Source: Escherichia coli (GTDB lineage Bacteria; Pseudomonadota; Gammaproteobacteria; Enterobacterales; Enterobacteriaceae). From it: a DNA stretch of 64,000 nucleotides. The position numbers and the translations under genes are program-made. The notes beneath the pieces are model-generated. The model was not told where the DNA came from. It did not search any database and was given only the letters and a program-made list of their open reading frames with translations. Below are positions 1-64,000 of the stretch, in pieces. How positions within the stretch are numbered: the stretch's first letter is position 1; each line of letters opens with the position of its first letter. The stretch is taken from NCBI RefSeq assembly GCF_022846255.1, contig NZ_AP025682.1; one strand, given 5' to 3'.

Positions 1-40
1 GCTGATGATTAAGGCTATGCAGGAAGGATTCGCGGGATAA
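1..40 (+). CDS. 3' end of an upstream gene (partial, ...LMIKAMQEGFAG*); possibly the partner kinase subunit of the following PTS phosphotransfer protein
   Basis: Open frame running off the window start and ending at TAA 38-40, three bases before the next start codon; identity is not determinable from 13 codons. Confidence 0.25.
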   Translation, partial: LMIKAMQEGFAG

Positions 41-43
41 ATT

Positions 44-2425
44 ATGGTTGCCATTGTTATTGTTTCTCATAGTCTACGTCTCGCCCAGGGGATTGAGGAA
101 TTAGCACTACAGATGTCTGGAGGGGACGTTCCTCTGGCCATTGCTGCAGGTATTGATGATCCGCAACATCCGATTGGCACTGATGCTATTGCCATTATGT
201 CTGCGATTGAATCGGTCTGGTCACCGGATGGCGTTCTGGTACTCATGGATATGGGCAGTGCGCTGCTTAGTACCGAGATGGCGCTGGAGCTGCTTTCTGA
301 AGAGCAAAGAAGTGCAATTTATCTGCTCGCCGCCCCTGTAGTGGAAGGTGCCATGTCAGCGGTAACGTCTGCCGCAGCGGGGCTTTCGGTGACGGAGATT
401 ATCGCTGAAGTGGATCTTGCGCTGTGCGCTAAACAGCAGCAGCTCATGCCATCCCCGCCTGCAGGCGAGGTTATTCCAGCAATATCACCAGTCAATCATT
501 CCGGTGAATGGCAAACTTTTTGCTGGACGATATGTAATCCCCACGGCATTCATGCTCGTCCGGCAGCCAGCATCCTGAAAGTATCAGCACAATATTCGGC
601 AAACATTATCGTCATCAAAGGCGATAAACGCGCCAGCACCCGCAGTCTCAACGAACTGGCAATGCTGGGCGTCCGCTGTGGCGATGAAATCATCTTCCAG
701 GCCGAAGGCACCGATGCCAGTGACGCTCTCAAGGCAATTGAAACGTTGGCGAAAAATCATTTTGGTGAAGCTCACCTGCTCGCTTCTTCAGAGATTCCGC
801 TAACGGAAACGCCGGTGGTCAGCGCCCCTGTCGATGGCGCAATATCAGGCTTGTCAGTACAAAATGGTATCGCTATTGGTCCTGTTAAATGGTTTACCTG
901 CGAACGACCAGAAATTACGCAGCGCACCGTCGATTCTCCGCAAGAAGAGCTGTCGCGAATCGAGTCTGCTATCGACATTGTTGTTTGTGAACTTGCCGAT
1001 AAAGCGGCAGGCCCTGAAGGCGATATTTTTGCCGCCCATAAAATGATGCTTGAAGATCCAGAGATTAACCGGCAATTACAGCAACGTCTGGCAAAGGGCA
1101 AACAGGCGGAATTCGCATGGTTAGAAGTCATGCAGGCATTAGCAGAGCAATATTGTCAGGCGGAAACACTGTATTTACGTGAACGCGAGGCAGATATCCG
1201 TGACCTTACACGTCAGGTACTGAACCAGCTTTGCGGGGTAAGTGAACAACACTTTATCACTACCGCGCCCTGCATTTTGTTAGCCAACGATCTGTTGCCA
1301 TCACAGATAACCAGCCTGAATAAAGCACACATTCTTGGCATTTGTCTTCATAACGGCGGAACAACTTCACATACAGCGATCCTTGCCAGAGCAATGGGAA
1401 TCCCCGCTATTGTGAAAGCGGCGATTACCCCGCAAAACGTCCGCGATAACGACACGGTCATTCTTGATGGTGAAACAGGCCGTTTGTGGCTACAGCCGGA
1501 TGAGGTCACCCGCCTGGATTTACTGCAACGCGCCGAAGCATGGCGGCAACAAAGGGATCGTCAGTTAGCTGATGCCATGCTGCCCGCTGTCACGCAAGGT
1601 GGGCGTAAAATCAGCGTGCTGGCGAATATTGGTGATCTGCAAGACATTGATGCCGCACTGTCTCACGGCGCTGAGGGCGTTGGCTTGCTGCGTACCGAGT
1701 TTTTATTCCACGATTCTGCGACATTACCTGATGAGGAAGAGCAGTTCCGTGTGTATTGTTCTGTCGCCCGAGTTTTTGGCGACAAACCAGTCACGATCCG
1801 GACTCTGGACATTGGTGGTGATAAACCGCTACCTTCATACCCTTTACCCACAGAGGACAACCCCTTCCTGGGACTTCGAGGTATCCGGTTGTGTCTGGCG
1901 CATCCACAAATATTTATTCCTCAATTGCGCGCACTTATCAGGGCCGGGAAAGAATACCCAACGTTGCAAATTATGCTGCCGATGGTTTCAACGCTCGAGG
2001 AGGTCAGGGCCGTCAAAACATTGATACATGCTCAGGCAAAACTGCTGGAACTTACTGCAGAAAATCTTCCGGCGCTGGGAATTATGATTGAGGTTCCTGC
2101 CGCAGTCATGATTGCAGACAAATTAGCCAGTGAAGTCGATTTCTTTTCCATCGGCACCAACGATCTGACGCAATATATTATGGCGGCAGACAGAGGAAAT
2201 AGCACCGTCGCGAAACTGGTCGATTATTGTAATGACGCGGTGATTAACGCTATTGCTATGGTGTGTCAGGCCGGACGTAATAATGAAATTCCGGTCAGTA
2301 TGTGCGGCGAAATGGCTGGAGATATCCAGCAAACAGCACGACTGCTCACCATGGGGATTGATAAGCTCAGTGCCAGTCCATCCCGGCTTCCGGCCTTGAA
2401 AGCAGCAATCAGAATCTCCCACTAA
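44..2425 (+). CDS. PTS multiphosphoryl transfer protein, DhaM-like EIIA domain + HPr domain + Enzyme I domain fusion (793 aa)
   Basis: N-terminus MVAIVIVSHS...GIDDPQHPIGTDA resembles the DhaM N-terminal domain; HPr-type His motif NPHGIHARPAA; Enzyme I active-site motif GGTTSHTAILARAMGIPA and PEP-utilising barrel motifs (RTLDIGGDKP, NDLTQY). Confidence 0.8.
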   Translation: MVAIVIVSHSLRLAQGIEELALQMSGGDVPLAIAAGIDDPQHPIGTDAIAIMSAIESVWSPDGVLVLMDMGSALLSTEMALELLSEEQRSAIYLLAAPVVEGAMSAVTSAAAGLSVTEIIAEVDLALCAKQQQLMPSPPAGEVIPAISPVNHSGEWQTFCWTICNPHGIHARPAASILKVSAQYSANIIVIKGDKRASTRSLNELAMLGVRCGDEIIFQAEGTDASDALKAIETLAKNHFGEAHLLASSEIPLTETPVVSAPVDGAISGLSVQNGIAIGPVKWFTCERPEITQRTVDSPQEELSRIESAIDIVVCELADKAAGPEGDIFAAHKMMLEDPEINRQLQQRLAKGKQAEFAWLEVMQALAEQYCQAETLYLREREADIRDLTRQVLNQLCGVSEQHFITTAPCILLANDLLPSQITSLNKAHILGICLHNGGTTSHTAILARAMGIPAIVKAAITPQNVRDNDTVILDGETGRLWLQPDEVTRLDLLQRAEAWRQQRDRQLADAMLPAVTQGGRKISVLANIGDLQDIDAALSHGAEGVGLLRTEFLFHDSATLPDEEEQFRVYCSVARVFGDKPVTIRTLDIGGDKPLPSYPLPTEDNPFLGLRGIRLCLAHPQIFIPQLRALIRAGKEYPTLQIMLPMVSTLEEVRAVKTLIHAQAKLLELTAENLPALGIMIEVPAAVMIADKLASEVDFFSIGTNDLTQYIMAADRGNSTVAKLVDYCNDAVINAIAMVCQAGRNNEIPVSMCGEMAGDIQQTARLLTMGIDKLSASPSRLPALKAAIRISH

Positions 2426-2472
2426 TTGTGACCTAACGCGATACGTCTTGCGCGTATCGCGTTTCCCGTCAT

Positions 2473-2865
2473 TTACTGCGGCATCGTGCGATGCCAGTTC
2501 CCCTTCTGCCAGACCAGGTCAAACGTTAGCGGCTCATCATCGTGGTACAGCATCATCTCCAGACTAATGGCCAACTCGTGGCAATAGGCTTCTTTCAGAT
2601 TGACCTGCAATGCCGCAATACGTGGCTCATGAAATAAAAGCGCGGAACGTAACTGGCGGCAATACCAACTCTGGAGAAGCTTGTCGCTCTGATTATGCCC
2701 TTGCCACTCAGGCATGCCTGAAACAAGTAATATTGGTAGCGGTGAATGGGGAGAACTAAAAAGTTGAAAGAGATCCCGGCATACGGAATCACGCAGCGAT
2801 AACGTATTGTTTCCTGTACTTTCAGGTAATACCGTCTGAACTGATTGGCGCATCATTTTGCGCAC
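2473..2865 (-). CDS. iraD: Anti-adaptor protein IraD-like (130 aa)
   Basis: 130-aa ORF consistent in length and sequence with my recollection of E. coli IraD/YjiD; sits beside uxuR as in K-12, but yjiC is not between them. Confidence 0.55.
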
Positions 2866-3232
2866 TCCTGACGTTTAGTGGCATCTGTATCCTGCCCTGG
2901 CTGCCGGACACCACTGGGTTGATGCTCATATTCCATAATCATTCCTTTATGCTCATTGCGTCCCTGGCACTTTCATAAAGGATTTATAAGATCCGCCAAA
3001 GATAAAACACTGTACAGAAAAGAATATCCACTGACTTTTAATTTAAAAAGGTATCATTTGACAAAAGTCATTAAACATAACGGAAATACGTTAACATATT
3101 CTGATTATTCCGAATAATTTCTCAGCGTTAAACTGATATATAATTATTCCAAAACAATATATCGTACGTAATGATTAAATTACGCATAATATATTCTGCA
3201 GAACATAATTAACTATTCAGGGAACATACATA

Positions 3233-3256
3233 GTGCAAAGCGGTTAAACTTTGCAC
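3233..3256 (-). terminator. Weak hairpin downstream of uxuR (gtgcaaag-N8-ctttgcac)
   Basis: Inverted repeat immediately 3' of the uxuR stop on the minus strand; the U-tract is poor. Confidence 0.3.
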
Positions 3257-3269
3257 CAGAAATGAGGGA

Positions 3270-4043
3270 TCAGGCGTCGACTTTATCCAGCGGCCATGAA
3301 TCAAACAGATAGCCATCGAAATAGATGTCATCAACATTAGAGAACTCCAGCAAGCGCTGCTTCACATTCTCCAGATGCTGCCACATTGCCAGCTTCGCCG
3401 CTCGGGCATCTTTTTTGATTAACGCGGCGAGGATCTGTTTGTGATCGCCCAACCACTCTTTGCGATACAGGCTGTCATCCAGGTGGCTGTGCAACTGGAT
3501 CCACATTGGATTGTTTTCCCGCCACTGCCAGGACTGACGGAATAACTCCACCAGCATGCTGTTATGCGTTGCTTCGGCAATAGCGAGATGGAACTGCATG
3601 TCACCGCTTTCGCTGCTGCCCGGCGCGCTGGAAGCCAGTTCACGCTCTTCCAGTTGCAATGCCTGGCGCATTTTGACGATATCTTCGCGGGTAGCCTGCA
3701 GGGCGGCAAACTCGGCGATGTTACTTTCCAGTAACTGCCGCGCCTGTAACAGCTCAAAAGGACCGGCATCGTTGCAGACGTTGGCATCCGGACTGTCTGC
3801 GTTGTGGCTGCCTGAGCTATCAAGAACATAGATACCTGCACCCCGACGCACTTCCACCAGCCCTTTGATCTCCAGCATGATCAGCGCTTCACGTACCACC
3901 GTCCGCGTGACATCAAGCATTTCTGCAATTTCACGCTCCGGTGGCAGCCGTTCGCCAGGATTGTACGGCGTCTTTATGATCAGATCGCGGATCATCGCCC
4001 CGACTTCCTGGTAAGGTCTTTGCGCAGAGGTGGCAGATTTCAT
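3270..4043 (-). CDS. uxuR: GntR-family transcriptional repressor UxuR (257 aa)
   Basis: Full-length ORF with N-terminal GntR HTH (PGERLPPEREIAEMLDVTRTVVREAL); length and sequence match recalled K-12 UxuR; conserved uxuA-uxuB-uxuR synteny. Confidence 0.9.
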   Translation of the reverse strand: MKSATSAQRPYQEVGAMIRDLIIKTPYNPGERLPPEREIAEMLDVTRTVVREALIMLEIKGLVEVRRGAGIYVLDSSGSHNADSPDANVCNDAGPFELLQARQLLESNIAEFAALQATREDIVKMRQALQLEERELASSAPGSSESGDMQFHLAIAEATHNSMLVELFRQSWQWRENNPMWIQLHSHLDDSLYRKEWLGDHKQILAALIKKDARAAKLAMWQHLENVKQRLLEFSNVDDIYFDGYLFDSWPLDKVDA

Positions 4044-4080
4044 GGTGTTGTGTCCGTTAGGTGCGGTTAATCAAATTTTT

Positions 4081-4114
<34 letters not shown>

Positions 4115-4257
4115 AACGGGCAATTTTACGGCACCCGTTAAGCTCAAACTATACCATTAGCACTGGATGTTGGCACGTACAGGTGGGCAAAAAAACGAAA
4201 ACTGGTCAACCAAATATTAGTTTGATTGACCAGTAAGTCTGTAGGGTAATCAGTTAG

Positions 4258-5718
4258 TTACAGCGCAGCCACACACTCGCGCGCACCGCGCTCACACAGC
4301 TGCTGATATGCCGCCGTCACCGCGCCGACAAAGTCGGCGTTCTGCGGCAGATCATCGGCAAAGATACCGCTCAGGCCCAGCAGTGCTTTCACGCGGTCTG
4401 CACCCTGATACTGCGCGTTGATCTTCTGGAACTCCGCCAGCATCGGGTCAACCACGTCAATGGCATTACCCTGCTCATCCACGCCCTGGGTGTAGCGCAT
4501 CCAGCCCGCCACGCCCAGCGCCAGGTGACGCCAGCTGCCGCCGTTTTGCAGGTGCAGACGCACAGGGTCCAGCAGACGCTGCGGTAACTTCTGGCTGCCG
4601 TCCATCGCAATCTGCCAGGTGCGGTGACGCAGAGACGGGTTGCTGAAACGCTCGATCAGCAGCGTCGCATAGGCGTTCAGGTCCGTACCTTCCGGCATCG
4701 ACAGCGTTGGCGCTTGTTCCTGCATCATCAGGGCAAAGGCCGCTTTGCGATAATCCGGATTAGTCATGGTGTCGGCAATAGTTTCATAGCCACCGAGGTA
4801 ACCGAGGTACGCCAGGAAAGAGTGGCTACCGTTCAGCATACGCAGCTTCATCATTTCGAACGGTACAACATCCGCAACAAACTGCGCGCCGACTTTATCC
4901 CAGTCCGGGCGACCATTAACGAAGTTATCTTCAATCACCCACTGACGGAACGGTTCGCAGGCAATGGCGCACGGGTCGTAAACACCCAGCTGGTCAGCAA
5001 TTTCCTGTAAGGTTTCTGGCGTCGCCGCCGGAACGATGCGGTCAACCATGGTGCACGGGAAGGTGACGTTTTCTTCAATCCATGCCGCCAGCTGTGGATC
5101 ACGCGCCTGAGCCAGCCCAAGAACGGCAACCTTCGCCACATGACCGTTTTCACGCACGTTGTCGCAGGACATCACCGTAAATGCTTTCAGCCCTTTTTCA
5201 CGACGCAGACGCAGGGCTTCTACGATGTAACCAATCGCGGACTTCGGCGCAGTCGGGTTTTCCAGATCGTGCTTAATCAGCGGATTATTGAGATCCAGCT
5301 GACCGCTTGCCGCATCGGCGCAATAACCTTTCTCTGTGACCGTCAGGGAGACAATCGCCGTCTGCGGACGCGCCATCGCGTTGAGAATACCTTCACAACC
5401 GTCGATTTCCGGATGCAGGGCTTCTTTCATTGAACCGATAATTTTCAGCTCGGTGCTTTCCGCGCCTTTTTCCGCCACGGTGTACAGCAGTTGCTGTTTT
5501 TTCAGGTTTTCGATCAGCACGCGGTCGTTGCCTGGCATCAGGTTAACTTCGCAGATACCCCAGTCGCTGTCGGTGCTTTCCAGCAGATGATGGGTGTACA
5601 GCGCCTGGTGCGCGCGGTGAAACGCCCCGCAACCGAGATGCACAATGCGTGATTCCAGACGAGAATGATCCCATGACGGGCGGGCAACCGGCAGATTGCT
5701 GTCAACAATAGTAGTCAT
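4258..5718 (-). CDS. uxuB: D-mannonate oxidoreductase (fructuronate reductase), 486 aa
   Basis: 486-aa ORF of the mannitol dehydrogenase family; same length as K-12 UxuB; positioned between uxuA and uxuR. Confidence 0.9.
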   Translation of the reverse strand: MTTIVDSNLPVARPSWDHSRLESRIVHLGCGAFHRAHQALYTHHLLESTDSDWGICEVNLMPGNDRVLIENLKKQQLLYTVAEKGAESTELKIIGSMKEALHPEIDGCEGILNAMARPQTAIVSLTVTEKGYCADAASGQLDLNNPLIKHDLENPTAPKSAIGYIVEALRLRREKGLKAFTVMSCDNVRENGHVAKVAVLGLAQARDPQLAAWIEENVTFPCTMVDRIVPAATPETLQEIADQLGVYDPCAIACEPFRQWVIEDNFVNGRPDWDKVGAQFVADVVPFEMMKLRMLNGSHSFLAYLGYLGGYETIADTMTNPDYRKAAFALMMQEQAPTLSMPEGTDLNAYATLLIERFSNPSLRHRTWQIAMDGSQKLPQRLLDPVRLHLQNGGSWRHLALGVAGWMRYTQGVDEQGNAIDVVDPMLAEFQKINAQYQGADRVKALLGLSGIFADDLPQNADFVGAVTAAYQQLCERGARECVAAL

Positions 5719-5798
5719 CGTAAACTCCAGAATCCGTCTTCAGAGAGTGACGGCAAGGAAGAAGGAACCGGCACGGCGCGCAGCCATGCCGGTGGATA

Positions 5799-6983
5799 TT
5801 AACGGCTAAAGAAAGCGCGCTGGATCGCCAGTTCGACACCGCGAACTTCGGCCAGGCCTTTCAGACGACCAATTGCGGAGTAACCTGGGTTGGTTTTCTT
5901 CTTCAGGTCGTCCAGCATCTGATGACCGTGGTCCGGACGCATCGGGATCAGGTCTTCTTTGCCTTCCGCTTTACGACGGTGTTCTTCTTCAACAATCGCT
6001 TTCACCACTTCGTACATATCAACGTCACCGTTCAGGTGCGCCGCTTCGTGGAAGGTTTTCGGGTTATCTTCACGCATGGTGGAGCGCAGATGGGTGAAGT
6101 AAATACGCGGACCGAACTGCTTGATCATATCAACCAGATCGTTGTCAGCACGCACGCCGTAGGAACCGGTGCACATGGTGAAACCGTTCGCCATGCTGTT
6201 TACGGTATCAACCATCCACTGCATATCTTCAATGGTGGAAACAATGCGCGGCAGGCCGAGGATCGGGCGCGGCGGATCGTCCGGGTGAACCGCCATACGC
6301 ACGCCAACTTCTTCAGCAACCGGAATAATCGCTTTCAGGAAGACAGCGAAGTTTTCGCGCAGTTTGGCTTTGTCGATATCTTTGTACAGCTCCAGGTGCT
6401 TACGGAACTGGTCGAGGGTATACCCTTCTTCCGCACCTGGCAGACCGGCAATGATGTTACGGGTCAGACGCGCTTTGTCTTCGTCGCTCATGGTGGCGAA
6501 GCGTTCAGCTGCCTGAGCAATTTCTTCTTCGGTGTAATCCGCTTCCGCGCCTGGACGCTTCAGGATATGCATTTCGAATGCAGCGAATTCGATCTGGTCG
6601 AAGCGCAGAGCTTTGGAGCCGTCTGGCAGCACGTATTCGAGGTCAGTACGGGTCCAGTCGAGCACCGGCATGAAGTTGTAGCACACGGTGCGAATGCCGC
6701 ACTGCGCCAGGTTGCGCAGAGTCTGCTGATAGTTAGCGATCCACTGCTCATAGTTGCCAGTGTGGGTTTTGATATCTTCGTGAATTGGCACGCTTTCTAC
6801 GACAGACCACACCAGGCCTGCGTCTTCAACGATCGCCTTGCGTTTGAGGATCTCTTCTACGGACCATACTTCGCCGTTCGGGATATGGTGCAGCGCGGTA
6901 ACCACGCCAGTTGCGCCCGCCTGACGGACATCAGCTAAAGAAACCGGATCGTTTGGGCCGTACCAGCGCCAGGTCTGTTCCAT
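5799..6983 (-). CDS. uxuA: Mannonate dehydratase UxuA (394 aa from the internal Met; track ORF extends to 7013)
   Basis: Protein from [23 protein letters not shown]... matches recalled K-12 UxuA along its length; the upstream in-frame Met ([10 protein letters not shown]) is probably not the native start. Confidence 0.9.
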
Positions 6984-7322
6984 GATTTTTCCTCTTTCAC
7001 ATAGTGGGTTCAACAGCGAAGAGACGCGGAACCCCGGAGTTGTTTAGGTATCCGGATGAACAACCCGGCCACAGCCGTAGCGTCGCATCGGATGAGATGG
7101 CGTATAAGTTCTACCTTTTGGTAAGACATGTCAACCCGAATTCTGAAATTGGTTAACCACATCACAAGAATTTTACTCTCACGGTTGTTGCTGCAAATTG
7201 CAGCAAAGGGTAATCGATGGTTATTGATCAGAGGATGTGACATTCATCGCAATAATGGTTGACCAATTTGCATAACATGTCGCCCAAAATAACAACGGTT
7301 CAACCAGGTAAGGTAAAACGTT

Positions 7323-7539
7323 ATGCATGTGCTTAACATTCTCTGGGTGGTATTCGGCATTGGCCTGATGCTGGTACTGACAATGACCGCAGGTTCAGAC
7401 ACATTCCCTACATTAGCAATGCCTCTTAGATTACTTTGACCTGTCAGTAAAAGACACGTTGAAAACCTGGGGTCTGCTGGAGCTGGTCAACTCCGTGGTT
7501 GGGCTGATTATTGTGCTGATTATTAGCATGGTAGCGTAA
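7323..7539 (+). pseudogene. gntP: gntP-family gluconate permease remnant with a large internal deletion (N-terminal ~38 codons and C-terminal ~33 codons, out of frame)
   Basis: Start region MHVLNILWVVFGIGLMLVLTMTAG hits TGA at 7437; a different frame from 7441 encodes ...[28 protein letters not shown], resembling the GntP-family C-terminus; K-12 carries a full ~1.3 kb gntP between fimH and uxuA. Confidence 0.55.
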
Positions 7540-7549
7540 AAGAGCACCT

Positions 7550-7580
7550 GAGCCTGCCATTGGCAGGCTCTGTTCGGATT
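7550..7580 (+). terminator. Rho-independent terminator-like hairpin after the gntP remnant
   Basis: gagcctgcc-attg-ggcaggctc stem-loop followed by a T-containing tract (tgttcggattg). Confidence 0.4.
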
Positions 7581-7604
7581 GTCGGTAAAGTGCGCTTTGT
7601 TTAT

Positions 7605-7640
7605 GCCAGATGCGACGCTGACGCGTCTTATCTGGCCTAC
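7605..7640. repeat. REP-like palindromic element
   Basis: gccagatgcgacgctgacgcgtcttatctggcctac is a variant of the REP consensus; lies between the gntP remnant and the fimH 3' end. Confidence 0.5.
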
Positions 7641-7711
7641 AAAGGGCTAACGTGCAGGTTTTAGCTTCAGGTAATATTGCGTACCTGCATTAGCAATGCC
7701 CTGTGATTTCT

Positions 7712-8614
7712 TTATTGATAAACAAAAGTCACGCCAATAATCGATTGCACATTCCCTGCAGTCACCTGCCCTCCGGTACGTGCGTAATTTGCCGTTAATC
7801 CCAGACTTACCGCCGAAGTCCCTACTGCTCCTAACGATACCGTGTTATTCGCTGGAATAATCGTACCGTTGCGCGTCAACTGTACGCCGACGCCCTGCGC
7901 GGGTGAAAACGACGCGGTATTGGTGAAAATCGAGTTGCCCGCATCTGCGGTTGTGCCGGATAGGTAATACCCCAGGTTTTGGCTTTTCGCACAATAAACG
8001 GTAAGAGGAATCGGCACTGAACCAGGGTAGTCCGGCAGAGTAACGGTGACATCACGAGCAGAAACATCACAGCCGCCAGTGGGCACCACCACATCATTAT
8101 TGGCGTAAATATTCCACACAAACTGGAAATCATCGCTGTTATAGTTGTTGGTCTGTCGCAAAATAAGCACGGCAATTAATGAGCCAGCTTTAATCGCCAC
8201 TCCCCCCGCACTGCTCACCGGCGTCAAATAAAGCGCCACCGGCCACGGCTTATCCGTTCTCGAATTATAAACAACCCGCGGCGTTTCGCTGGTAGTAGGG
8301 AAAGGATAGCTACTGCCATTATATTTTACGGTCCCGGAAAAACTAGATAACACACCGCCATAAGCCGAACCTCGTTGCAGTGTGACATAGTCTGTAATGG
8401 TTTCTGGGTAATCGTTATGGCAAAAGATTTGCGTCGAAAGATCTACGACCAGGTTTTGCCCCACATTCACGGCAGGCGCAAGGTTTACATAAACATTGGC
8501 GCTGCCACCGCCAATAGGGATTGCGGTACCATTGGCGGTTTTACAGGCGAATGACCAGGCATTTACCGACCAGCCCATCAGCAGTACAGCAAACAGGGTA
8601 ATAACTCGTTTCAT
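7712..8614 (-). CDS. fimH: Type 1 fimbrial mannose-binding adhesin FimH (300 aa from MKRVITL)
   Basis: Near-identical to recalled FimH (signal peptide, FACKTANGTAIPIGGGSANVYVNLAP lectin domain, C-terminal ...GVTFVYQ); last gene of the fim operon. Confidence 0.95.
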   Translation of the reverse strand: MKRVITLFAVLLMGWSVNAWSFACKTANGTAIPIGGGSANVYVNLAPAVNVGQNLVVDLSTQIFCHNDYPETITDYVTLQRGSAYGGVLSSFSGTVKYNGSSYPFPTTSETPRVVYNSRTDKPWPVALYLTPVSSAGGVAIKAGSLIAVLILRQTNNYNSDDFQFVWNIYANNDVVVPTGGCDVSARDVTVTLPDYPGSVPIPLTVYCAKSQNLGYYLSGTTADAGNSIFTNTASFSPAQGVGVQLTRNGTIIPANNTVSLGAVGTSAVSLGLTANYARTGGQVTAGNVQSIIGVTFVYQ

Positions 8615-8633
8615 TACAATCATCTCTTTGGGT

Positions 8634-9137
8634 TCAGCTGTAGGTATAGGTGATGCTAATCACTGCCTGAATGGTTCCCTGAGTGGCTCCACCATTTACG
8701 GTCAATGCTCTGACCTGTAACGGGAAGTGCGCTGATTGTGAGGAATCATCCACCTGAACTGTTTTGGTTGCGCCAGTATTCAATGTGTTGCCACTGTCAT
8801 CCTGTAGCTCTAACTGGATGTTTTGCGCGGTCCCCTGATTTTTATAATATCCGGTACTGTCGGCTGCCCCGCTGAAGCTGGCAGTGACCCTCGACGTTCC
8901 CACCGGACAATGAGTCAACTCAAGCGCAACATCATGCCAGGCCGATGCCGCCCCGGCAGACATCAGACTGAAAGAATAAAGATCGCCGAGATCTACCGTG
9001 GCATTGGTGGTGGAAACCGTACACGGTTTGGCGACGACCTTACCGTTAACCGTGATGGTGACATCGGCTGCCTGTATCGTCGCACTTGCGAGCGCCAATA
9101 TTGCCGCCAATACATACCCACGTTTGCACCATTTCAT
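8634..9137 (-). CDS. fimG: Type 1 fimbrial minor subunit FimG
   Basis: 167-aa pilin-like protein starting MKWCKRGYVLAAILALASATIQA; fim operon synteny. Confidence 0.9.
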   Translation of the reverse strand: MKWCKRGYVLAAILALASATIQAADVTITVNGKVVAKPCTVSTTNATVDLGDLYSFSLMSAGAASAWHDVALELTHCPVGTSRVTASFSGAADSTGYYKNQGTAQNIQLELQDDSGNTLNTGATKTVQVDDSSQSAHFPLQVRALTVNGGATQGTIQAVISITYTYS

Positions 9138-9149
9138 GAGCATCTCCAG

Positions 9150-9680
9150 TTACTGATATTCAAGAGTGAAGGTAGCCGTGGCATTGATATGCCCCGCAGT
9201 GACAGGCACCTGTGTCGCCATTAGCCGGGCGTAAAAATTCAACGTATTTGGTTTACCCGGCGTCAGGGTCGTCCACGAAATCGCGGACGATGGGGCATTA
9301 AGGGGTATCTCATTTTGCTGCTCATTCAGAAGCTGTATTCCCAGTCCCGCAGCCGCTGACACCGTATTTTCAAGTGCAAGCAGGTTGGCATTGTGGCTAT
9401 CTGCAACGCCAGTAAACCCAACCTTTACGGCAGAAACAGCGTTACCACAGGGTGACAGCAAAATACGAAATGGAACGACAGGAGTCGTCGCACCAATGTT
9501 GTTAAATTGCTTCGCCGCGTTTTCCATCAGATCAACAGTAAAATTGGTTGATTCAGCGGCCACACTACAGCCATTATCTCTGACATAGCCGCGGATAGTA
9601 ATCGTGCTATCCGCAGCCAAAGCGTGACTTACCGCCAGCCACAAAAAAGCGCAAAGAAGATAAAAAGGTTTGTTTCTCAT
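9150..9680 (-). CDS. fimF: Type 1 fimbrial minor subunit FimF
   Basis: 176-aa pilin-like protein starting [22 protein letters not shown]; fim operon synteny. Confidence 0.9.
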
Positions 9681-9689
9681 CACGCCCCC

Positions 9690-12326
9690 TTAACGACATT
9701 CAGCTGATAGCTGGGTTAATAACTGCTGCTGACTCTCTGGTGGCAGTTGATAATTGGCGACACAGTGAGCATTTTCCTCTTCTCCCCATTTCACCTGCAC
9801 TTTTCCCGCTAAAGGCATTCCGCTGAGGTAAACCTGACCATTATCCGCAACAATGCCGCTACTCTGGCTACTCTCTGATGTCACCATCGCCCCAAACGGC
9901 AGCGGCTTATTATTGTGGGTTAGCGTCATGAGCAGTTTTATCCCAACGCGCGCTTTAAACTCTGCTCGCACGATCGCCCCACGGGTGGGAACAACGTTAG
10001 CGACCGCGTTATCTAAATCGACGTTATCAGCCAGGGTATTGGTATCCAGCGCTACTCTGTTTTCCCGATATTCAGTGGCATAAGGCAGCACGGCATAACC
10101 GCGCCAGTCGGTACGCACCCCCGTCTGGTTTTCGACTTTTGCATCTTTTGCGCCAGGCGCTTTAACAAGCACCACCGTATCGTTTAACGGCTGCCCCAGC
10201 GTTACGCCATTGGCATGAGCCAGTACCCCACCGCTGACTCCGTAATAGAGCTGCTTAATATCATCGCTATGGCTGTAACCGATATTGGCATTGCCGTAAC
10301 CACCGCGATAATTCAGCGTGGCGTAGCCTGTACTTCCGCTATTACCATCGCCTCCCCCGGCATAGCCGGTTTGCACGCTATAGCTGAGGTTGTTGTCTTC
10401 CAGCAACGTACCGTATACACCAGCCAGATTGGTCATCCGACCGTTGAGATCGTGTGACATGCTGTAGCTGGCACTGGCATGTCGCCACTGAGATTTACTG
10501 TCAGAACGCAGCCAGTGGCTGAAAGGAATATTGACGTTAAGCGCTAACATCTGATCACGTCCTTTTTGCCAGGCGTTTTTCGTCAGGCTATAGCTGAGCG
10601 TCCAGTTAATATCTTCGAACGCAGTATTTAATCCAGCCTGGAATTGCTCATCGACATTACTCGTTCCCCAATAAGTTTGATGGCTACCACTCAAATACAG
10701 TGTTGATGTGCGCCCGAGTTGCTGAGTAACGGTGAGTTGTAATTTCCCGCGTTTGTTATAAGCGAGATTGTAATAGTCGGTGAATTTCGGCTTAACCTGA
10801 ATAACACCATCCTGTGTTTCGATGTTGTAGCCATTCATTCGACTGTATGTTGTATCAGCGAAATTAAAATACCCACTGGTCGAATAACGGTAACCCACTA
10901 ACTGAATATTCGTGCCTGACTCATTGAGCGATTTGTTATAGAGAAAACGCACCGATTGTCCGTCATGCTGACTGTCATCGGGAAGTGTGGAATTAGCCTG
11001 CGTCATATCCACAGACAGAGCGCCCAGTGCCCCCATGTTTTTCCCGATACCGAAATTAAAAGCACGATAACGATCCGCCAGTTGCGTTCCACCATATATT
11101 GTCCAGCCAGCCGGAAGGCCGTGGAGTAATGTACTCTGGAAAAAGCGGGGTTTTTCCTGTTGCGCATTTCCACTACGGTATTCTCCTGCCGTAATGGAAT
11201 AACGTGTATGCCCTTCACGCTGCAAAAGCGGGACTGACGAATAGGGTACGGTAAAAATCTGCGTACTGCCGTCAGCCTCTTTAATCGTTACCTGCAAGTC
11301 ACCACTATTACCTGCGGCATAGATATCGTTGATGGTAAAAGGCCCCGGTGGCACCGTACTATTATAAATGTCATACCCATTTTGTTTAATAGTGACCTGT
11401 GCAGTACCACGAGCAATACCGTGGATCACCGGGGCAAATCCTCTTTGGCTATCGGGTAACATATTGTCATCTGAGGCCAATTGTGCGCCGCGAAAGTTAA
11501 TACCATCGAAAATATCGCCCTGAGTATAACCATCACCCAGCGTCAGCCGGGAACGTAACGGAATTATGTCTCGCTCAAGCCAGGTATTGATATGCTGCCA
11601 TTTATTTTTGCTACCTGATGAACTGTCGCTACTGTTATAACTCCAGGTGGTATTGTCGCGTAAACGCCACGCACCAATATTTAACCCACTCTGTAGGTTT
11701 AAATATGCATAATGGCTGTTACCCCCAATTCGATTCTGTACACTATTTCCGCTGAAATTATAATTGAGCAATCCGGCATTAATACCGGGATCCCATAACT
11801 CAGGAGGAATATAACCACGCGCGCGATTACTCATAAATGCCTGAGGGATCGTCAGGTTGAGTCGCTGCTGACCCACATCCAGTTGCGCAGTAGCGTCATG
11901 GATCATTGAGGTTAATGGCACGCAGGCATCATCCGCCAGCAGATTCATACCGGAGACAGAAGCCGTATTCAGCCCCATACTGGCAAGTTGCGCGCGTGTC
12001 AGGCAGGGAACAATCCCTTGTTCGCTGTCGCCCGTATTAAATGTGACATCACGCGTTGCCATATAACCATTATTCAAATAGATATCAACACGATACGTCC
12101 CTGGCGGTAATTCTTGCCCATTTTCAAAACGCGATAAATCAGCCACAGCCTGGGGATCATCCGCTAAAAAACGCGGGTTAAAATAGAGTTCGGCAGATGA
12201 CAAAGGTGCCTGTGCGGCAAAAGCACAGGCAACAAAGAGTCGGACAAAAAAACCAGCCAAACGATGCTTACGAATATGCAAGCATTGTGTGTTTCGCTGG
12301 TAAAGTCTTAAATTCAGATATGACAT
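9690..12326 (-). CDS. fimD: Type 1 fimbrial outer-membrane usher FimD (878 aa)
   Basis: 878-aa ORF matching recalled FimD essentially along its length. Confidence 0.95.
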   Translation of the reverse strand: MSYLNLRLYQRNTQCLHIRKHRLAGFFVRLFVACAFAAQAPLSSAELYFNPRFLADDPQAVADLSRFENGQELPPGTYRVDIYLNNGYMATRDVTFNTGDSEQGIVPCLTRAQLASMGLNTASVSGMNLLADDACVPLTSMIHDATAQLDVGQQRLNLTIPQAFMSNRARGYIPPELWDPGINAGLLNYNFSGNSVQNRIGGNSHYAYLNLQSGLNIGAWRLRDNTTWSYNSSDSSSGSKNKWQHINTWLERDIIPLRSRLTLGDGYTQGDIFDGINFRGAQLASDDNMLPDSQRGFAPVIHGIARGTAQVTIKQNGYDIYNSTVPPGPFTINDIYAAGNSGDLQVTIKEADGSTQIFTVPYSSVPLLQREGHTRYSITAGEYRSGNAQQEKPRFFQSTLLHGLPAGWTIYGGTQLADRYRAFNFGIGKNMGALGALSVDMTQANSTLPDDSQHDGQSVRFLYNKSLNESGTNIQLVGYRYSTSGYFNFADTTYSRMNGYNIETQDGVIQVKPKFTDYYNLAYNKRGKLQLTVTQQLGRTSTLYLSGSHQTYWGTSNVDEQFQAGLNTAFEDINWTLSYSLTKNAWQKGRDQMLALNVNIPFSHWLRSDSKSQWRHASASYSMSHDLNGRMTNLAGVYGTLLEDNNLSYSVQTGYAGGGDGNSGSTGYATLNYRGGYGNANIGYSHSDDIKQLYYGVSGGVLAHANGVTLGQPLNDTVVLVKAPGAKDAKVENQTGVRTDWRGYAVLPYATEYRENRVALDTNTLADNVDLDNAVANVVPTRGAIVRAEFKARVGIKLLMTLTHNNKPLPFGAMVTSESSQSSGIVADNGQVYLSGMPLAGKVQVKWGEEENAHCVANYQLPPESQQQLLTQLSAECR

Positions 12327-12391
12327 TATTCCTCCGGTTTAAATCACCCGGCAGTCAATTCTTTTTATTCAGGCGAAAAAATCCCCCTGCG

Positions 12392-13117
12392 TTATTCCAT
12401 TACGCCCGTCATTTTGGGGGTAAGTGCGCCATAATCATTTATTGTTCGGTAAGTAATATTGCTTCCTGCATCAGAAGGCAATTTAACCGCGCTTTCGCCC
12501 ATTGGAGGCACCAATGCATTTTCAAGAACCCGAGTTCCGGCATTCAACTCTGTTACCGTCAGGTAATAGGGTGTCGGGTTGATCAGCGTCAGAGAATTCG
12601 CGCTACGACGAAATCTTAATTTTTCTGCGGCCTGATCGGGTGGCAACGCTAATTTAGCCGGACGATAGTACAGTTTAATGCGGCTGATAATTGCGAGCTG
12701 TAGCGTATTCTCAGTCAATTTTGATTTATCCATTGACGGAATCGCTTTAACATTCATCCAGAATAAACTTTCCCGATCCTGTGGCAATTGGTTATTTGTT
12801 GCATCAAGAATACGCAAGGTATTCTCTTTTTTTCCCTTCATCGCAAACAGAGGTGGCGTCACGATAAAACGGCCATCCTTTACACCATCGGCATTTTCTA
12901 CCCATGATTGAATTAAATAGGTGCTATTTTCATCATTATTTGTCACGGCAAGTTGCACTTGTTTTTGCCCTGCCGGATAAATTACGCGAGTCGCACCTAA
13001 GGCCACTCCCGCTTCAGCGCGTCCGGCAACCATCATTGCCATGAACATCAGGATACCTGCCAGCAAGCAGAATGTTATTTCCTGCGATTTCCTTACATTG
13101 ACGTTTTTATTACTCAC
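12392..13117 (-). CDS. fimC: Type 1 fimbrial periplasmic chaperone FimC (241 aa)
   Basis: PapD-like chaperone with signal peptide; length and sequence as recalled for FimC. Confidence 0.95.
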   Translation of the reverse strand: MSNKNVNVRKSQEITFCLLAGILMFMAMMVAGRAEAGVALGATRVIYPAGQKQVQLAVTNNDENSTYLIQSWVENADGVKDGRFIVTPPLFAMKGKKENTLRILDATNNQLPQDRESLFWMNVKAIPSMDKSKLTENTLQLAIISRIKLYYRPAKLALPPDQAAEKLRFRRSANSLTLINPTPYYLTVTELNAGTRVLENALVPPMGESAVKLPSDAGSNITYRTINDYGALTPKMTGVME

Positions 13118-13153
13118 TGTCCTGTTCCTGTTATCACATTATCTGCTGAACAA

Positions 13154-13693
13154 TTACTGATAGGTTAAAGAGAACCAGGCCTGGGCATTGGCGATGCCGC
13201 CAGTAACCCGACGCCCGGTAGCACGATATTTGGCGATGAAATGTAGCGAAGTAGAGCCTGAGTAAAGCCGTTTCCAGTTTACTGGAGGACGATTAATCGG
13301 TACGAGGTTTCCTTCATCATCAAACAACGCTACGCCAATATTGGTGGCTATCCCTGGCCCCTCTCCCACGGAAAGCACATCCGGATTTTTACCATCCGCG
13401 ACACCGTGAAACGCCACACCCACACGTTCACTCACCACCGTGCTACATTCCCGTAAATGAATAACAAAAGGCACCGGTGAGCTATCTTCCCCTACCGCAT
13501 GAAACCGGTTACTGCTGATTTGCCCCATATTGACCGTCATTTGTTTATCACCGGCTTCAATCCGGCAAGCTTCCGCAATAATGACGCCCTGAAATTGCAT
13601 ATTTCCGCCGGGCAGCGTGGTATTCCATTTATTTCCGGCCAGAGCAAACATTGGCAGCAACGACGCTAACAGAAATAATCTCTTCCTTTTCAT
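13154..13693 (-). CDS. fimI: Fimbrin-like protein FimI (179 aa from MKRKRLFLL; an upstream in-frame start at 13825 is possible)
   Basis: Pilin-like protein with signal peptide [19 protein letters not shown]; lies between fimA and fimC. Confidence 0.8.
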
Positions 13694-13757
13694 CGTTATT
13701 TTTATCGCACAAGGGTGGGCATCCCTGCCCGTAATGACGTCCCTGAACCTGGGTAGG

Positions 13758-14312
13758 TTATTGATACTGAACCTTGAAGGTCGCATCCGCATTAGCAGCA
13801 CCTGGGGTTGCAGCACCGGTTGCAAAATAACGCGCCTGGAACGGAATGGTGTTAGTACCGTTATTCAGGGTTGTTTCTGCACTAAATGTCGCACCGTCCA
13901 GCGTCAGCTCATTACCTGTTCTGTCCAGAATCTGCACGCCAACGTTTGTTGCGCTACCCGCAGCTGAACTCTGTAGAGCCAGGACTTTAGGATGAGTACT
14001 GTCAATCGCCGTCCCCAAGAAGGCAACAGCGGCTTTTGTGGCAACAGTGGTATCGCAATCATTCAGCTGAATGTTAAAACCGACAGCAGAGCTGGTTGCT
14101 CCAGCCTGCTTCAAAGTGGCGGTACGAACCTGGCCCAACTGAACGGTTTGATCAACAGAGCCTGCATCAACTGCGCAAGCGGCGTTAACAACTTCCCCTT
14201 TAAAGTGAACGGTCCCACCATTTACCGTCGTGGGTGTAGTATCAGCCAGAGCCGCTGTAGAACTCAGGGACAGAGCCGACAGAACAACAATTGCCAGAGT
14301 TTTAATTTTCAT
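13758..14312 (-). CDS. fimA: Type 1 fimbrial major subunit FimA (184 aa allele)
   Basis: [23 protein letters not shown] signal peptide and C-terminal ...ATFKVQYQ; FimA is known to be allelically variable. Confidence 0.95.
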
Positions 14313-14431
14313 ACTGCTTTCCTTTCAAAAAACTATTTCTAAATCGACATGGGCAGTCGTTCTGTACACTTTGTTTTGTCAACGAGTTTGACTGCCAACA
14401 CTGCACAGTTTTCCCCCAAAAGATGAAACAT

Positions 14432-14745
14432 TTGGGGCCATTTTGACTCATAGAGGAAAGCATCGCGCACAAACTTTTTCAGTTTATTTGTTGGCTTAAT
14501 GTTCTATGGTTATCTTTATTTGCAGTTTTTTATATTGCATGAGGTGGTTTTTGGAGAGAAGAATGAGGAAGTTGCGTCGAGCTACAGAAACGTTAGCTTT
14601 ACATATAGCGGAGGTGATGTGAAATTAATTTACAAGAGAAATAATTTACATATCAAACAGTTAGATGATTTTTGTCGTTTTTTAATATTTTTATGCTTGA
14701 GAAAAAATACGTAACTTATTTATGATATAGACAGTTTGGCCCCAA
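14432..14745. promoter_or_regulatory. fimS: fimS invertible phase-variation switch (314 bp) bounded by 9-bp inverted repeats
   Basis: TTGGGGCCA at 14432-14440 and its inverted partner TGGCCCCAA at 14737-14745, spacing 314 bp, between fimA and the tyrosine recombinase genes fimE/fimB. Confidence 0.9.
14697..14727 (+). promoter_or_regulatory. fimA sigma70 promoter inside fimS, pointing away from fimA (phase-OFF orientation)
   Basis: -35-like TTGAGA (14697-14702) and -10 TATGATA (14721-14727), 18-bp spacer, on the plus strand next to the fimE-proximal inverted repeat; fimA is on the minus strand at lower coordinates. Confidence 0.55.
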
Positions 14746-14792
14746 TTGTCTTGTATTTATTTATTTTTTAAGTTTATTATCAATAAGTTAAA

Positions 14793-15389
14793 TCAAACTT
14801 CTTCTCTTTTTAATTTTTCGTTTATGAGATTATTTCTTTCCCATAATCCGGCAAAACGAGCAGCATTACTGGCGGTATAACGCACAGTATGGCGAATATT
14901 TCGATGCCCGAGATAATCCTGAATTAAACGGGTATCTGCACCACGCTCCGCCAGTTCATAACCGCAAGCATGCCTTAACATATGAGGATGAGTCTGCGTT
15001 ACGGTTCCAGCTTCAATACCGGCATCGCGAATAATGCGATAGGCCTGCTGGCGAGAAAGCCGACTCCCGCGGCGAGAAATAAATATAGCGTCGGTCCGGT
15101 CAGCACCTTTCCAGTTAGCACGTTCCTGGGTCCAGCGTTCCACAGCTTCACGCTCATCAAAACGTAACGGGTGAACGGTAGAAAATCCGTTCTTCAGTCG
15201 GCGAATATTTATTCGACCTTCATTAAGGTCAAGATCCTGATAATGCAGATCAAGCAGTTCACTAATACGCATCCCATGCCGATATGCCAACAGAATAAGA
15301 CAATAATCTCTGGCTCCCGTTGCCCCGTAACACACCGCCTGCATCATGGCCTGAACTTCTTTACCGGTAAGATAACGACGTTTACTCAC
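14793..15389 (-). CDS. fimE: Tyrosine recombinase FimE (fim switch ON-to-OFF recombinase), 198 aa
   Basis: MSKRRYLTGKEVQAMMQAV...; C-terminal R..HxxR..Y catalytic region (HPHMLRHACGY, LGHRNIRHTVRYT); matches recalled FimE. Confidence 0.95.
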   Translation of the reverse strand: MSKRRYLTGKEVQAMMQAVCYGATGARDYCLILLAYRHGMRISELLDLHYQDLDLNEGRINIRRLKNGFSTVHPLRFDEREAVERWTQERANWKGADRTDAIFISRRGSRLSRQQAYRIIRDAGIEAGTVTQTHPHMLRHACGYELAERGADTRLIQDYLGHRNIRHTVRYTASNAARFAGLWERNNLINEKLKREEV

Positions 15390-15866
15390 AATAGTAGTAC
15401 TCCTGACTGAGATATATTTGAATGAATACCTATAGGAAACCTCAATCGGTCAAAATTAGCCCAATAGATAAAAAGATAACCACACACGAAGTGATGTGGC
15501 TATCAGTCAATTACATTAAATATCATACAAAAATAAAATATCACTGATGTGACAACATCTATTTTCATTGATTTGATTCAATATAACAATAGATTGCAGT
15601 GGATTAACTTCCAGTTGCTTAAAAAATAAAGAAAAAAGTATGAAAACAGGCGAATTTAAGTGATGTGTAAATTTATGAATGATTTTGTTTATTTATTTTG
15701 AAGAACATAAACCATTGTATTTTGTATGGATATGGTTAACTTAATGTTTATTATGATAATTAAGAATCATACTTACAATAACATCAATTAATAAATGGTT
15801 AATCATTTTTGATATATCGTAAGAATAATGTAGTTTTTAACACCATCCCTGGTATCTCAACTATCT

Positions 15867-16469
15867 CTATAAAACAGCGTGACGCTGTCGTCCTCTGGCT
15901 CTATCCCAGATGCCGTAAAAACGCCCTGCATTGCTGGCGGTATACCAGACAGTATGACGAATATTGCGATGTCCAAGATAATCCTGGATAAGTCGCGTAT
16001 CTATTCCCATATTCGCCAAAGCAAAACCACACGAATGGCGTAACATGTGCGGATGAATCTCCAGTGACAACCCGGCATTACCACCGGAAGTCGAGATAAT
16101 ATGGTAAAACTGTTGCCGAGAAAGTGGATTCCCCTTACGTGATAAAAATACCCACTCGCTCTCAGCATGCGGATAAGAAGTACGGATACTCAACCAGTTT
16201 TTTAAAGCCTGAATTTCTTTGTTCAATAGCGGGTGCGTTGTTGAAAAGCCTTTTTTTAATCGATGGATATATATACACTTTGCCTTAAGATCAATATCCG
16301 AAATCCTCAATCGGCAAATTTCACTCGCCCGGAAACCATGAATAAAACAAAGTAATGTCAGACAATAATTACGTGCAGCATGAGGCCCGGTATTTGCTGC
16401 TTTAAGGAGTGATTCGATTTCACTATGGGTCAGGAAGTTCCTTTTTTTGTTATCAGCCTTATTCTTCAT
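15867..16469 (-). CDS. fimB: Tyrosine recombinase FimB, 200 aa
   Basis: MKNKADNKKRNFLTHSEIESLLKAAN...; paralogue of FimE with the same catalytic motifs. Confidence 0.95.
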   Translation of the reverse strand: MKNKADNKKRNFLTHSEIESLLKAANTGPHAARNYCLTLLCFIHGFRASEICRLRISDIDLKAKCIYIHRLKKGFSTTHPLLNKEIQALKNWLSIRTSYPHAESEWVFLSRKGNPLSRQQFYHIISTSGGNAGLSLEIHPHMLRHSCGFALANMGIDTRLIQDYLGHRNIRHTVWYTASNAGRFYGIWDRARGRQRHAVL

Positions 16470-17494
16470 CGTTTTCCCTTATAATTACAGACGCGCACTA
16501 GCTGTGCTGGGTTAGCAATAATCCAACATTTTAATCCTGATTATGTTTATAAAAGCGAACGTTTGCTTAATAACTAACGTAAGTGGACCAGTTCTTCTGA
16601 GTGAACTTAAATGGAGTAGCGATAGTTACTTATAATAACTTTGCCATACAAACGCCATGCTCTTGCATGCTATGTATCTTTATATATTTATCAATCTGAT
16701 ACGAATCGAATAATAACCCTCATCATTAATGCAACTAATCTTATCTATATATCATGTGATATGTTCTGTAACAAGTAAAATCAACATAAAAAATTCAGCA
16801 AAATTTAATATTTGTTCAACTAGCCGTCTCACATATGACATTATTAGTCAACTGCATTTGCCACAAAATGGCTATTTCATGGAACACAGTAATTTCTTAG
16901 TGGCTATTATCATGCTAATGCTTAGGTCCCTAGCGATTATTCCTGCCTGGTTCGTCAGCTTACGCCATGAGATTGTTACATTCCTTTTTCAGACTGTGTA
17001 TTTCCTGGAGATATGGGGGAACGCAGGAGACGCTTTTTCATCTACATTCGTTGGTAAATATGGCTTTGGTCACTGCGACTTAAACCTTCCTCAATCACAG
17101 CTATTCGCCGGGCGATACGGCAAACAAACTATCTGAAACATCATCCTGAAAACACCAACATCTACAAGCCTTTCCAGATCGACTTCAGGGATGACCACTT
17201 ACAAGCCAAAAACCAGGAAACATATTTCATGATGAGAATTATGATCAGCCTGATGGCGGGTAAACACTTATTTTCACCACGCTCACTGAGTTAGCTTGCA
17301 AAGCTTCCCTTGTTTAGACCCTAAATAAATCATTTATAAAACAAATAGTTAAAAGAATGCCTTTAGTTTTTGAAGACCACCTCAAGTGTTCGTCTGGCTT
17401 CACATGGCATCTTCCTCTTAGAAAAAGATCGACATATTTTGTGACACGAATTGCAAATCTCGTTTTGTTGTATGGATTGCGTGATTTTTGATCT

Positions 17495-17514
17495 GGTATA
17501 ACAGGTATAAAGGT
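17495..17514. promoter_or_regulatory. Putative NanR operator (GGTATA repeats) in the fimB-nanC intergenic region
   Basis: ggtataacaggtataaaggt contains tandem GGTATA hexamers, the recognised NanR binding motif, about 420 bp upstream of nanC. Confidence 0.5.
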
Positions 17515-17933
17515 GCACCGCGATAGTCAATGAGACAGGGCATCTCGCAATCTATGGCAAACATCACTTCAGTTCTTTCTCATCGGGTGATGAAAACGCA
17601 CTTCAGTCTGAAAGGAATATGAAAATGAGATCAACAGACACTCTATTTTATGACTCTGGGTAAAATGGATTGAGTAAGTGATATAGCTTACAAACATTCA
17701 AATCAATTAAACATCAGAAGAGATTTTATACTCAGGTATTTAATCTGGTTCTCTGTTTATTTAAATAATGTGGAAAGAGAATTTTCACAGGAGACCTTAT
17801 ACAAAAAATATAAAATACAGCTACTCGTTGCCAAAGACACTATAAGCCTGGCAAAAAATATTACACAACATAAATGCTAATTGTTTATGCGGGCTTTGTA
17901 TTGCTTTCTGTATCCTACAAATGAGTGAAATAT

Positions 17934-18650
17934 ATGAAAAAGGCTAAAATACTTTCTGGCGCATTATTACTGTGCTTTTCGTCACCACTGATTTCTCAGG
18001 CTGCGACACTGGACGTACGTGGTGGATATCGTAGTGGAAGCCACGCCTATGAGACTCGACTCAAAGTCAGTGAGGGATGGCAAAATGGATGGTGGGCAAG
18101 TATGGAAAGTAATACCTGGAATACCATTCATGATAATAAAAAGGAAAATGCCGCACTCAATGATGTTCAGGTGGAAGTTAATTACGCGATTAAACTTGAT
18201 GATCAATGGACGGTGCGCCCGGGAATGTTAACGCATTTTAGCAGCAACGGCACACGCTACGGACCCTACGTAAAACTGTCCTGGGACGCGACAAAAGATC
18301 TTAATTTTGGCATTCGCTATCGTTACGACTGGAAAGCTTACCGACAACAAGACTTATCCGGTGATATGTCTCGTGATAACGTTCATCGTTGGGATGGATA
18401 TGTCACTTACCATATTAATAGTGATTTCACCTTCGCATGGCAAACGACGCTATACAGCAAACAGAACGATTATCGCTATGCAAACCATAAGAAATGGGCG
18501 ACGGAAAATGCATTTGTTCTACAATACCATATGACGCCCGATATTACGCCATACATAGAATATGACTACCTTGACCGTCAGGGTGTTTACAACGGCAGAG
18601 ATAATTTATCGGAAAACAGTTATCGCATTGGTGTGTCATTTAAACTGTAG
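17934..18650 (+). CDS. nanC: N-acetylneuraminic acid outer-membrane channel NanC (KdgM family)
   Basis: Signal peptide MKKAKILSGALLLCFSSPLISQA; ~238 aa beta-barrel-type sequence ending in an aromatic residue; followed by nanM and nanS. Confidence 0.85.
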   Translation: MKKAKILSGALLLCFSSPLISQAATLDVRGGYRSGSHAYETRLKVSEGWQNGWWASMESNTWNTIHDNKKENAALNDVQVEVNYAIKLDDQWTVRPGMLTHFSSNGTRYGPYVKLSWDATKDLNFGIRYRYDWKAYRQQDLSGDMSRDNVHRWDGYVTYHINSDFTFAWQTTLYSKQNDYRYANHKKWATENAFVLQYHMTPDITPYIEYDYLDRQGVYNGRDNLSENSYRIGVSFKL

Positions 18651-18669
18651 TAGACAGGAGACAGTCACA

Positions 18670-19776
18670 ATGAATAAAACAATAACAGCGCTTGCTATCC
18701 TAATGGCTTCATTTGCCGCAAACGCGTCTGTATTACCGGAAACTCCTGTGCCATTTAAAAGTGGTACCGGAGTAATTGATAACGACACTGTCTACATTGG
18801 TTTAGGTAGCGCTGGTACGGCATGGTACAAGCTGGATACACAGGCCAAAGATAAAAAATGGACAGCGTTAGCTGCATTCCCTGGCGGACCGAGAGATCAA
18901 GCAACCTCTGCATTTATTGATGGCAATCTGTATGTGTTTGGCGGCATTGGCAAAAACAGCGAGGGCTTGACTCAGGTATTTAATGACGTACACAAATACA
19001 ACCCCAAAACCAATAGCTGGGTTAAATTGATGTCGCACGCGCCGATGGGCATGGCGGGCCATGTGACTTTTGTACACAACGGCAAGGCTTATGTTACTGG
19101 CGGTGTTAACCAGAATATCTTCAATGGCTATTTTGAAGATCTCAACGAAGCTGGAAAAGATTCAACCACTATAGATAAAATCAACGCCCACTATTTTGAC
19201 AAAAAAGCAGAAGATTATTTCTTCAATAAGTTTCTGTTGTCTTTTGATCCCTCTACACAGCAATGGAGTTACGCTGGCGAATCTCCCTGGTACGGAACGG
19301 CTGGTGCGGCGGTTGTGAATAAAGGTGATAAAACCTGGCTTATTAATGGCGAAGCCAAACCAGGATTGCGAACGGATGCCGTATTTGAACTTGATTTCAC
19401 CGGTAATAATTTAAAATGGAATAAGCTTGCTCCCGTCGCATCACCAGATGGCGTCGCTGGCGGTTTTGCAGGCATGAGCAATGACTCACTTATATTTGCC
19501 GGAGGGGCCGGATTCAAAGGTTCACGAGAAAATTACCAGAACGGTAAGAACTATGCGCATGAAGGCCTGAAAAAATCATATAGCGCTGATATTCATCTTT
19601 GGCATAACGGGAAATGGGATAAATCAGGCGAATTATCGCAAGGTCGGGCCTACGGAGTATCATTGCCCTGGAATAATAGTTTATTAATTATTGGCGGTGA
19701 AACTGCAGGCGGCAAAGCGGTGACGGATTCAGTTTTGATTTCTGTGAAGGATAATAAAGTCACAGTACAAAACTAA
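18670..19776 (+). CDS. nanM: N-acetylneuraminate mutarotase NanM (Kelch-repeat, 368 aa)
   Basis: Start at MNKTITALAILMASFAANA (the upstream track ORF overlaps nanC and is rejected); Kelch-type repeats (GG...LYVFGG, AYVTGG). Confidence 0.9.
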   Translation: MNKTITALAILMASFAANASVLPETPVPFKSGTGVIDNDTVYIGLGSAGTAWYKLDTQAKDKKWTALAAFPGGPRDQATSAFIDGNLYVFGGIGKNSEGLTQVFNDVHKYNPKTNSWVKLMSHAPMGMAGHVTFVHNGKAYVTGGVNQNIFNGYFEDLNEAGKDSTTIDKINAHYFDKKAEDYFFNKFLLSFDPSTQQWSYAGESPWYGTAGAAVVNKGDKTWLINGEAKPGLRTDAVFELDFTGNNLKWNKLAPVASPDGVAGGFAGMSNDSLIFAGGAGFKGSRENYQNGKNYAHEGLKKSYSADIHLWHNGKWDKSGELSQGRAYGVSLPWNNSLLIIGGETAGGKAVTDSVLISVKDNKVTVQN

Positions 19777-19782
19777 CGCTTC

Positions 19783-19815
19783 AGGGCCCCGGTAAAGGGG
19801 CCCTGCTATCAATTT
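19783..19815 (+). terminator. GC-rich hairpin between nanM and nanS (possible attenuator or terminator)
   Basis: agggcccc-ggtaaa-ggggccct perfect 8-bp stem immediately after the nanM stop. Confidence 0.4.
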
Positions 19816-19840
19816 GTCATTTGTATTACGCGAAAATTAT

Positions 19841-20821
19841 ATGAACGCAATAATATCGCCCGATTATTACTATGTTCTTACCGTTGCTGGTCAGTCTAAT
19901 GCCATGGCGTATGGCGAAGGACTACCATTACCGGACAAGGAAGATGCGCCTCATCCCAGAATTAAACAATTAGCGAGATTTGCGCATACACATCCCGGAG
20001 GCCCGTCATGTCACTTTAACGACATTATTCCACTGACTCACTGCCCACACGATGTTCAGGATATGCAGGGTTATCACCATCCTCTGGCAACGAATCATCA
20101 AACACAGTACGGCACCGTTGGCCAGGCACTGCATATAGCACGGAAATTACTGCCCTTTATTCCTGATAATGCAGGGGTTCTCATCGTTCCGTGTTGCCGT
20201 GGCGGATCGGCTTTTACCGCGGGCAGCGAAGGGACATATTCAGAACGGCACGGAGCCAGCCATGATGCTTGTCGTTGGGGAACGGATACTCCGCTGTACC
20301 AAGATTTAGTCAGCAGAACGCGAGTCGCACTGGCAAAAAATCCGCAGAACAAATTCCTCGGCGTATGCTGGATGCAAGGCGAATTTGACTTAATGACCAG
20401 TGACTACGCGTCACACCCTCAACACTTTAATCATATGGTTGACGCCTTTCGTAGGGATCTAAAACAATACCATTCTCAGCTTAATAAAATTACTGACGCG
20501 CCGTGGTTTTGCGGCGATACCACCTGGTACTGGAAAGAAAATTTCCCTCATGCGTATGAAGCTATTTATGGCAATTATCAAAATAATGTTTTAGCCAATA
20601 TTATTTTCGTCGACTTCCAGCAACAAGGTGCAAGAGGACTGACGAACGCGCCTGATGAAGATCCAGACGATTTAAGCACGGGATATTACGGTTCAGCGTA
20701 CCGGTCACCGGAGAACTGGACGACGGCACTGCGAAGCAGTCATTTCAGCGCGGCAGCCCGTCGGGGGATTATTTCTGACAGGTTTGTAGAAGCAATTTTG
20801 CAGTTTTGGCGCGAAAGGTGA
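19841..20821 (+). CDS. nanS: 9-O-acetyl-N-acetylneuraminate esterase NanS (326 aa from MNAIISPDYYY)
   Basis: SGNH-type esterase motif (VAGQSNAMAYG); matches recalled NanS/YjhS; third gene of nanCMS. Confidence 0.9.
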   Translation: MNAIISPDYYYVLTVAGQSNAMAYGEGLPLPDKEDAPHPRIKQLARFAHTHPGGPSCHFNDIIPLTHCPHDVQDMQGYHHPLATNHQTQYGTVGQALHIARKLLPFIPDNAGVLIVPCCRGGSAFTAGSEGTYSERHGASHDACRWGTDTPLYQDLVSRTRVALAKNPQNKFLGVCWMQGEFDLMTSDYASHPQHFNHMVDAFRRDLKQYHSQLNKITDAPWFCGDTTWYWKENFPHAYEAIYGNYQNNVLANIIFVDFQQQGARGLTNAPDEDPDDLSTGYYGSAYRSPENWTTALRSSHFSAAARRGIISDRFVEAILQFWRER

Positions 20822-20875
20822 GCGTTCATTAATTTGATTTATTCGCATCCATCAACGCTTTTAACTGCTCCGGCG
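20695..20875. repeat. Left copy of a diverged direct repeat (nanS 3' end plus downstream flank) bounding the defence island
   Basis: High similarity to 53494-53661 (shared tail ...ttcattaatttgatttatt[c/t]gcatccatcaacgcttttaactgctccggcg); the right copy lacks ~16 bp. Confidence 0.7.
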
Positions 20876-21660
20876 TGCGGCACTATAATGGTTTTCACAA
20901 CAAGGAGCCATTTTCTTATACCACTTTCAGAGACCATCCGCTTATGCCACCGCCCTCTACGCAACTGTTTGCAGAGCACCTTCCCACCGAGTGGATACAG
21001 CACCTCCTGACGCTTTCTGCTCATGCGACCATTTGTCGTCTTAACCTGAGCGCGGATGGCGAAGCGGGGATTAGCCTGCTGGCCCGCAGCGCTGTCACCC
21101 AGGAGCGCCAGCGCGTGGGGGCCCCCTGGTGGAATGGCTCTTCCGCCAGACCGCACAGACATGGGGCGCGGAACGTTACCTGAAGGATGACTGGCACGGC
21201 CTGCAACTTTTTGCCATTGATGGCGCACAGTTCAGGACACCTATGAACCTGAGTTGCGCGAATATTATGGCTCTGCCAACACATCCACTGAGCGGCAGAG
21301 CGCCTACCCGGTCATGCGTCTGGTGGCGTTAATGAATCTGGGAATCACATTCTGCTGAATGCCATGACCTCGGCCTACCGGCGGAGCGATACAGCGTGAG
21401 GCAACTAAAGCGGCGTCAGAAATCAGCTTTAAGTTCGCATTCCAGTTTATCGTGACAGAAATGATAGTGCAGGGAAATACGGCGTCACCAGGAACCATCC
21501 CGAAACGGCTGGAGCATCTGCGGGGTGCTCTGGAAGCGGTGTTCCCACGACTATCAAGGCCGAGGGCTGTTAAGGTATCAAAAACCCGTTATCCGGTGAA
21601 ACACAGTGCCGCCCCGCTTAAGTGACGGCATTGTGTTTCTGACTGGCCTTAACTTTCCCT
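20876..21660 (+). mobile_element. Degenerate IS4-family transposase remnant (frameshifted and internally deleted)
   Basis: Broken frames encode ...PPPSTQLFAEHLPTEWIQHLLTLSAHATI..., ...WLFRQTAQTWGAERYLKDDWHGLQLFAIDGAQFRTP... and ...PGTIPKRLEHLRGALEAVF..., resembling an IS4-type DDE transposase; no intact ORF. Confidence 0.45.
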
Positions 21661-21794
21661 GAATCTCTGACGATCCTCACCATTGATATTTTCTTCATTC
21701 CTCACCAGAGAAATAAAAAATCACTATACTCATCAAAATATGAGATTACATTTATTCAGGCGATCACCTTACTATTTTATACGGAAAATAAATC

Positions 21795-22445
21795 ATGAAT
21801 ATCCGTCAATCATTACATGACCGAATCTATGCAGAATACCCTCAACAGGCTAAAGATATATTACTGTATTTCCCCACTTATGAAATTATGCCATCGACCA
21901 TAAAAATGGTTATGATTAATGAGGTGGTAGCTATAACACCGCAAGAAGATTTTTATACACCAGAGTCTGGTTATTTTACGACTGTCGCCCGACAGTTAGC
22001 GCTGGCTGGATTATCGGCAAGTAGTGGCGAAGTCTTACTCAACCATGGTATCTACCTGACCTCCGCACTGAAACTACCTAAAACACAGATCACAGCCACA
22101 CCCGCGGAGATCATTCTCTGGTCACCTATTGTAGAATGGGAGCTCGAACTCTTTGCCAATATAAAAGTTATTTTCGTTGGCGGCGATATCGCGCGAAAAT
22201 GCCTTAACATCATCGCGAAAAAGCAAACACGTAAACATGCCATCCCTTCAACTCCGACGTACAAACTGATGAATAGCGAATTAGTCTGGAAAGGAATAAG
22301 CATACTTCCTGGATATATTCTTACCGGAAAAAACCTGCTCATTGAAAAGTCAAAAATCGAAATGAATGTCGAACAATTAAGAAAAGGAATTGCGATTTAT
22401 CGCAATAGTAACAGTAACCATACGAATAATTCAGTTCATGAATAA
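21795..22445 (+). CDS. Hypothetical protein (216 aa), AT-rich orphan gene
   Basis: Intact ORF with AT-rich composition unlike its neighbours; no motif I can assign confidently. Confidence 0.45.
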   Translation: MNIRQSLHDRIYAEYPQQAKDILLYFPTYEIMPSTIKMVMINEVVAITPQEDFYTPESGYFTTVARQLALAGLSASSGEVLLNHGIYLTSALKLPKTQITATPAEIILWSPIVEWELELFANIKVIFVGGDIARKCLNIIAKKQTRKHAIPSTPTYKLMNSELVWKGISILPGYILTGKNLLIEKSKIEMNVEQLRKGIAIYRNSNSNHTNNSVHE

Positions 22446-22916
22446 GAGATGAATCATTAATAACAAGAAATCACTGACAAACCACCTGTAAAAGGTCAAT
22501 CATTTTAGTTCAATTTCCTTTGTCATGATTATATTTTTATCGTCCTGACGATACTATTAACAATTACAATATTTATACCCTCCCCTGAACAAACAGAAAA
22601 GAACTCATACATTCGTTTATAATTCTGGTAATCCTGGCATCATACGTTTAAAATTTAAGGTGTTTGTTTTATAATCATGATTCCAAAGACTATTGGTCAC
22701 CAGAAAATGCCAGCCTTTTCGTGCCAGCTATATTTGTCCAGTGTGTTACCCCATCCAAAAATCATCCACATCCTGATGTTACGTTAGATATAGAGAAAAC
22801 AGGTTGTACTGTGCAATATGCTAACCGCATAAGCGAATATAATTTCTAAGCTGATATTGTCTGGCTGTTGGGAGCTAAACAATATAAATATCGCCAGTTG
22901 CCAGAACGGTTATATA

Positions 22917-22942
22917 GACCAGGAGCGTTTCGGCTCCTGGTC
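22917..22942. terminator. Hairpin in the convergent intergenic region between the orphan ORF and the UvrD-like gene
   Basis: gaccaggagc-gtttcg-gctcctggtc 10-bp perfect stem; could terminate either convergent transcript. Confidence 0.35.
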
Positions 22943-22958
22943 TGTTTCGGACATATTA

Positions 22959-25073
22959 TCAATCAGCCACTAATAGCGGACTAGGGATACCAGATGATGA
23001 AACAAACAGCCCTTTTACGGCACGGGTTGCAGCCACATGCAGTAACGCGCGCTCATTAAATAATGCATCACGCTGTTCAACGGGATCATCGGATGCTAAT
23101 GCTTTTATTTCCGGCACAACGCCTTCGTTAATCCCCACCAGGAACACATACTGGAACTCAAGCCCTTTAATACGGTGCATCGTTGCAACTCGCACGCCTG
23201 GGCGTTCATCGCTGTCACCGCTATCATTGCCTAAATTAAATGTCTCAATTCCGGCGTCATTGAGTGCTGATGCGTAGCGGTCGCAAGCATGTTTAGTACG
23301 CGCAGTAATGCAGATATCCTGAGAACGAACCTGACTCGCCAGCAATGCCTGAATTTGCTTGACGAGTGTTGCAGCCTCTTCTTTGAAATCTGCCGCATGC
23401 GTAATCATGGGCTTTTCCCCGTGCAGTAATGACAAATAATCATTACTGGTATCCGCTTCGCCATCGAGGTTATCAACCTTCACACCAGTTAACAGCCCAA
23501 CAGCAAATTGACGCGTCTCTTCTGTGGTCCGATAGTTAATCTTCAATTTTTTACTGCGACGACCACGGACGTTAATACCACACTGACCAAGAACGACCTT
23601 ATTGCGATAAATACGCTGATGCCCATCCCCGACAATAAACAGATCGTTGGGCGACTCGGGAACCAGGCTGCGAATAAGAGTAAATGCCGGGGCACCGATA
23701 TCTTGAGCTTCATCGACGACAATACTGCTATAAGGTAGTTGGACCTGCTTTTCTTTAAACAGAACAATAGCCTCATGCATGGCATCGCCCATTTCGCGCA
23801 GTTTGGCACGCGCCATTTGTGCTCTGAATTCTTCGAAAACTGGCCAGATTTTCGCCCGTTGAATACGGGATAACGCTGTACCACGTCCAACCCGGCTGAC
23901 TTTGAGGTATTCCTCCCGGGTGTAAACCGCATTTGGCTGGACAACGCGTTGCCACTCTTCAGCATAGAAATTGTCAGGTAGCCCCAGTTCGGCAGGTGCC
24001 TGCTGCAAGGCATAGTTCCAGCATTTACGTCGCCCTTCATCGCTGTCGTATACCACGCGGAAATCATAACCGTGGCGTTTTAGTTGGTCGCTCATCCAGG
24101 CATCAATGTTAACGACGTCAATACGCGCCATCTCTTCTCGCGTACACAACCGCTGGAGATTAGCGCGAATATCTGCCGCCAGGTTACGCGTAAAGGTCGT
24201 GAAAAGTACCTTCTTACCGGGTTTATCTGCCAGACGCTGAGATAACCACCGCGCACGGTGCATTGCAACAACCGTTTTCCCTGTACCTGCACCGCCCAGT
24301 ACTCGTACCGGACCATTAGCGGGCGACTCCACCAGTTTTCGCTGGCTCGGATGCAGAAATACACGCCATTTTTCTAAAGGCGCATTAAGCATCTGCAACA
24401 GCTCCTGTTCATTTTCAACGACATGGAAGCGACGTTTACTTCGTTCAATCGCCTCCATAAAGTCGTTGGTATCAACAGGCTCGTCACGATGATCGTTAAA
24501 CTCTTCCAGCACTTCCTGGTAATCCAGCCCTTCTGCCAGCCAATGCAGGGGTTCCCAGGCTTCTGCTGGCATTATGCTTTCAAGTTGATTAAGCCCGGCT
24601 TCATCGGTAAGCGCCATCACCTGATCAATAAAGACAGGCGGCACACCCAGGGCCAGAATCTGTTCCGCGCTGTAAGCTGCGAAGAGTTTCGGTTTATCTA
24701 GCACCGTTTCCGCCGCCGGTTTGATATAGCTAATATCAATAACCTGAATTGCGCCGGTAACCGGGTGAATTGAACAATCATGCCGCCGCGCCCAGTCGTA
24801 TGCTTCGTCGTGTTTATCCACCCACATCAGCATATACAGGGCACCCTGTTCAGGTTTCAGAACAATGCCGCGATAAGTTTGATCGATTCGCACCGAATGG
24901 ACATTTTTACTGCGCGCATCGTGGATCTTTTCATAGTTAAGTCCATTACTGGTCGGGTCCTGACGGAATTTGGAGATGAATTCCTGCACCTTTTTTTGCT
25001 GTGCTTTTGGGATCCGCGCGAATGCGCCCAGAAAACCATCAGAAAGTGCCACCTTGGGCGTTTGCACCGTCAT
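22959..25073 (-). CDS. UvrD/Rep-like superfamily 1 helicase with a ~200-aa N-terminal domain of unknown function (704 aa)
   Basis: Walker A GGAGTGKT, motif II VVDEAQD, C-terminal UvrD-like motif (MHRIKGLEFQYVFLVG); start overlaps the upstream gene's stop (ATGA). Confidence 0.8.
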   Translation of the reverse strand: MTVQTPKVALSDGFLGAFARIPKAQQKKVQEFISKFRQDPTSNGLNYEKIHDARSKNVHSVRIDQTYRGIVLKPEQGALYMLMWVDKHDEAYDWARRHDCSIHPVTGAIQVIDISYIKPAAETVLDKPKLFAAYSAEQILALGVPPVFIDQVMALTDEAGLNQLESIMPAEAWEPLHWLAEGLDYQEVLEEFNDHRDEPVDTNDFMEAIERSKRRFHVVENEQELLQMLNAPLEKWRVFLHPSQRKLVESPANGPVRVLGGAGTGKTVVAMHRARWLSQRLADKPGKKVLFTTFTRNLAADIRANLQRLCTREEMARIDVVNIDAWMSDQLKRHGYDFRVVYDSDEGRRKCWNYALQQAPAELGLPDNFYAEEWQRVVQPNAVYTREEYLKVSRVGRGTALSRIQRAKIWPVFEEFRAQMARAKLREMGDAMHEAIVLFKEKQVQLPYSSIVVDEAQDIGAPAFTLIRSLVPESPNDLFIVGDGHQRIYRNKVVLGQCGINVRGRRSKKLKINYRTTEETRQFAVGLLTGVKVDNLDGEADTSNDYLSLLHGEKPMITHAADFKEEAATLVKQIQALLASQVRSQDICITARTKHACDRYASALNDAGIETFNLGNDSGDSDERPGVRVATMHRIKGLEFQYVFLVGINEGVVPEIKALASDDPVEQRDALFNERALLHVAATRAVKGLFVSSSGIPSPLLVAD

Positions 25074-28000
25074 TTGTCACCTCCGGACAGATGTTGCAAT
25101 GTATTTTCGTCAATTGGCCCGAATGCTACGTGCCAACCCCTGGTTGTGAATAATGGAATAAATTCTTGATTATCAATAATCAATGCCCATTTTTGTGATG
25201 GCCAGGCGAGATCGGCTTCCGCAATAATTTCCCCCTCATCATTTTGCAATTCGTAGCCGAGAGTCGGCGCAGAGAGAGAATGAGACTGAAGCAACGCGAT
25301 CTCTTCAGCGCTTAATAAGCCAAACTCAATAATCTCAGCCCAACTCTCATCAGTCTCTGGTACTGCCTCTGGCGTTGCCGAAACTTTAGTGTCAACGCTT
25401 TCCTGCGGTAAATGCACGGCTTTACGGCTGGTAAAGGTTATATCCGGCAGGAACTGTAACAGGTTTACCAGTCGCCAGAAGCCATTGAGTCCCGCTTCAT
25501 AACCGTCATCCTGCGTATAGCGATCGTCAAAACAGATATGCAAACGCAGCCAGCTGCGCATTTGTGCGACACTGGTCGTCGGTTTAATGGCTTGTTGTGG
25601 CAACACCGAAGCCAGCTCAATAAATTGCTGCGATGAGTTACAGCTATCGAGTAAACCACCAAAGACAAACGGTTCGTCTGGCAAAAGCTCTGCTAGCCGC
25701 CAGGCTGGCGCGTTTTCCTGCATTTCATAGGCATACTTTTGTTTCGTTCCCGCGTCCTGTGACTTCTTCACATCCAACCACACCCAGGCATGTGCAGCAG
25801 CCATTTTCTGCCATAACTGCGTTCTTCCTCCCGGATCGGCGAGATAATCCAGCAGCAGTGCAAAACTGTTGCGTTCCCGGAACGACGCTTCAAGGGCCGC
25901 AAAGTTGGTATCGTGAAACAGGTTATAAAACTTAGGCTGTTTCATATCCGGGTTATGCCCAAGCCCCAGGACATCCTGAACATGTTTAAGCCCAGGCTCT
26001 TTGAGATCGGCCCACGTGACTGTCCACACCCAGAAATTATCGCTATCCCGAATCGCCTGGCGTTTTTGCACATCCTCTGCGACGCTATTTTTGTGAAACG
26101 CAAAGCCATCAAGGAAAATAGCTACCGGTTTAATGGCATCAGACTGCATAAGCGGATATAGCACGTAATCCGGGCGACAAGGGATCCCCACCGCCTCTTT
26201 AGCGCCTAAATCCACCTGAGCTTTAAGATGCCAGCTCATCATCGGTTCGCTGCGGGTGTTAATAATCCACCCAGCGCCCTGATGCGCGTAACTGCGACTG
26301 ACAATCAGGTTTTTATTTTCTTGCAGGCAGCTAATAAACCGTTTTTCCAGCTCACTGCCCATCATGGCTTCGAGGGAAATGTTTTTGATGGAATCAATTA
26401 CCCGTATCGAATCTCTTGCCTGCAAAATTTTCGCCAGCAAGAGACGCGCCTGATCGCGGGAGACATACTTCATGCGCCCACGGTCACGGTAAGCGTAAAC
26501 GCAACGATAACAACCATCTTTATGCGTATCATGGTTGCAACTGCATTCCACTATCGCCTGATAGGCCAGTTCAAGTAATTTCAGCAAATTGTCGGGAGTG
26601 CGCATCAGCTCTTTAAGAGAACCAGTTCCCCCCGGGACGGTATCGTAAATCACCAGATACTGCCGCCAGGATTCGCCTTCATTTTCCGGCTCGCGGTACA
26701 CAACGCCTTTCAGGTGATCGACATTCCCCTTGAAGTAATGTTTAAGACCTAGCTGGATCGCCGCCCCAAGAGAAGCCTCCACGACACGGTCATTACTGTA
26801 ACTGCTTACCGGGAGCAGAATACGCAACGCTTCTGACTCCAGCTGGCGATAGAGATAGAGATAATCTTCGAACTTCGCCTTTTCGGGTTCCGTGCGATAT
26901 TTGCAGCTCAAATCATGACGGGGTTCATGATCGCGAGGACGCTGTACCATGCCGCACCCGAGGCAAACTTTAAACCCGGTTCGCTTCTTCGCTTCTCCGG
27001 CAATCATCAACTCATTGGCATCATCCGCCATTTTGCCGAAGTTGATATCCCGCAGGGTGACTTTGCTTAAAAATTCAAAACCAAACGGAACTTCGCCTTC
27101 CTCAATCGCGTATGCCGCCGATACATCTTCTTTTTCGAAACTAACCAATAGCTGACGCTGGAAGAAAGCAGGTTCACGGCTGTCGCTCTCGTCGCTGATC
27201 TGGCTATCACGTGCGCTGGCGCGGGCATACACCTGGCGAAGTTTCAGCAGCGTGGTTTTTTGTCCGGCGTCGGCCCACCCCGGTGTGCCACATTTCGGGC
27301 AATATTTATGCTGGTCGCCCGTCTGGTCGATATTTTCGCTGTAGTTACAGTGGCTACAGATACGCCAGTTCTCCGGCTCAGAGACCTTCAGGTCTATCTG
27401 CTCAATTTCAACTTTATGCCCACCGGCATAGAAATTATTCAGCGGAGCCAGCTCAGCCAGCGCCGTTGATGCCGGGCGTTCATATTCGAAAGTGGTGTTT
27501 TGATATTCACGTGCTTCCCCGCCTTCTTTACGCCGCCAGAGCACAGAACGTAACGTAATACCGGCTTCCGGGAAGGCGTAGTTAGGCAGCAGACCTTCAT
27601 CCGTGAGGAAATTCAGCGTCTGCTTATTGTTGATTTGATTGACCAGCGCCATCAGCGCCTGCCGTTCTGAAGTTAACTCGCGCATATCGCTGTCAAAGTT
27701 TTGATCGCGCGGCGCGTTCTCCAGCTTATCGATACTGCGCTTGAGTTTATCGATGCGTGAACGCAGAGATTTGCGATCTTCCACCAGCAGTTTTAACGCC
27801 TCTTCGATACGCTGCACCAGAGAGCGTTGTCCTGGCGCGCCCTGAAGATAAGACAACAACTGTTGGCGAGTTTCTGCGGCAAGATCGGGGAAGATCGCCG
27901 TAAATTGTGCAGCAATCTCCGCATGATGCTGTTCGATATATCTCAGTAAGTTATACGGAAAACCCGATTTACGCCCGAACTCCAGCTCATCCAGCATCTG

Positions 28001-31000
28001 TTTGACGTTTTTACAGATAGCGGATTCTGGTACACCGGTTTTCACCCAGTTATCCATACAAAAAGCTGCCAGCTGGCGTTCGAGAATAGCCGTTGCATTG
28101 AGGAAGACGCCAGGAGCCTGCACCTGGCCCTGCATCATCTCCAGTGGTTCTTCAAAGAAAAACTGATCGTGCGGGTTCCCTTCTGCCACGGTAATGTTTA
28201 ACGCGTTACCATCTTTACGACCGGCGCGACCAATACGCTGCAAGTAGTTGGCCTGAGCAGGTGGGACAGAACAGAGTAAAACGGTGGAAAGATCCCCAAC
28301 GTCGATACCCATCTCCAGCGTCGGTGTTGCCGACAACAGGTTGATATTCCACGGTTGGTTGCCGCGGTAGAACGATTTTTCGGTGGCTTCGCGATCTTCA
28401 CGGCTAAGCAGCCCCGTGTGTTCTGCGCCCTGCACGCGCGCGATGTCCATGTTCTCCCAACGCCAGGTCGCCGTATTGTCGACTTCCTGGTAACGACCTT
28501 CACAACGTAAAGAGAGACAAGGCGCATTACGCCACTGCCACCCTTGATCGGCCGGAGCCCGGACAACCTCACGGCAACATGAGCAATTAAGCTGAACGAC
28601 GTCACGGCTCACCACCAGCGCCGAAGGCACCAGTCCCCAGGCTTCACGCCCTTTGGTGTCAAAATCTTTTACTACTCCGGCTATTTTCAACGCCGTAAAC
28701 AGGCGTCGTAACACCGTTTCCGCAACGCTACTGATAAACAGATTATTGCCGTTACTCAGCGTGCGATTGATCCAATGCTGATACCAACTGGGGTTAGACT
28801 TCGCGCCAATCAGGCGATGGAAACCATTAATTTTTTCAAACGACGCGTAAGCCGGTTTACGCGTTTTCGGACCGATAGAAGGCATATAGCGCGAGGTACG
28901 CTCTTTTTGCGTCATCATAAAGGTCGTGCCATCACGGCGATAACTTTCGAACGCCGGATGCATAACGGCCCCGGCCTGGCGTTGATACCAGATAACCCCC
29001 AGCGCCAGGTGCGCTACCTGCTCGACGCTCACACCGGACATCTCATCACCCAGCTCTTCACAAAGCTGTTGATGCAGGGCGGTAATTGCCGGATTAAAGC
29101 GATCTTTATCCACTCCAGCAACGGCATAACCGGTGGCTTCCAGCGTACGTCCGATACGCGCGCGCAGGGTGAATTCGCTGTACACCTCCCAGTCGAGGCG
29201 CAGGGAAACCAGCTCCGGCAGATCGGAGTTCTCCGCCAGTTTGCCTTCATTTTTCAGTGTCTGATAATCATTCAGCCACTGCATATTTGGTGCGATGAAG
29301 TTCGCTGCAAAATGAGCATCGTCCGGTGAACGTTCACGCGTTTGTTGGCAAACACGCGCCGCGAACGCATCCAGCGGTAATGTCTCTTTTTCGCCAAGAA
29401 CACTGGCGATTTGCCCACGAATCATCAGCGGCCAGGTTCGGGCAGTAAAAAAGCTGGCACGATGCGCGGCGTCTTGTACCGAGTCAGAAAACGTAATCAG
29501 CTTTTTATGTTCGTTGAACTGGCTGCCATAAAGCTGGTGAATCATCACCGCCGACAGACTGGCAGCCCGTGACCCCAGAATCGAAATCCCCTGTTTGCTG
29601 TTGCAGTACGGGCATTCATTAGCAAACTCCAGCTCGTCCTTACGCTCTTTGAGCATATCTGGGATCAGTACCTGCAACAGCTCTGTATGACCACAATGTC
29701 CACACTGGACGCTGGACTGTCGGTTCAGTTTCAGGCAGGTAGGGCACAGTTTCTGGTGTGCGCCACTGACCGCTTTTTCGTTGTTATCCGGGAAAGCAAG
29801 GACGATGGAGCGCCCTTTTTCAAAGAACTGGCGATAAATGCCGTCGAGGTCTGTTTCCAGCTGAACGCTTTGCCCATGACGCAGGCTGGCCCAGCCGGTT
29901 GCGTGGCAGTCACGGCAGTGGATAACCGGCAAATAGTGTTCGCGATCTTCCACCGCCACATCATCGGCAAACACCAGTCTCGGTGTTTTCGCCACGCTGG
30001 CGACCAGACGACGCATCTCACGAAGCCACAACTGGGAGCGCAGTTGCACAAACGGCAGCACCGGGCGCGCTTTCTTCGCCTGGAGACGTTTTTGCCGATC
30101 GTGGTCCGTTTCCGGTACTTCGAGACGTGCCTGCGCGATCAGCGCCAGAATGCTTTGCAGCACGCGTCGGGCATGGTCGGCGCTTTCTGCCAGCATGACC
30201 TGGAGATTTTCCAGACACTCTCGTTCAGAGAGGATCCCGCCTTGCAGATCATGGAGTAAGACATGCATCACGCTGTGGCGGCGTAACAGTGACCCCAGCG
30301 CAATACGCTTTTCACGCCCGTCGTCGCTCTCCAGATCGTCCGGGAGTTGCAAGTCGCTGTCGGGGAACCACAAAGGGATTTGTCCGTTGAGATACGCCAC
30401 CGGGGTAGCGTAACTCTGCGGGTCCAGGGCCGAAGCGACCTCCGGCCCCGGATACTGACTGTACGCAATGGCGTAATCCTGCAAGTACTCCGCTGCCGTG
30501 TAGCGATCTTCGCGAATAACGGCGTCATCGGTAAACGGCTGGTCAAAGATTGTTTTTGCGTAATCGAGCAGTTGCCCCAGTTCGTCGCCGACGGTCGCTG
30601 ATGTCCCGACGCAGGCGAATCGTTGGTTATCTACACCTATGTGATGCTTCAGACGTCGCACCAGACAGGCCAGATCCGACCCTTGCGCGCCATCAAACGT
30701 ATGCAATTCATCCACGACCAGGTAACGCAATGAACCGGGCTGGTTGTAACGCCAGAGCGGCTGATCGCCAGGGCGCATCAGCAGGTAGTCGAGCATTTTG
30801 TAGTTGGTCAACAGGATGTCCGGCGGGCTTTCGCGCAGCGTGTGCTTACAGGTAATGACCTTTTCTGCCGACATTTTTTTGCTGGGTTCGATTTCGCTGT
30901 CGCCGACAAACAGGCCGACGGTCACCTTGCCATGCAGTTGTGGATCGCTGGCGATGGTTTTGGCGAAACGGCTGGCCTGATCGGTTGCCAGGGCGTTCAT

Positions 31001-31411
31001 CGGGTAGATGATAATCGCTTTAACCCCGGCTTGTGACGCGCCCGCGCAGTGGTTGAGCAGCGGGAACATAAAACATTCTGTTTTACCGGAGCCGGTACCG
31101 GTAGCGACCAGTGTCGGCTGTGGCGCGTCGCTTCCCAGACGCTGAAATGCCCGGGCCTGATGCGCGTGCGGCGGGAACGGCAGCGTCAGATTAGGGAAGA
31201 AATTCAGCGGTAAGTCACTTTTACAAAACGGCAACTGGGCGGAAAGGTATGGTCCTTTCAGCAGCGTTTCAGGCTGGGCCAGAAATTGCTCCAGCATTGA
31301 GACATTATCGTTATTCTCGCCGTTAAACAGCGGGCTGTTTAGCGGGAACGCCGCCCGTAAAAAGGCGGCAACGCTGTCGGCGACCTGCCGACTGACAACG
31401 GATGGCAGCAT
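25070..31411 (-). CDS. Giant DEAD/DEAH-box helicase with Zn-ribbons and a DUF1998-like module (DruE-like / fused DrmA-DrmB-like), 2113 aa, with a C-terminal Vsr/DUF559-like nuclease-fold motif
   Basis: Motif I ATGTGSGKTECFMFP, motif II VVDELH, motif VI QRIGRAGR; several CxxC clusters (CSHCNYS...CPKCG, CLGCG, CSCNH...CYRC); DUF1998-like VIYDTVPGGTGS; C-terminal DYVLYP...IFLDGFAFH; 1-nt overlap with the upstream methyltransferase gene (TGATG). Confidence 0.75.
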   Translation of the reverse strand: MLPSVVSRQVADSVAAFLRAAFPLNSPLFNGENNDNVSMLEQFLAQPETLLKGPYLSAQLPFCKSDLPLNFFPNLTLPFPPHAHQARAFQRLGSDAPQPTLVATGTGSGKTECFMFPLLNHCAGASQAGVKAIIIYPMNALATDQASRFAKTIASDPQLHGKVTVGLFVGDSEIEPSKKMSAEKVITCKHTLRESPPDILLTNYKMLDYLLMRPGDQPLWRYNQPGSLRYLVVDELHTFDGAQGSDLACLVRRLKHHIGVDNQRFACVGTSATVGDELGQLLDYAKTIFDQPFTDDAVIREDRYTAAEYLQDYAIAYSQYPGPEVASALDPQSYATPVAYLNGQIPLWFPDSDLQLPDDLESDDGREKRIALGSLLRRHSVMHVLLHDLQGGILSERECLENLQVMLAESADHARRVLQSILALIAQARLEVPETDHDRQKRLQAKKARPVLPFVQLRSQLWLREMRRLVASVAKTPRLVFADDVAVEDREHYLPVIHCRDCHATGWASLRHGQSVQLETDLDGIYRQFFEKGRSIVLAFPDNNEKAVSGAHQKLCPTCLKLNRQSSVQCGHCGHTELLQVLIPDMLKERKDELEFANECPYCNSKQGISILGSRAASLSAVMIHQLYGSQFNEHKKLITFSDSVQDAAHRASFFTARTWPLMIRGQIASVLGEKETLPLDAFAARVCQQTRERSPDDAHFAANFIAPNMQWLNDYQTLKNEGKLAENSDLPELVSLRLDWEVYSEFTLRARIGRTLEATGYAVAGVDKDRFNPAITALHQQLCEELGDEMSGVSVEQVAHLALGVIWYQRQAGAVMHPAFESYRRDGTTFMMTQKERTSRYMPSIGPKTRKPAYASFEKINGFHRLIGAKSNPSWYQHWINRTLSNGNNLFISSVAETVLRRLFTALKIAGVVKDFDTKGREAWGLVPSALVVSRDVVQLNCSCCREVVRAPADQGWQWRNAPCLSLRCEGRYQEVDNTATWRWENMDIARVQGAEHTGLLSREDREATEKSFYRGNQPWNINLLSATPTLEMGIDVGDLSTVLLCSVPPAQANYLQRIGRAGRKDGNALNITVAEGNPHDQFFFEEPLEMMQGQVQAPGVFLNATAILERQLAAFCMDNWVKTGVPESAICKNVKQMLDELEFGRKSGFPYNLLRYIEQHHAEIAAQFTAIFPDLAAETRQQLLSYLQGAPGQRSLVQRIEEALKLLVEDRKSLRSRIDKLKRSIDKLENAPRDQNFDSDMRELTSERQALMALVNQINNKQTLNFLTDEGLLPNYAFPEAGITLRSVLWRRKEGGEAREYQNTTFEYERPASTALAELAPLNNFYAGGHKVEIEQIDLKVSEPENWRICSHCNYSENIDQTGDQHKYCPKCGTPGWADAGQKTTLLKLRQVYARASARDSQISDESDSREPAFFQRQLLVSFEKEDVSAAYAIEEGEVPFGFEFLSKVTLRDINFGKMADDANELMIAGEAKKRTGFKVCLGCGMVQRPRDHEPRHDLSCKYRTEPEKAKFEDYLYLYRQLESEALRILLPVSSYSNDRVVEASLGAAIQLGLKHYFKGNVDHLKGVVYREPENEGESWRQYLVIYDTVPGGTGSLKELMRTPDNLLKLLELAYQAIVECSCNHDTHKDGCYRCVYAYRDRGRMKYVSRDQARLLLAKILQARDSIRVIDSIKNISLEAMMGSELEKRFISCLQENKNLIVSRSYAHQGAGWIINTRSEPMMSWHLKAQVDLGAKEAVGIPCRPDYVLYPLMQSDAIKPVAIFLDGFAFHKNSVAEDVQKRQAIRDSDNFWVWTVTWADLKEPGLKHVQDVLGLGHNPDMKQPKFYNLFHDTNFAALEASFRERNSFALLLDYLADPGGRTQLWQKMAAAHAWVWLDVKKSQDAGTKQKYAYEMQENAPAWRLAELLPDEPFVFGGLLDSCNSSQQFIELASVLPQQAIKPTTSVAQMRSWLRLHICFDDRYTQDDGYEAGLNGFWRLVNLLQFLPDITFTSRKAVHLPQESVDTKVSATPEAVPETDESWAEIIEFGLLSAEEIALLQSHSLSAPTLGYELQNDEGEIIAEADLAWPSQKWALIIDNQEFIPLFTTRGWHVAFGPIDENTLQHLSGGDK

Positions 31412-34400
31412 CAGGCGCTCTCCTTATCTTGTGCAAAGAACGCCCAGGCCACTTTGTAGTCGTCCTCGCGATCTGGCTTGATAAACGGAGCCTGCCAAGT
31501 GACGGTACGGCGCTCGCCTTCGTCGCTGCGGGTATAGTCATCAAAGGTGACGCTGACGGTACCGGTTTGCAGATGTTTGACATCATCCCAACCGATGGCT
31601 TGATCGGTGCAGTCACCGCCGGTCCACTCTGGGCTATCGACGTTAAAGACAAAGCCGTTTTTCAGGTCAGCTTTACGCGCGGTGCGAGGCAAGCCAACGC
31701 CCACCAGCCCTTTGCTTGGGGTAAAGATAATGCGACCGTTTTGATCGTACCAGGTATCCGCTTCGTACTGGCGCATCACCGGGAACTGTACACGGTAAAT
31801 GGTAAGCAGTTCTTCGAGGGTTAACCCCAGCGCCTGCGCCACCAGTACGTCGATTTCCACCAGCGCCTGACGGCGACTGTAGTCAGAGCGTAAGGCGCAG
31901 TTACGCTGCCACTCTGGGGTCAGATTGGTGAAGAAATCTTGTGGGAGCTGCGGGAGATCGCGGCTCCAGCGTTGGGTATTGAAGTCTGGGGTGTAGCAGG
32001 ATTGCCAAAGGCCAGCATATACATCATTTACAGAATTTAATGATAATACTAAGCAGTATAATAATGCCTTTTGTCTCGGATTGAATAATACGTATGAGAA
32101 ACAATCAAGCATCTGATGTAAGTTTGCCTTGCCAGTAGATTTACAAATAAAATCAAAAGGTAAAGAAAAACACATACCTGAATGTTCAAGTAACAGATTC
32201 TGTGAGCTATAGCAGTAAGAACGTACTGCGTTCATGTGACTTATTTCTGGCGGATAAATAGCACTAATTAGTGTACGTTCCCCCGATTGAGCCAACATGG
32301 CTCTGATAGCTAAGCGATAATAATCTGTTACCTTCTTCGGTTCATCTTCAGCCAGTTCAGTCCATGTAACGCATGGAGTACGTTTGGCATACTCCTGTGC
32401 ATCACATGCCGGAATATAGTTAGTGCGCGGCAGATAGTCATCAGGCAGAGTTAGCAAGTCGAGGTTATCGTATGCTTTATTCGTGTCGCAGATCTCTTTG
32501 GGTGTGTTATAGAAAGGATTGCCGACAAAGAAATGTGGACCAGATACAACCCATTGTGAAGGATTTTTTGGAAACTGTGTTTTTCGCAAAATTGTGCCGT
32601 CATTTTGTGCATTAACTTCATTCCAATGCTGGGTTGCATAATAGCTGTTTGTAAAATCATTTAATCTCTTAGGTTGACGAGCAAACTTCTCAAGCACCGC
32701 TACCAATTGTTTAGAATGTAATGCAGGAAGACGAGCTTGTAGGGCCGGCGTGTCGTCAGAATCATAGAGACGAGCAAATAGTCCTAATTTTATAAAATCA
32801 ATAGTCACAATTCGATCTAAATGTCCCTGAAAATTCCATTTAGCTTTGGCCTTTCCATCAATCTCAGCTTCTTCTTTAATGCCTGGAACGTTACCATCAC
32901 CTTTATGTTCGAAACATGCATCAATTGTTTGAGGAATAAACAAATTTACTATGTTCGAAAATACTGGCATTTGAGAAAATGGACCATAGATATTGATGCT
33001 GAATCTAGTGTGATTATCCACCTCAGCAAATAGTTTTATTTCATTCGCAAACTGAAAATGAGCCCTCAACCTCGGATAAACTGATGCACGCATCTGCCCA
33101 CCAGTAGGATCATCATAAATCCCTTCCGGGTGCAGGAGTCCTGTCACACCTCTTTCCGCCCCCAAACGCCACGCCTGCGGCAGGAAGCATTTATACAAAT
33201 TCGCTTTTTGACCTGCTAGTACCGGGTAGTTCTGCTGCGCATTGAGGAAGTTTTGCATCCCTTCACAGCCTTCATACTCGCTGCGCCAGGCCGCTTCCAG
33301 CGCCGGGATCTGGTTAAAGGTATCAATACGCAACGTGGCCAGCTTCGATGCACTCAGCTTACGCAGCACAAATTCCGGCTCGTAATCACCCAGCACGCCC
33401 GCTTCCTGCCATTCCACTTTCAGCCACGGCGGGTTTCCGAGCATCAGGTCAAAACCGCCGCGCTCGGCAAACAAGTCGCAGAACTCCAGATCCCAGTGGA
33501 AGAAACGGTACTGCTTTCTCAGGGCATCGACAATCGCCAGACGCGGCAAATGACGGAACAACACCTCGGTTTTCAGACGACCTGCGCCGGAAAACAGTGA
33601 AGACTCTTCTCGCAGCAGACCTTCTTCGGCAAACAGATCGCCGGTGGTGTGCTCCGCAACTTCAGTGACTTTTTCCGTGATTACAATCCCGTCGAGCAGG
33701 GTTTCAATCTCAAACAACCAGGTGCCGCGATCCGGTAGCTCATCGGCTTTGTCGATCGGCCAGAACCACAGCGCGCACCAGTAGTCCATTACCCAACGCA
33801 GCTTCTGGTAGGCACTGTTATCTTCAAGACGACCACTGAAGGTTTCATCTTTACTGCTCAGCGAAGAACGCGTCTGCTCGCTGTTTTCTGCCGGCCACAC
33901 CGGGTAGCTGTCGGCGGTTTTCAGACGTTCTGCTTTAAGTTGCTGGCGATAGGTGTTCCACAGAGCTTCCACCTTTTCGCTGATACGCTGCACATCAGCA
34001 ATCTCATGCCCGGCAAAGCTTTTAATAAACTCTTTGCGCCAGCTGTCCAGGGCTTTGAAGTCATCCGGATAACGCTGCTTAACAGTTTTATCGCTGTAGT
34101 TAGCCATACCGCCGTCGGGCAGCAGGAAGTGAAAAATCTGCGTCTCTTCACGCGGCGTGTTCATCGCCAGTTCAACCGGCTCGCTGTTAAGCCAGCTCGG
34201 ATCTTTGGCTTTTTTGTAGGTCAGTTCACTCTTGTTAAATACCTGACGGCGCGCGCCCACCAGCGAGTTACCGCAGTGCAGCTGGTAACCAAACCACGGT
34301 ACAAACGCATCGCCACTAATGGCGTTCAGCCACAGTGACACTTCCGCCAGTTCCACCGCCACCGGGTTTAAGTCCACGCCGAAAACGTTGTTGTCGGCAA

Positions 34401-36345
34401 TGTACATTTTCACCCGCTGTAACTCCTGGGTGTAACGATCCTGCGGAATACGGCGACCTTCCGCCTGCTGCTTATGGAACAGATACGCTTCCGCCAGCTG
34501 GTTGATGGCTTCGTTAAGGAACGCCGCGCTGCCCATCGCCGGTTCGCACACGGTGAGGTTTAAGATGGCATCAGCTTTGGCGTGCGGATCGGTAATCGGA
34601 TCAATTTGCTCTTTAAACAGCTCTTTCAGGGCATATTTAACCAAGGAGCGGGTCAGCACTTCCGGGGTGTAATAAGAGGCAGATTTCTCACGGTCGCGCC
34701 CGGCCATACGGTAGATAAAACTGCCTTTGCGGTGAATGCGCAGACTGCCGTCTTTCTCGTAGACCTTCTCGTCTTCGTGGTATTTGCCAATCTCATCCTT
34801 ACTGACGAAGTAACCCGTCTCCAGCTCGTTAAACTCTTCCCCGGCTTTCTTCACCTCGTAGAGATCTTCACTGGCGAAGAATCCGCGATAGGAAAGCAGC
34901 GCCTCATACACCGCACCTAACTGGTTGATACCCAACTGGCGATAAGAAATACGTCCGCGGCGGTTAAAGCGCCCTTTGCCCGGGCGGCTTAACGACATCG
35001 CCTGGATAATCTGTTGCAGGGTTTCGTTACGGAATACCACGCGGTTAAGAATGCGGGTGTTGTTGGCATCGAAAAGATGACTTTCCAGACGCGGGACGCT
35101 GAACTGATGACTATGGATGGTGATCCGGTCGCCGCTCTCCAGGTCACTCTGTATTTTCACGCCGCCGTTGTAGCCTTCGCGCACCAGTTTAAACAGCATA
35201 TTCAGACTGTCGTGGAAGTAGCGCCCGTTGCGATCTTCTTCGCTGGTCAGCGGGATCATCTCCAGATCGCGCAACGTTTCCAGGCTGTAACCTTGCAGAT
35301 AGGTTTTGGCGGTCATTGGCGCATAACCCAGCTCCGGGCGCGCTTCAATGTAGAACAGGAACAGCAGGCGGTACATGTAACGCAGACATTCGCGGCTCAG
35401 TTCATCCGGGTCCACCGCACGGTTACCGGTATAGTTTGCCAGGCCACGGTCGATCAGATAATGCATCGCTTCGTTGCCCAACAACTCTATGCTTTCGCGC
35501 AGGGCATATTTCAGATCTTCCGAAACACCAAACGCATGTTTGTGCGAATTGTCATCCAGCGAGTCAAGATATGGTGCCCCACTGCCCGGCAGCAGCGAAT
35601 CTTTATGTAGCAACACTGCCGTCGCTTTCAGCGTATCCGTTTCACGACGACTTAAAATCTCTTCAAAATCAAAACGTAGCAGACGGTTTTGCGCCCACTT
35701 AGTACGGTCCAACAACAATAGCTGACGGTTACCGAGCAGCAGCACAAAACGCGGCGGTTCATTTTGGGTGAAGACCGCCGTAGAGAGCAGATCCTGCCAG
35801 CTGCGATATTCACCGTTGGCTTTTTTGCGCAGGCTGTCGCGCTTATGTTTGTCGGTATCCGCCGGGAATTGCGCGGTCAGTAAGGAGAGCGCCAGCGGAT
35901 CCAGCGTTCCTTCTTCCTGATCGTGTGCTTCAACAATCCACAGCCACGGGCTACCGTCAGTGCTGTTGTAACGCGCCAGTACCGGCAGTGGTGTATCGTC
36001 ATCCAGCATTTGGATCTGCGGCGTAATTTCGTAGCCCAGCGCCTTTAACAATGGCTGCCAGCGATTACGTTGATCGGCCAGACGCTGCGGGATCTGACGC
36101 TGTTTTTCGTGCTCGGCAAGTTTGCGGAAAAACTCAGTCGCCAGACTGTTAAACTGGTTCCACGGAGCGCGGTATCCCGGCTCTACGTCTTTGCCCTGTT
36201 CACGAGCGGCACGCTCCGCTTCACGCGCGGCATTTTCCTGGGCTATCCAGGGTTCCAGCACATCGCGGATATCACTGGTGAAAACCTCACCCAAATAATG
36301 GTTAGAGTAAAATTCATTTTCGTTATTAATACCGACCAGCGCCAT
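31411..36345 (-). CDS. Large gamma-class N6-adenine (or N4-cytosine) DNA methyltransferase-like protein, 1644 aa (DrmMI/PglX-like)
   Basis: SAM-binding motif I CEPAMGSAAFLNEA followed by catalytic motif IV GNPPW; long N- and C-terminal extensions; start 2 nt after the SNF2 gene stop with a GGAGGG RBS inside the SNF2 3' end. Confidence 0.8.
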   Translation of the reverse strand: MALVGINNENEFYSNHYLGEVFTSDIRDVLEPWIAQENAAREAERAAREQGKDVEPGYRAPWNQFNSLATEFFRKLAEHEKQRQIPQRLADQRNRWQPLLKALGYEITPQIQMLDDDTPLPVLARYNSTDGSPWLWIVEAHDQEEGTLDPLALSLLTAQFPADTDKHKRDSLRKKANGEYRSWQDLLSTAVFTQNEPPRFVLLLGNRQLLLLDRTKWAQNRLLRFDFEEILSRRETDTLKATAVLLHKDSLLPGSGAPYLDSLDDNSHKHAFGVSEDLKYALRESIELLGNEAMHYLIDRGLANYTGNRAVDPDELSRECLRYMYRLLFLFYIEARPELGYAPMTAKTYLQGYSLETLRDLEMIPLTSEEDRNGRYFHDSLNMLFKLVREGYNGGVKIQSDLESGDRITIHSHQFSVPRLESHLFDANNTRILNRVVFRNETLQQIIQAMSLSRPGKGRFNRRGRISYRQLGINQLGAVYEALLSYRGFFASEDLYEVKKAGEEFNELETGYFVSKDEIGKYHEDEKVYEKDGSLRIHRKGSFIYRMAGRDREKSASYYTPEVLTRSLVKYALKELFKEQIDPITDPHAKADAILNLTVCEPAMGSAAFLNEAINQLAEAYLFHKQQAEGRRIPQDRYTQELQRVKMYIADNNVFGVDLNPVAVELAEVSLWLNAISGDAFVPWFGYQLHCGNSLVGARRQVFNKSELTYKKAKDPSWLNSEPVELAMNTPREETQIFHFLLPDGGMANYSDKTVKQRYPDDFKALDSWRKEFIKSFAGHEIADVQRISEKVEALWNTYRQQLKAERLKTADSYPVWPAENSEQTRSSLSSKDETFSGRLEDNSAYQKLRWVMDYWCALWFWPIDKADELPDRGTWLFEIETLLDGIVITEKVTEVAEHTTGDLFAEEGLLREESSLFSGAGRLKTEVLFRHLPRLAIVDALRKQYRFFHWDLEFCDLFAERGGFDLMLGNPPWLKVEWQEAGVLGDYEPEFVLRKLSASKLATLRIDTFNQIPALEAAWRSEYEGCEGMQNFLNAQQNYPVLAGQKANLYKCFLPQAWRLGAERGVTGLLHPEGIYDDPTGGQMRASVYPRLRAHFQFANEIKLFAEVDNHTRFSINIYGPFSQMPVFSNIVNLFIPQTIDACFEHKGDGNVPGIKEEAEIDGKAKAKWNFQGHLDRIVTIDFIKLGLFARLYDSDDTPALQARLPALHSKQLVAVLEKFARQPKRLNDFTNSYYATQHWNEVNAQNDGTILRKTQFPKNPSQWVVSGPHFFVGNPFYNTPKEICDTNKAYDNLDLLTLPDDYLPRTNYIPACDAQEYAKRTPCVTWTELAEDEPKKVTDYYRLAIRAMLAQSGERTLISAIYPPEISHMNAVRSYCYSSQNLLLEHSGMCFSLPFDFICKSTGKANLHQMLDCFSYVLFNPRQKALLYCLVLSLNSVNDVYAGLWQSCYTPDFNTQRWSRDLPQLPQDFFTNLTPEWQRNCALRSDYSRRQALVEIDVLVAQALGLTLEELLTIYRVQFPVMRQYEADTWYDQNGRIIFTPSKGLVGVGLPRTARKADLKNGFVFNVDSPEWTGGDCTDQAIGWDDVKHLQTGTVSVTFDDYTRSDEGERRTVTWQAPFIKPDREDDYKVAWAFFAQDKESA

Positions 36346-36347
36346 GA

Positions 36348-39206
36348 TTAACCCTCCGCTCCGGTGATAACAGCAATTACCTGAATGTAGGGTTCTTTTT
36401 CAGTCGTCATGGTGTCCTCAATCCATTCAATATAGCTGTCAAAATTGTGTTCTATTTCGCGTTGTCTCTGCTCTTTACGGCTCTGCTTAACTGACAATTG
36501 CTGTTTGTTATCGGCAAAATCCAGCTCAAGTTGGCTCAACTGCCGCCCACGCAAAACGTCCAGCTTTTGCAGATGCTCATTCAGTTGCTGGTTAATGTGC
36601 GTTTCAAACGCATTCCGATCATGGATGAATACCTCCCGGGCATGAGCAATAGCCGCTTCCAGTAAATCCTGCTGGCGCTGGTGATTACGATCTTTACCGC
36701 CGCTGTTAGTCAGCTTGTTACTCAACTGCGGATGACGTTGTAAAAACTCAGCAAATGGCTGACTGCCGATTAGCGATTCACGGTTAAAGCTCACCACTAT
36801 CCACGGGTTAACCATCGGATGTGATTTACGGTTCGGGAATAACCCGGAAAGAATGAAGTGATCTTCATCGGGTTCAAGCAAGTATGGCAGACGGATAACC
36901 GGTGCCTGATGACGACCAAAAGCCGAAGAGATTTTATCGTCCAGCCACTGCACTACCGGGTTGATTTGCCAGAGATACTGCACATCGGGCCAGGCATGTT
37001 GCTCACCGCGAGCGCGTGCAATCGCGTCGGTGATGACGGTTTTATCCTGACTTAAATAGAGCTGCCAGTTCTCCGGCGCGATTTCAGGCGGTAGCTGGTT
37101 GAAGCGGCGGCGTAACTCCTCCGGTGCCACCAGCGACAAGGTATTATCAGGCAAGGTTTCATACTGGATAGTTTGACCACTGGCTTTCAGGTAACCCAAT
37201 GCTCTTTCACAGTACGCCTGTTCGCTGGCAAACAAGCTGGTGTCTGTTTCGGTAACCATTGAGGCATCGCTGGAAACCGCACTGCATATTTCGCCAAACA
37301 GATCATGTTCGGCGCTTTCCGAGACGTTGCTGTTCAGCAGTTGATCAAACAGGCTGGCACCATCATCCTGCATCATGAACTCTGCAACCTGCTCTTCTTC
37401 CTCTTCCTGGGTAAATTTGCCGGTAAACTCCGAACTGTCCCCAATGTTCTTCTGCGCCTGTTCGTCTTTGTTGATCAACACTTCCAGTACGCGCATATCG
37501 CCATTGATCTGTGGTTCGCTGGCCTCGGTAAGCAGATAGCGGATTTGAGGCTGATGTTTTTGCCCATAGCGGTCAATACGCCCGTTACGTTGCTGGAATA
37601 CCATCAACGACCACGGAATATCAAAGTGAATCATTTTGTGGCTAAGGTGATGCAAGTTGATCCCTTCAGATGCCACATCCGAACAAACCAGAAGACGCAA
37701 CGGAGACTGCGTTTTACCAAAGGCTTCTACGGTTTCCATCAACACCGTATCGCCCTGATCGCCGCGCAGCGTGGCGATCTGGTCATCTTTCAATTTCAGA
37801 TCCGCTCGCAGTTGCTGTTCGAGGAACTCCAGCGTTTTAATGCTTTCGGTGAAGATCACCAGGCGATCTTCCGTGTTATTGGCTTTCCAGGCGAGGTCTT
37901 TTCGGATGGTGTCGAGCAGCAACTGGTATTTGCTAAACTGGCTGGCATCAATGTTATTCAGCGCCAACAGCAATGACTCCAGTTCGTTGATCTGGCTCTG
38001 GCTATTATGATCTTTACGGCTCTCAAGACGCTTCAGACGATTCGCCACTACGCTGGCACACGCCATCGGGCTGGAAAATAGCGCTTTTTCGAGGGTTATC
38101 TTGAACAGACGACCTTTGTTAGACTGGGCCTGTTCATCGTCATCATCACGGAACTGACTCTCAACCAGGCGACGGTATGCTTCTTCTTCGGCACCGGATG
38201 CCAGGCGAGTCAGTTTGACAATATTGCGCTCGGGGAACTCGCCAGACATCTGATCTTTCACGTCTTTTTTGAAGCGACGGACAACCAGATTTTTATCGGC
38301 AAAGTCGGCGTATTCATACTCTTTCGGGTTGGCGATCGCCGTCGGGTCAAGCATGTTCATCAGGCTGGCAAAACTTTCAGCTTTACCATCATGCGGCGTT
38401 GCTGAAAGCATAATCAGCGTATCGCTGCGCCCGGCGAGCAGCTTTGCCAGTTTACTGCGTAACGAACTGGTTCCACGTTCTGCGACGTTATGGGCCTCAT
38501 CAATGACAATAATATCCCACCAGGCATTTTCCAGATGGTGACGATATTCAATGTCTTGTTTCAGCGTATCGATGGAGATAATGGTCTTGTCAAAATAGTG
38601 AAACGGGTTGTGGTTGGTAGGGATGCGGTTACGCACCTTTTGTAAACCAGCAGAATCCAGGCGGGTCAATGGGATCGCAAAACGGCTCCAGAACTCCTTC
38701 TGGAATTGTGTCAGCATCGATTTAACCGCCAGAACCAGAATACGTTTTCCGCGCCCACGACGGATCAGTTCCGAAACCAGAATACCGGCTTCCAGCGTTT
38801 TACCCAGACCGACAGCGTCGGCAATGAGTATCCGCTGGCGCGGCTGTGCCAGCGCCATCCGCGTAGGGTCGAGCTGAAACGGCATGGAATCCATCGCCGC
38901 CAGATGACCAAAATGGACTTTACTGTCTGTCGGTACGCGTTGGCGTAACTGACTTTCGATATACAACTGCGCCGCCTGATAATTGGCGGATTCATCTTCC
39001 ACCAAATGCGTTTTTGCGGGATCCAGGATCTCTACTTTTTGTTCCAGTTTGGTCAGAAATAACCCTTCTTTACCGCGCACAAGCTCTGAAATACCATCGC
39101 AGGTCAGCAAATACCCACCATCACCACTGTCATCCGCCCGGCGAATACGCCATTCGGCATCACGAATAACCACCCGCATACCAGGTGCATAATTTTGCTT
39201 ATTCAT
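36348..39206 (-). CDS. SNF2-family helicase/ATPase (DrmD-like), 952 aa
   Basis: SNF2 motifs: DAVGLGKTLEA (motif I), IVIDEAHNV (DEAH box), LSATP, QQRNGRIDRYGQ (motif VI); first gene of a four-gene co-directional cluster. Confidence 0.85.
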   Translation of the reverse strand: MNKQNYAPGMRVVIRDAEWRIRRADDSGDGGYLLTCDGISELVRGKEGLFLTKLEQKVEILDPAKTHLVEDESANYQAAQLYIESQLRQRVPTDSKVHFGHLAAMDSMPFQLDPTRMALAQPRQRILIADAVGLGKTLEAGILVSELIRRGRGKRILVLAVKSMLTQFQKEFWSRFAIPLTRLDSAGLQKVRNRIPTNHNPFHYFDKTIISIDTLKQDIEYRHHLENAWWDIIVIDEAHNVAERGTSSLRSKLAKLLAGRSDTLIMLSATPHDGKAESFASLMNMLDPTAIANPKEYEYADFADKNLVVRRFKKDVKDQMSGEFPERNIVKLTRLASGAEEEAYRRLVESQFRDDDDEQAQSNKGRLFKITLEKALFSSPMACASVVANRLKRLESRKDHNSQSQINELESLLLALNNIDASQFSKYQLLLDTIRKDLAWKANNTEDRLVIFTESIKTLEFLEQQLRADLKLKDDQIATLRGDQGDTVLMETVEAFGKTQSPLRLLVCSDVASEGINLHHLSHKMIHFDIPWSLMVFQQRNGRIDRYGQKHQPQIRYLLTEASEPQINGDMRVLEVLINKDEQAQKNIGDSSEFTGKFTQEEEEEQVAEFMMQDDGASLFDQLLNSNVSESAEHDLFGEICSAVSSDASMVTETDTSLFASEQAYCERALGYLKASGQTIQYETLPDNTLSLVAPEELRRRFNQLPPEIAPENWQLYLSQDKTVITDAIARARGEQHAWPDVQYLWQINPVVQWLDDKISSAFGRHQAPVIRLPYLLEPDEDHFILSGLFPNRKSHPMVNPWIVVSFNRESLIGSQPFAEFLQRHPQLSNKLTNSGGKDRNHQRQQDLLEAAIAHAREVFIHDRNAFETHINQQLNEHLQKLDVLRGRQLSQLELDFADNKQQLSVKQSRKEQRQREIEHNFDSYIEWIEDTMTTEKEPYIQVIAVITGAEG

Positions 39207-39364
39207 CGGTTTTTCTGTCTATTTGGGGCAGTGGCGGTAACGTCATCCTGAAAAATGTGGCGCGGCACACTGCGATAAAAAAGAGGGCCTTAAAGATATC
39301 ATGAAGGCCCCCGGCAAAGTGACAAAATGGGAGGGAATGCGCATAATTTGCGCATGATTTTCAA

Positions 39365-39421
39365 ACAAAAATTATTAAAAAGTGAGCTGGGTCAACTCCC
39401 CTGGAAGATATCCCCAGGGGA
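39365..39421 (-). terminator. Rho-independent terminator downstream of druE
   Basis: tcccctgg-aagatat-ccagggga stem-loop (39397-39421) followed on the minus strand by a T-rich tract (plus-strand A-run 39366-39380). Confidence 0.5.
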
Positions 39422-39429
39422 GCAATTAT

Positions 39430-42400
39430 TTATCCAGCGATAATATAACTCCTAAGGTCATTACCCGGGGCAACAGCTCGCGCTCGCGTGTTTGCCAGCA
39501 GTTCAACTTGCTGCGGTACTCGCAGGGAAAAATCAAAGAAGGTATCTTCAATACAGCGCCAGTAGCTAAGCCCCATGTCGAGCAGGACATAATGCTGACT
39601 GCCATCGCTGAAGGTGACTGTCAGTTCTCGTCCATGCTCCGTACTCTGGTTATCCCCCGTTAACCAGCTAATTGCTCCCGGCCACGCTGGCCCCAGATAT
39701 CCTTCTTCAAGTAAAGTGGTCACAACCTGCTGACGATCTTCCTCATTAAGCCACGCGTTATAGAGAGCGTCGTGTTGGCGAGAGTTGTAATCCAATTTTT
39801 TGACGCAAACAGTGAGGCTGGCGCGTTCCGCCATTCCCTGTCCAACCAGCTCGGTTAAGATTTCACCTAACAAACGCGCCGTGAATGGGCTATTAAGATA
39901 ACGATCGCTGTACTCAACATGCGTTATCTCTTTGTGGCGGGTAAATGCCTGCTTCCAGCCAGCGTGCTGTTGCGTGACTAACGACCAGAAACGCGAACCA
40001 AAACCTTCCAGCGGCCCGTCCAGTTGCTCGCAGAGGTTGATGCGCACCGCCCCGGTGGGTAAGGCGGGCAGTAAATCTTCTGCACTTAAGGTCTGACCCG
40101 AGAAGGTTTTTCCGGACGTTCCTTTAAGTGTCACTACTGGTGAGGACGCACTTTGTCCCCATAATTCACCAGGTGCAACGGTAGCGCTGTCGTCTGCGGC
40201 CCACTGTTGGCTTTGCCCTTCGCGAGTCACCTGCGCAAGCCAGCGTCCCTTTCCTTGCATGAGTTGCGCAGTGGCAATGGATTTCACTTGTAAGCGTCCT
40301 CCCGGCATCGCCGCCAACGCGGAAAGCTGATGTCTGGAGCTATCTGTTAAGTTTGCCAACGGCGTGGCCACCAGCAACTCAACATGCCCACCGGAGGAGG
40401 CAAACTGGAGCAACTCTTTAAATAATGGCCATTGGGCAAAATCCCACTGTTCCTGCGGCCCCGCAAGAACCAGCGAGCAGGAGTCATAAATCTCGCTGTT
40501 CAGGCATTGCGCAATACGTAAACTCAGCGGGTTAGTTTCAACCCGGCTACCATCGCCGAAGTACTGATATTCTGGCGCGAGGTTAAGTCGCTGCAACCGT
40601 ACATTGGTAAGCAGGGTTAATGCATGGTGACGATCTAATCTGTTGACATAATGCTGACTGTCGTAGCTGAGCAAGCAGTGGTGACAGAATTTATCGCAAC
40701 TGCAATCGAGCAATTTTCTGGCGTAATTAAAGACATCAGCCCAATGGTCGATCAATTGCACTGCATAACCTGCACCACCCGCATTATTGTCGTAAATGAA
40801 GATGGAATATCCGGTATAGCCATTGATATCGCGCGCTTGCTGCGTCGTCACGCCCAGCTCAGTATTTTCGATACCCAATTTATGCGCTAACCCTTCACGC
40901 AAAGCGACCGCAAGGGATCGCGCGGCAACCTCATCACGGATCAACAGGCCATTATCATCATTGAGTTGCAGCTCAACCATATCTGTACGACTGCTATACC
41001 CCAACCAAAGATCTTTATGCACATGACCGTGGCACAATTTATTGCTCCCCTGACGATCGTTACTGCCCCCTCGCAACAGGTAATGCGTATTTTCCCTCTC
41101 TGGGTTCTTAAGATTTTCAGGGGTACGCTGGGGTTGATTTTGAGATTCTGCCCGACCACATGAGAGGCAAATTGCGTAGCCGTGCCCAAATTCCCCTTCA
41201 CTGAAGTGGAACAATTCCCCACTATGGCTAAAACGGTAACGTCCTAACCCAGCATCGGGTAAAGAAACCCACACCGAAGACGGTACAAGAACACGTGGAT
41301 CTTTCCAGGGAAGTTGTGCAGGCATGGATACATCATTATGCGCCTGATAACGGATATCTGTCGCAAAACCAACAGGCTGTAAATAACGCTTCACATCAAG
41401 TTGCTGTATATCCGCTTTGCAGTGACTACATTCGACAGGACGGGTAGTACTGGTTGCCCCCGCACCACATTTACGACAATGCCAGAACCACGGAATATGA
41501 TGATCGCCTGACAGCTCCTGCCCGCTGGCAAGTACCTTGCCAAGCATAATGCCCGAGGAACGATATACTTTTCCGCCCAATACCACATCTGCACCTGGAG
41601 CATACTCGCGTAATGCTGTAGGCAAATCACGGCTGGGCAATTTTTCAATACGACGAGAAAAGCTTTCTCCCCCTTCATTAGGGTCAGCCTGAGTAGCTTT
41701 TATTGCGCGACGTTTTTCCAGCTCATCTGCCGTCAGATAATTGAAATTGACGACGCCAACCGGGAAACCATGCCCCGGCAGGAACGCTTCACTAATGAGT
41801 TTAGAAAACAGATATGCACCGCGATAATCACGAAGCTGATAAGCGATGGCTTTACCTGCTGGCGTTTCTTCCCACGCGCTGTTATCCGCCTTCAACGCTT
41901 CGATATTTTCCAACAGTATCGCAAGTTGGCTTCTCCAGCGGATATCAACCTGCTGCATCATTGCTTGTGTGCGGGTCAAGAGCTGGGTTGCCGTCAATGA
42001 CATCAGGACGGTTCCCTGAGTAAGGCGTTTAAGTTTATCCGCCAGCTGATCGGCCTGGTTATTTAACCAATGGAGAAAACGAAGACACTGGCTCTCATCA
42101 CCTTCAAAGAACCATTTGCAACTCAGTTTTGTCGCATCAGGAACTTCAGCTCGTAAAAACAGACCTAAAACCAGGGCATTAACATGTCGTTGAACAATAC
42201 TGCTGCTCCCAAAACGAACCCGTGGCGCACTGGCAGTAGTGTTGAACGCCCAGAGGGGGGCTTTGAATACCTCCATTCCATGCGCCGTGTTTTTACATAA
42301 CGTAATGGCAGCAGATGCACTCTCTCCACGTCGACCCGCGCGGCCTGCACGCTGCAAATAATTTGCCGGAGCTGGAGGAACGTTGTTCATTGCCACCAAA

Positions 42401-45400
42401 CTCATACCACCAATGTCCACCCCCATCTCCATGGTCGTGGAGCAGTTCAGCACATTAACTTTGCCTGACTTAAATTGTTTTTCATTAAACTGGTTCTGCT
42501 CAGGCGTTCTCTGCGCAGAGTGTTCCTCCAGACGATACCAGCTATCTTTCAGGGCCAGTCGGTCGCTGCGAGTAGACCATAATCCTTCCTCGCGGGCATG
42601 TTGAATCAGCGCATTACTTTCCAGCCACTCCAGACGTTCTTCTCGGGCGATTTCTCCACCACCAGACAAACGCCAGTGACGTACAGGAAGCTCAGGCATT
42701 TCAATCAACACTGCTTTTTCAGGTGCAATTTCTTTGCTACCCGGCAAATACGGAGAGTATCCCAGTAACGTGACGTCTAACGCACGTCGAGTATAGGGGC
42801 AACGCCACACTTGCTTTGGACTGTAAAATTCAGCTTGTTGTTTAATATCCAGCTGATAACCCGACTCAAACTGACGTAAGCAGGGTCGAATTGCATCCCA
42901 GACCTCAATCATTAAGTGGTTAACTAACGATTTCCAGTGAGCCTGCTCAGGTTGTATTGCCGGAAAGACTGCAATTAATAGCTTAATGACCCGGTTATAA
43001 TGGCGATCGCGTATTTGTGGCCAAAGTTGATCACGTTTCTGCCCTTTGTTTTTTTTATCTGGACCCTGGAGCATTTTTACCGGGAAACGAGCCCCCATCC
43101 AGCGAGGGTATTGCTCGTTTTCGTAAAAAACGGCACTGTTTTCACGTATAAAGAAATCAAGAGTAATCTTCAATAAATTACGCCATTCCGCTAATTGCTT
43201 ATCGGGATCGGGTAATAATGTCTTCCAGTCCTGCGGGCAGGTTGTAACTTTATCAATAAATGGATAGTGAATGGCTACCAGACCCAGACTTTCGAGGGTC
43301 CAGGCATTTTTAGGGCGGCGACCAAACTCACTGTATAAACAAAAATCTGCAAACTGTTGTTTAGTAAGATCAAGCCCAGACAATTCTTTAAAACTGCCTC
43401 TCATTCTATCGGCAAGGTCCACACTGCCAACCAGCTGTTCAGACAGTGTTTGCCATGACATGGTTTTCTTCTGCTGATTGCCAGAGTTAGCCTGGAGTAT
43501 TTGCATCGCTTCAGCATGATCCGGGCTTAAGGAACTCACCATCGGCTCGATAATTTTAAGTGCCTGAATGTCCGCCGGGCTAAGCTCTTCATTAGCAACC
43601 ATCGCTTTTTTCAGCGCGTCAATAGAGTTTTTTAAAGGAAGGATAGAAAACTGGGTAATAAAACTCTCTAACAATGCGCAGTGTGCCGGGCTGAGCTTTG
43701 CTGATGGCTCATTAATATTGGCCAACTCCTGGTAACAAAGAGCTCGCAACGTCGCTTTATCGGCATCCTGCTGTAAGCGGGCAGAAATGCGGGCAGTGCC
43801 CTGACGTGAATCCGTAAAGGTGAGCAGACGTCGACCATTAAACGGTCCTAACTGCTCTTCTCTTGTCTGCGGTAATGGTGAAAACTCCAGCAGAGTAGGA
43901 ATAATTTCATTTAAAAAAAAGGGCGCGCCAAGTCGAAGCGGACGGAATAAAGGATTATTTTTTCGTTGGGTGTCACCACAGCAAACACAAGCAAAGGAAT
44001 TATTACGTCCCTCACCTCGAGATTCCGGTCTTAACAGGTTTATTTCATAGTGCTTTTGCGCTTCACTATCAATTTTCCCCGCCGTCGTTTCTTCCAGAGA
44101 AATGATATATTTTTCACCATCGATCGCAATCAGACGATCAAATTGAGAGTTATTGTCTAATTCGTCGTTGTCTTCATCTTCAGAATAAACATCTACATCA
44201 AGAGCAAATTCATCCACTTCGGCAGCGGCGGGTTGCGCTACCAACCAGTTCGTTCCATCACCGCGCACCTCCTCTTTGGCAGACAAATAAGCTGAACCAC
44301 ACCCGGAGCAACGTAAAACTTCAAATACCGGCGCACCACAGTCACAATATTGGCGCTGCTCAAACCATACCTGACCAAATGGCCAGTCACTCTGATTTAA
44401 TTCATGCGCTTTATGTGAGCATTGTTTGTTTGAACATGCCCATAGACCCGCCAGTGTTCTGATAAACCCATGCATACGTAATGGCGTAAAAGCCAGTTCA
44501 CCTTCTCGCGATCTCGCCATTAGGTCGAGGAGTTGCAGTAACTCACGGTGATTAATATCTGGCCAGGTTCTTCTGGCAACATTGAGCAACTCACTCAAAC
44601 GTACTGCCTGCCGTCCGGGATGAGTTAACGCCTGACGCAATTGCTGGGCCACACGGTAATGACAAAGCTGTTGGTAAAGATCCTGAGGGCTCAAAGATTT
44701 AAGAGAAGTTAAAGATGTGGGATATTCATGACGAATCAGCGACTCCGATACCCGCGGTATTTGTCGATAGCCGCGAACCACTTTGACATCACGTTCTGTA
44801 ACGCCCGCAAGATCAGCGACAAATTTAGCAAGCTCCTTATTACCTTCAGGAGAGTCTTCACCAATAGTGGCAGAGGTCGCGATAATCTGCACAGGTTTAT
44901 CTGTGCCAGGTCCAACATTGAAAGCCTGCATAACACGACGTAAAAGCAGCGCTAACTCAGCAGCCTGAGAACCAATATAACTATGGGCTTCATCCAGGAC
45001 GATATACTTTAACATCCCCTGAGACTTTTCGATGATTGGGGCATCTTTACGACGAATCAGCATATATTCCAGCATGGTGGTATTCGTCACCATGATGGAA
45101 GGTGGTGCTTCGTAAATGGCTTCCCGACTCAAAGCTTGTTCAGGTACTTTCAACTGATCTTCCTGAACTTCGTATTTGGTATGCCGGGTTTCGCCATTAT
45201 ATAGCGCGAAGCGTATTTTCCCCTTAAATCCGCGCGTCCATTCGCGAAGCCGCTCCTGTTGGCTGTTAATTAATGCATTTAACGGATACAAGAAAATAGC
45301 TTGTGTCCCTGTTAGTGACTGACGGGTCGATTTTTGCTGACGAATAAGATCTTCCAGAACCGGTACCATAAAGCATTCTGTTTTCCCGGATCCCGTACCG

Positions 45401-45753
45401 CTGCTCACTAACAAGGATTTTTTGTCTTCCAGAATCGTTCGCCACGCCGTAAGTTGATGACGAAATGGCACCGGCGCTTTGCTCAATGCATCAACCAGCG
45501 GGCTGGAAATTAGCTTGTCCCGCAAATCCTCCATTGTTTCATCCGCAGGCATCCAGCCGAACGTGCTTTCGAATACCGGGTCTGCAAGCAGTGACCCCTC
45601 CTGACCGGGAGGCTGGAAATATTGTGATTCCAGATAATGAGTCAACGACTTGCTCCGCAATGCCAACTGACTTACCACCGACCTCACCGCGCGCTGATGA
45701 AGCTGATTTAGAAGTGGCGCATAATGCAGTTGCTGAACGTCCATCAATGACAT
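39430..45753 (-). CDS. druE: Druantia DruE-like giant helicase (DEAD/DEAH + DUF1998), 2107 aa
   Basis: Motif I SGTGSGKTECFMVP, motif II VLDEAHSY, motif VI QRAGRAGRRG, Zn-ribbon CxxC clusters, DUF1998-like IFIYDNNAGGAGYA; 10-bp overlap with the upstream 1119-aa gene. Confidence 0.7.
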   Translation of the reverse strand: MSLMDVQQLHYAPLLNQLHQRAVRSVVSQLALRSKSLTHYLESQYFQPPGQEGSLLADPVFESTFGWMPADETMEDLRDKLISSPLVDALSKAPVPFRHQLTAWRTILEDKKSLLVSSGTGSGKTECFMVPVLEDLIRQQKSTRQSLTGTQAIFLYPLNALINSQQERLREWTRGFKGKIRFALYNGETRHTKYEVQEDQLKVPEQALSREAIYEAPPSIMVTNTTMLEYMLIRRKDAPIIEKSQGMLKYIVLDEAHSYIGSQAAELALLLRRVMQAFNVGPGTDKPVQIIATSATIGEDSPEGNKELAKFVADLAGVTERDVKVVRGYRQIPRVSESLIRHEYPTSLTSLKSLSPQDLYQQLCHYRVAQQLRQALTHPGRQAVRLSELLNVARRTWPDINHRELLQLLDLMARSREGELAFTPLRMHGFIRTLAGLWACSNKQCSHKAHELNQSDWPFGQVWFEQRQYCDCGAPVFEVLRCSGCGSAYLSAKEEVRGDGTNWLVAQPAAAEVDEFALDVDVYSEDEDNDELDNNSQFDRLIAIDGEKYIISLEETTAGKIDSEAQKHYEINLLRPESRGEGRNNSFACVCCGDTQRKNNPLFRPLRLGAPFFLNEIIPTLLEFSPLPQTREEQLGPFNGRRLLTFTDSRQGTARISARLQQDADKATLRALCYQELANINEPSAKLSPAHCALLESFITQFSILPLKNSIDALKKAMVANEELSPADIQALKIIEPMVSSLSPDHAEAMQILQANSGNQQKKTMSWQTLSEQLVGSVDLADRMRGSFKELSGLDLTKQQFADFCLYSEFGRRPKNAWTLESLGLVAIHYPFIDKVTTCPQDWKTLLPDPDKQLAEWRNLLKITLDFFIRENSAVFYENEQYPRWMGARFPVKMLQGPDKKNKGQKRDQLWPQIRDRHYNRVIKLLIAVFPAIQPEQAHWKSLVNHLMIEVWDAIRPCLRQFESGYQLDIKQQAEFYSPKQVWRCPYTRRALDVTLLGYSPYLPGSKEIAPEKAVLIEMPELPVRHWRLSGGGEIAREERLEWLESNALIQHAREEGLWSTRSDRLALKDSWYRLEEHSAQRTPEQNQFNEKQFKSGKVNVLNCSTTMEMGVDIGGMSLVAMNNVPPAPANYLQRAGRAGRRGESASAAITLCKNTAHGMEVFKAPLWAFNTTASAPRVRFGSSSIVQRHVNALVLGLFLRAEVPDATKLSCKWFFEGDESQCLRFLHWLNNQADQLADKLKRLTQGTVLMSLTATQLLTRTQAMMQQVDIRWRSQLAILLENIEALKADNSAWEETPAGKAIAYQLRDYRGAYLFSKLISEAFLPGHGFPVGVVNFNYLTADELEKRRAIKATQADPNEGGESFSRRIEKLPSRDLPTALREYAPGADVVLGGKVYRSSGIMLGKVLASGQELSGDHHIPWFWHCRKCGAGATSTTRPVECSHCKADIQQLDVKRYLQPVGFATDIRYQAHNDVSMPAQLPWKDPRVLVPSSVWVSLPDAGLGRYRFSHSGELFHFSEGEFGHGYAICLSCGRAESQNQPQRTPENLKNPERENTHYLLRGGSNDRQGSNKLCHGHVHKDLWLGYSSRTDMVELQLNDDNGLLIRDEVAARSLAVALREGLAHKLGIENTELGVTTQQARDINGYTGYSIFIYDNNAGGAGYAVQLIDHWADVFNYARKLLDCSCDKFCHHCLLSYDSQHYVNRLDRHHALTLLTNVRLQRLNLAPEYQYFGDGSRVETNPLSLRIAQCLNSEIYDSCSLVLAGPQEQWDFAQWPLFKELLQFASSGGHVELLVATPLANLTDSSRHQLSALAAMPGGRLQVKSIATAQLMQGKGRWLAQVTREGQSQQWAADDSATVAPGELWGQSASSPVVTLKGTSGKTFSGQTLSAEDLLPALPTGAVRINLCEQLDGPLEGFGSRFWSLVTQQHAGWKQAFTRHKEITHVEYSDRYLNSPFTARLLGEILTELVGQGMAERASLTVCVKKLDYNSRQHDALYNAWLNEEDRQQVVTTLLEEGYLGPAWPGAISWLTGDNQSTEHGRELTVTFSDGSQHYVLLDMGLSYWRCIEDTFFDFSLRVPQQVELLANTRARAVAPGNDLRSYIIAG

Positions 45754-48700
45754 ACTCCTGCTTGTTCAAAATAATATTGATAGATTACCCCTAATTGCTG
45801 CGGGGCTTGCTGATAGTGGAATTCAAAAAGCGCAGACAGTTGATGTATCAAGTTATTATCTTTTTGGGTTAACAGCGCTGCGACTAACATCAAATTAAAA
45901 CGTTTTTCAAGCCGTGAGTGATATTTATCTTCAATCCAAAGCTTATTAAAAACAGATTTTAACTCTGGAGTAATAGCACTAGACCAAAGTTCTTTAGGGA
46001 AGATACTGATACGCCCAAAGCTGTCGGGGTTCCTTAATAGCATCTGTTTAGCTTCATTAAACTGCTCACGACTAACAGTTGGCAAGACATTACAACCGGC
46101 TGGTAGGAGTTCGCCATATGTAAGTAACATATTCGCAATGGGAGCCAGACGACGATCGATATGTGCACGATGGTTCATAAAAGCAATAAAGGGTTGCAAT
46201 ATATGTAATGCTAATGTTTTATCGTTAATCTGTTTTTCCAGATAAGCCCAACACTTTTGAAAAACATCTTTCCAGATTGAAACGGGAATCCATCCCCATG
46301 AAAAGGGTAATTCTTCCTGTATATCATAAATCGTATCGCTATCACCAGAAAGACATGATGATATTAACAACTGAACAACTACGCGGTAATTACTCGAAAT
46401 ACCTCTGAACAAATCCAGATCCAGCAAGGATAAGCCATTATTCATTTTGTATTTCTTAATATACTCCGTTAATAAACAGCAATAATTTTGCAAAGGATTG
46501 TTATCTATTTCAAAAATTAGCTCATTAAAATATTTTTTTCGCTGTTCGGAATCCGCTTCGCATAGAGCATTAAGTAATAAATCATTTGTCTGTAATACAG
46601 GTAGCCCCCATTTAATTACTGGTGCAATGCGAGCTGTACCATCAAGTTTCCCCACAATTAACCATGGGCTATCCTGAACATTCAGAGCTGAAAGATCATA
46701 AGCAAATTCATCTTTTTTTAGCAACGATATGTGTAAGCCAGGATCCTTAAGAGAAATAGCATCAACAACCAGCTCGTCTATTCTATTTGCAGGAAAAACA
46801 ACAGAATTTTTTATATCAACCAGTAACCCTTGATCGTGTTCAATAAAACTACCATCGTAGCGTTTAATACTGAGTGTTGCTTTATCCTTTCCAAATCTGT
46901 CAGAGTAAAAATCAACACATAATGTACTATTGCTGTTCCATGCACATGCCAGCATAGCATTTAGCAAATTATAGTTCTCATAAAGTGAAATTTGTTTTAA
47001 TTTGTCATTGCATCCTGATAAAAGAGGAAGGTCGGCATGTAAATAACGGAATTTTTCAGCTACTGGATTTTCATCCAACAACTCGATATTAAGATATCCT
47101 CTTCCAGCACAAGATATGGTTAACAACTCAGCATCTATTCCATGCAAATGCGCTATAGATGCCACACCATCAAAATGAACAGAACCATCATGAGTTACAA
47201 ATCGGCCACCGCTAACCGGCTTAGGTAATAATAGTTTAAGATTAGAACCATCTTTCCAGGAGACCCGTAAATCAACGGTATTTTCCAGCATCTCCGATGA
47301 ATTATAATAAATAGCACACTCGTTTTGTGAATAATCGGACTTAAGTGTTACTTTTTCATTATTTGAATATTTGTCAATTCTAGTATCCGTTATACCAGAA
47401 AGCATTATGATGCCTTGCTGAGCACTCTCAGGTATAATATTAATATCGAAGTCTGTTGGTAAAACTACAACTTTACCGCTAAATAAAACCTCATCATTAA
47501 CTATTCGTCTGACTTCTATCTGTCCTTTTGGCATTTCTGATGCGACAGAATACCAGGCATTGTTACCTGAACGAATGGAACGCCAAAAAAGTTCTTTCTC
47601 CGGTACAATGCCATATTGCAGATCCTTTTTCCAACCGATCTTCGGCCAGGCTCGATGGACAGGATAATCCGATTTAACCAGTTCAACTTCTGTCGATTTA
47701 ATATAATATTCAATCGCAGAATCATAAAGTTGCTGGGTGCGAATTGTACAAACTGCACCATCATGTAAAACAACGCTAAATACTCCACTTATTTTAGTTA
47801 AGCTGCGTTCACTGTTTTTCAGCAACCTTGGGATATCAAACTCACCTTCTCCACTAATATCTAAATGGCTATTTTTCGGTAGCGAAATAAACAGAGCATT
47901 TAGCCTGGAACTCACAGACCCCATACCGACAAGTTTTAGCTGCGATTCACTCTCATTCATCGCTTCAAAAACCCAGGGGAGTTCTTCAGTAAGTTCATAA
48001 CCGCCTTTTGGAATTGTGTGGCCTAACAGAATTGGACCTTCATGAAGCGACAACGAGATTTCGGCCATTGCATCTGCACCAGAGAGCTTTTGCATCGCAA
48101 TAGGTAATAACTCGACCCGCCAATCTTGCTGCTCATAACGGCTTAGCATTGCCAACCTTGCCCCGCCATTTCTCCATTTTCCTGAAATGATGAGTCGGGT
48201 CTGCTCCGGCTGAATATTGCATTCAAACAAAGAGGTTAACTGTTCTGTACGCATTATGGCCGGGAATCGGAACCGGGCATCACAATACCAACTGTCATCA
48301 ACATCGACCCAGATTCTTTCAACCTGAAGACTACTTGCACTGCGTATTTCAGAAGATTGAGAAAGTAATCGCCTTACAATCTCTGCAGCATTCGCTTCGG
48401 GGAGAACGAGTGGAAGTTGAAGATGCCAGTCTGGAGAGAGCTTACGTAATGCAGAAACGGGATCACTGCTTTGAGGTGGATGCTCACTAAGTAATCGGCA
48501 GAGAGTCTCGCAGAATTCACCGGCTATTTCATAGACCAGTTCGTTTTGCATTGTGACAGGAATCGTATCGCCTAATTCTTGTGCAATTTTAGCGGCAGGA
48601 TATTGAGATGCTTGCCCACGAAGCGCCTGATATATCCTTCTGAAATAGGTAATCAAATAACCGCTCTCATTTTCAATCATGCGGATAGGTAAACCACCTT

Positions 48701-49103
48701 CACAAGCCAGTGTATGCAGATAACCCGAAGCTTGCCCCAGGTTTCTTATCTTTCTTTTCCAGTAGCGAATGCCATCATTAACCAGCTTCTGTTGATGAAC
48801 ATACGGAACTTTCCAGTCAATAGAATCTAAAATTGTGTCCCATTTAGGGTGTCCGACCGTATGAGTCCGGCGGATAAACTCTGCGGCATATATGCTAAAT
48901 AGAACATCGCTATAGGAAATGAATATCGTTCTTGGATAACTACGGGGGGCATATGTACGCAGTAGTTCTGCCAAACTTTCGTACTCTGTATCAGTACAAC
49001 GGTAAGCATATAACGCCCGTCCATCAGCTCCGGATAATGAACGGCGACTAAAAAACATGTTAAGCCATTGCAAAAGTGGGTTAACTGGAGTTTTCACAAG
49101 CAA
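45744..49103 (-). CDS. druH: Large protein without recognisable motifs, consistent with Druantia type III DruH (1119 aa)
   Basis: Assigned only by size, absence of known motifs and tight coupling upstream of the DruE-like gene. Confidence 0.5.
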   Translation of the reverse strand: MLVKTPVNPLLQWLNMFFSRRSLSGADGRALYAYRCTDTEYESLAELLRTYAPRSYPRTIFISYSDVLFSIYAAEFIRRTHTVGHPKWDTILDSIDWKVPYVHQQKLVNDGIRYWKRKIRNLGQASGYLHTLACEGGLPIRMIENESGYLITYFRRIYQALRGQASQYPAAKIAQELGDTIPVTMQNELVYEIAGEFCETLCRLLSEHPPQSSDPVSALRKLSPDWHLQLPLVLPEANAAEIVRRLLSQSSEIRSASSLQVERIWVDVDDSWYCDARFRFPAIMRTEQLTSLFECNIQPEQTRLIISGKWRNGGARLAMLSRYEQQDWRVELLPIAMQKLSGADAMAEISLSLHEGPILLGHTIPKGGYELTEELPWVFEAMNESESQLKLVGMGSVSSRLNALFISLPKNSHLDISGEGEFDIPRLLKNSERSLTKISGVFSVVLHDGAVCTIRTQQLYDSAIEYYIKSTEVELVKSDYPVHRAWPKIGWKKDLQYGIVPEKELFWRSIRSGNNAWYSVASEMPKGQIEVRRIVNDEVLFSGKVVVLPTDFDINIIPESAQQGIIMLSGITDTRIDKYSNNEKVTLKSDYSQNECAIYYNSSEMLENTVDLRVSWKDGSNLKLLLPKPVSGGRFVTHDGSVHFDGVASIAHLHGIDAELLTISCAGRGYLNIELLDENPVAEKFRYLHADLPLLSGCNDKLKQISLYENYNLLNAMLACAWNSNSTLCVDFYSDRFGKDKATLSIKRYDGSFIEHDQGLLVDIKNSVVFPANRIDELVVDAISLKDPGLHISLLKKDEFAYDLSALNVQDSPWLIVGKLDGTARIAPVIKWGLPVLQTNDLLLNALCEADSEQRKKYFNELIFEIDNNPLQNYCCLLTEYIKKYKMNNGLSLLDLDLFRGISSNYRVVVQLLISSCLSGDSDTIYDIQEELPFSWGWIPVSIWKDVFQKCWAYLEKQINDKTLALHILQPFIAFMNHRAHIDRRLAPIANMLLTYGELLPAGCNVLPTVSREQFNEAKQMLLRNPDSFGRISIFPKELWSSAITPELKSVFNKLWIEDKYHSRLEKRFNLMLVAALLTQKDNNLIHQLSALFEFHYQQAPQQLGVIYQYYFEQAGVCH

Positions 49104-49314
49104 CCTGCCTTCCTTTGATACAATTCGTAACAGGTTACTATCATCATAAAAAAGCTCAACCCGATGAACTCGCTAAAAATGAGACAAATCATTTATATCT
49201 CGAAAAAACTTGTTACAATCATGAGCGCTACACCGAACTTAACCATATAAATTATGTGTGTTTTGTTTATTTTTTAAACAATTACAACTATCCATTATTT
49301 ACACAGGTATCAAA

Positions 49315-50967
49315 ATGTTAGCGCAGCTTTTTGAGCAGTTGTTTCAATCGATAGACTCTACACTGATCACCAATATTTTCATCTGGGCTGTTATATTCGT
49401 ATTTTTATCAGCGTGGTGGTGTGACAAAAAAAATATACATAGTAAGTTTAGAGAATATGCTCCAACCTTAATGGGGGCATTAGGTATTCTGGGTACTTTC
49501 ATTGGTATTATTATTGGGTTACTCAATTTTAATACTGAAAGTATTGATACCAGCATCCCCGTATTATTAGGCGGCCTAAAAACAGCATTCATTACAAGCA
49601 TTGTAGGTATGTTTTTTGCCATTTTATTTAATGGAATGGATGCTTTCTTTTTTGCCAATAAACGAAGTGCGTTAGCAGAAAATAACCCTGAATCTGTTAC
49701 ACCTGAACATATCTATCATGAATTAAAAGAGCAGAACCAGACTCTGACTAAATTAGTCTCGGGTATTAACGGTGATAGTGAAGGTTCTCTTATTGCTCAA
49801 ATAAAATTACTACGTACTGAGATTAGCGATTCCTCGCAGGCACAATTAGCTAATCACACTCATTTCAGTAATAAGCTTTGGGAACAACTTGAACAATTTG
49901 CAGATCTAATGGCAAAAGGTGCTACAGAACAAATTATTGATGCTTTACGACAAGTCATTATTGATTTTAATGAAAATTTAACTGAACAGTTTGGTGAAAA
50001 CTTTAAAGCACTTGATGCCTCTGTAAAAAAACTTGTTGAGTGGCAGGAAAATTATAAAACGCAAGTTGAGCTGATGTCAGAACAATATCAACAAAGTGTC
50101 GAGTCTCTGGTTGAAACAAAAACTGCGGTTGCCGGGATTTGGGAAGAATGTAAAGAAATTCCTCTGGCTATGTCTGAACTGCGTGAAGTGCTTCAGGTGA
50201 ACCAACATCAAATCAGCGAACTCTCCCGCCATTTAGAAACCTTTGTCGCCATCCGCGATAAAGCTACAACCGTATTACCTGAAATACAGAACAAAATGGC
50301 TGAAGTGGGTGAACTGCTGAAATCCGGAGCTGCAAATGTTAGTGCATCTCTTGAGCAAACCAGCCAGCAAATACTTCTTAATGCAGATTCAATGCGCGTG
50401 GCCCTGGATGAAGGTACCGAAGGATTCAGACAATCGGTTACCCAAACACAACAAGCATTTGCCTCGATGGCACATGATGTCAGCAATTCCTCCGAAACTC
50501 TAACCAGCACGTTAGGTGAAACAATTACTGAAATGAAACAAAGTGGTGAAGAATTCCTGAAGTCACTAGAGTCGCACTCGAAAGAATTGCATAGAAATAT
50601 GGAACAAAATACGACTAATGTAATTGATATGTTCAGTAAGACTGGTGAAAAGATTAACCATCAACTATCCAGTAATGCCGATAATATGTTTGATTCAATC
50701 CAGACATCATTTGATAAGGCAAGTGCAGGGCTGACTTCTCAAGTCAGAGAATCAATTGAAAAATTTGCTCTATCCATCAACGAGCAGTTACATGCTTTTG
50801 AGCAAGCAACTGAACGTGAGATGAACCGTGAAATGCAATCATTAGGTAATGCTCTGCTTTCAATCAGCAAAGGTTTTGTCGGTAACTATGAAAAACTTAT
50901 TAAAGATTACCAAATAATTATGGGGCAGTTACAAGCATTAATTTCTGCTAATAAACATCGAGGGTAA
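49315..50967 (+). CDS. zorA: Zorya ZorA (MotA/ExbB-like proton-channel subunit with long coiled-coil tail), ~550 aa from MLAQLFEQ
   Basis: N-terminal transmembrane helices (IFIWAVIFVFLSAWW, LMGALGILGTFIGIIIGL, AFITSIVGMFFAILF) followed by ~400 aa of heptad-like, low-complexity helical sequence; zorB and zorE follow. Confidence 0.75.
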   Translation: MLAQLFEQLFQSIDSTLITNIFIWAVIFVFLSAWWCDKKNIHSKFREYAPTLMGALGILGTFIGIIIGLLNFNTESIDTSIPVLLGGLKTAFITSIVGMFFAILFNGMDAFFFANKRSALAENNPESVTPEHIYHELKEQNQTLTKLVSGINGDSEGSLIAQIKLLRTEISDSSQAQLANHTHFSNKLWEQLEQFADLMAKGATEQIIDALRQVIIDFNENLTEQFGENFKALDASVKKLVEWQENYKTQVELMSEQYQQSVESLVETKTAVAGIWEECKEIPLAMSELREVLQVNQHQISELSRHLETFVAIRDKATTVLPEIQNKMAEVGELLKSGAANVSASLEQTSQQILLNADSMRVALDEGTEGFRQSVTQTQQAFASMAHDVSNSSETLTSTLGETITEMKQSGEEFLKSLESHSKELHRNMEQNTTNVIDMFSKTGEKINHQLSSNADNMFDSIQTSFDKASAGLTSQVRESIEKFALSINEQLHAFEQATEREMNREMQSLGNALLSISKGFVGNYEKLIKDYQIIMGQLQALISANKHRG

Positions 50968-50973
50968 TCGATC

Positions 50974-51681
50974 ATGGATAAGATTATAGGGAAACAATTA
51001 CCTAAAAAAGATCAAGATAATGAACACTGGGTATCCATGTCAGACCTAATGGCAGGGCTGATGATGGTTTTTATGTTCATATCTATTGCTTATATGCACT
51101 ACGTACGTATTGAAAAAGAAAAAATTAAAGAAGTTGCCGTAGCCTACGAGAATGCTCAGTTACAGCTTTATAATGCTCTGGATATTGAGTTTGCAAAGGA
51201 TTTGCAAGACTGGGATGCAGAGATCGATAAGCAGACTCTGGAGGTTCGATTTAAATCACCGGATGTTTTATTTGGCTTAGGAAGCATAGAGCTTAAACCA
51301 AAGTTTAAACTCATTCTTGACGACTTCTTTCCTCGCTACCTAAAAGTTCTTGATAATTATCAAGAACATATTACTGAAGTCCGCATTGAAGGTCACACAA
51401 GTACTGACTGGACTGGAACAACGAATCCTGATATTGCTTATTTTAATAATATGGCACTATCACAAGGTCGTACACGTGCAGTATTACAATACGTTTATGA
51501 TATAAAAAATATCGCGACACACCAACAATGGGTTAAAAGTAAATTTGCCGCAGTAGGTTATTCATCTGCACATCCCATTCTTGATAAAACCGGCAAGGAG
51601 GATCCTAATCGCTCTCGTCGTGTCACCTTCAAAGTTGTAACAAATGCCGAGTTGCAGATTAGAAAGATTATTCAGGAGTAA
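50974..51681 (+). CDS. zorB: Zorya ZorB (MotB-like with OmpA-type peptidoglycan-binding domain), 235 aa
   Basis: Single N-terminal TM helix (LMAGLMMVFMFISIAYM) and OmpA/MotB-like C-terminal domain (RIEGHTSTDW..., ...LSQGRTRAV..., RRVTF). Confidence 0.8.
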   Translation: MDKIIGKQLPKKDQDNEHWVSMSDLMAGLMMVFMFISIAYMHYVRIEKEKIKEVAVAYENAQLQLYNALDIEFAKDLQDWDAEIDKQTLEVRFKSPDVLFGLGSIELKPKFKLILDDFFPRYLKVLDNYQEHITEVRIEGHTSTDWTGTTNPDIAYFNNMALSQGRTRAVLQYVYDIKNIATHQQWVKSKFAAVGYSSAHPILDKTGKEDPNRSRRVTFKVVTNAELQIRKIIQE

Positions 51682-51684
51682 GAG

Positions 51685-52788
51685 ATGAAATTATCTATCG
51701 ACATTTCAGAACTTATTCAATTAGGGAAGAAAATGTTACCAGAAGGAGTCGATTTTTTTCTGGATGAATCCCCTATTGACTTTGATCCTATAGATATTGA
51801 GTTATCCACGGGTAAAGAAGTTAGTATCGAAGATCTTGACCCTGGTAGCGGGCTTATCTCTTATCATGGCCGCCAGGTTCTTTTATATATTAGGGACCAT
51901 TCAGGGCGTTATGATGCGGCTATCATCGATGGCGAAAAAGGAAAACGTTTTCATATTGCCTGGTGCAGAACTCTTGATGAAATGCGCCATAAAAATCGAT
52001 TTGAAAGGTATCATGCAACTAACCGCATAGATGGTTTATTCGAAATTGATGATGGTTCAGGTCGGAGCCAGGATGTTGATTTACGGGTATGTATGAATTG
52101 TCTGGAACGACTTAATTACAAAGGAAGTATTGATAAACAAAGGAAAAGAGAGATTTTTAAATCATTCTCATTAAATGAGTTTTTTTCAGATTATAGTACC
52201 TGTTTTCGTCATATGCCTAAGGGTATCTATGACAAAACAAATAGTGGGTATGTCGAAAACTGGAAAGATATATCAAAATCAATACGAGAAAAGGCCAAGT
52301 ATACTTGTAATGATTGTGGTGTGAATTTATCAACCGCCAAAAACTTGTGCCATGTCCATCATAAAAATGGCATCAAATATGATAATCACCATGAAAACCT
52401 TCTTGTTCTGTGTAAGGATTGCCATCGTAAACAGCCCCTCCATGAAGGTATATTCGTTACCCAAGCTGAGATGGCTATCATTCAACGTTTACGTTCCCAA
52501 CAAGGGTTATTAAAAGCCGAATCCTGGAATGAAATATATGACCTGACTGATCCATCAGTACATGGTGATATTAATATGATGCAACATAAAGGCTTTCAAC
52601 CTCCTGTTCCTGGGTTAGATCTTCAAAACTCAGAACATGAAATTATTGCAACCGTAGAAGCAGCATGGCCAGGCCTTAAAATTGCAGTTAACCTTACTCC
52701 CGCCGAAGTCGAAGGATGGAGAATATATACCGTGGGTGAGCTGGTTAAAGAAATACAAACAGGAGCCTTTACGTCAGCAACGTTGTAA
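51685..52788 (+). CDS. zorE: Zorya type II ZorE (HNH endonuclease), 367 aa
   Basis: HNH signature CNDCG...HVHHKNG...NLLVLCKDCH; third gene directly after zorA/zorB. Confidence 0.75.
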   Translation: MKLSIDISELIQLGKKMLPEGVDFFLDESPIDFDPIDIELSTGKEVSIEDLDPGSGLISYHGRQVLLYIRDHSGRYDAAIIDGEKGKRFHIAWCRTLDEMRHKNRFERYHATNRIDGLFEIDDGSGRSQDVDLRVCMNCLERLNYKGSIDKQRKREIFKSFSLNEFFSDYSTCFRHMPKGIYDKTNSGYVENWKDISKSIREKAKYTCNDCGVNLSTAKNLCHVHHKNGIKYDNHHENLLVLCKDCHRKQPLHEGIFVTQAEMAIIQRLRSQQGLLKAESWNEIYDLTDPSVHGDINMMQHKGFQPPVPGLDLQNSEHEIIATVEAAWPGLKIAVNLTPAEVEGWRIYTVGELVKEIQTGAFTSATL

Positions 52789-52799
52789 ATTCCGAAACT

Positions 52800-52835
52800 C
52801 CGTGAAAGTTAAGGCTTTCACGGAAGATAAATATA
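52800..52835 (+). terminator. Terminator-like hairpin after zorE
   Basis: ccgtgaaag-ttaagg-ctttcacgg 9-bp stem 12 nt after the zorE stop, followed by an AT-rich tract. Confidence 0.45.
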
Positions 52836-52998
52836 ATTTTCCTGATTTGTGACTCAAATTACAAAAGTCGTTTATGGCATAACTTGTCTGTTTTTTTTGG
52901 TGTAATAGGTATAAAGGCATATGCTATGGTTAGCCTTATATTTAAAACTTTCCTCATACGGGTGAAGGTTAAAGATTGGTAGATAGGTTACAGTCACA

Positions 52999-53607
52999 AT
53001 GAATAAAGCAATAACGGTGCTTGCTATAATGATGGCTTCATTTTCCGTAAATGCGTATGTATTACCGGAAACGCCTGTGCCATTTAAAAGTGGTACCGGA
53101 GCAATTGATAACAACACTGTCTACATTGGTTTAGGTAGCGCAGGTACGGCATGGTACAAGCTGGAGAAACAGACCAAAGATAAAAAATGGACAGCGTTAG
53201 CTGCATTTCCTGGTGGACCGAGAGATCAAGCAACTTCTGCATTTATTGATGGCAATCTGTATGTGTTTGACGGCATTGGCAAAAACAGTGAGGGCTTGAC
53301 TCAGGTATTTAATGACGTTCACAAATACAACCTCAAAACCAATAGCTGGGTTAAATTGATGTCGCACGCGCCGATGGGCATGGCGGGTCATGTGACATTT
53401 GTACACAACGGCAAGGCTTATGTTACTGGCGGTGTTAACCAGAATATCTTCAATGGCTATTTTGAAGATCTTAACGAAGCTGGAAAAGATTCAACATACC
53501 GAACGCCGGAGAACTGGACGACGACACCACGAAGCAGTCATTTCAGTCGGGGGATGATTGTAGACAAATTTGTTGACGCTATTTTGCGGTTTTGGCGTGA
53601 AGGGTGA
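52999..53607 (+). pseudogene. Chimeric nanM'-'nanS remnant (first ~165 codons of a nanM homologue fused to the last ~37 codons of a nanS homologue)
   Basis: 52999-53493 aligns at roughly nine in ten bases (by eye) with nanM 18670-19166; 53494-53607 aligns with the nanS 3' end 20695-20821 minus a short deletion; a GGTATA-type motif lies ~95 bp upstream. Confidence 0.75.
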
Positions 53608-53661
53608 GCATTCATTAATTTGATTTATTTGCATCCATCAACGCTTTTAACTGCTCCGGCG
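53494..53661. repeat. Right copy of the diverged direct repeat bounding the island
   Basis: Matches 20695-20875 (see left copy); similarity ends at ...ctgctccggcg in both copies. Confidence 0.7.
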
Positions 53662-54193
53662 AAAACGGTGGTTTGCGTCGGTGCAACATCGCATGGCAAT
53701 TAGGGCACACAGGAAGCAAATCATTAACTGGATCCAGCTGGTAATTCTCTTTAATGGCTGAAAGCGGCACCAGGTGATGCACATGGATAAAGCCTTCAGC
53801 GATATCACCATAGATCTTCACCAGATCAACGCCGCATACGTTGCACTGGCATCCATGATGTTCGACCGCTTTATCTCGGGCCTTTTTATCGCGTTCATAG
53901 CGGTTTACTGTCACCTTTATCGCCGCACTTTCAACGTATGTCTCCTGCGACGGCAACTCATCCGGGAACAGAACGTCGGCTATGGGAGCCGCAGCGGCTT
54001 TATCCAGATGAATATGAAATCCCTGCTCTATGAGTAGCTTGAGACATTTAGATTTTATTCCGCCGGTGAAATCCGCAGGGGTAAATTGCGTCCCCGTCAT
54101 CAATGTCGCTGCGATGCCAGCAATCGCCTTCGAGGGGTAACGTCGGCCATGAATACAACCGCGCAGGCTGGAACTGATGAGTTTCTCCCGCAT
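53615..54193 (-). CDS. HNH endonuclease-domain protein (192-aa ORF; probably the 3' part of a frameshifted longer gene together with the overlapping ORF 54048-54254)
   Basis: HNH motif HGCQCNVCG...HVHHLVPLS...LLPVCPNCH; an overlapping upstream ORF in another frame (MNKLPDHLPRRYIIEAIHLWDAGE...) suggests a frameshift; its last ~15 codons are also present in the left repeat copy after nanS. Confidence 0.6.
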   Translation of the reverse strand: MREKLISSSLRGCIHGRRYPSKAIAGIAATLMTGTQFTPADFTGGIKSKCLKLLIEQGFHIHLDKAAAAPIADVLFPDELPSQETYVESAAIKVTVNRYERDKKARDKAVEHHGCQCNVCGVDLVKIYGDIAEGFIHVHHLVPLSAIKENYQLDPVNDLLPVCPNCHAMLHRRKPPFSPEQLKALMDANKSN

Positions 54194-54333
54194 CCCATAA
54201 ATGGATAGCTTCGATGATATACCGCCGCGGAAGATGATCGGGGAGTTTATTCATGGAGAATGTCCTTATACGTTCTCAGAACAGGCAGCAAAAAAACAAA
54301 TGAGATCAAGGTAATATATCTTCACTTGCAGGC

Positions 54334-55263
54334 TTGAACAGCAGAAAATTTGCGAGCATGATCGCAATTATTTCACTGCCAGGGATATCAATGGCTTCCA
54401 GTAAATCGCTACAGCAGGCAATTGCCAATATAAAAATCTGGCACAAGGGTGAACAGCGCGCGCCGCATAAGCCATTGTTATTGCTATATATATTAGCGGG
54501 ATACCTGAATGGACATCCGCGCCTTTTCGATTATGGCTCGGAAATCTACGAACCTCTGCACAGTTTACTGGAACGTTTTGGGCCACAGCGTTCACAGTAC
54601 CGACCTGATATGCCGTTCTGGCGATTACAAGGCGACGGATTCTGGCAATTACACAATGCCGAGCTTTGCTCAACAGCAGGGAGCAGCCGACAACCACCAG
54701 TGAAGGAACTGACTGAATACCACGTTGCAGGCGGTTTCGATGAACAGCACTACGCCCTGGTAACTGGCAATAAAAAACTCATCAATACTCTGGCGCAACA
54801 GATACTCGAAGCGCACTTCACCGAGAGTATTCAGGAAGAAATTGCTGACGAGCTGGGTTTTGATCTCCAGCAAATCCGTAAACAGCGCGACCCGTTATTT
54901 CGCAAAAATGTATTACGCGCTTATAACTACCAGTGCGCGATATGTGGCTTTAATATGCGCCACGACGACACCACCGTCGCGCTGGAAGCGGCGCATATAA
55001 AATGGAAACAGCACGGCGGTCCTTGTGAAATTCCTAATGGCCTGGCGCTTTGCGCAATTCACCATAAAGCCTTTGATAAAGGATCGATTGGCCTGGATGA
55101 AAATATGCGGGTACTGGTATCAGATGCGGTAAACGGCGGAGGGATCGTTGAGAAACTATTCTGGGATTTTGACGGGAAAACTATTGCTTTGCCGCAGGTA
55201 CGTAAAAATTACCCTTATGAGGGATTTGTGGAGTGGCATCGAAAAGAGGTTTTTAGGGGGTGA
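54334..55263 (+). CDS. HNH nuclease-domain protein with an uncharacterised N-terminal domain (309-aa ORF; start uncertain)
   Basis: C-terminal HNH-like motif YQCAICGF...EAAHIKWKQHGG...ALCAIHHKAFDKG; N-terminal ~180 aa has no motif I can name. Confidence 0.55.
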   Translation: MNSRKFASMIAIISLPGISMASSKSLQQAIANIKIWHKGEQRAPHKPLLLLYILAGYLNGHPRLFDYGSEIYEPLHSLLERFGPQRSQYRPDMPFWRLQGDGFWQLHNAELCSTAGSSRQPPVKELTEYHVAGGFDEQHYALVTGNKKLINTLAQQILEAHFTESIQEEIADELGFDLQQIRKQRDPLFRKNVLRAYNYQCAICGFNMRHDDTTVALEAAHIKWKQHGGPCEIPNGLALCAIHHKAFDKGSIGLDENMRVLVSDAVNGGGIVEKLFWDFDGKTIALPQVRKNYPYEGFVEWHRKEVFRG

Positions 55264-55373
55264 GGTTGATAATACCGCGCCCCTATAATCTTGCCATCTC
55301 GTGCATTGAGATGTTAAAAGCTACAAATGTTCTCCCTATTTTTCAATGTAGACATTTATAGCAATATCAAAAT

Positions 55374-56372
55374 TTATTGTTCAGCTTTTTCAACAACAAA
55401 ACCATTTTGCCGTACAAACTCAATCAAGAGTTCAATATTAACAATGCCCCATTGATTAGAAATAGCAACAATTTCACCAGAGGGAAGTGTAATCAACGCA
55501 TCTTCATTAATATGATAGCGACTTTTTTGCTTCTCTGGTATCTGATCGATAAGCATAACCGTACGTTTTTTAAAGTCATCACTTAATCCATTTATTAAAT
55601 CATTATAACTTGCAGGATTAAATTGTCTTATCCAATCACGTAATAATTCAAGCGCTAATTTACGTTTATTAAGTTCTTTATCTTTATATATATACCACGT
55701 ATAGTCCTTCTCTTTTTTCTGACTGCTAATTAGCTGTTCATCACGTTTTTCACGAAATTTAACTTGATATTCTTCCAATTCAGGAACCGGTATGATTTGC
55801 TCTGCATTGATTAGAACATCATCATTAAATCTATAAGGCGTCAGACGAACACATCGAATGTCTACCCCCTTATCTCTTAACCAAATCGCAGTGGTAGTCA
55901 GTTCCTTGCTAAAATCCGATGATGCCAAAACAATTCTGATATCTTTTCCGAAATCAACAAGCTCAGTTTCATCCAATTCAACAAATTCAAGTATTTTTTC
56001 TTTCGCATCGGCATCGCAGTTTTGTTTTTTCAAATACGTCTGGAAATATTCACATGCTTTCGCAAAACTCATTGTGGAAATCATCGCCGCATATCGTAGT
56101 GCCTGTAACTCCATATGCGCCCCCGTTTCATCACGTTTTAATTCGATAACCACTAAATTTGCCTGTTTATCGATTGCCAATAAATCAATTCGCCGACGGC
56201 TATCTTCCCAGTCAGAAAACTCTTCGGAAATCACCAGACAATCAGGAGCAATAATATCTATATTTTTTTTGATTGCTTCCTGTAAATCATAACGTTCCTG
56301 TAATCCTTCCAGAGTAAATGTCGTTTTTTCTAAAGCATGTAGTTCTTTATTTGCGATATTGTACAGCGCCAC
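55374..56372 (-). CDS. PD-(D/E)XK-superfamily nuclease-like protein (332 aa), function unknown
   Basis: Candidate PD-(D/E)XK motif RIDLLAIDKQANLVVIELKRDE in the N-terminal third; co-directional with jetD 126 bp upstream. Confidence 0.45.
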   Translation of the reverse strand: MALYNIANKELHALEKTTFTLEGLQERYDLQEAIKKNIDIIAPDCLVISEEFSDWEDSRRRIDLLAIDKQANLVVIELKRDETGAHMELQALRYAAMISTMSFAKACEYFQTYLKKQNCDADAKEKILEFVELDETELVDFGKDIRIVLASSDFSKELTTTAIWLRDKGVDIRCVRLTPYRFNDDVLINAEQIIPVPELEEYQVKFREKRDEQLISSQKKEKDYTWYIYKDKELNKRKLALELLRDWIRQFNPASYNDLINGLSDDFKKRTVMLIDQIPEKQKSRYHINEDALITLPSGEIVAISNQWGIVNIELLIEFVRQNGFVVEKAEQ

Positions 56373-56498
56373 GTTTATCTTCCTTTTTTAACTGATTTTA
56401 CAGGGACTTTAACACAGTAAAAATTTTATTTCCTGAGCTGTAATCGATTAAGCTGATGCATTCAATGGGAATGATATCACCTAAAAAGCACATTATGA

Positions 56499-57554
56499 CT
56501 ATATAAATAAACCTAAAGAAGCCACACCTTCTTGGGGTAGACGCTGGTGGATCGCCAGAAGAGTCTTCATTTCTCGTAAAACAAACTTTGGCATCCAGCC
56601 ACACTGTAACTCGAAATCAAACCGTTCGTTGTTGGCGTTCCCTTCCGCTGTCATCAGGCCATTTAAGATCAGTTTATTATAAAGCCATTCATCTAAATGC
56701 AAGCTGATACCGTAATCATTAAGCAACTTACAACGCAACTGATGAGCGATTTTTAAGCCCGCAACATCCAGATCGCCAAAATAAAGTAGTTGTTCTACCT
56801 GTTCGACCTCAAGGAGTTGTGACACGCACTCCGCCTGACCGGAAACTTTGTTACCTGCGCCATAAATGACCAGTGACCAGCGAGTCTGTGCTCGATTAAG
56901 TTGGCATAGCCGATAATACACATCGGAGTTTTCAACAATGATAGCCGGAAGATCATGGCAACGAGATGACTCATACGGTAAAGGCGGCGCACGTCGAAAC
57001 GCGCCCATATCAGCCAAAGTCAGAGTGACATGCTTCCAGCCATCAGGTGGCAAGGAGTCCAGAGCTTTTTCGTCACCAAATATAAGCAGAGACCGCTCAC
57101 GATGTCCAAGCAAGCCCGGGAATAGCGACTTGTCGCCCCCGGTTTGGCGAAAAAGATATGTATTCAGCTGTTGTAAGCGTGCCTTGATTGGCTGGGTAAG
57201 TTGTCCTGTAATACGTCGGGCCAACCAGGGATGCCAGGCTATTTCTGATGTTGTCTTCGTAGGAACGATGGCACCTTCGTAAACAAAAGTACTTGGCAGG
57301 CTCATACCCCGCCAGTAACGCTGCCAACTCGCTTTGTGCTTAGGTTGAGCCCGCCAGTCCCTTTCAAGCAGTTGCGTAACAGCCTGACTCAGCAAATCAG
57401 GCACCTCCTGGCTCAAGGCCTCTTGATTGTGTGCGCGTAATACCTCATCCAGCACCGCATTAGCTTTCACTGTACGCACGGCCTTACCAGCGGCAAGACG
57501 ATGTTTATTGGCTGTCGACTCCAGTCGGGATAGCCAGATCATTACGCTACTCAT
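56499..57554 (-). CDS. jetD: Wadjet JetD-like protein (Toprim-type nuclease subunit), 351 aa
   Basis: Candidate Toprim acidic motif (LLYFGDLDVAGLKIA) and position immediately after the SMC-like gene. Confidence 0.65.
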   Translation of the reverse strand: MSSVMIWLSRLESTANKHRLAAGKAVRTVKANAVLDEVLRAHNQEALSQEVPDLLSQAVTQLLERDWRAQPKHKASWQRYWRGMSLPSTFVYEGAIVPTKTTSEIAWHPWLARRITGQLTQPIKARLQQLNTYLFRQTGGDKSLFPGLLGHRERSLLIFGDEKALDSLPPDGWKHVTLTLADMGAFRRAPPLPYESSRCHDLPAIIVENSDVYYRLCQLNRAQTRWSLVIYGAGNKVSGQAECVSQLLEVEQVEQLLYFGDLDVAGLKIAHQLRCKLLNDYGISLHLDEWLYNKLILNGLMTAEGNANNERFDFELQCGWMPKFVLREMKTLLAIHQRLPQEGVASLGLFI

Positions 57555-57566
57555 CTCATATCAACC

Positions 57567-60500
57567 TTAAATGACTGGATCGAACTGTGGCTTAGCAGCC
57601 AGAGAAGCCGCCCACAGGGCATGGCGTTCTTTATCAACGGTTACCAAATCGCGCCGCCTCAGTTTTTGAACTTTATTCAGGAAGAGATGGTTATCAAACA
57701 TTGATTGGGCGTTTTCATCCGAAATACCAGTCAGGTAGATGAGCTGGATTTTATAGGCTTTGGCCATTTGGGTTTGAATGCGCATTAGATCATTGGCATT
57801 CGATTTACCCAGCGGGTTATCGGCTAACAAGAATCCTGCACTTGAAATACCCGTATCGTACTCTCGTACTTTACCAACCGTCACAAACAGTAAAAAGGCA
57901 GATGTAAGGCGCTGTCCACCCGAACCTTCAAGTCGGGTGACAGGAGTCCATTGTGGACGGCTGGCATTCGTCTTCAGCAAACGCACCTCCAGTTCCCCTT
58001 CGCCAAATACCGACTGAACCAAATCAGCTGTCAAGGCGTCCCGATTGGGCGCTCGGGGTATCTGTCCCCTGGCTATCCACTGCTGCAAGCGGCTGCTGGC
58101 AAAACCCCTGATATCAGCGGCAACATCATTCAACCGGTCGGTCATTTTAATAATGGGCCGACCAGGCAGTACGGGGCAATCCTCAGGAATTTTGACCGAC
58201 ATCGCGCGCCTGAGAAGCTTAATCGCCCCTTCCAGATGAGCAGTCAGATGGGTGACAGTCAGATCAATCGAACGTTGGAATTGCTCGAGGCTGTCCTGCA
58301 CAGCTTCGAATACCTGCGAGATCCCTGTACCGACCCTCTCCAAATCGCCCAGCACTTCATGATAAGTTGCGATTGAGTCCAACGGCCGTAAGTATTCCTG
58401 ACTGGCTCGGGCGTCTGGATCCTTGGCCAACTCTTCTTCGATGCGTTTGCGGAATTTTCCCCAGACCGTAGAGACGCGCATATTTTGCTGTTTTAGCGTT
58501 TCATTTAAACCGGCATACACTTGGCATTGTGCAGCCAGATCGTCAGCATATTCTGTGATGCTCAGGATCCTACCAGGTAGACCTGCGGCAGAGCTCGGCG
58601 TAATGGGCTGGATCATCGCTTGAGCTGTTTTGGCGTTCTGTAGCCGCTCTTTCACATTTTCAATCTTTCTCAACAGCAGTGTCTTTTGTTCCAGTAGGAA
58701 CTTGATCTGGTGTTCAATCGCATAAAGGTTATTGACGATTTCAGCCAGAGACGTTTGGATTGCCTCTATCTCAATGGGCTTCTCTTCCCAGACAAAATCC
58801 TCGTCAAGTGCTTTACTAGCCTCCTCACAGCTTTGGGAAAATTTTTGCAGAGTTACCTGAGAGCTAATTAGATTTTGCGTGAATTGCTTTTGCTGTTCTT
58901 TGAGGCGTACGATGCTGTTATTAATTACCGTTAGCTCATTGATGGCCGCAGCTTTTACCTCATCCGGATATGTATTGTAGGTGGGTTGAGCGGTCAAACG
59001 ATCAGAGGCGTAACGTTGTGCCTGTTCAGCATCTTTCAGTTGTTGCTTGAGAACGGTCACTTGATCACCGTTGGCTGCTTCGAGCAATTTTTTGTGCGCC
59101 TGAGCAGCCATCTCATGGGCATATTCAGGGCTTCGTCCTTCCATACCTTCAGTCGCCGTAATCTCTGAATAGAACGGTTCGTTACACAGATTACTCCAGC
59201 TACCTATCTGGATAATTAAAAGGGTTTTCTCGGAGCGTTTGTTCTTCTCGAGCTCGCTCAGCCGTTCCAGCCTCTCTCTCTGGGTGTAAAGAGTGTTCTT
59301 GCTTCGCTGAATCTGTGCAGCTAACTGCTCCAGTTTCATTATCGCCGTTTCACGCTTCGCCCATTCTTTTTCTACAAAAAGACTCACTTTATCATGTGCT
59401 TTTTCTGCCTGAATTTTCTGCTGTTGGGCGTTGTTTAAACGCACCTGGACATCTCTCTTCTCGTCACGCAGTGTTTGCTCATCATGCTCAGCTTGCTTAA
59501 GTGCTGCATCAGCATTTTCCAGTATTAATAGAGCCAGCTCCCGTTGGTCAAGCAGTCCCGCCCAATGCTTACCATACTGTTCGTAATGCCGACTCCAGTC
59601 ATTCCTGAAAGATTCCAGTACTTTAAGGGCGCTCTCCGCAGCCTTCACACTGACTTCCTGCGACGCTACGGTATTCTCCAGGTCTTGCAGCCGGGTTTCG
59701 TAAGCGGCCTGGCTATATCCGTGCTTATCGGGGTTTGAGAGGACAACCTGTACTAATTCAGACGTTTCTCGGCGGAGATCTTGTGCTTCATCCAGCAAGT
59801 AAATAGCAATAGGTGCCTTCTTCCAGGGTAGGATCTCACTAATTTTATGGACCTGTTCAAACGTTACATTGTCGAGTGCGACCAGGCTCAGGTAGCGGCC
59901 AGGGTTCTGATCGATCACCGCTGCAATCTTTTGTGCATCATCGTTGTGAGCAGAGGCCAAATAGTGTGGAAATGTCCATAGCTTATCCCGTGCAATGCCC
60001 GCAGCATAAAACGCTTCAAGTGCCTCATTGACCTGCTTAGCAACCAGTTCATGTCCCGTCACCCTCAACTCGTCCAGTTCGTGCCGGGCTTGCAGTAAAC
60101 GCTCTTTCATTCCATTCAGCGTTTGAGCGTTCGCATTCAATACTTTGTCGAGCTGCAATCCACACAGCTCGCTGTGCCAACTCGTGTCTTCAATATCCAG
60201 ATCATGTCGCGTTGACGATGGCAGTTTTTGATAGGTTTTTGCTAAAAGTAAGGCACTATCCACAGCTGACTGGTGTTTTTGTTTAGCCAGAATGAGTTTT
60301 TGCTGGGCCTCACTTTTCTCAATTGATGCCTCCCGCACAACATTCAGCTGTGCTTCCAGCGCCTGCTCTTTCTGATGAAGAATTGTATTAGCCAGTTCTT
60401 CACTCTGCTTTGCATCGCGTAAGGTTAATTCCAGTCGGTATTGGGCTGCTACTGGTGTTTCATCCTTCTGGATCAACCCAGCTTCACATAATTCATTCCG

Positions 60501-62003
60501 TTGCGATTCGCCCTGAAATTTGTCTCTTTTATATCCGTCACGCTCCGTTTCCAGACCACCCAACGTCTTTTGTAGTTTATCGTATGACTGTCTGAGGACA
60601 TGGCTTTCCCTGTCCATCTGCCCTAATTCTTCCTCAAGCGTAGCCTCCTGCTGGCGATGTCTGTCGATTGCCCACTCTAATGTGCCCAAGGCTTCGCCAG
60701 CAGTACGCTCGAAAATCACCTGTAGCGGCCTTTCCGTTTCACTTTGGAATACCTTCAGATCTTCATCTGCCTGGCGGTACTCATTCAGGGCCTTAGCATA
60801 GGCTTTGTAGTCTATAGCAGCGTGAGTAATCTCAATCTGGTGCTGATTGGTATCGGCTTCGTCTTGAAGCGCATCGACTATCGCTTTTTGTTTGTCGAAC
60901 TGATGCTGCACGAGATCATATTCAAGCAGTGCTCTGCGCTTACCTAACTGCTCACGCAGAGACATCGCCTGGCCAATATGTGTTTGCAAACTATCCATGT
61001 TATCTTCAAGCTGCGTCTGTTCAACCTGAGCATCCCCGACAAAGGCTGCGAGATCGCGCATTGCTTCTCGGAAGCCATCATCCAGCAGTTGCTGCTGTGC
61101 CTGGATGCTTTCCAGCTGTTTAGCCGGATCAAGAAACGCCAGCCAGTTAGCCAGCACATCCTTCAGGAAGGACTCGTTACGACGAATCCCCTCTAACTCT
61201 CCCTGACGCTCAACTTCATGCGCTACCAGTTCCCGCAGCCGCTCAGCCGCATCTTTAGACATGGTGCAGGCGAAGAACGCGCCAAGGAAATCATGTTCAG
61301 TTTTGTATTCGATAAAACGGGTCAGGCCACCTTCTTCGGAGTTGAAGGTCACCATTGTTTTGATAAGATCAACGTTAATTTGTTGTTCCAGTAAAAATGC
61401 GCGCCACTCGTTCTGTCTGGTGGTTTTACGCCAATGCATACCGCCTTCACTACCGGCCTTGAGATTAAGCCAGCTATCAAAACTGCGCAGGCTATTGGCA
61501 TAGGGGCGCAGCTCAGAATTGCGTTCCGCGCGGGAATAAGAAGGGACTTCATCAAACGGCGCGCCCATCAGGGAGTCGGGCGCATCACAAATAAACAGTG
61601 TCCGGTCAACATCATCTCCATTACGCTGATGAGCATGTCCTAGTAATAACGTTTGTCCTGATTCATTGACCATCTCAACCAAAACAACAGAGAGTTCTTT
61701 ATAGAAGTAATTGCGGTAGTGGTATTCACTCTGGCGATGATTTGCCAGATATTGGGTGAAGTCACTAACGGACGGCTCAAAAATCGATAACAGCAGCGCG
61801 ATGTAGGTCGACTTACCACCCCCATTCACAAGCTGCTGATAAGTACTGGTCACCACCTTCGCATTCCTGACGGGCGAGCGCAGACCTTCAACAACAGGGC
61901 TACTGACCGCTTGAGACAGGCCAATATAGTCCAGTGTGAGGTCCTTGTAGAAAGCTTCTTCATGGCCTGCACCATCCATATAAACCCGTTTAATCAGCCA
62001 CAT
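57567..62003 (-). CDS. jetC: Wadjet JetC-like SMC-family ABC ATPase (MksF/MukB-like), 1478 aa
   Basis: N-terminal Walker A (VNGGGKSTY), ~1000 aa of coiled-coil-like sequence, C-terminal ABC signature (LEGSGGQR) and Walker B-like (FLLADNP). Confidence 0.7.
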   Translation of the reverse strand: MWLIKRVYMDGAGHEEAFYKDLTLDYIGLSQAVSSPVVEGLRSPVRNAKVVTSTYQQLVNGGGKSTYIALLLSIFEPSVSDFTQYLANHRQSEYHYRNYFYKELSVVLVEMVNESGQTLLLGHAHQRNGDDVDRTLFICDAPDSLMGAPFDEVPSYSRAERNSELRPYANSLRSFDSWLNLKAGSEGGMHWRKTTRQNEWRAFLLEQQINVDLIKTMVTFNSEEGGLTRFIEYKTEHDFLGAFFACTMSKDAAERLRELVAHEVERQGELEGIRRNESFLKDVLANWLAFLDPAKQLESIQAQQQLLDDGFREAMRDLAAFVGDAQVEQTQLEDNMDSLQTHIGQAMSLREQLGKRRALLEYDLVQHQFDKQKAIVDALQDEADTNQHQIEITHAAIDYKAYAKALNEYRQADEDLKVFQSETERPLQVIFERTAGEALGTLEWAIDRHRQQEATLEEELGQMDRESHVLRQSYDKLQKTLGGLETERDGYKRDKFQGESQRNELCEAGLIQKDETPVAAQYRLELTLRDAKQSEELANTILHQKEQALEAQLNVVREASIEKSEAQQKLILAKQKHQSAVDSALLLAKTYQKLPSSTRHDLDIEDTSWHSELCGLQLDKVLNANAQTLNGMKERLLQARHELDELRVTGHELVAKQVNEALEAFYAAGIARDKLWTFPHYLASAHNDDAQKIAAVIDQNPGRYLSLVALDNVTFEQVHKISEILPWKKAPIAIYLLDEAQDLRRETSELVQVVLSNPDKHGYSQAAYETRLQDLENTVASQEVSVKAAESALKVLESFRNDWSRHYEQYGKHWAGLLDQRELALLILENADAALKQAEHDEQTLRDEKRDVQVRLNNAQQQKIQAEKAHDKVSLFVEKEWAKRETAIMKLEQLAAQIQRSKNTLYTQRERLERLSELEKNKRSEKTLLIIQIGSWSNLCNEPFYSEITATEGMEGRSPEYAHEMAAQAHKKLLEAANGDQVTVLKQQLKDAEQAQRYASDRLTAQPTYNTYPDEVKAAAINELTVINNSIVRLKEQQKQFTQNLISSQVTLQKFSQSCEEASKALDEDFVWEEKPIEIEAIQTSLAEIVNNLYAIEHQIKFLLEQKTLLLRKIENVKERLQNAKTAQAMIQPITPSSAAGLPGRILSITEYADDLAAQCQVYAGLNETLKQQNMRVSTVWGKFRKRIEEELAKDPDARASQEYLRPLDSIATYHEVLGDLERVGTGISQVFEAVQDSLEQFQRSIDLTVTHLTAHLEGAIKLLRRAMSVKIPEDCPVLPGRPIIKMTDRLNDVAADIRGFASSRLQQWIARGQIPRAPNRDALTADLVQSVFGEGELEVRLLKTNASRPQWTPVTRLEGSGGQRLTSAFLLFVTVGKVREYDTGISSAGFLLADNPLGKSNANDLMRIQTQMAKAYKIQLIYLTGISDENAQSMFDNHLFLNKVQKLRRRDLVTVDKERHALWAASLAAKPQFDPVI

Positions 62004-62005
62004 AC

Positions 62006-62902
62006 TTAAATCTCCGTCAAGCGTTGCGTTTCTGTGGTTCCAGTTGTAACTGGACGTTCATTGAGCGAAGGAAACTCCAGGGTATCTGCTAATGCTGCAA
62101 GATCGCTTTCAGCTAAATCGGACGACCGTTCTTCTACGGCTGGACTGATGCTCATGACAAAGCGCACCGTCTCTTCGATGCCAGTATGGCGCAGATAATG
62201 TTTGAGTTTTTGGGTCGGATACCAGTCGGACTCTCCCGACAAACTGCTGTCTTCGGCCAGAAAGCCTTCCTCCTGCAGCAGTTGTATCCAGCGCGTTGCC
62301 ATTTCTGTTTGCGAGCGAATACTTGAGACACGCCCTACCTTTTCGTCGTGAATACGGGGAATACGTTCTTCCTGCACAAACCTGGCCGCCATAAGTAGGC
62401 CATCTACGGTATCGTCACCCTCGGCCTTGCGCTGGGCAATCACCTGGTCGGCAACATTATTGAGCCTGGCTACCACCGAGGCTGCATTAATGGCGTTACT
62501 CTGACCGAACTCGACACGAACGGTGTCTGGAGTTGGAAACAAATCAGCCAGCAACGCAATCAGAGTTAAGCCTGCAAACAGGCGCTGTTCTTTCCGTTCC
62601 TTACCCTGTTGCTCAGCCATTGTTTCAGGTAGCAAGCGTTTGTTCAGCCAACCCAAAGATGGGGAAAACGGACCTCGGCCATCTGCAGCCAGTAATACCC
62701 CGTAGGTCTCATGAATCCCGAGATACCGCAATTTCATACCTGTCGCGACGCCACGGATAATCTCTGTGAACAGGGCATCACCTTGCAGATCAAGAGCACG
62801 TTGAATCAGCTCATCCCCCATTTTATATCCCAGTGAATTCATAATTGCCTGCGTGGCAATCTCGGCGTAGCGTTTAGTTTGTTGATGCGCGTTGTCGTAC
62901 AT
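62006..62902 (-). CDS. jetB: Wadjet JetB-like (MksE-like) subunit, 298 aa
   Basis: Acidic ~300-aa protein between the jetA-like and SMC-like genes; assignment by synteny and size. Confidence 0.55.
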   Translation of the reverse strand: MYDNAHQQTKRYAEIATQAIMNSLGYKMGDELIQRALDLQGDALFTEIIRGVATGMKLRYLGIHETYGVLLAADGRGPFSPSLGWLNKRLLPETMAEQQGKERKEQRLFAGLTLIALLADLFPTPDTVRVEFGQSNAINAASVVARLNNVADQVIAQRKAEGDDTVDGLLMAARFVQEERIPRIHDEKVGRVSSIRSQTEMATRWIQLLQEEGFLAEDSSLSGESDWYPTQKLKHYLRHTGIEETVRFVMSISPAVEERSSDLAESDLAALADTLEFPSLNERPVTTGTTETQRLTEI

Positions 62903-62904
62903 AA

Positions 62905-64000
62905 CTACTCCTCAAAGGGGTATAAGGGAGCAACCGTTAACAGTTTGATATTGTTAGCCCGCCAGAGCGTTGTTTCGATAGCGCCGTCTATCTCCACTTC
63001 TATTGCGGGATCGCTGTTAGCTGCCAGGCTGCCAATATGGAGTAAACAAACCTGTTGCTCTTGTTCGGATAATTCTTCGCCCTCATAGGCGTCAAAAACA
63101 TCTCTAAAGCTCACATGCCCCCAATTCTTCAATCGGTCACTAACCCAATCGCTGCATTTTTTAATGACAGATTCAGGGATACCTCGCAGGTTGGTTTCAA
63201 TAGCTACAGGCTGATCGGTGAGGTCCTGTATCTCATGTGGAAGCGCCTGTTCAAATCTATCGAGATAAAGGTTCAGCAGCGCCTCAAGGTCAAACAGAAT
63301 GTGCCGATCATCATCCTGTCTTCGGGGAGCCAACAGGCGTGCGGTGAGATCATCGATTTCCTTTTCGACAGTGTCGGGGGAATGAGACAGCAAGGGCTTG
63401 AGTGCACCTTTTTCCAGTGTTTCCCGAAAGAGGGTATTATCTCTGGGAATAATGAGTTTCAGACGAGCTCGCTCAAAATCTTTATTCACATCCAGTAAGC
63501 AGTCTTGATAGCGCTGCGTAAAAGCGCAGACCTCAGCAAAAATCTCCTGTGCTCTACGTAGCTTATTTAATTTGTCGGGATTTAATTTCGAAATTCCTTC
63601 AACCAGCATTTCGGTAATGGCCGACATTGAGTTCTGGATATGTTCCAAAACCTCTCGGGTTTTATCAAAGGAATCATTGAGTACGGGACGGATATCGTGT
63701 GCATAAGATGCACTCAAATCACCAGACTGGGCGGCACGCACTTTCATCCGCATTCCAATCAGATATTGCTCCAGTTGCCGCTGTGTTGATTGGATTTGGT
63801 GTACTGCCTTGTCGATCTCTCCGCGACGGATCGTTTTAAGCGTGCGCCAGGCCAGAATCGCAGCGCGTTCTATCGGCGTTTCATCCAAGCGCAGGGTATA
63901 GAACAACATTCCTTCATCAGTCAGCGACCAGAGAATATCATCTGAGCCGGATAGCTGGTCATAGCGTACCAGACGGACTATCTGCTCTTCGGAATGCGTT
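62905..64000 (-). CDS. jetA: Wadjet JetA-like (MksB-like) subunit, partial; N-terminus lies beyond the window end
   Basis: Reading frame stays open from 62905 to the window edge (the track ORF starts at an internal Met at 63909); 2-bp gap to jetB. Confidence 0.55.
   Translation of the reverse strand, partial: THSEEQIVRLVRYDQLSGSDDILWSLTDEGMLFYTLRLDETPIERAAILAWRTLKTIRRGEIDKAVHQIQSTQRQLEQYLIGMRMKVRAAQSGDLSASYAHDIRPVLNDSFDKTREVLEHIQNSMSAITEMLVEGISKLNPDKLNKLRRAQEIFAEVCAFTQRYQDCLLDVNKDFERARLKLIIPRDNTLFRETLEKGALKPLLSHSPDTVEKEIDDLTARLLAPRRQDDDRHILFDLEALLNLYLDRFEQALPHEIQDLTDQPVAIETNLRGIPESVIKKCSDWVSDRLKNWGHVSFRDVFDAYEGEELSEQEQQVCLLHIGSLAANSDPAIEVEIDGAIETTLWRANNIKLLTVAPLYPFEE

Follow-up and report, generated by a model that had tools for sequence, protein, structure and literature searches.

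The locus discussed here is almost certainly a copy of ARMADA type II, a system that is already known in the sense that it was named, had its domains described, its genes knocked out and its function validated experimentally in 2025, both by Bell et al. 2025 (PMC12458937) and in a study of EHEC EDL933 (bioRxiv 10.1101/2025.09.22.677730). Between them, these papers examined the system in E. coli NCTC 12900, ATCC 8739 and EDL933, and found that it blocks many siphoviruses, T5-like phages and podoviruses, and not hypermodified T-even phages, while the infected cells stay viable and intact; ARMADA II is, in short, an anti-phage system acting directly on invading DNA and not by cell killing. Bell et al. 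worked with a clone of the cluster 'under its native promoters' and reported that type II loci keep a strict gene order, that all four arm genes are needed, any single deletion abolishing protection in the cloned system, and that defence depends on the ArmA and ArmC Walker motifs, on Walker A in ArmD and on NPPW in ArmB, with ArmB N971A abolishing protection and ArmB G605A losing only part of the activity (PMC12458937). In EDL933, where the system is z5899-z5902 of O-island 172, its deletion raises phage plating 10^2 to 10^5, the single-gene mutants (armB deletion included) grow like the wild type without phage and lose defence, ArmD is less strictly needed, ARMADA II synergises with the adjacent Druantia III, and the authors expect recognition to be structure-specific and not sequence-specific (bioRxiv 10.1101/2025.09.22.677730). 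Neither ARMADA paper demonstrates a methylation motif, DNA cleavage or a complex, and the word 'methylation' is absent from both texts. ARMADA could recognise sequence, as in BREX and restriction-modification, or DNA structure, as has been proposed for DISARM and Druantia. ARMADA II is a main reason for the resistance of E. coli O157:H7, and of roughly a tenth of the sequenced E. coli strains, to many therapeutic phages, so spotting armABCD in a genome has practical value.

Gene layout and identity

In a 64,000-nt stretch of E. coli DNA (contig NZ_AP025682.1; here 'the window'), four minus-strand genes occupy positions 22959-39206, and we think it almost certain that they are an intact E. coli copy of armABCD, ARMADA type II. 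The explanation as a whole, which takes in both this identity and anti-phage action on invading DNA, we regard as very probable. A sequence-only reading of the same DNA had proposed a candidate undescribed defence variant, but this proposal finds no support: the architecture is that of published ARMADA type II (PMC12458937), and identity to the E. coli O157:H7 Sakai proteins is 94-100 %. Indeed, ArmA, ArmB, ArmC and ArmD have the same lengths as Sakai ECs_5261, ECs_5262, ECs_5263 and ECs_5264, with identities of 100, 93.9, 99.5 and 99.4 %, respectively, and a placement of ArmC outside the ARMADA II clade is essentially excluded by its match to ECs_5263. In addition, all eight residues that Bell et al. 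(PMC12458937) changed carry the same numbers and lie in the expected motifs of the window proteins (ArmA K136 and D236; ArmB G605 and N971; ArmC K110 and D234; ArmD K266 and D454). The other hallmarks of the type are present too: a co-directional order of BrxHII/RapA-like SNF2, PglX-like methyltransferase, YprA-like helicase and GajB-like helicase genes, an N6-adenine methyltransferase with GxG and NPPW motifs (ArmB G605 and N971-W974), a YprA-family helicase that holds an MZB/DUF1998 zinc module in one polypeptide (ArmC) and, on that helicase, a predicted active C-terminal Vsr-type PD-(D/E)xK nuclease, all within a locus orthologous to one that has been validated by experiment.

The genes armA (36348..39206, 952 aa), armB (31411..36345, 1644 aa), armC (25070..31411, 2113 aa) and armD (22959..25073, 704 aa) are packed with overlaps or a 2-nt gap, just as the sequence-only reading had described, and every coordinate, all three junctions and the ribosome-binding site were verified. 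At the armA/armB junction GAG GGT TAA is followed by a 2-nt gap and the armB ATG, with GGAGGG 6 nt 5' of that ATG; armB and armC share 1 nt at 31411 (TGATG), and armC and armD share 4 nt at 25070-25073 (ATGA). The single-transcript reading rests on these junctions and not on predicted signals, because in our promoter and terminator scan the total site counts were not above shuffle expectation. The scan did mark a terminator-like site (39398-39384) and a promoter-like site (39325-39298) in the 223-nt minus-strand spacer that separates the stop of druE from the start of armA (39207..39429), and the hairpin and T-run after druE, together with the weak sigma-70-like site, make it possible that this spacer carries armABCD's own promoter. 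Chance open reading frames are excluded by the length of the four frames and by their profile matches, and the whole 17 kb is found at 90-99 % identity in 543 of 5,426 complete E. coli genomes.

The island sits between nan and fim genes, as does the published one. Directly upstream of armA lie a Druantia III pair of canonical type and a Zorya II locus, neither of which appeared in the sequence-only reading. The druE gene (39430-45753, minus strand) matches PADLOC DruE3 over its full length at 2179 bits, druH (45744-49103, minus strand) follows, and the druH/druE locus scores 970 bits with the NCBIfam YjiT/STY4851 family, whose cut-off is 150; Druantia III is a separate system beside armABCD. 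The genes zorA2, zorB2 and zorE (49258..52788, plus strand) are divergent from the operon, with PADLOC values of 3e-302 for ZorA2 and 1.9e-176 for ZorE2, and the RefSeq annotation of the syntenic locus agrees. Downstream of the operon there is a uracil-DNA-glycosylase-family gene, which we considered as a fifth component and rejected, as it is missing from the Sakai, 13C1065T and CP126972 loci.

The four proteins

Gene by gene, the domain reading made from the sequence alone was correct (SNF2; N6-adenine methyltransferase; DEAD with DUF1998 and a Vsr-like tail; UvrD-like): the motifs it quoted were all located in ArmA, ArmB and ArmC, and Pfam families of the kinds it anticipated were matched, namely SNF2-rel_dom, Helicase_C, Eco57I/N6_Mtase (weakly), MZB (that is, DUF1998) and UvrD-helicase. 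ArmA is a RapA/BrxHII/DrmD-like Swi2/Snf2 ATPase, with GLGKT at aa 133 (Walker A, K136), DEAH at 236 (Walker B, D236) and QRNGRIDRYGQ at 539, Pfam matches to SNF2-rel_dom (126-298) and Helicase_C (432-548), PADLOC matches to DrmD (1.4e-99) and BrxHII (9.4e-60), and DISARM_DrmD as its best NCBIfam match; its closest solved relative is RapA (3e-29). ArmB is a PglX/DrmMI-like N6-adenine DNA methyltransferase, to judge from its motifs CEPAMGSAAF at aa 600 (with the SAM-binding G605) and GNPPW at 970 (N971 lying within NPPW, codons 33424-33435) and from weak Pfam matches to Eco57I, MmeI_Mtase and N6_Mtase around both. Its top PADLOC model is REase_MTase_IIG (PDLC03614; 944 bits, full length), and it also matches DrmMI at 4e-57, with which its N-terminal 200-500 aa are common, while direct matches to PglX profiles are weak (1e-5 to 1e-7; PADLOC/NCBIfam). 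Searches of whole ArmB and of its methyltransferase core against solved structures gave no sequence match.

ArmC is a YprA-family DEAD/DEAH helicase with an MZB/DUF1998 module and a Vsr-like nuclease tail. Its Pfam matches are DEAD (84-278; Walker residues K110 and D234), Helicase_C (993-1066) and MZB (PF09369, which the literature equates with DUF1998; 1549-1638 at 8.5e-13), it carries nine CxxC motifs, and its PDB sequence matches are 9tu7, a 2108-aa DEAD/DEAH helicase (5e-48), and YprA 6znp (3e-20). An insertion of about 700 aa separates the DEAD and Helicase_C matches. The published description places a BrxA-like insert after RecA1, a beta-barrel zinc module and a MarR-like insert in RecA2, and, behind the active nuclease, EEP and Vsr domains that are inactive; PADLOC named no BrxA or MarR domain in aa 280-990, and neither the inactive EEP domain nor the BrxA-like insert was reproduced here. 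The Vsr/DUF559-like PD-(D/E)xK nuclease domain (25979..26377, minus strand; aa ~1679-1811) contains DYVLYP at aa 1748 and IFLDGFAFH at 1765, and D1748, D1768, H1773, D1780, R1784 and D1802 are invariant in the family; a Vsr-like fold is combined with an invariant D/D/H set. As to the two nuclease types that the sequence-only reading had raised, PLDc has no match in any of the four proteins and the fold in ArmC is Vsr-like. A PDB profile search with this domain returned only noise, as did one with the domain at the extreme C-terminus.

This last domain (25073..25363, minus strand; aa ~2017-2113) is ZorE-like. It matches the PADLOC ZorE2 profile at 1.1e-9 and the window's ZorE at 40 % identity over 57 aa (BLASTP, E 2e-8), and an HMM built from ArmC homologues only finds ZorE aa 279-354 with 51.6 bits (E 1.4e-15), and by these comparisons it and the C-terminal part of the type II ZorE encoded on the island are judged homologous. 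That it is a degenerate Vsr copy was not confirmed, hhalign giving a probability of 0.6 % between it and the Vsr-like domain.

[quoted passage not shown] UvrD-helicase and UvrD_C are matched at 241-693 (Walker residues K266 and D454), as the sequence-only reading had it, but the N-terminal domain that it left unassigned (aa 7-113; 24735-25055) has a RelE/YafQ fold, and a helical linker (aa 136-240) joins the two. The helicase core matches GajB profiles from aa 240 at 2.9e-36; the N-terminus has no sequence match among solved structures. Short ArmD-like proteins are fragments of decayed operons, and they entered the alignment only.

Recognition, mechanism and rival readings

Downstream of NPPW in ArmB there are two sharply bounded, hypervariable low-GC cassettes, each a putative target-recognition module, in an operon whose remainder is more than 99 % conserved. 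Cassette 1 (32476..33213, minus strand; aa ~1045-1290) has a GC content of 31-41 % against about 55 % elsewhere in armB, and is 52-84 % identical to Sakai in amino acids between flanks that are 100 % identical; its window allele is present at 99 % identity or better in only 34 genomes, and at about 69 % in 449. Cassette 2 (32011..32433, minus strand; aa ~1305-1445) is 98-100 % identical to Sakai and its window allele is found at 95-99 % identity in 314 genomes, while against strains 23CRST026 and 13C1065T the identity is 31-38 % over aa 1351-1450 and 78-80 % in the boundary block 1301-1350. The window allele pairs a non-O157 cassette 1 with an O157-type cassette 2, a pairing found in 0 of the 5,426 complete E. 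coli genomes; the exact protein is WP_244331594.1 in GenBank, on 5 contigs. Three pairings of the two cassettes were observed, represented by the window, Sakai and 23CRST026. These patterns indicate that the cassettes recombine independently between strains and that the window holds a rare combination. Cassette shuffling and the ArmC-ZorE link are not mentioned in the ARMADA, Druantia or Zorya papers, and both may be new details.

How might the parts work together? ArmB would label self DNA through N6-adenine methylation, with its two exchangeable cassettes dictating the target sequence, and would double as the specificity subunit for restriction, as PglX does in BREX; since armB mutants grow normally and yet lose defence, ArmB looks like a component of the effector as well as an antidote. 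ArmA, as a RapA-like dsDNA translocase, and ArmC, which, to judge by DruE and MrfA, probably moves 3'-to-5' on ssDNA, would then act on unmethylated DNA, which ArmC would cut with its Vsr-type nuclease domain, and ArmD, UvrD/GajB-like with its RelE-fold head, would assist in processing or sensing. Sequence-specific recognition is favoured by the two bounded, low-GC cassettes that shuffle independently in an otherwise more than 99 % conserved operon, whereas the structure-specific recognition expected by the EDL933 authors speaks against it, and the partial loss in ArmB G605A would be odd if SAM-dependent methylation were essential; we give a methylation-gated, sequence-specific restriction mechanism roughly even chances. 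A bolder version, in which recognition is both sequence-specific and methylation-gated through the two cassettes and the ZorE-like domain of ArmC is a shared docking or DNA-recognition module, is rather doubtful; in it, cassette shuffling of the kind seen in the window allele would re-programme self-marking and phage range at once, and the ZorE-like domain would tie ARMADA II physically to the Zorya II inherited with it.

Could the operon instead be canonical DISARM class 1? ArmA is DrmD-like in PADLOC and in NCBIfam, and ArmB matches DrmMI and has the N-terminal region common to it, but DISARM_DrmD (NF038317) reaches only 349.7 bits in two partial stretches against a cut-off of 610, ArmC matches DrmA profiles at only 1e-13 to 1e-14, within a Helicase_C stretch of about 90 aa, compared with 1e-104 for DruE profiles, helicase and DUF1998 share a single polypeptide where DrmA and DrmB are separate genes, no separate DrmB or PLD-type DrmC lies between 22959 and 39206, and there is an additional UvrD gene. 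With its defining features failing, this reading is refuted and its chances are practically nil; the sequence-only judgement, DISARM-class-1-like without being canonical DISARM, was right. A second possibility makes ArmB a Type IIG restriction-modification enzyme complete in itself, holding methylase and nuclease in a single chain, and gives the three helicases an accessory role or none at all; it draws on the top PADLOC model of ArmB and strikes us as highly improbable, given that Pfam, NCBIfam and PDB sequence searches detected no nuclease domain in ArmB, that the conserved nuclease motif sits in ArmC, and that the deletions and Walker mutants show ArmA, ArmC and ArmD to be required (PMC12458937); activity of ArmB alone is already at odds with the effect of deleting armA, armC or armD singly.

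It is also conceivable that two independent modules merely adjoin, a BREX-like methylase/translocase pair (ArmA-ArmB) and a helicase-nuclease pair (ArmC-ArmD), as one might suppose from a metagenomic contig that has ArmC and ArmD homologues with no SNF2 or methyltransferase gene directly upstream, and from ARMADA type I, which has no ArmD (PMC12458937). The genes are, however, coupled through stop/start overlaps and travel together as one set into different integration sites, and the strict order and the effect of any one deletion noted above speak for one system, which leaves this view very unlikely. As for a housekeeping or regulatory helicase cluster devoted to DNA repair or motility control, YprA/MrfA relatives do act in repair, and an O-island 172 helicase has been linked to motility (PMC3681947), a claim that concerns DruE and not the arm genes (RefSeq calls the DruE orthologue a 'motility-regulating DEAH-box RNA helicase'); but the druE motility effect was not reproduced, the 10^2 to 10^5 rise in phage plating upon ARMADA II deletion is hard to reconcile with it, and the operon is confined to about 10 % of E. 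coli genomes, where mobile islands carry it alongside other defence systems, so we give it next to no credence. ARMADA type II is the reading that we retain.

Comparison with known systems

With DISARM class 1 (DrmD, DrmMI, DrmA, DrmB, DrmC) the operon has in common an SNF2 helicase, a large N6-adenine methyltransferase that is alike in its N-terminal region, and a YprA-type helicase linked to a DUF1998 module; marking of self by methylation is probably the logic of both. It differs in fusing the DrmA and DrmB functions in the 2113-aa ArmC, which is closer to DruE than to DrmA, in carrying its nuclease as a Vsr-type C-terminal domain of ArmC in place of a separate PLD-type DrmC, and in adding a UvrD/RelE-fold protein.

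BREX defence needs the catalytic motif of a methylase that has a variable C-terminal recognition region, and involves a RapA-like helicase partner. ARMADA resembles it in these respects (the partner being ArmA, with its BrxHII match, and the variable C-terminal region of ArmB a putative recognition region), but has no BrxA, BrxB, BrxC, PglZ or BrxL, shows only weak PglX similarity (1e-7) and, unlike BREX, carries an explicit helicase-nuclease. The likeness to Gabija is confined to the ArmD helicase core and its GajB match; the RelE-fold domain lies outside that match, and there is no GajA partner, no profile match to this OLD-family ATPase-nuclease being found in the four operon genes or 12 flanking open reading frames (PADLOC/NCBIfam).

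ArmC and the DruE of Druantia III are paralogous 2,100-aa YprA-family helicases, and the window's own pair are 34 % identical over aa 81-277, within DEAD, and 23 % from aa 997 through MZB. The operon itself is not a Druantia: ArmC reaches only 348 bits, in partial stretches, with DruE3, against the 2179 bits of the true DruE next door, and no Dru partner (DruH; DruA-D; DruM/F/G) lies inside the operon. ARMADA lacks the DruH of Druantia III and has the methylase and SNF2 partner that Druantia III does not, and the ArmC tail is Vsr-type where that of DruE is PLD-type; the two systems nevertheless co-occur and synergise. Compared, finally, with ARMADA II of Sakai, EDL933, NCTC 12900 and ATCC 8739, the window operon is alike in genes, order, lengths, overlaps and the numbering of catalytic residues, and it departs from the Sakai type in its ArmB allele only.

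Identity and layout of the operon

It is almost beyond doubt that the four minus-strand genes at 22959-39206 represent type II of ARMADA, the disARM-related Antiviral Defense Array defined by Bell et al. (PMC12458937). The products of ECs_5261-5264 in E. coli O157:H7 Sakai are equal in length to ArmA, ArmB, ArmC and ArmD and 100, 93.9, 99.5 and 99.4 % identical to them, and the eight residues that Bell et al. mutated are all found here at the same numbers, within Walker A, Walker B, GxG and NPPW. In their hands, protection was broad and non-abortive, all four genes were essential, defence was lost in ArmA K136A, ArmA D236N, ArmC K110A, ArmC D234N, ArmD K266A and ArmB N971A, and ARMADA synergised with an adjacent Druantia III (PMC12458937). 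Deletion of z5899-z5902 in EDL933 marked ARMADA II as the dominant defence, with effects of 10^2 to 10^5-fold, while T-even phages were unaffected (bioRxiv 10.1101/2025.09.22.677730). The system is already known, then: it has been named, genetically dissected and shown to be defensive in E. coli with essentially the same genes, and the earlier proposal of an undescribed defence variant falls to two 2025 preprints that describe exactly the same operon. All four proteins also have exact copies in GenBank (ArmB to ArmD as BDH35048-35050, the methylase also as WP_244331594.1), which carry generic names only.

The observation itself was real and well read. The ORF listing and junction sequence bear out the coordinates and junctions claimed in the sequence-only reading, and every peptide motif it quoted lies at a defined residue. 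The ORFs are armA (36348-39206, 952 aa), armB (31411-36345, 1644 aa), armC (25070-31411, 2113 aa) and armD (22959-25073, 704 aa), all on the minus strand; the armA TAA stop is separated from the armB ATG by 2 bases, with GGAGGG 6 bases 5' of that ATG, and the armB/armC and armC/armD junctions are TGATG and ATGA.

ArmA has SNF2-rel_dom and Helicase_C, with DrmD (1.4e-99) and BrxHII (9.4e-60) as its top PADLOC matches and RapA as its nearest solved relative (3e-29). ArmC has DEAD (84-278), Helicase_C (993-1066) and MZB, the MrfA zinc-binding domain (1549-1638), which published work treats as equivalent to DUF1998 (PF09369), together with nine CxxC motifs; among solved structures it is nearest to a 2108-aa DEAD/DEAH helicase (9tu7, 5e-48) and to YprA/MrfA (6znp, 3e-20). 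Since Foldseek and sequence-profile searches gave no match, the fold evidence for its Vsr-type nuclease domain is moderate. Residues 241-693 of ArmD are a UvrD-type helicase closest to GajB (PADLOC 2.9e-36). In Pfam, ArmB gave only weak Eco57I, MmeI_Mtase and N6_Mtase matches, near the SAM motif (aa 600-610) and NPPW (971-974). In PADLOC, one 'Type IIG' model spans the entire protein (944 bits) and DrmMI part of it (4e-57); the N-terminal 200-500 residues of ArmB are shared with DrmMI. The BrxA-like insert and inactive EEP domain of Bell et al. (PMC12458937) were sought and not recovered.

A mobile defence array

Of 5,426 complete E. coli genomes, 543 contain the 17-kb stretch, with 90-99 % identity. 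Immediately upstream of armABCD, the same strand encodes a canonical pair of Druantia type III, made up of a 2107-aa DruE (39430-45753 (-)), which matches the DruE3 profile over its whole length (2179 bits), and a 1119-aa DruH of the YjiT/STY4851 family (970 bits, cut-off 150); Zorya II (ZorA2, ZorB2, ZorE) is transcribed divergently from this pair, and nan and fim genes occupy the opposite flank. The RefSeq name of the DruE orthologue, 'motility-regulating DEAH-box RNA helicase', follows a 2013 O-island 172 paper (PMC3681947) and is probably misleading, because a 2026 preprint reports that the motility effect was not reproduced.

Between Zorya II and Wadjet, there are three nuclease genes at 53615-56372. 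One encodes an HNH protein, another an HNH restriction endonuclease that depends on phosphorothioated DNA and binds it (NF045808, 438 bits), and the third a PDC-S11 PD-(D/E)xK protein, a candidate for a role in defence (379 bits). The type III Wadjet system (56499-63909 (-)) has JetD3 (806 bits), a full-length JetC3 (3371 bits) and JetA3 (763 bits), the last interrupted by the window end; a 298-aa ORF between JetC3 and JetA3, with no profile match, is presumably JetB. Convergent with armD is a 216-aa gene (21795-22445 (+)), a uracil-DNA glycosylase family protein in RefSeq that matched neither NCBIfam nor PADLOC; strain 23CRST026 has it, but the loci of Sakai, 13C1065T and CP126972 lack it, so it cannot be a conserved partner of ARMADA.

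In 13C1065T a tRNA-Phe integrase island houses the entire Zorya-Druantia-ARMADA array, in keeping with the mobile-element picture of Bell et al. (PMC12458937), and the array retains a nanM fragment. Truncated nanM (N-acetylneuraminate epimerase) flanks ZorE in the window (52999-53607 (+)) and at comparison locus L003 (40568-40753). Because this remnant travels with the array even to the tRNA-Phe island elsewhere in the chromosome, it suggests that the array was taken from the nan locus, or first inserted there. At CP126972.1, ArmB, ArmC and ArmD homologues adjoin a P4-like integrase/primase module; this distant ARMADA II-like operon has an extra 1662-aa SACS/NOV_C gene between its ArmB and ArmC homologues (L006, 5001-9989). 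On a contig of JGI metagenome 3300076002 (L007, 10001-18613), ArmC and ArmD homologues stand together with no SNF2 or MTase gene directly upstream, where there are instead a PIN toxin pair and a DprA-like gene. The locus may have been rearranged, or it may be a variant of two genes only. Two further loci are decayed copies with gene order kept.

ArmB cassettes and a domain common to ArmC and ZorE

The EHEC authors identified armB as the island's variable gene (bioRxiv 10.1101/2025.09.22.677730). It diverges in just two blocks, both located downstream of NPPW and both with sharp borders and identical flanks: block 1 at 32476-33213 (-), aa ~1045-1290, and block 2 at 32011-32433 (-), aa ~1305-1445. 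Their GC content is 31-41 %, compared with about 55 % for the remainder of armB. Block 1 is identical to those of 23CRST026 and 13C1065T and 52-84 % identical to Sakai, whereas block 2 is 98-100 % identical to Sakai and, over aa 1351-1450, only 31-38 % identical to 23CRST026 and 13C1065T, two strains that also differ from each other. Among the 5,426 complete genomes, 34 have the block-1 allele and 314 the block-2 allele, but none has both; GenBank nevertheless holds an exact copy of the protein (WP_244331594.1). Across E. coli strains, the two cassettes recombine independently of each other. Such a pattern is expected of the exchangeable target-recognition domains of Type I, Type IIG and BREX methylases, and by that analogy it argues for sequence-specific recognition, which the EHEC authors doubt (bioRxiv 10.1101/2025.09.22.677730). 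The ARMADA papers do not discuss the cassette structure, which is possibly new.

Possibly new as well is a domain in the last ~90 aa of ArmC (25073-25363 (-)) that is homologous to a C-terminal segment of ~75 aa in the island's ZorE (about 52519-52746 (+)), and goes unmentioned in the ARMADA, Zorya II and Druantia-Zorya papers checked. The ArmC C-terminus matches the PADLOC ZorE profile (1.1e-9) and the window ZorE by BLASTP (40 % identity over 57 aa, E 2e-8), and an HMM built from ArmC homologues alone finds ZorE residues 279-354 (E 1.4e-15) and no other ORF in the window. We regard the cassettes and this domain as modest, testable leads.

Mechanism and known systems

Literature on near-identical orthologues describes a direct, non-abortive defence that needs the catalytic motif of the methylase as well as the ATPase motifs of the three helicases; T-even phages, which are hypermodified and also resist DNA-targeting R-M systems, escape restriction by ARMADA orthologues. 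We can envisage ArmB methylating self DNA at a cassette-defined site and doubling as the specificity subunit of a restriction complex, in which ArmA would translocate along dsDNA and ArmC would unwind unmethylated DNA and cut it with its Vsr-type domain. Taken as a whole, we would give this scheme an even chance of being right.

DISARM class 1 can be rejected: the DrmD equivalog model scores 349.7 bits against a cut-off of 610, DrmA and DrmB are fused and a PLD DrmC is absent, so that 'DISARM-like but atypical' was a fair description. Druantia is rejected too, with ArmC only partial on the DruE3 profile (348 bits) and 23-34 % identical to the adjacent DruE, and no Dru partner in the operon. 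The logic inferred for ArmB is BREX-like: unlike loss of a classical R-M antidote, deletion of armB leaves growth normal and yet abolishes defence, which is why we propose ArmB as a specificity subunit.

Follow-up and report, generated by a model that had tools for sequence, protein, structure and literature searches.

A 64,000-nt stretch of Escherichia coli DNA (assembly GCF_022846255.1, contig NZ_AP025682.1; hereafter the window) carries, in adjacent operons of the same orientation, two genes for DruE-like helicases of 2113 and 2107 aa, and the question raised by this locus is whether the two are duplicates of each other, parts of a single six-gene system, or components of distinct systems. 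We hold it to be highly probable that the region contains two separate, adjacent and co-directional anti-phage systems, Druantia III-A and ARMADA II, a joint reading that includes the mechanism and the synergy considered below. Druantia type III-A (DruH and DruE) occupies positions 39430-49103, and ARMADA type II, composed of the SNF2 helicase ArmA, the methyltransferase ArmB, the YprA-family helicase-nuclease ArmC and the UvrD-like helicase ArmD, occupies positions 22959-39206. Each system is centred on a giant YprA-family (MrfA-like, DUF1998/MZB-containing) SF2 helicase with a fused C-terminal nuclease. Together with a divergent Zorya II system (49258-52788) they make up the Zorya-Druantia-ARMADA island, which is O-island 172 (OI-172) of E. 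coli O157:H7. The features are the following.

22959..25073, minus strand: armD, UvrD/GajB-like helicase, 704 aa (Pfam, PADLOC)
25070..31411, minus strand: armC, ARMADA II YprA-family helicase-nuclease, 2113 aa (reference identity, Pfam)
25073..25354, minus strand: terminal domain of armC, aa ~2020-2113, homologous to the ZorE C-terminal extension
26000..26317, minus strand: Vsr-like PD-(D/E)xK nuclease domain of armC, aa ~1699-1804
31411..36345, minus strand: armB, large PglX/type IIG-like N6-adenine DNA methyltransferase, 1644 aa (PADLOC)
31996..33348, minus strand: hypervariable segment of armB, aa ~1000-1450 (comparison of five alleles)
36348..39206, minus strand: armA, SNF2/RapA/BrxHII-like helicase, 952 aa (PADLOC, NCBIfam)
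39207..39429, minus strand: druE-armA spacer, 223 bp, with hairpins and a T-run just past the druE stop
39430..45753, minus strand: druE, Druantia III-A YprA-family helicase-nuclease, ORF of 2107 aa (PADLOC, phmmer, Pfam)
45744..49103, minus strand: druH, Druantia III partner of the YjiT/STY4851 family, 1119 aa (PADLOC, NCBIfam, RefSeq)
49258..52788, plus strand: zorA-zorB-zorE, Zorya type II, divergent from druHE and third system of the conserved island

Identity of the systems in the island

DruH matches the PADLOC profile DruH3 (PDLC00041) end to end (2538 bits, residues 3-1119) and the NCBIfam family YjiT_fam (970 bits, cutoff 150). A preliminary description of the sequence had regarded this protein as an unannotatable partner in a Druantia III-like pair; the pairing stands, and the protein can be annotated as DruH. 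Its gene lies directly upstream of druE on the same strand, the two ORFs overlapping. DruE matches DruE3 (PDLC00037) with 2179 bits over residues 9-2105, and chain 9tu7_Y of a solved structure with 4861 bits over residues 3-2107 (phmmer); judged from its sequence, it is essentially identical to the protein in that cryo-EM structure. Pfam locates Helicase_C at residues 1072-1143 and MZB at 1615-1694. With respect to the Druantia III-A systems of the E. coli cluster (structures 9tu7-9tuc), the window proteins align with the type III profiles over their full length and nothing of substance differs, the only ambiguity being the druE start codon, 45753 or 45744. The start at 45744 (2104 aa) is more likely than that at 45753 (2107 aa); its ATG and the druH stop overlap in the sequence TGATG, a GGAG lying 10 nt upstream, and it is the RefSeq start and agrees with the residue numbering of PMC13192584.

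The other operon agrees in its four genes, their order and their neighbours (Druantia III and Zorya II) with the ARMADA type II system of E. coli NCTC 12900, ATCC 8739 and EDL933 (PMC12458937; bioRxiv 10.1101/2025.09.22.677730); the four genes encode, in order, a BrxHII/RapA-like SNF2 helicase, a PglX-like methyltransferase, a YprA helicase and a GajB-like UvrD helicase. It is the DISARM-related SNF2/methyltransferase operon in which the preliminary description had placed the second helicase. The proteins of O157:H7 are 100% (ArmA, WP_001041505.1), 99.5% (ArmC, WP_000937974.1, which represents ARMADA type II in PMC12458937) and 99.4% (ArmD) identical to the window copies. The ArmB allele alone differs, its divergence being all in aa ~1000-1450. 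ArmC contains DEAD (84-278), Helicase_C (993-1066) and MZB/DUF1998 (1549-1638) domains in Pfam, and its predicted C-terminal nuclease domain is of the Vsr-type PD-(D/E)xK kind that characterises ARMADA II, with D1748, D1768, G1769, H1773, D1780 and R1784 invariant across 20 diverse homologs. ArmB scores 944 bits against REase_MTase_IIG and 192 bits against DrmMI (PADLOC). In ArmD, UvrD-helicase (241-490) and UvrD_C (509-693) are found by Pfam and GajB scores 123 bits in PADLOC; residues 1-240 have no Pfam match, and a RelE-like N-terminal domain has been described (PMC12458937). Start and stop codons of neighbouring arm genes overlap or stand 2 nt apart, the armD start overlapping the armC stop as ATGA. 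The Zorya II genes were identified by ZorA2 (1001 bits), ZorB2 (346 bits) and ZorE2 (585 bits) in PADLOC, and RefSeq gene names in a near-identical locus (L001) agree for Zorya II and druH.

No ARMADA-named match for the window proteins was obtained from PADLOC v2 or NCBIfam release 20, and RefSeq labels proteins of this type as generic helicases, DruE appearing in some records as 'motility-regulating DEAH-box RNA helicase'. Annotation resources thus trail the literature, and the main worth of the present analysis lies in correct labelling. Work from 2025-2026 has described and tested how the two systems are related, co-occur and synergise in E. coli, and these points are already known, since it has been published that ArmC is closest to DruE, that each system defends alone, and that deletions reveal synergy. 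To this our results add two small points, a hypervariable, specificity-like segment in ArmB and the homology of the ArmC terminus to the ZorE extension.

Independence, linkage and synergy

The preliminary description had raised the possibility of a single six-gene supersystem, in which druH-druE-armA-armB-armC-armD would form one obligate transcription unit or complex whose halves are inactive alone. All six genes are indeed co-directional, and the junction fragment between the operons is conserved in 521 of 5426 complete E. coli genomes, with the ARMADA operon in 520 and DruHE in 505; moreover, the two halves have been published to be co-mobilised on different mobile elements, and synergy between Druantia III and ARMADA II is strong against 22 phages in EDL933. 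Nevertheless, an obligate supersystem is contradicted by the published plasmid reconstitution of each system alone: plasmid-borne ARMADA II protects BL21-AI against 13 of 80 phages, and DruHE alone gives protection in MG1655. Strains in which a single system has been deleted retain the spectrum of the remaining one. The spacer also argues against one unit, since it contains a terminator-like signal (39398-39384, minus strand) and, nearer armA, a promoter-like site (39325-39298, minus strand) with palindromes upstream of armA, these signals being consensus matches only; the published ARMADA clone carried native promoters and was active.

The distribution of the systems points in the same direction. 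The OI-172 preprint counted 426 strains with all three systems and 41 with one or two, and it lists 17 E. coli strains that carry ARMADA II alone and one that carries Druantia III alone. In eight distant ArmC loci (38-50% identity) ArmD stays adjacent, and DruH and DruE are absent from the retrieved sequence; the ARMADA gene order is the same in the distant loci L007, L012 and L013. A six-gene obligate system is very improbable. The check that had been proposed, phage challenge of single and double deletion strains, had already been published, and it showed phage-specific synergy together with independent activity of each system. Two systems that act independently are thus the preferred reading, in which the near-perfect linkage in E. 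coli and the strong synergy leave room for some direct coupling between them.

Relationship of ArmC to DruE and to other helicases

The two large ORFs, 25070..31411 (2113 aa) and 39430..45753 (2107 aa), both on the minus strand, are homologous, as had been proposed from their related motifs. All of these motifs were located: TGTGSGKTECFMFP at aa 104 of ArmC and its counterpart SGTGSGKTECFMVP at aa 118 of DruE, IYPMNALATDQ (ArmC aa 135) and LYPLNALINSQ (DruE aa 155), QRIGRAGR (ArmC aa 1058) and QRAGRAGR (DruE aa 1134), and DxxxGGxG (ArmC aa 1590, DruE aa 1655). BLASTP aligned 211 aa of the RecA1 regions at 34% identity (E 4e-30) and 719 aa from RecA2 to DUF1998 at 23% (E 6e-26), a similarity far beyond chance. 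Pfam places Helicase_C and MZB collinearly in the two proteins, the common layout being RecA1, insertion, RecA2, OB/CON and MZB. ArmC is also closer to DruE than to unrelated SF2 helicases, since among solved structures its best match was DruE (9tu7, 166 bits), against 74 bits for MrfA/YprA, 41 for Lhr and 28 for a DEAD-box protein, and in PADLOC it scored 348 bits with DruE3 and 324 with DruE1, far above DpdJ (86) and DrmA (50). Bacillus subtilis MrfA/YprA (PDB 6znp), matched by ArmC with 74 bits and by DruE with 71, shares the SF2 core and the MZB/DUF1998 zinc module that define the family, but it has 751 aa and a role in DNA repair, and has neither the ~700-aa insertion nor C-terminal nuclease domains.

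The module duplication that had been suggested does not hold in the sense of a recent event, that is, a local duplication of druE giving tandem paralogs followed by recruitment of DISARM genes. The genes are adjacent, on the same strand, near-equal in length and collinear in domain order; however, their identity of just 23-34% is confined to the helicase and MZB parts, and no significant similarity was found between the ~700-aa insertions that separate the RecA lobes or between the C-terminal tails of ~420-460 aa. The nuclease folds differ as well, being tandem PLD-like in DruE, as published, and Vsr-like PD-(D/E)xK in ArmC. Published structures of essentially the same DruE protein show two PLD-like domains at the C-terminus, one inactive and one active; in the window protein no PLD was matched by Pfam and no HxK(x)4D motif was found in the tail. 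The contribution of this region is disputed, two preprints reporting DNA cleavage and nuclease-dependent defence and one reporting that it is dispensable for defence. In addition, the ArmC tail used as query matched 937 clusters (formed at 50% identity) with E<=0.001, many being ~2100 aa long, so that ArmC-type proteins are a large and diverse family of their own, which in other taxa occurs without Druantia in the sequence retrieved. In the published tree ARMADA forms a separate clade that branches deeper than Druantia and apart from DISARM, and ArmC, the nearest relative of DruE, is not nested among the Enterobacterial DruE proteins. Recent tandem paralogy is therefore scarcely credible; the homology of DruE and ArmC is ancient, and the two belong to sister clades.

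It could also be considered that armABCD is a class 1 DISARM system (composed of DrmD, DrmMI, DrmA, DrmB and DrmC) with drmA, drmB and drmC fused into one gene, since a DUF1998-type helicase has as neighbours a large N6-adenine methyltransferase and an SNF2 helicase, the best family match of ArmA is DrmD (333 bits, against 201 for BrxHII, in PADLOC), ArmB matches DrmMI, and the OI-172 preprint draws an analogy to a DrmA-DrmB-DrmC fusion; but this is extremely improbable, given that ArmA, with ~350 bits (349.7) for NCBIfam DISARM_DrmD (RapA, 133 bits), stays below the curated cutoff of 610 and thus the equivalog level, that ArmC favours DruE3 over DrmA, that DISARM has separate DrmA (helicase), DrmB (DUF1998) and DrmC (PLD nuclease) in place of one polypeptide for helicase and DUF1998, that no PLD gene lies within the arm operon, whose nuclease is the fused Vsr-like domain, that the UvrD-like ArmD is an extra essential component, and that the published phylogeny sets ARMADA apart. 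Overall, what the preliminary description observed is confirmed, and what it concluded is partly supported.

Possible mechanisms and shared domains

Druantia III defence requires both genes, as published for the orthologs of E. coli ATCC 8739 and EDL933, and near-identical DruE proteins have been described to load as dimers onto ssDNA-containing ends or forks and to unwind 3'-to-5'. DruH now has structures and assigned activities, but the three published accounts conflict, describing it as an exonuclease, as an ATP-inhibited ssDNA binder, or as a protein with no identifiable catalytic domain; it may act as an ssDNA-binding or exonucleolytic sensor and primer. ARMADA II provides direct, non-abortive defence that depends on all four genes, on the NPPW motif in ArmB and on the ATPase sites in ArmA, ArmC and ArmD. 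The residues required (ArmA K136 and D236; ArmB N971; ArmC K110 and D234; ArmD K266) and those whose mutation has a partial effect (ArmB G605 and ArmD D454) (PMC12458937) are all eight present at identical positions in the window proteins, N971 within the NPPW motif. No methylation motif, substrate or nuclease activity of ARMADA II is reported in the published accounts examined.

When the window ArmB was compared with five other E. coli alleles, agreement with the window residue fell to 0.45-0.85 per 50-aa block in aa ~1000-1450 and was >=0.94 per block outside it; in the same comparison ArmA, ArmC and ArmD were 99.3-100% identical. Identity of ArmB to the O157:H7 allele is 93.9%, and over the five alleles it ranges across 84-95%. 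G+C dips where the segment lies, and the OI-172 preprint located most of the diversity of the island within armB. From its sequence and variability this segment is probably a specificity-domain-like target-recognition region. Because of it, and because an armB deletion strain has been published to be viable yet defenceless, ArmB could recognise a sequence motif and mark self DNA in a BREX/DISARM-like manner; unmarked phage DNA would then be unwound and cut by ArmA, ArmC and ArmD, which would translocate along it. The synergy with Druantia III might arise from both systems acting on common ssDNA-containing replication or recombination intermediates and not from one complex.

ArmC ends in ~95 residues that share homology with the extension at the C-terminus of ZorE and have a Vsr-like fold with no evident canonical catalytic motif. 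A 2026 preprint described this extension as enriched in 'Druantia-associated' ZorE and found no nuclease family to which it could be assigned; the domain shared by ArmC and ZorE is not mentioned in the published accounts examined. It is a tentative proposal, which we consider unlikely though worth stating, that the three systems are tied by this domain and that, separately, the ArmB segment makes ARMADA II a system of epigenetic discrimination that is motif-specific and switches between alleles. Both this variable segment of ArmB and the domain common to ArmC and ZorE offer handles on the mechanism of ARMADA II and on its synergy with Druantia III. If the link had a function, the extension of ZorE would be a module of ARMADA type; it could be a domain, shared by both proteins, for docking or for recognising DNA structure, which directs them to the same intermediates or partner, and part of the reported Zorya-Druantia association would really be one between Zorya and ARMADA.

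Identity of the two operons

The two operons are made up of six large co-directional genes, all located on the minus strand in the ORF listing of the window:

45744-49103, minus strand, druH, 1119 aa
39430-45753, minus strand, druE, 2107 aa
36348-39206, minus strand, armA, 952 aa
31411-36345, minus strand, armB, 1644 aa
25070-31411, minus strand, armC, 2113 aa
22959-25073, minus strand, armD, 704 aa

The upstream pair is a Druantia type III-A system. The 1119-aa protein is matched end to end by PADLOC DruH3 (2538 bits) and also by NCBIfam YjiT_fam (970 bits), PADLOC DruE3 covers the 2107-aa protein end to end (2179 bits), and the latter is essentially the same protein as the solved chain 9tu7_Y (4861 bits). 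As the start of DruE, the ATG at 45744 is likelier than 45753, since it overlaps the druH stop in a TGATG and has a GGAG 10 nt upstream; it is also the RefSeq start, and in one structural preprint the residues are numbered accordingly. The product name given to DruE in some RefSeq genomes, 'motility-regulating DEAH-box RNA helicase', is probably misleading: no ssRNA binding by DruE was found in a 2026 preprint, and fliC and motility were unchanged in a druE deletion.

The downstream operon was named ARMADA type II (ArmA, ArmB, ArmC, ArmD) in September 2025 (PMC12458937). The type II representative of that paper, WP_000937974.1, is encoded in the O157:H7 locus L003, to which ArmA, ArmC and ArmD of the window are 100%, 99.5% and 99.4% identical, respectively, and all eight residues mutated there are present at the same positions in the window proteins (ArmA K136 and D236; ArmB G605 and N971 of NPPW; ArmC K110 and D234; ArmD K266 and D454). 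ArmA is a DrmD- and BrxHII-like SNF2 helicase (PADLOC, NCBIfam) scoring under the NCBIfam DrmD cutoff (350 vs 610 bits), ArmB is a large type IIG/PglX-like methyltransferase (type IIG family 944 bits, DrmMI 192 bits), and ArmD is a UvrD/GajB-like helicase by profile matches; residues 1-240 of ArmD had no Pfam match, so that the RelE-like N-terminal domain was not recovered by this means. The DrmD/BrxHII-like helicase and the DrmMI-matching methyltransferase bear out the DISARM-like character that the preliminary description had read in this operon; membership of the arm operon in DISARM itself was rejected.

DruE and ArmC, homologous helicases of two systems

The observation that DruE and ArmC are related helicases of about 2100 aa is confirmed, the motifs quoted for them being all found in the expected places. 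BLASTP aligned the two proteins in two stretches, the RecA1 lobe (211 aa at 34% identity, E 4e-30) and the part spanning RecA2 and the DUF1998/MZB module (719 aa at 23%, E 6e-26), with nothing significant in the ~700-aa inter-RecA insertion or in the C-terminal tails. The order of the Pfam domains is the same:

ArmC: DEAD 84-278, Helicase_C 993-1066, MZB 1549-1638
DruE: Helicase_C 1072-1143, MZB 1615-1694

Their mutual similarity also exceeds that to generic SF2 helicases. DruE profiles match ArmC in part only (DruE3 348 bits, DruE1 324 bits), followed by DpdJ (86 bits) and, barely, DrmA (50 bits); among solved structures, DruE scored 166 bits, a second large helicase 92, MrfA/YprA 74, Lhr 41 and DEAD-box proteins 28 at most. 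A recent duplication as the origin of the pair was rejected: the proteins share little identity, their tails fold differently, and ArmC-type proteins make up a large separate family, with 937 clusters (50% identity level) retrieved by the ArmC tail at E<=0.001, many of ~2100 aa.

A single six-gene supersystem had been suggested as an alternative. Among 5426 complete E. coli genomes, ARMADA was present at a query coverage of at least 80% in 520 and DruHE in 505, and a 5-kb fragment across the druE-armA junction was found in 521, so that the two operons are almost always together; according to the preprint on O-island 172 of EDL933, all three systems occur in 426 strains and one or two of them in another 41. 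Yet the link is not obligate, as published experiments settle: plasmid-borne ARMADA II protects alone, all four genes being needed, and protection by DruHE alone has also been published. The single and double deletions with phage challenge that had been proposed are available too, in ATCC 8739 and EDL933, and gave overlapping spectra with phage-specific synergy. An obligate six-gene system was thus rejected, also on account of eight loci from seven distant ArmC homologs (38-50% identity), in whose available sequence (up to 10 kb per side, less on short contigs) no DruH or DruE was found. ArmD adjoins ArmC in all eight; upstream of ArmC, three carry ArmA and ArmB and a fourth ArmB alone.

Several of these loci (L008, L009/L010, L011) have ArmC-ArmD without a preceding ArmA-ArmB, and an HSP70-like protein, a 684-aa helicase-like protein or a PIN toxin-antitoxin pair is encoded upstream. 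Such loci, several of them on short contigs, may represent variants with an ArmCD core that depart from the 'strict gene order' of type II. In another distant locus, L006, a SACS/NOV_C gene lies between ArmB and ArmC, and ZorB of L011 has a GTG start.

The 223-bp spacer between druE and armA (39207-39429) has hairpins and a T-run on its druE side and a promoter-like site on its armA side, all as consensus matches only. It also holds the perfect palindromes CCCCTGG...CCAGGGG, GGGCCTT...AAGGCCC and ATGCGCA-TAATT-TGCGCAT, which could be candidate terminator and operator sites.

Terminal domain of ArmC and variable segment of ArmB

Three protein segments deserve separate consideration:

25073-25354, minus strand, ArmC terminal domain, aa 2020-2113 (last ~95 residues)
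52519-52785, ZorE C-terminal extension, aa 279-367
31996-33348, minus strand, ArmB hypervariable segment, aa ~1000-1450

The terminal domain of ArmC, predicted to adopt a Vsr-like fold, is homologous to the C-terminal extension of ZorE from the same island, judging from their alignment (40% identity over 57 aa, E 2e-8), from matches of the domain to PADLOC ZorE2 (E 5.8e-9) and NCBIfam ZorE (E 3e-4), and from the fit of ZorE tails into an alignment of diverse ArmC terminal domains. Pfam gave no match to the ArmC tail, whether searched as a single sequence or as an alignment of 20. The PADLOC label of the ZorE2 match, 'HNH endonuclease', is misleading, since ArmC matches profile positions 282-357, in the extension, whereas the HNH-related part of ZorE (a PADLOC homing endonuclease match) is at ~192-258. 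According to the Druantia-Zorya preprint of 2026, 90% of Druantia-associated ZorE have the extension, whose assignment to a nuclease family did not succeed; that preprint makes no mention of ArmC, nor does the ARMADA paper of ZorE. A long-form ZorE is encoded 7 kb away from an ArmC-ArmD pair on the metagenomic contig Ga0645779_04264, with no DruH or DruE within the 27 kb visible, a single example that we regard as a lead and not as a finding.

ArmB is nearly invariant across six E. coli alleles (at least 94% conserved) except at aa ~1000-1450, just past NPPW, where per-block agreement with the window allele drops to 0.45-0.85, the rest of the operon being 99-100% conserved among the same alleles. 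A G+C dip falls on the same segment, which resembles an exchangeable target-recognition region able to switch specificity. Neither methylation nor specificity is taken up in the two ARMADA papers. A strain lacking armB is viable and defenceless. BREX pglX mutants are likewise viable but defenceless. From the variable segment and the deletion phenotype, we infer that ArmB provides motif recognition and self-marking in a BREX/DISARM-like manner.

Island context and possible basis of synergy

With zorA, zorB and zorE (Zorya type II) at 49258-52788, divergent from druH, the block is the Zorya-Druantia-ARMADA array of O-island 172 of EDL933. In the best-matching annotated genome (L001) it lies whole inside a defence island adjoining tRNA-Leu, together with a decayed integrase, BrxR, a Wadjet-like cluster, a phosphorothioate-DNA-binding endonuclease and other nucleases. 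In the window, direct repeats derived from nanM/nanS (18650-19166 vs 52979-53495, 94% over 517 nt; 20692-20875 vs 53490-53661, 82% over 184 nt) flank a ~32-kb block with the three systems, the right-hand copy being a truncated nanM joined to a nanS-end-like piece, which suggests that the block was inserted or exchanged via recombination in the nan region of the leuX island. Directly downstream of armD, on the opposite strand and beside a transposase remnant, a 216-aa protein (21795-22445) annotated 'uracil-DNA glycosylase family' had no PADLOC or NCBIfam match. Further defence genes, including an HNH endonuclease, lie to the right of Zorya (53615-63909):

54334-55263, phosphorothioated-DNA-binding restriction endonuclease (NCBIfam, 438 bits)
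55374-56372, PDDEXK/NucS-like nuclease
56499-57554, JetD-domain protein of a Wadjet-like cluster
57567-62003, 1478-aa coiled-coil protein of the same cluster, which has two further ORFs

The mechanism of Druantia III is drawn here from four 2026 preprints. DruE is a dimer that unwinds DNA in the 3'-to-5' direction, loading on ssDNA-containing ends or forks; DNA cleavage dependent on its PLD is described by two groups, and one finds the PLD domains dispensable for defence. Accounts of DruH differ (an ssDNA-binding protein inhibited by ATP, a 3' exonuclease priming DruE, or a sensor). ARMADA II is known from genetics only, which indicates a direct and non-abortive defence dependent on the ATPase sites and on the NPPW motif. 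In analogy to the model published for Druantia-Zorya, synergy could arise from DruE and ArmC acting as helicase-nucleases on shared ssDNA-containing intermediates. DruE-ArmC heterodimers were considered as another source of the synergy; the insertion region, which in one DruE structure contains the dimerising Stalk domain, shows no sequence similarity between the two proteins.

The preliminary description recognised both the homology and the DISARM-like character correctly, and its whole content, the proposed experiments included, is already known from work published since. Three points stand as leads: the specificity segment of ArmB, the domain that ArmC shares with ZorE, and how ARMADA works.

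Follow-up and report, generated by a model that had tools for sequence, protein, structure and literature searches.

The helicase gene at positions 22959-25073 of the window, by which we mean the whole 64,000-nucleotide stretch of Escherichia coli DNA analysed here, is very probably armD of a four-gene ARMADA type II anti-phage system, in which its product would have the general role of an accessory motor. ArmD carries a RelE-like head in front of its UvrD-like motor, and since YoeB-type residues are kept in this head in at least 95% of homologues at 35-50% identity, we judge that it probably still functions, as a module that cleaves or grips RNA, and is not a relic. ArmD itself is already known: it was named, experimentally tested, and had its N-terminal domain labelled 'RelE-like' in 2025; a literature search for newer work on its mechanism or structure, or for other RelE-UvrD fusions, gave only the two ARMADA preprints of 2025.

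Identity and operon context of armD

The open reading frame is uninterrupted in both the ORF list and the translation and encodes 704 amino acids plus a stop codon; it lies on the minus strand, a point omitted from the sequence-only reading of this DNA. The product is identical at 700 of 704 positions (99.4%) to WP_000218177.1 of O157:H7 EC4115, the ArmD reference of ARMADA type II (Suppl. Table S2, PMC12458937), i.e. four amino-acid substitutions separate this ArmD from WP_000218177.1 (E. coli NCTC 12900, EDL933, ATCC 8739). Matches to armD at ≥95% nucleotide identity are found in 525 of 5426 complete E. coli genomes (roughly 10%), and there are more than 150 clusters of full-length homologues at 35-50% identity (E < 1e-124); given this distribution, it is not a chance ORF. 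At E≤1e-30 the family has roughly 1,700 members. The genes of the operon and the junction between the last two are as follows.

36348-39206, minus strand: armA, SNF2/BrxHII/DrmD-like helicase, 952 aa (PADLOC DrmD 1.4e-99, BrxHII 9e-60)
31411-36345, minus strand: armB, PglX/DrmMI-like DNA methyltransferase, 1644 aa (PADLOC type IIG REase-MTase 3e-284, DrmMI 4e-57)
25070-31411, minus strand: armC, YprA/DruE-like DEAD/DEAH helicase, 2113 aa (PADLOC DruE3 4e-104)
25070-25084, minus strand: armC-armD junction, with an ATGA start/stop overlap at 25070-25073 and a GGAGG Shine-Dalgarno at 25080-25084, read directly from the sequence
22959-25073, minus strand: very probably armD, the fourth and last ARMADA type II gene (ORF list; 700/704 to WP_000218177.1)

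All four genes are co-directional, with gaps or overlaps of no more than 4 nt, and the order armA (BrxHII/SNF2-like), armB (PglX-like), armC (YprA-like), armD is that of ARMADA type II (PADLOC and NCBIfam). The armA product scores 349.7 bits against NCBIfam DISARM_DrmD, under the cut-off of 610, and the armB product has weak NCBIfam matches to PglX models. The C-terminal segment of the armC product is ZorE-like (PADLOC); the EC4115 gene at the position of armC, equal to it in length (2113 aa), is WP_000937974.1, the ArmC reference of ARMADA II (PMC12458937), and ArmC is described as a YprA/DruE-like helicase-nuclease. The identification of ArmD thus rests on its near-identity to the reference, on upstream genes whose order and families are as published, and on K266 and D454 falling on the Walker A and Walker B residues.

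The ATGA overlap and the GGAGG Shine-Dalgarno imply that translation of armD would be coupled to that of armC. Distant homologues give five informative contexts: in three, the armD homologue comes directly after a YprA/DruE-like gene, and the other two are without ArmC, one following a type I HsdR gene and the other found with a type IV-like PLD helicase and a methyltransferase; members of the ArmD family thus need not have ArmC as a partner. Class 1 DISARM (drmD-drmMI-drmA-drmB-drmC) offers a parallel in both family and order, with DrmD, DrmMI, and DrmA plus DrmB corresponding to ArmA, ArmB, and ArmC, whereas its last position is taken by the PLD nuclease DrmC, which is unrelated to the RelE-UvrD fusion ArmD.

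A promoter and terminator scan around armD returned nothing interpretable above shuffled expectation. The defence island that contains ARMADA II is inserted next to nanS and also carries Druantia III and Zorya II, with ARMADA II downstream of both, an arrangement shared with EHEC O-island 172; no tRNA gene marking the integration site of the island was found in the 64-kb window.

The nanS insertion site and yjhR

The sequence-only reading had considered the gene a possible intact counterpart to yjhR, a K-12 pseudogene, in which case K-12 would keep a remnant of this operon. The two share a chromosomal position and an orientation, armD here and yjhR in K-12 each directly adjoining nanS, and each is a member of helicase superfamily 1, but the cargo is different. 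The best BLASTP alignment between ArmD and yjhR has E=0.49 and covers only a generic SF1 motif, and in a tblastn search of the K-12 region with ArmD the yjhR interval stayed without a match at a cut-off as loose as E≤10. By contrast, the MkoC profile of Mokosh type II, 1136 positions long, matches yjhR over its positions 812-1135 (PADLOC, E=3.8e-139), a span covering the helicase C-terminus and the PLD nuclease, and this match identifies yjhR as the stump of a Mokosh MkoC. We accordingly reject the idea of a K-12 counterpart, to which the BLASTP, tblastn, and MkoC results leave practically no probability. Megablast with armD matched 532 genomes, and an even sampling of 40 rows over the ranked matches contained no K-12 record.

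MkoC of Mokosh type II shares with ArmD the integration spot beside nanS and membership of superfamily 1, but it lies on a different SF1 branch (best PADLOC matches MkoC and MkoA), carries a PLD nuclease at its C-terminus, and has no similarity to ArmD that could be detected. Homology between the window and K-12 ends at window position 20824, which is the end of nanS; nanS is intact here, whereas at the O157:H7 EC4115 junction it is truncated. As a MkoC stump, yjhR marks the nanS-proximal site as a hotspot for defence cargo.

Published phage-defence data

Membership of the gene in a defence operon, also proposed by the sequence-only reading, is borne out, the operon being ARMADA type II. That reading had further asked whether deletion of this gene alone abolishes protection, and the published answer depends on the setting. 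With a near-identical allele on a plasmid, either deletion of armD or the K266A substitution abolishes protection against HK022, all four arm genes are needed, and D454N leads to a partial loss of defence (PMC12458937); in native EHEC EDL933 the effect of the armD deletion is weaker, and it is the least affected of the arm mutants (10.1101/2025.09.22.677730). The weaker effect in the native host counts against the mechanism that we propose below. The published ArmD mutants all lie within the ATPase motifs (PMC12458937).

The mode of defence has also been addressed: ARMADA blocks phages directly and non-abortively, its cells being intact and metabolically normal upon infection in propidium-iodide and resazurin assays, and protection persists at high multiplicity of infection (PMC12458937).

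The helicase core

The product is indeed UvrD-like, a helicase that has a distinct module of ~240 aa at its N-terminus, with Pfam UvrD-helicase at residues 241-490 and UvrD_C at 509-693; the GGAGTGKT motif and the N-terminal peptide quoted earlier are both present in the ORF, with Walker A at residues 260-267. The parts of the protein are listed here from the N-terminus.

24735-25055, minus strand: RelE/YoeB-fold domain, residues 7-113, with conserved E48, R62, R68, H88, D89, W94, and Q110
24669-24734, minus strand: variable linker, residues 114-135, without regular secondary structure and with reduced pLDDT (81-90) in both models
24369-24668, minus strand: acidic helical domain, residues 136-235 (helices 136-230 in both models)
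22962-24368, minus strand: SF1A UvrD/PcrA/Rep-type ATPase core, residues 236-704, without 2B (Pfam UvrD-helicase, AAA_19, UvrD_C)
24273-24296, minus strand: Walker A/motif I GGAGTGKT, residues 260-267, with K266 (motif location)
23700-23717, minus strand: Walker B/motif II VDEAQD, residues 453-458, with D454 (motif location)

Helicase motifs I-VI are all present in ArmD and invariant across 82 homologues; within Walker A, G260, G263, T264, G265, and K266 are invariant and A262 and T267 nearly so, and within Walker B, D454, E455, Q457, and D458 are invariant. Positions 103-279 of the Pfam UvrD_C model are missing, the two matched stretches being only 4 residues apart, and the spacing from motif IV to motif V is only 105-118 residues across the ArmD family; as read from these alignments, the core has lost the regulatory 2B subdomain.

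Searched against the PDB, the ArmD family profile finds UvrD at 2.4e-40, with UvrD, UvrD1, PcrA, and Rep spanning 1e-40 to 1e-32 and GajB at 3e-11, and the best Foldseek matches of the core are again UvrD, PcrA, and Rep. These SF1A 3'-5' DNA helicases have all helicase motifs in common with ArmD and are the best profile and structural matches of residues 236-704. The intact SF1A motifs and the closest solved structures would also fit a housekeeping role for ArmD in DNA repair or replication, as a helicase paralogous to UvrD, Rep, PcrA, or HelD; however, this is extremely improbable, since ArmD lacks 2B, has an extra N-terminal module of 235 aa, and scores far under every NCBIfam equivalog cut-off (PcrA 99.7 vs 911, Rep 92.1 vs 951, and UvrD 89.5 vs 965 bits), and since the gene is not core-genome (only ~10% of E. 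coli genomes), lies in a defence island with translational coupling to armC, and is tied to defence by the published phage assays (PMC12458937).

Both ARMADA papers label ArmD 'GajB-like', and Gabija GajB is comparable, as a short ATPase of UvrD type whose defence operon also encodes an adjacent partner bearing a nuclease. If ArmD worked as GajB does, it would be a UvrD-like sensor of nuclease-made DNA ends that hydrolyses nucleotides to starve the phage, with no translocating helicase activity. The best PADLOC matches are indeed GajB (PDLC00132, E=2.9e-36, among more than 20 GajB models), the published HHpred match is to GajB 8IUD_A at 6.1e-32, and the short core of ~465 aa is GajB-like in size. 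We nevertheless consider this unlikely: GajB is far more distant from ArmD than UvrD is (3e-11 vs 2e-40), it is missing from the top 50 Foldseek matches and from the single-sequence PDB matches, and it has no RelE-like head; the neighbours of armD are armC, armB, and armA, with no adjacent GajA-type OLD nuclease, and metabolism does not collapse in ARMADA cells upon infection. 'GajB-like' is therefore a loose label, and the motor is better described as a UvrD/PcrA/Rep-type core without 2B.

The RelE/YoeB-type N-terminal domain

Residues 1-240 have no Pfam match in this sequence and no PADLOC match; phmmer of residues 1-110 against the PDB gave nothing under E=0.5. The domain is not nameless, as had been supposed, but was published as 'RelE-like' in 2025 from a single HHpred match (E=0.0085; 2025 ARMADA papers). 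Further support for that call comes from a confident model, from structure searches by two methods, from a profile match independent of these, and from conserved residues of a YoeB-type active site. The head has the fold with two helices against an antiparallel sheet that is characteristic of the RelE/ParE superfamily, and it ranks with the RNase branch of that superfamily, not the ParE branch. PHROG phrog_1967 ('DNA helicase', with the same head) matches ArmD over residues 42-163 only.

In YoeB, Glu46 serves as general base, His83 as general acid, and Arg59 and Arg65 as transition-state or substrate arginines, and Tyr84 is needed for activity (PMC3814384). In a sequence-profile alignment, with coordinates not superposed, four of these five catalytic residues have conserved ArmD equivalents: E48, R62, and R68 align to K-12 YoeB E46, R59, and R65, and H88 to the YoeB C-terminal His. 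Across 82 homologues at 35-50% overall identity these four are kept in 78, 78, 79, and 80, respectively, and the head as a whole matches the helicase core in conservation (39.0% vs 39.2% mean pairwise identity). The position of YoeB Tyr84 is occupied in ArmD by a conserved Asp, D89, and the nearby Y92 is found in only 61 of the 82 homologues; the lack of a Tyr84 equivalent counts against a live RNase.

The principal alternative, and one that we find credible although somewhat short of even, is that the head is catalytically dead and acts as a structural adaptor, i.e. a surface for docking ArmC or another Arm protein or a nucleic-acid-binding wedge, so that ArmD would contribute only ATPase activity. 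The replacement of Tyr84 by D89, the missing antitoxin gene, and a defence that is non-abortive and without metabolic shutdown are all in keeping with such a role, and the invariant W94 and conserved A91 and A95 on the helix after D89 would fit a protein interface. On the other hand, at least 95% of homologues retain equivalents of the general base, general acid, and arginines, a polar set that a structural role would not normally preserve, and the domain groups with RNases and not with ParE. The ARMADA papers and the literature search contain no RNA cleavage assay of ArmD, and we put real RNase activity of the head at about an even chance.

The comparison with the ribosome-dependent mRNA endonucleases YoeB, RelE, and YafQ also brings out differences: those are free toxins of ~85 aa, whereas the ArmD head is fused to 590 aa of further protein, has two extra beta-strands (residues 98-113) that extend the sheet, is without a Tyr84 equivalent, and comes with no antitoxin gene. 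No antitoxin-like ORF flanks armD; armC overlaps its start, and downstream there are only ORFs of 32-61 aa that match no tested family.

The structural matches of the head include the CRISPR-associated protein Cami1 (PDB 8phb, 8phj), which the PDB titles describe as bound to cA4 and to the 70S ribosome, and whose RelE-like fold matches the ArmD head. By analogy with Cami1, ArmD could be an abortive-infection effector in which the helicase senses phage DNA and frees a RelE-type toxin that shuts down translation and so stops or kills the infected cell. The YoeB/RelE fold with its conserved catalytic equivalents, together with the ribosome-bound Cami1 structure among the matches, would be expected in that case, but intact and metabolically normal cells in the propidium-iodide and resazurin assays, protection at high MOI, and the native-host data, in which the armD deletion strain is affected less than any other arm mutant, make it very unlikely. 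ArmD also differs from Cami1 in that its head is joined to an ATPase motor, and ARMADA is reportedly non-abortive.

Between head and motor, the linker (residues 114-135) has a mean pairwise identity of 15% vs 39% for the flanking domains, and the acidic helical domain (136-235) has one of 30% and no Pfam or PADLOC match. Residues 116-235 carry a net charge of -16 (family mean -14, range -24 to -3). The high pTM of the ArmD models (0.89-0.91) points to fixed packing of the domains, and the conserved acidic domain together with the missing antitoxin suggests that the head may be controlled in cis.

A proposed mechanism

In the mechanism that we favour, ArmD would be made in step with ArmC and would work beside it as an ATP-driven ssDNA motor on unmodified phage DNA, which we regard as reasonably probable. 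Given that no antitoxin gene is present, we propose that the acidic helical domain would hold the RelE-like head in check in cis. Plausible substrates of the head would be phage transcripts, either ribosome-bound or nascent, or the RNA in DNA:RNA hybrids where the complex engages phage DNA. Any RNase activity of ArmD must be local or mild, because ARMADA neither arrests metabolism nor kills cells; further, the 704-aa fusion may not fit in the ribosomal A site.

A more specific form of this mechanism makes ArmD a single-chain, toxin-antitoxin-like switch within a restriction-type system: the head would be a live YoeB-type RNase, the acidic domain (136-235) its cis mask, and the 2B-less UvrD motor would unmask it upon engaging phage DNA at the expense of ATP. 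We offer this only tentatively, as a rather doubtful proposal.

If the switch operates as described, phage transcripts or hybrid RNA would be cut locally without global translation arrest, and the sensing of DNA would be coupled to the cleavage of RNA in a non-abortive defence. Such a switch could also explain why the RelE-UvrD module recurs beside type I and type IV restriction genes.

Identity and surroundings of armD

The open reading frame that the sequence-only reading placed at 22959-25073 is present at exactly those coordinates on the minus strand and encodes a 704-residue protein (start, MTVQTPKVALSDGF) whose SF1 motifs are intact, among them Walker A, GGAGTGKT (residues 260-267), and motif II, VDEAQD (453-458). 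Pfam UvrD-helicase (residues 241-490) and UvrD_C (509-693) bear out its description as a UvrD-like helicase, and residues 1-240, the N-terminal domain that had been left unassigned, have no Pfam match. The four-gene arrangement seen here matches exactly that of ARMADA type II (armABCD), reported in two 2025 preprints (PMC12458937; 10.1101/2025.09.22.677730). The published ArmD and ArmC references, WP_000218177.1 and WP_000937974.1 (PMC12458937), are the accessions annotated at the equivalent locus of O157:H7 EC4115, and ArmD of the window is identical to WP_000218177.1 at 700 of 704 positions. Because there is a near-identical reference ArmD with published experiments, the gene is already known: it is ArmD, real, correctly delimited, described and experimentally validated. 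Of 5426 complete E. coli genomes, 525 carry it at ≥95% nucleotide identity, O157:H7 among them, and full-length homologues form more than 150 clusters at 35-50% identity.

Genes around armD (window coordinates)
22959-25073, minus: armD, directly after the YprA/DruE-like gene
25070-31411, minus: second YprA/DruE-like helicase (armC)
31411-36345, minus: large PglX/DrmMI-like methyltransferase
36348-39206, minus: SNF2/DrmD-like helicase
39430-45753, minus: DruE, Druantia type III (PADLOC E=0)
45744-49103, minus: DruH, Druantia type III (PADLOC E=0)
49258-52788, plus: complete Zorya type II operon (ZorA2, E=3e-302; ZorB2, 4e-104; ZorE2, 2e-176)
54334-55263: HNH protein (PDLC04132, 3e-25)
55374-56372: PDC-S11 candidate (9e-114)
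56499-57554: Wadjet type III JetD
57567-62003: Wadjet type III JetC (E=0)
62006-62902 and 62905-63909: probably JetB and JetA

armD is the last of six minus-strand genes running in one direction, in which DruH and DruE form a classic Druantia type III pair separated by 224 nt from the SNF2/DrmD-like gene. The armD ATG overlaps the stop codon of armC (ATGA), with GGAGG 6 nt upstream, indicating translational coupling of armD to armC. The Zorya II operon is divergent from druH, the same layout as on EHEC O-island 172; a PADLOC search with the ORF at 62006-62902 gave no match; and on the other side of armD lie nanCMS and the fim operon. The C-termini of ArmC (25070-25669, minus) and of the island ZorE (51685-52788, plus) have a short domain in common (40% identity over 57 aa, E=5e-9), and PADLOC ZorE2 also matches ArmC residues 2021-2096; this common domain may be relevant to the reported synergy of co-located systems.

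The nanS junction and K-12 yjhR

ArmD had also been proposed as a possible intact counterpart of the K-12 pseudogene yjhR. The positional part of that proposal holds, i.e. yjhR adjoins nanS in equivalent orientation in K-12, but the sequences are unrelated. The window and K-12 are homologous only as far as window position 20824, where nanS ends. In the K-12 region, tblastn with ArmD returned nothing in the yjhR interval even at E≤10, and the best pairwise BLASTP match (E=0.49) covers a generic SF1 motif. yjhR (NC_000913.3 4535015-4536031; 13016-14032 of the K-12 region, L001) matches instead the Mokosh type II MkoC profile (PADLOC E=3.8e-139) over positions 812-1135 of 1136, the last 324, which comprise the SF1 helicase C-terminus and a PLD/HKD nuclease; judged by this match, it is the C-terminal third of MkoC. 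These searches refute ArmD as the intact form of yjhR, and what K-12 keeps at this hotspot is not a remnant of the armD operon but the truncated end of another defence gene. Defence cargo at the nanS-proximal site thus differs from strain to strain.

Between nanS and armD, a gap of 2.1 kb holds a 216-aa ORF (21795-22445, plus) whose only match, to the uracil-DNA-glycosylase superfamily, is weak (Pfam UDG, E=0.004), PADLOC and PHROG searches giving none; in O157:H7 EC4115 the equivalent stretch carries, by annotation, a transposase-domain pseudogene with a frameshift. nanS is truncated in EC4115 (L002, the EC4115 locus, 17527-18093; C-terminus missing per annotation) whereas it appears full-length in the window (19814-20821), so that lineages differ at the island junction.

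The ArmD motor

The full-length ArmD model is confident (pLDDT 93.8, pTM 0.91), and its best Foldseek matches are UvrD, PcrA and Rep (E ~1e-24), with GajB absent from the top 50. The family profile scores UvrD at 2.4e-40, PcrA at 5e-38 and Rep at 3e-32, and GajB at only 3e-11; because GajB falls so far below the others, "GajB-like" is a loose label, and its use reflects how broad the PADLOC GajB models are. A housekeeping helicase is ruled out, all scores being far below the NCBIfam orthologue cut-offs. Pfam UvrD_C matches in two pieces that leave out model positions 103-279, and motifs IV and V are only 105-118 residues apart throughout the family; the 2B subdomain is therefore absent. Rep is a helicase activated by 2B removal.

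Deletion of any one of the four arm genes abolishes protection against HK022, as does ArmD K266A, while D454N reduces it (PMC12458937); these residues are the Walker A lysine and Walker B aspartate of the window ArmD. In native EHEC EDL933, deleting armD has a smaller effect than the other arm mutations (10.1101/2025.09.22.677730), so that the preprints disagree on armD essentiality: protection is abolished on a plasmid (BL21-AI, HK022), versus the least-affected arm mutant in native EDL933 (Bas18). Published work has established that full ARMADA defence requires ArmD, that the nucleotide-binding site of ArmD is essential, and that the defence is direct and non-abortive, because infected ARMADA cells are intact and metabolically normal (PMC12458937). 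This physiology and the profile distances both speak against ArmD depleting nucleotides as GajB does and against its being an abortive toxin. ArmD is probably made in step with ArmC, alongside which it would probably work on unmodified phage DNA as an ssDNA motor powered by ATP.

A YoeB-type head and an acidic domain

The interest now left in ArmD lies in its predicted RelE-like head. The published RelE call is one HHpred match (3BPQ_D, E=0.0085), made without structural comparison or mutants (PMC12458937). With 82 homologues as input, AlphaFold2 models ArmD 1-245 confidently (pLDDT 94, pTM 0.89), and Foldseek places E. coli YoeB at the top and also lists ribosome-bound Cami1; a profile of the N-domain alone matches S. 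aureus YoeB across the whole domain (E=7e-4), and Pfam ParE_like matches 18 of the 82 homologues at E≤0.1, 3 of them at E≤0.001. The N-terminus of phrog_1967 ("DNA helicase", 776-position profile) itself matches ArmD 42-163 (24585-24950; E=4.6e-5), so this head also occurs on helicases encoded by some phage or satellite genomes.

In the alignments, ArmD E48, R62 and R68 correspond to K-12 YoeB E46, R59 and R65, and H88 to the C-terminal histidine of YoeB. The YoeB equivalents serve as general base, general acid, and substrate-contacting and transition-state-stabilising arginines (PMC3814384). Conservation among the 82 homologues is high (E48, 78; R62, 78; R68, 79; H88, 80), and mean pairwise identity is 39.0% in the RelE-like domain, 39.2% in the helicase core and 15% in the linker (114-135). 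YoeB Tyr84 is the sole active-site element without an ArmD equivalent; a conserved Asp stands there instead, and a Tyr four residues further on is kept in 61 of 82 homologues. The YoeB-type head probably still works, as a module that cuts or binds RNA; the main rival reading is that it is a dead adaptor.

The helical domain at residues 136-235 is acidic throughout the family, and strongly so: residues 116-235 carry a net charge of -16 here (family mean -14, range -24 to -3), with family means of +2.8 for the head and +5.7 for the motor. The pTM of both models (0.89-0.91) indicates fixed packing of the domains, which would set the acidic one against the head. No antitoxin gene lies beside armD, where armC overlaps the start and downstream there are only short ORFs without a match to the families tested. 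An acidic domain in a fixed position against a RelE-type head is the form that an antitoxin within the same chain would take, and we propose that this domain restrains the head in cis and that the head acts locally.

Distribution of the RelE-UvrD module

Among seven distant homologues examined, five had informative upstream context. In three of the five (loci L003, L004 and L009) the ArmD homologue directly follows a YprA/DruE-like helicase. An 878-aa family member with an extra N-terminal DUF4145 (L006, 3861-6497) directly follows a type I HsdR gene, and another (L011, 10001-22110; 38% identity) has no ARMADA genes nearby; after it come a small methyltransferase (mad2-like), a type IV-like PLD-DEAD helicase and a type II-A CRISPR-Cas9 locus. 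The L004 protein (locus span 2247-19151) has 1699 aa, with ~1000 extra C-terminal residues; it follows a 2076-aa YprA/DruE-like helicase, ArmA and ArmB are absent, and a UvrD-PD-(D/E)xK (AddA-like) gene and another UvrD-like gene come next, a layout that may be an undescribed ARMADA-related arrangement.

The module has been stated to follow ARMADA II "almost always"; its range is somewhat broader than that, and the contexts of these five homologues therefore mark the RelE-UvrD module as a portable add-on to restriction machines that translocate DNA.

What the first reader, a model, noticed from the sequence alone, without database searches (positions are those of the whole stretch)
39430..52788. 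Compositional mosaic within the island (qualitative)
By eye, zorA/zorB/zorE and druH are markedly AT-rich, while druE and the SNF2/MTase/helicase operon look closer to typical E. coli composition or GC-richer. If real, even the tightly coupled druH-druE pair and the adjacent operons have different evolutionary histories. I did not compute GC values.
Basis: seen in the sequence. Interest (0 to 1): 0.3.

Follow-up and report, generated by a model that had tools for sequence, protein, structure and literature searches.

The report
Base-composition patchwork in known defence array

Summary
Observation confirmed. Window 39430-52788 holds Druantia III (druE, druH) and Zorya II (zorA, zorB, zorE). 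To the left lies the four-gene ARMADA II operon. Together they form the published array of O-island 172 / SpLE6.

GC and GC3 by gene:
- ARMADA II: GC 0.50-0.53, GC3 0.48-0.58, indistinguishable from E. coli core genes.
- druE: 0.488 / 0.461.
- druH: 0.399 / 0.325.
- zorA, zorB, zorE: 0.375-0.383 / 0.30-0.32, which is 5 to 7 SD below core genes.

The strongest change point between 20 and 58 kb falls at 45720, at the druH stop / druE start overlap.

Interpretation partly supported.
- The modules do have separate histories. Synonymous divergence is discordant between modules, Zorya II occurs alone elsewhere, and armB carries a swapped AT-rich cassette.
- druH and druE do not. Their distance matrices co-vary (Mantel r 0.97), and one recombination tract spans most of druH together with druE.
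- In 35 distant Druantia III loci the two genes have equal GC (difference 0.000 ± 0.015).
- The offset is confined to one subclade carried by Enterobacterales and by hosts not identified here. It persists there although synonymous sites are near saturation.

The contrast therefore looks like a maintained, gene-specific composition. Its cause is unresolved. Low novelty.

The parts
39430..45753 (-). druE, the Druantia III YprA-like helicase-nuclease. Composition is intermediate: GC 0.488, GC3 0.461. The likely true start is the ATG at 45744, which overlaps the druH stop as TGATG and has an AGGAG 10 nt upstream.
   Evidence: PADLOC DruE3 2179 bits; Pfam DEAD, Helicase_C and MZB. GC, junction sequence. 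RefSeq start in Sakai.
45744..49103 (-). druH, the Druantia III YjiT-family protein and presumed sensor. AT-rich: GC 0.399, GC3 0.325. GC3 is lowest (0.25-0.30) in codons 400-1000.
   Evidence: PADLOC DruH3 2538 bits over the full length. GC. Diversity among E. coli haplotypes is higher at 45959-47458.
45720..45720 (.). The strongest compositional change point of the island: GC 0.490 to the left, 0.400 to the right.
   Evidence: Segmentation LRT chi-square 279, against a random-sequence maximum of 10.5.
49104..49314 (.). Divergent druH / zorA intergenic region, GC 0.31. It presumably holds both promoters. Homology to the stand-alone Zorya II module begins just to its right, at 49305.
   Evidence: hit H52 starts at query base 48. 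The promoters are inferred, not tested.
49315..50967 (+). zorA, the Zorya II MotA-like subunit. GC 0.375. The ORF finder's GTG at 49258 is probably upstream of the real start.
   Evidence: PADLOC ZorA2 1001 bits, matching from residue 20. RefSeq zorA2 length is 550 aa.
50974..51681 (+). zorB, the Zorya II MotB/OmpA-like subunit. GC 0.376.
51685..52788 (+). zorE, the Zorya II HNH nuclease with a C-terminal extension. GC 0.383.
   Evidence: The extension is described in PMC13192584.
22959..39206 (-). ARMADA II operon: armA 36348-39206, armB 31411-36345, armC 25070-31411, armD 22959-25073. Composition is host-like: GC 0.50-0.53, tetranucleotide correlation with core 0.95.
   Evidence: Naming follows bioRxiv 10.1101/2025.09.15.676423.
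32016..33060 (-). AT-rich hypervariable cassette inside armB, GC 0.38 against flanks of 0.54-0.57. Six E. coli alleles are only 56-84% identical to each other, and all are AT-rich.

Best explanation
The stretch is the Druantia III plus Zorya II part of the known Zorya II - Druantia III - ARMADA II anti-phage array, which is carried by mobile elements. Its base composition really is a patchwork, and two different things produce the patches.

1. The array is assembled from modules that keep being exchanged by recombination. Zorya II is an AT-rich module that also circulates alone. ARMADA II is compositionally indistinguishable from enterobacterial core DNA, except for a swapped AT-rich cassette in its methyltransferase gene, which I infer to determine target specificity.

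2. The sharpest step, at the druH/druE junction, lies inside a pair of genes that have been inherited together. Here the difference is a gene-specific composition. It arose in one subclade, carried by Enterobacterales and by hosts not identified here, and has been held there while synonymous sites turned over almost completely. It is not a leftover of separate origins.

Shown: the composition, the co-inheritance of druH and druE, the module-level discordance, and the persistence of the local GC profile.

Inferred: that the profile is actively maintained. What maintains it is open. Candidates are binding of the silencing protein H-NS around the divergent promoter, weak codon selection on a fast-evolving sensor gene, or exchange of variable segments through an AT-rich pool.
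For: Composition and boundary.

Identity of the array and its co-travel in about 500 of 5426 E. coli genomes, on chromosomes and plasmids.

Module discordance:
- Divergence at four-fold sites, Yersinia versus Enterobacter arrays: Zorya 0.45-0.62, druH 0.12, druE 0.07, armA 0.24.
- Window versus the Hafnia-type array: Zorya 0.90-1.16, druH 0.60, druE 0.42, armA 0.70.
- Breakpoints near module borders.
- Stand-alone Zorya II with the same GC of 0.38.

Co-inheritance of druH and druE: Mantel r 0.974 over 38 loci, and published congruent trees.

The offset is specific to one lineage:
- In 35 distant loci the GC difference druH minus druE is 0.000 +/- 0.015.
- In the window it is -0.089 (z -6.1).
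- Relatives give -0.05 to -0.12, including L066, where Zorya is not AT-rich, and L067, which has no Zorya.

Persistence:
- GC3 in 100-codon bins correlates at r 0.88 between the window and the Yersinia-type array, although 64% of four-fold sites differ.
- The gradient is still present at the sites that have changed.

Polarised substitutions at third positions are roughly balanced in druH (21 GC-to-AT, 17 AT-to-GC; implied equilibrium GC3 0.27, actual 0.32) and in druE (59 and 52; implied 0.43, actual 0.46).
Against: - The polarised-substitution test has wide confidence intervals: druH 0.17-0.42, druE 0.34-0.53. Its outgroup is 12-20% diverged.
- Zorya shows a weak excess of AT-to-GC changes (10 versus 21), which fits slow amelioration rather than equilibrium.
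- Nucleotide identity between the window and the Hafnia-type array steps up exactly at the druH/druE junction, from 0.81 to 0.92. Four-fold divergence is also somewhat higher in druH, 0.414 +/- 0.026 against 0.320 +/- 0.016. An old exchange of druH within the subclade is therefore not fully excluded.
- No mechanism for maintaining the composition was tested.
Confidence: 0.7

Rival explanations
1. Chimeric operon. druH came from an AT-rich donor, perhaps together with Zorya II, and was joined to a GC-richer druE, so the junction at 45720-45744 is an old recombination scar.
For: - The sharpest change point of the island sits at the gene junction.
- druH composition resembles that of the neighbouring Zorya genes.
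- The offset is absent from 35 distant Druantia III loci.
- Identity to the Hafnia-type array steps up at the junction.
Against: - The DruH and DruE distance matrices co-vary (r 0.974) and the nearest-neighbour order is identical.
- Published trees are congruent, with little mixing of variants.
- Four-fold divergences of the two genes track each other, and one recombination tract spans most of druH together with druE.
- The offset also exists where Zorya is GC-richer (L066: zorA 0.54, druH 0.43, druE 0.56) and where Zorya is absent (L067).
- Synonymous sites are near saturation between array types, so a relic should have faded.
Confidence: 0.12
2. AT drift of a fast-evolving sensor. DruH evolves quickly under phage-driven selection, which weakens selection on synonymous sites, and the universal GC-to-AT mutation bias then lowers its GC.
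For: - DruH is always more diverged than DruE: 63% against 77% amino-acid identity to the Yersinia-type array.
- Within druH, the bins with the lowest GC3 are the most divergent (r 0.62 and 0.49).
- Diversity among E. coli haplotypes is 2 to 3 times higher in the AT-rich half of druH.
- Positive selection in DruH has been published.
- The AT-rich armB cassette is also the hypervariable part of that gene.
Against: - In 35 distant loci DruH is just as much faster-evolving than DruE, yet the GC difference is 0.000 +/- 0.015.
- Zorya genes are as AT-rich but are conserved, with diversity of 0.002-0.018.
- In druE, divergence and GC3 are uncorrelated or negatively correlated (r -0.05 and -0.53).
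Confidence: 0.2
3. Selected AT-richness for xenogeneic silencing. The AT-rich block, comprising druH, the divergent promoter region and Zorya II, is kept AT-rich because H-NS-type proteins bind it and keep these genes at low expression in enterobacterial hosts.
For: - The AT-rich block is centred on a divergent intergenic region with GC 0.31.
- The offset occurs in the arrays whose named hosts are Enterobacterales, which have H-NS according to established knowledge, and not in distant taxa.
- The local GC profile is conserved despite turnover of synonymous sites.
Against: - No binding or expression data were found or could be generated.
- In L066 the Zorya genes are not AT-rich.
- The AT-rich zone in druH is deepest about 2-3 kb from the promoter, not at it.
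Confidence: 0.2
4. No real feature: the differences are ordinary gene-to-gene scatter.
For: Core genes do vary. Adjacent core genes differ in GC3 by 0.045 on average and by up to 0.18.
Against: - druH and Zorya lie 5 to 7 SD from core genes.
- The change point has LRT 279 against a null maximum of 10.5.
- The same pattern is reproduced in five diverged array lineages.
Confidence: 0.01

Closest known systems
Zorya II - Druantia III - ARMADA II array of E. coli O-island 172 / SpLE6 (bioRxiv 10.1101/2025.09.22.677730 and 10.1101/2025.09.15.676423; PMC13192584)
   Same: Same nine genes in the same order and orientation. The window is 97-98% identical to O157:H7 Sakai ECs_5256 to ECs_5264, in the same position next to nanS, nanM, nanC and fimB.
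   Different: Nothing structural. The sharp druH/druE step is not mentioned in the three papers I searched for GC or H-NS terms.
Compositionally atypical genomic islands and their amelioration (established concept; recalled from my own knowledge of Lawrence and Ochman's work)
   Same: AT-rich accessory genes lie next to host-like DNA on a tRNA-associated island.
   Different: The strongest boundary here lies inside a co-inherited, translationally coupled gene pair. The pattern has persisted through near-saturating synonymous divergence, which simple amelioration does not predict.
Hypervariable, AT-rich target-recognition domains of Type I and Type IIG restriction-modification enzymes (established knowledge)
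   Same: The armB cassette at 32016-33060 is a swapped, AT-rich segment within a conserved methyltransferase gene.
   Different: That it determines target specificity is inferred from position and variability only. It was not tested.

Membership tests
Druantia type III | Large YprA-like DruE helicase with DEAD, Helicase_C and MZB/DUF1998 domains | tested here: met
   PADLOC DruE3 2179 bits over residues 9-2105; Pfam DEAD, Helicase_C and MZB
Druantia type III | DruH (YjiT family) directly upstream of druE on the same strand | tested here: met
   PADLOC DruH3 2538 bits over the full length. Stop and start overlap as TGATG.
Druantia type III | Protects against phage | not testable with these tools
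   Published for near-identical systems from ECOR19 and ATCC 8739
Zorya type II | ZorA (MotA-like), ZorB (OmpA-like) and ZorE (HNH) in one operon | tested here: met
   PADLOC ZorA2 1001 bits, ZorB2 345 bits, ZorE2 585 bits; Pfam MotA_ExbB and OmpA
ARMADA type II | Strict gene order: SNF2/BrxHII-like helicase, PglX-like methyltransferase, YprA-like helicase, GajB-like UvrD helicase | tested here: met
   The order matches the description.
ARMADA type II | RelE-like domain at the N-terminus of ArmD | not tested
   Pfam and PADLOC matches cover only residues from about 240 to 694
Compositionally foreign DNA | GC, GC3 and tetranucleotide signature outside the range of host core genes | tested here: met
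   Met for druH and zorA, zorB, zorE (z -5 to -7; tetranucleotide r 0.58-0.61 against 0.86 +/- 0.02). Borderline for druE. Not met for armA, armB and armC.
Chimeric operon (druH and druE of different ancestry) | Discordant phylogenies or distance patterns of the two genes | tested here: not met
   Mantel r 0.974, 0 of 2000 permutations, same neighbour order. Published trees are congruent.
Modular mosaic array (modules with separate histories) | Synonymous divergence that differs between modules of the same pair of arrays, and modules found alone elsewhere | tested here: met

The most novel reading that the evidence does not exclude
The AT-rich tiles are not historical accidents but a maintained design. 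The tiles are the druH sensor half, the armB cassette and the Zorya module around the divergent promoter. They would be kept AT-rich either because H-NS-type silencing sets the expression of the costly or sensing parts of the array, or because specificity-determining segments are exchanged through a shared AT-rich pool. On this reading the druH/druE junction would be a functional boundary inside a translationally coupled operon.
Probability: 0.2. Interest if true: 0.45.

Novelty: already known. Interest (0 to 1): 0.2.

Why it matters
It matters little for discovery. The genes, their arrangement, their synergy and their modular spread are already published.

The analysis adds a caution and one small puzzle.

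- The caution: a sharp GC step between neighbouring genes is not proof of separate ancestry. Here the strongest step of the island lies inside a pair of genes that demonstrably co-evolve.
- The puzzle: one subclade of this pair has held an offset of 5 to 12 GC points through near-complete turnover of synonymous sites, while 35 other lineages show none.

If the cause were regulatory, for example H-NS silencing of the sensor and Zorya genes, it would bear on how bacteria keep costly defence genes in check.

Tried and rejected
- A first segmentation with a very strict threshold put a boundary at 42811, inside druE. A finer run showed that the dominant boundary is at 45720, so I dropped the coarse result.
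- Polarising substitutions by singleton alleles (method B) gave a strong excess of GC-to-AT changes in every gene. That is expected for young polymorphisms, so I did not use it to compare genes.
- The idea that AT-rich means fast-evolving holds inside druH and for the armB cassette. It fails for druE (r -0.05 and -0.53), for Zorya, and in the distant-clade control.
- Partial druE hits on plasmids first looked like druE occurring in other contexts. They are IS-truncated pseudogenes still attached to ARMADA.
- Literature searches for H-NS, GC content or locus tags of these genes gave nothing usable.
- Raw tetranucleotide correlations of short segments are noisy: the two halves of druH correlate at only 0.41. 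I replaced them with length-matched controls.
- Two tool calls failed on technical grounds and were repeated. One search asked for one base too many. One search was out of frame.
Full report
**What is in the window.**
- The left part is E. coli backbone: uxuB (confirmed by NCBIfam) with two neighbouring reading frames taken by position to be uxuR and uxuA, an apparent fim operon (fimB and fimE confirmed, the rest read by position and size), and nanC, nanM, nanS.
- From about 22 kb onward it is a defence island.
- On the minus strand lie a UvrD/GajB-like helicase (22959-25073), a 2113-aa YprA-like helicase (25070-31411), a Type IIG-like methyltransferase (31411-36345) and an SNF2 helicase (36348-39206).
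- Next on the minus strand come druE (39430-45753) and druH (45744-49103).
- On the plus strand follow zorA, zorB and zorE (49258-52788).
- Beyond these are a nanM fragment, two HNH genes, a PDC-S11 candidate and a type III Wadjet system.
- The four-gene operon is what recent preprints call ARMADA type II (armA to armD). The whole Zorya II - Druantia III - ARMADA II arrangement is the published array of O-island 172 / SpLE6.

- Per-gene GC / GC3: druE 0.488 / 0.461, druH 0.399 / 0.325, zorA 0.375 / 0.309, zorB 0.376 / 0.322, zorE 0.383 / 0.299.
- The ARMADA genes have GC 0.50-0.53 and GC3 0.48-0.58.
- I compared these with 34 core genes from a 50-kb stretch of O157:H7 Sakai (GC3 0.591 +/- 0.052).
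- On that scale armA, armB and armC are ordinary (0.3-0.7 SD below the mean) and druE is low (2.5 SD below). druH and the Zorya genes are extreme (5.1-5.6 SD below in GC3, 6-7 SD below in GC).
- A codon index built on the core genes gives the same ranking.
- Tetranucleotide signatures, normalised for base composition and compared with core chunks of the same length, agree. druH gives r 0.61 and Zorya r 0.58, against 0.86-0.87 +/- 0.02. druE gives 0.81 against 0.91 +/- 0.01, and armA 0.86 against 0.85.
- The whole ARMADA operon correlates with core at 0.95, as well as one half of the core set correlates with the other half.

**Where the boundaries are.**
- Likelihood-ratio segmentation of 20-58 kb puts the strongest change point at 45720. 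Chi-square is 279, against a maximum of 10.5 in random sequences.
- GC is 0.490 to the left of that point and 0.400 to the right.
- The point is about 25 bases from where the druH stop and the druE start overlap (TGATG at 45744, preceded by AGGAG).
- GC3 jumps from 0.36 in the last full 100-codon bin of druH to 0.56 in the first bin of druE.
- Neither gene is uniform. In druH, GC3 is 0.36-0.45 in the first 400 codons and 0.25-0.30 in codons 400-1000. In druE it dips to 0.34-0.44 in the middle and reaches 0.50-0.61 at the C-terminal end.
- A further AT-rich tile lies inside armB at 32016-33060, with GC 0.38 against flanks of 0.54-0.58.

**Do the modules have separate histories? Within E. coli, no.**
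- The ARMADA operon is found in 520 of 5426 complete genomes, druH-druE in 505, and zorA-zorB-zorE in 529.
- The druE-to-zorE block is intact in 502 genomes, on chromosomes and on some plasmids.
- Apparent druE-only hits are IS-truncated pseudogenes that still sit next to ARMADA.

**Over a longer timescale, yes.** Syntenic arrays exist in Hafnia-type, Yersinia, Serratia and Enterobacter genomes.
- Divergence at four-fold degenerate sites differs several-fold between modules of the same two arrays.
- For Yersinia versus Enterobacter it is Zorya 0.45-0.62, druH 0.12, druE 0.07 and armA 0.24.
- For the window versus the Hafnia-type array it is Zorya 0.90-1.16, druH 0.60, druE 0.42 and armA 0.70.
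- In the Yersinia/Enterobacter pair, identity jumps from about 0.7-0.9 to 0.95-0.99 some 130 codons into druH. It falls again just inside armA. This marks a recombination tract covering most of druH together with druE.
- In E. coli E500002, Zorya II stands alone in a type VI secretion island. It is 94.6% identical to window 49305-52751 and has the same GC of 0.38, while its flanks are at 0.51 and 0.44.

**Do druH and druE have separate histories? The evidence says no.**
- Over 38 loci with both genes complete, the DruH and DruE amino-acid distance matrices correlate at r 0.974. None of 2000 permutations reached that value, and the nearest-neighbour order is the same for both proteins.
- This agrees with the published statement that the two trees are strongly congruent, with little mixing of variants.
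- DruH is simply the faster-evolving partner everywhere. Against the Yersinia-type array it is 63% identical where DruE is 77%. Against the most distant loci the figures are about 24% and about 35%.

**Why, then, is there a GC step between them?** A control from distant relatives is informative.
- In 35 Druantia III loci from other phyla and orders, spanning locus GC of 0.38-0.71, the GC difference druH minus druE is 0.000 +/- 0.015. For GC3 it is -0.012 +/- 0.031.
- The window's difference of -0.089 is 6 SD away from that.
- Similar offsets occur only in its relatives: -0.078 (Hafnia-type), -0.055 to -0.059 (Yersinia-type), -0.124 (L066) and -0.050 (L067). A more distant gammaproteobacterial locus, L008, shows none.
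- The offset is therefore not intrinsic to the proteins. A higher evolutionary rate in DruH does not explain it either, because that rate difference exists everywhere.
- It is not tied to an AT-rich Zorya neighbour. In L066 the Zorya genes lie upstream on the same strand and are GC-richer (zorA 0.54), yet druH (0.43) is still far below druE (0.56). L067 has no Zorya at all.

**The pattern looks maintained rather than fading.**
- Between the window and the Yersinia-type array, 64% of four-fold sites differ, which is close to saturation. Even so, GC3 in 100-codon bins correlates at r 0.88 over 53 bins.
- Among only those four-fold sites that differ, the gradient is still present in both lineages. 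In the window it runs from zorB 0.31 and druH 0.42 to druE 0.52 and armA 0.62. In the Yersinia-type array the corresponding values are 0.33, 0.36, 0.39 and 0.44.
- I polarised substitutions among six E. coli haplotypes with the Hafnia-type array as outgroup.
- At third positions druH shows 21 GC-to-AT and 17 AT-to-GC changes, implying an equilibrium GC3 of 0.27 (95% CI 0.17-0.42; actual 0.32).
- druE shows 59 and 52, implying 0.43 (CI 0.34-0.53; actual 0.46).
- Counts are small, and Zorya shows a weak excess of AT-to-GC changes (10 versus 21). This test is supportive, not decisive.

**A recurring theme, with exceptions.**
- The AT-rich tile in armB coincides exactly with a hypervariable cassette. 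Nucleotide diversity among six E. coli haplotypes is 0.33 there, against 0.01-0.03 in most of the rest of the array.
- All six cassette alleles, which are 56-84% identical to each other, are AT-rich (0.38-0.44).
- In druH the AT-rich half has 2 to 3 times the diversity of the N-terminal part. It overlaps and extends beyond the Ig-like domains at residues 257-748, where positive selection has been reported.
- The link does not generalise. Zorya is AT-rich but conserved, and in druE the most divergent C-terminal part is the GC-richest.

**Verdict.**
The operons are separately exchangeable modules, but the druH-druE pair is co-inherited. Its compositional step is a long-standing feature specific to one subclade, and its cause I could not establish.
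- Candidate causes are H-NS-type silencing around the divergent promoter, weakened synonymous selection on a sensor gene, or exchange of variable segments through an AT-rich pool.
- The system itself is already described, and none of the three key preprints I searched discusses its composition. Novelty and interest are low.

Noticed in passing
window 52979-53661: A degenerate second copy of nanM-nanS sits next to zorE. Positions 52979-53495 are 94% identical to the 5' part of nanM (18650-19166), and 53490-53661 are 81.5% identical to the region 20692-20875 at the 3' end of nanS, running just past its stop. The array is therefore bracketed by direct nan repeats. The nanM fragment travels with the array to other chromosomal sites (L073-L075) and is present in Sakai SpLE6.
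   Followed up: partly
window 32016-33060 (inside armB): A hypervariable AT-rich cassette in the ARMADA methyltransferase gene. Six E. coli alleles are only 56-84% identical to each other and all have GC 0.38-0.44, while the flanks are 97-99% conserved at GC 0.54-0.57. It probably determines target specificity.
   Followed up: partly
window 25070-25699 (ArmC C-terminus) and 51685-52788 (ZorE): The last ~90 residues of ArmC share a 57-residue motif with the C-terminal extension of ZorE (40% identity, E 8e-9). PADLOC's ZorE2 model also hits ArmC residues 2021-2096. This is the extension reported to mark Druantia-associated ZorE proteins.
   Followed up: partly
L066 285-13562: In a metagenomic relative (DruH 48% identical), zorA, zorB and zorE lie upstream of druH-druE on the same strand rather than divergently. 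GC declines across them from zorA (0.54) to druH (0.43) and then jumps to druE (0.56).
   Followed up: partly
L001 12001-18240; L002 12001-14067; L003 12002-15343; L074 17501-23815: druE is often damaged while ARMADA stays intact. There are IS66-, IS91- and IS26/IS903-truncated remnants on a chromosome and two plasmids, and an internal stop codon in strain PK8566.
   Followed up: no
window 53615-56372: Three small defence-type genes lie between the nanM fragment and Wadjet. One is an HNH gene (53615-54193). The second is an HNH_2 gene (54334-55263), whose counterpart by position in L076 is annotated as a phosphorothioated-DNA-binding restriction endonuclease. The third is a very AT-rich PDC-S11 candidate (55374-56372, GC 0.354).
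   Followed up: no
window 56499-63909: A type III Wadjet system (jetD, jetC, an unassigned 298-aa gene where jetB is expected, and jetA) on the minus strand, GC 0.48-0.51. jetA appears to run off the window end, since the match begins at position 155 of the model.
   Followed up: no
window 21631-22890: An AT-rich segment (GC 0.37) between nanS and armD holds an unassigned 216-aa reading frame (21795-22445) with no NCBIfam hit. In Sakai this position has an IS4 remnant and ECs_5266 instead.
   Followed up: no
window 7013-7712: Only about 700 bases separate the reading frame taken to be uxuA (5799-7013, identity not checked) from the one taken to be fimH (7712-8623). In E. coli K-12, as I recall, gntP lies between them, so gntP seems to be missing here.
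   Followed up: no
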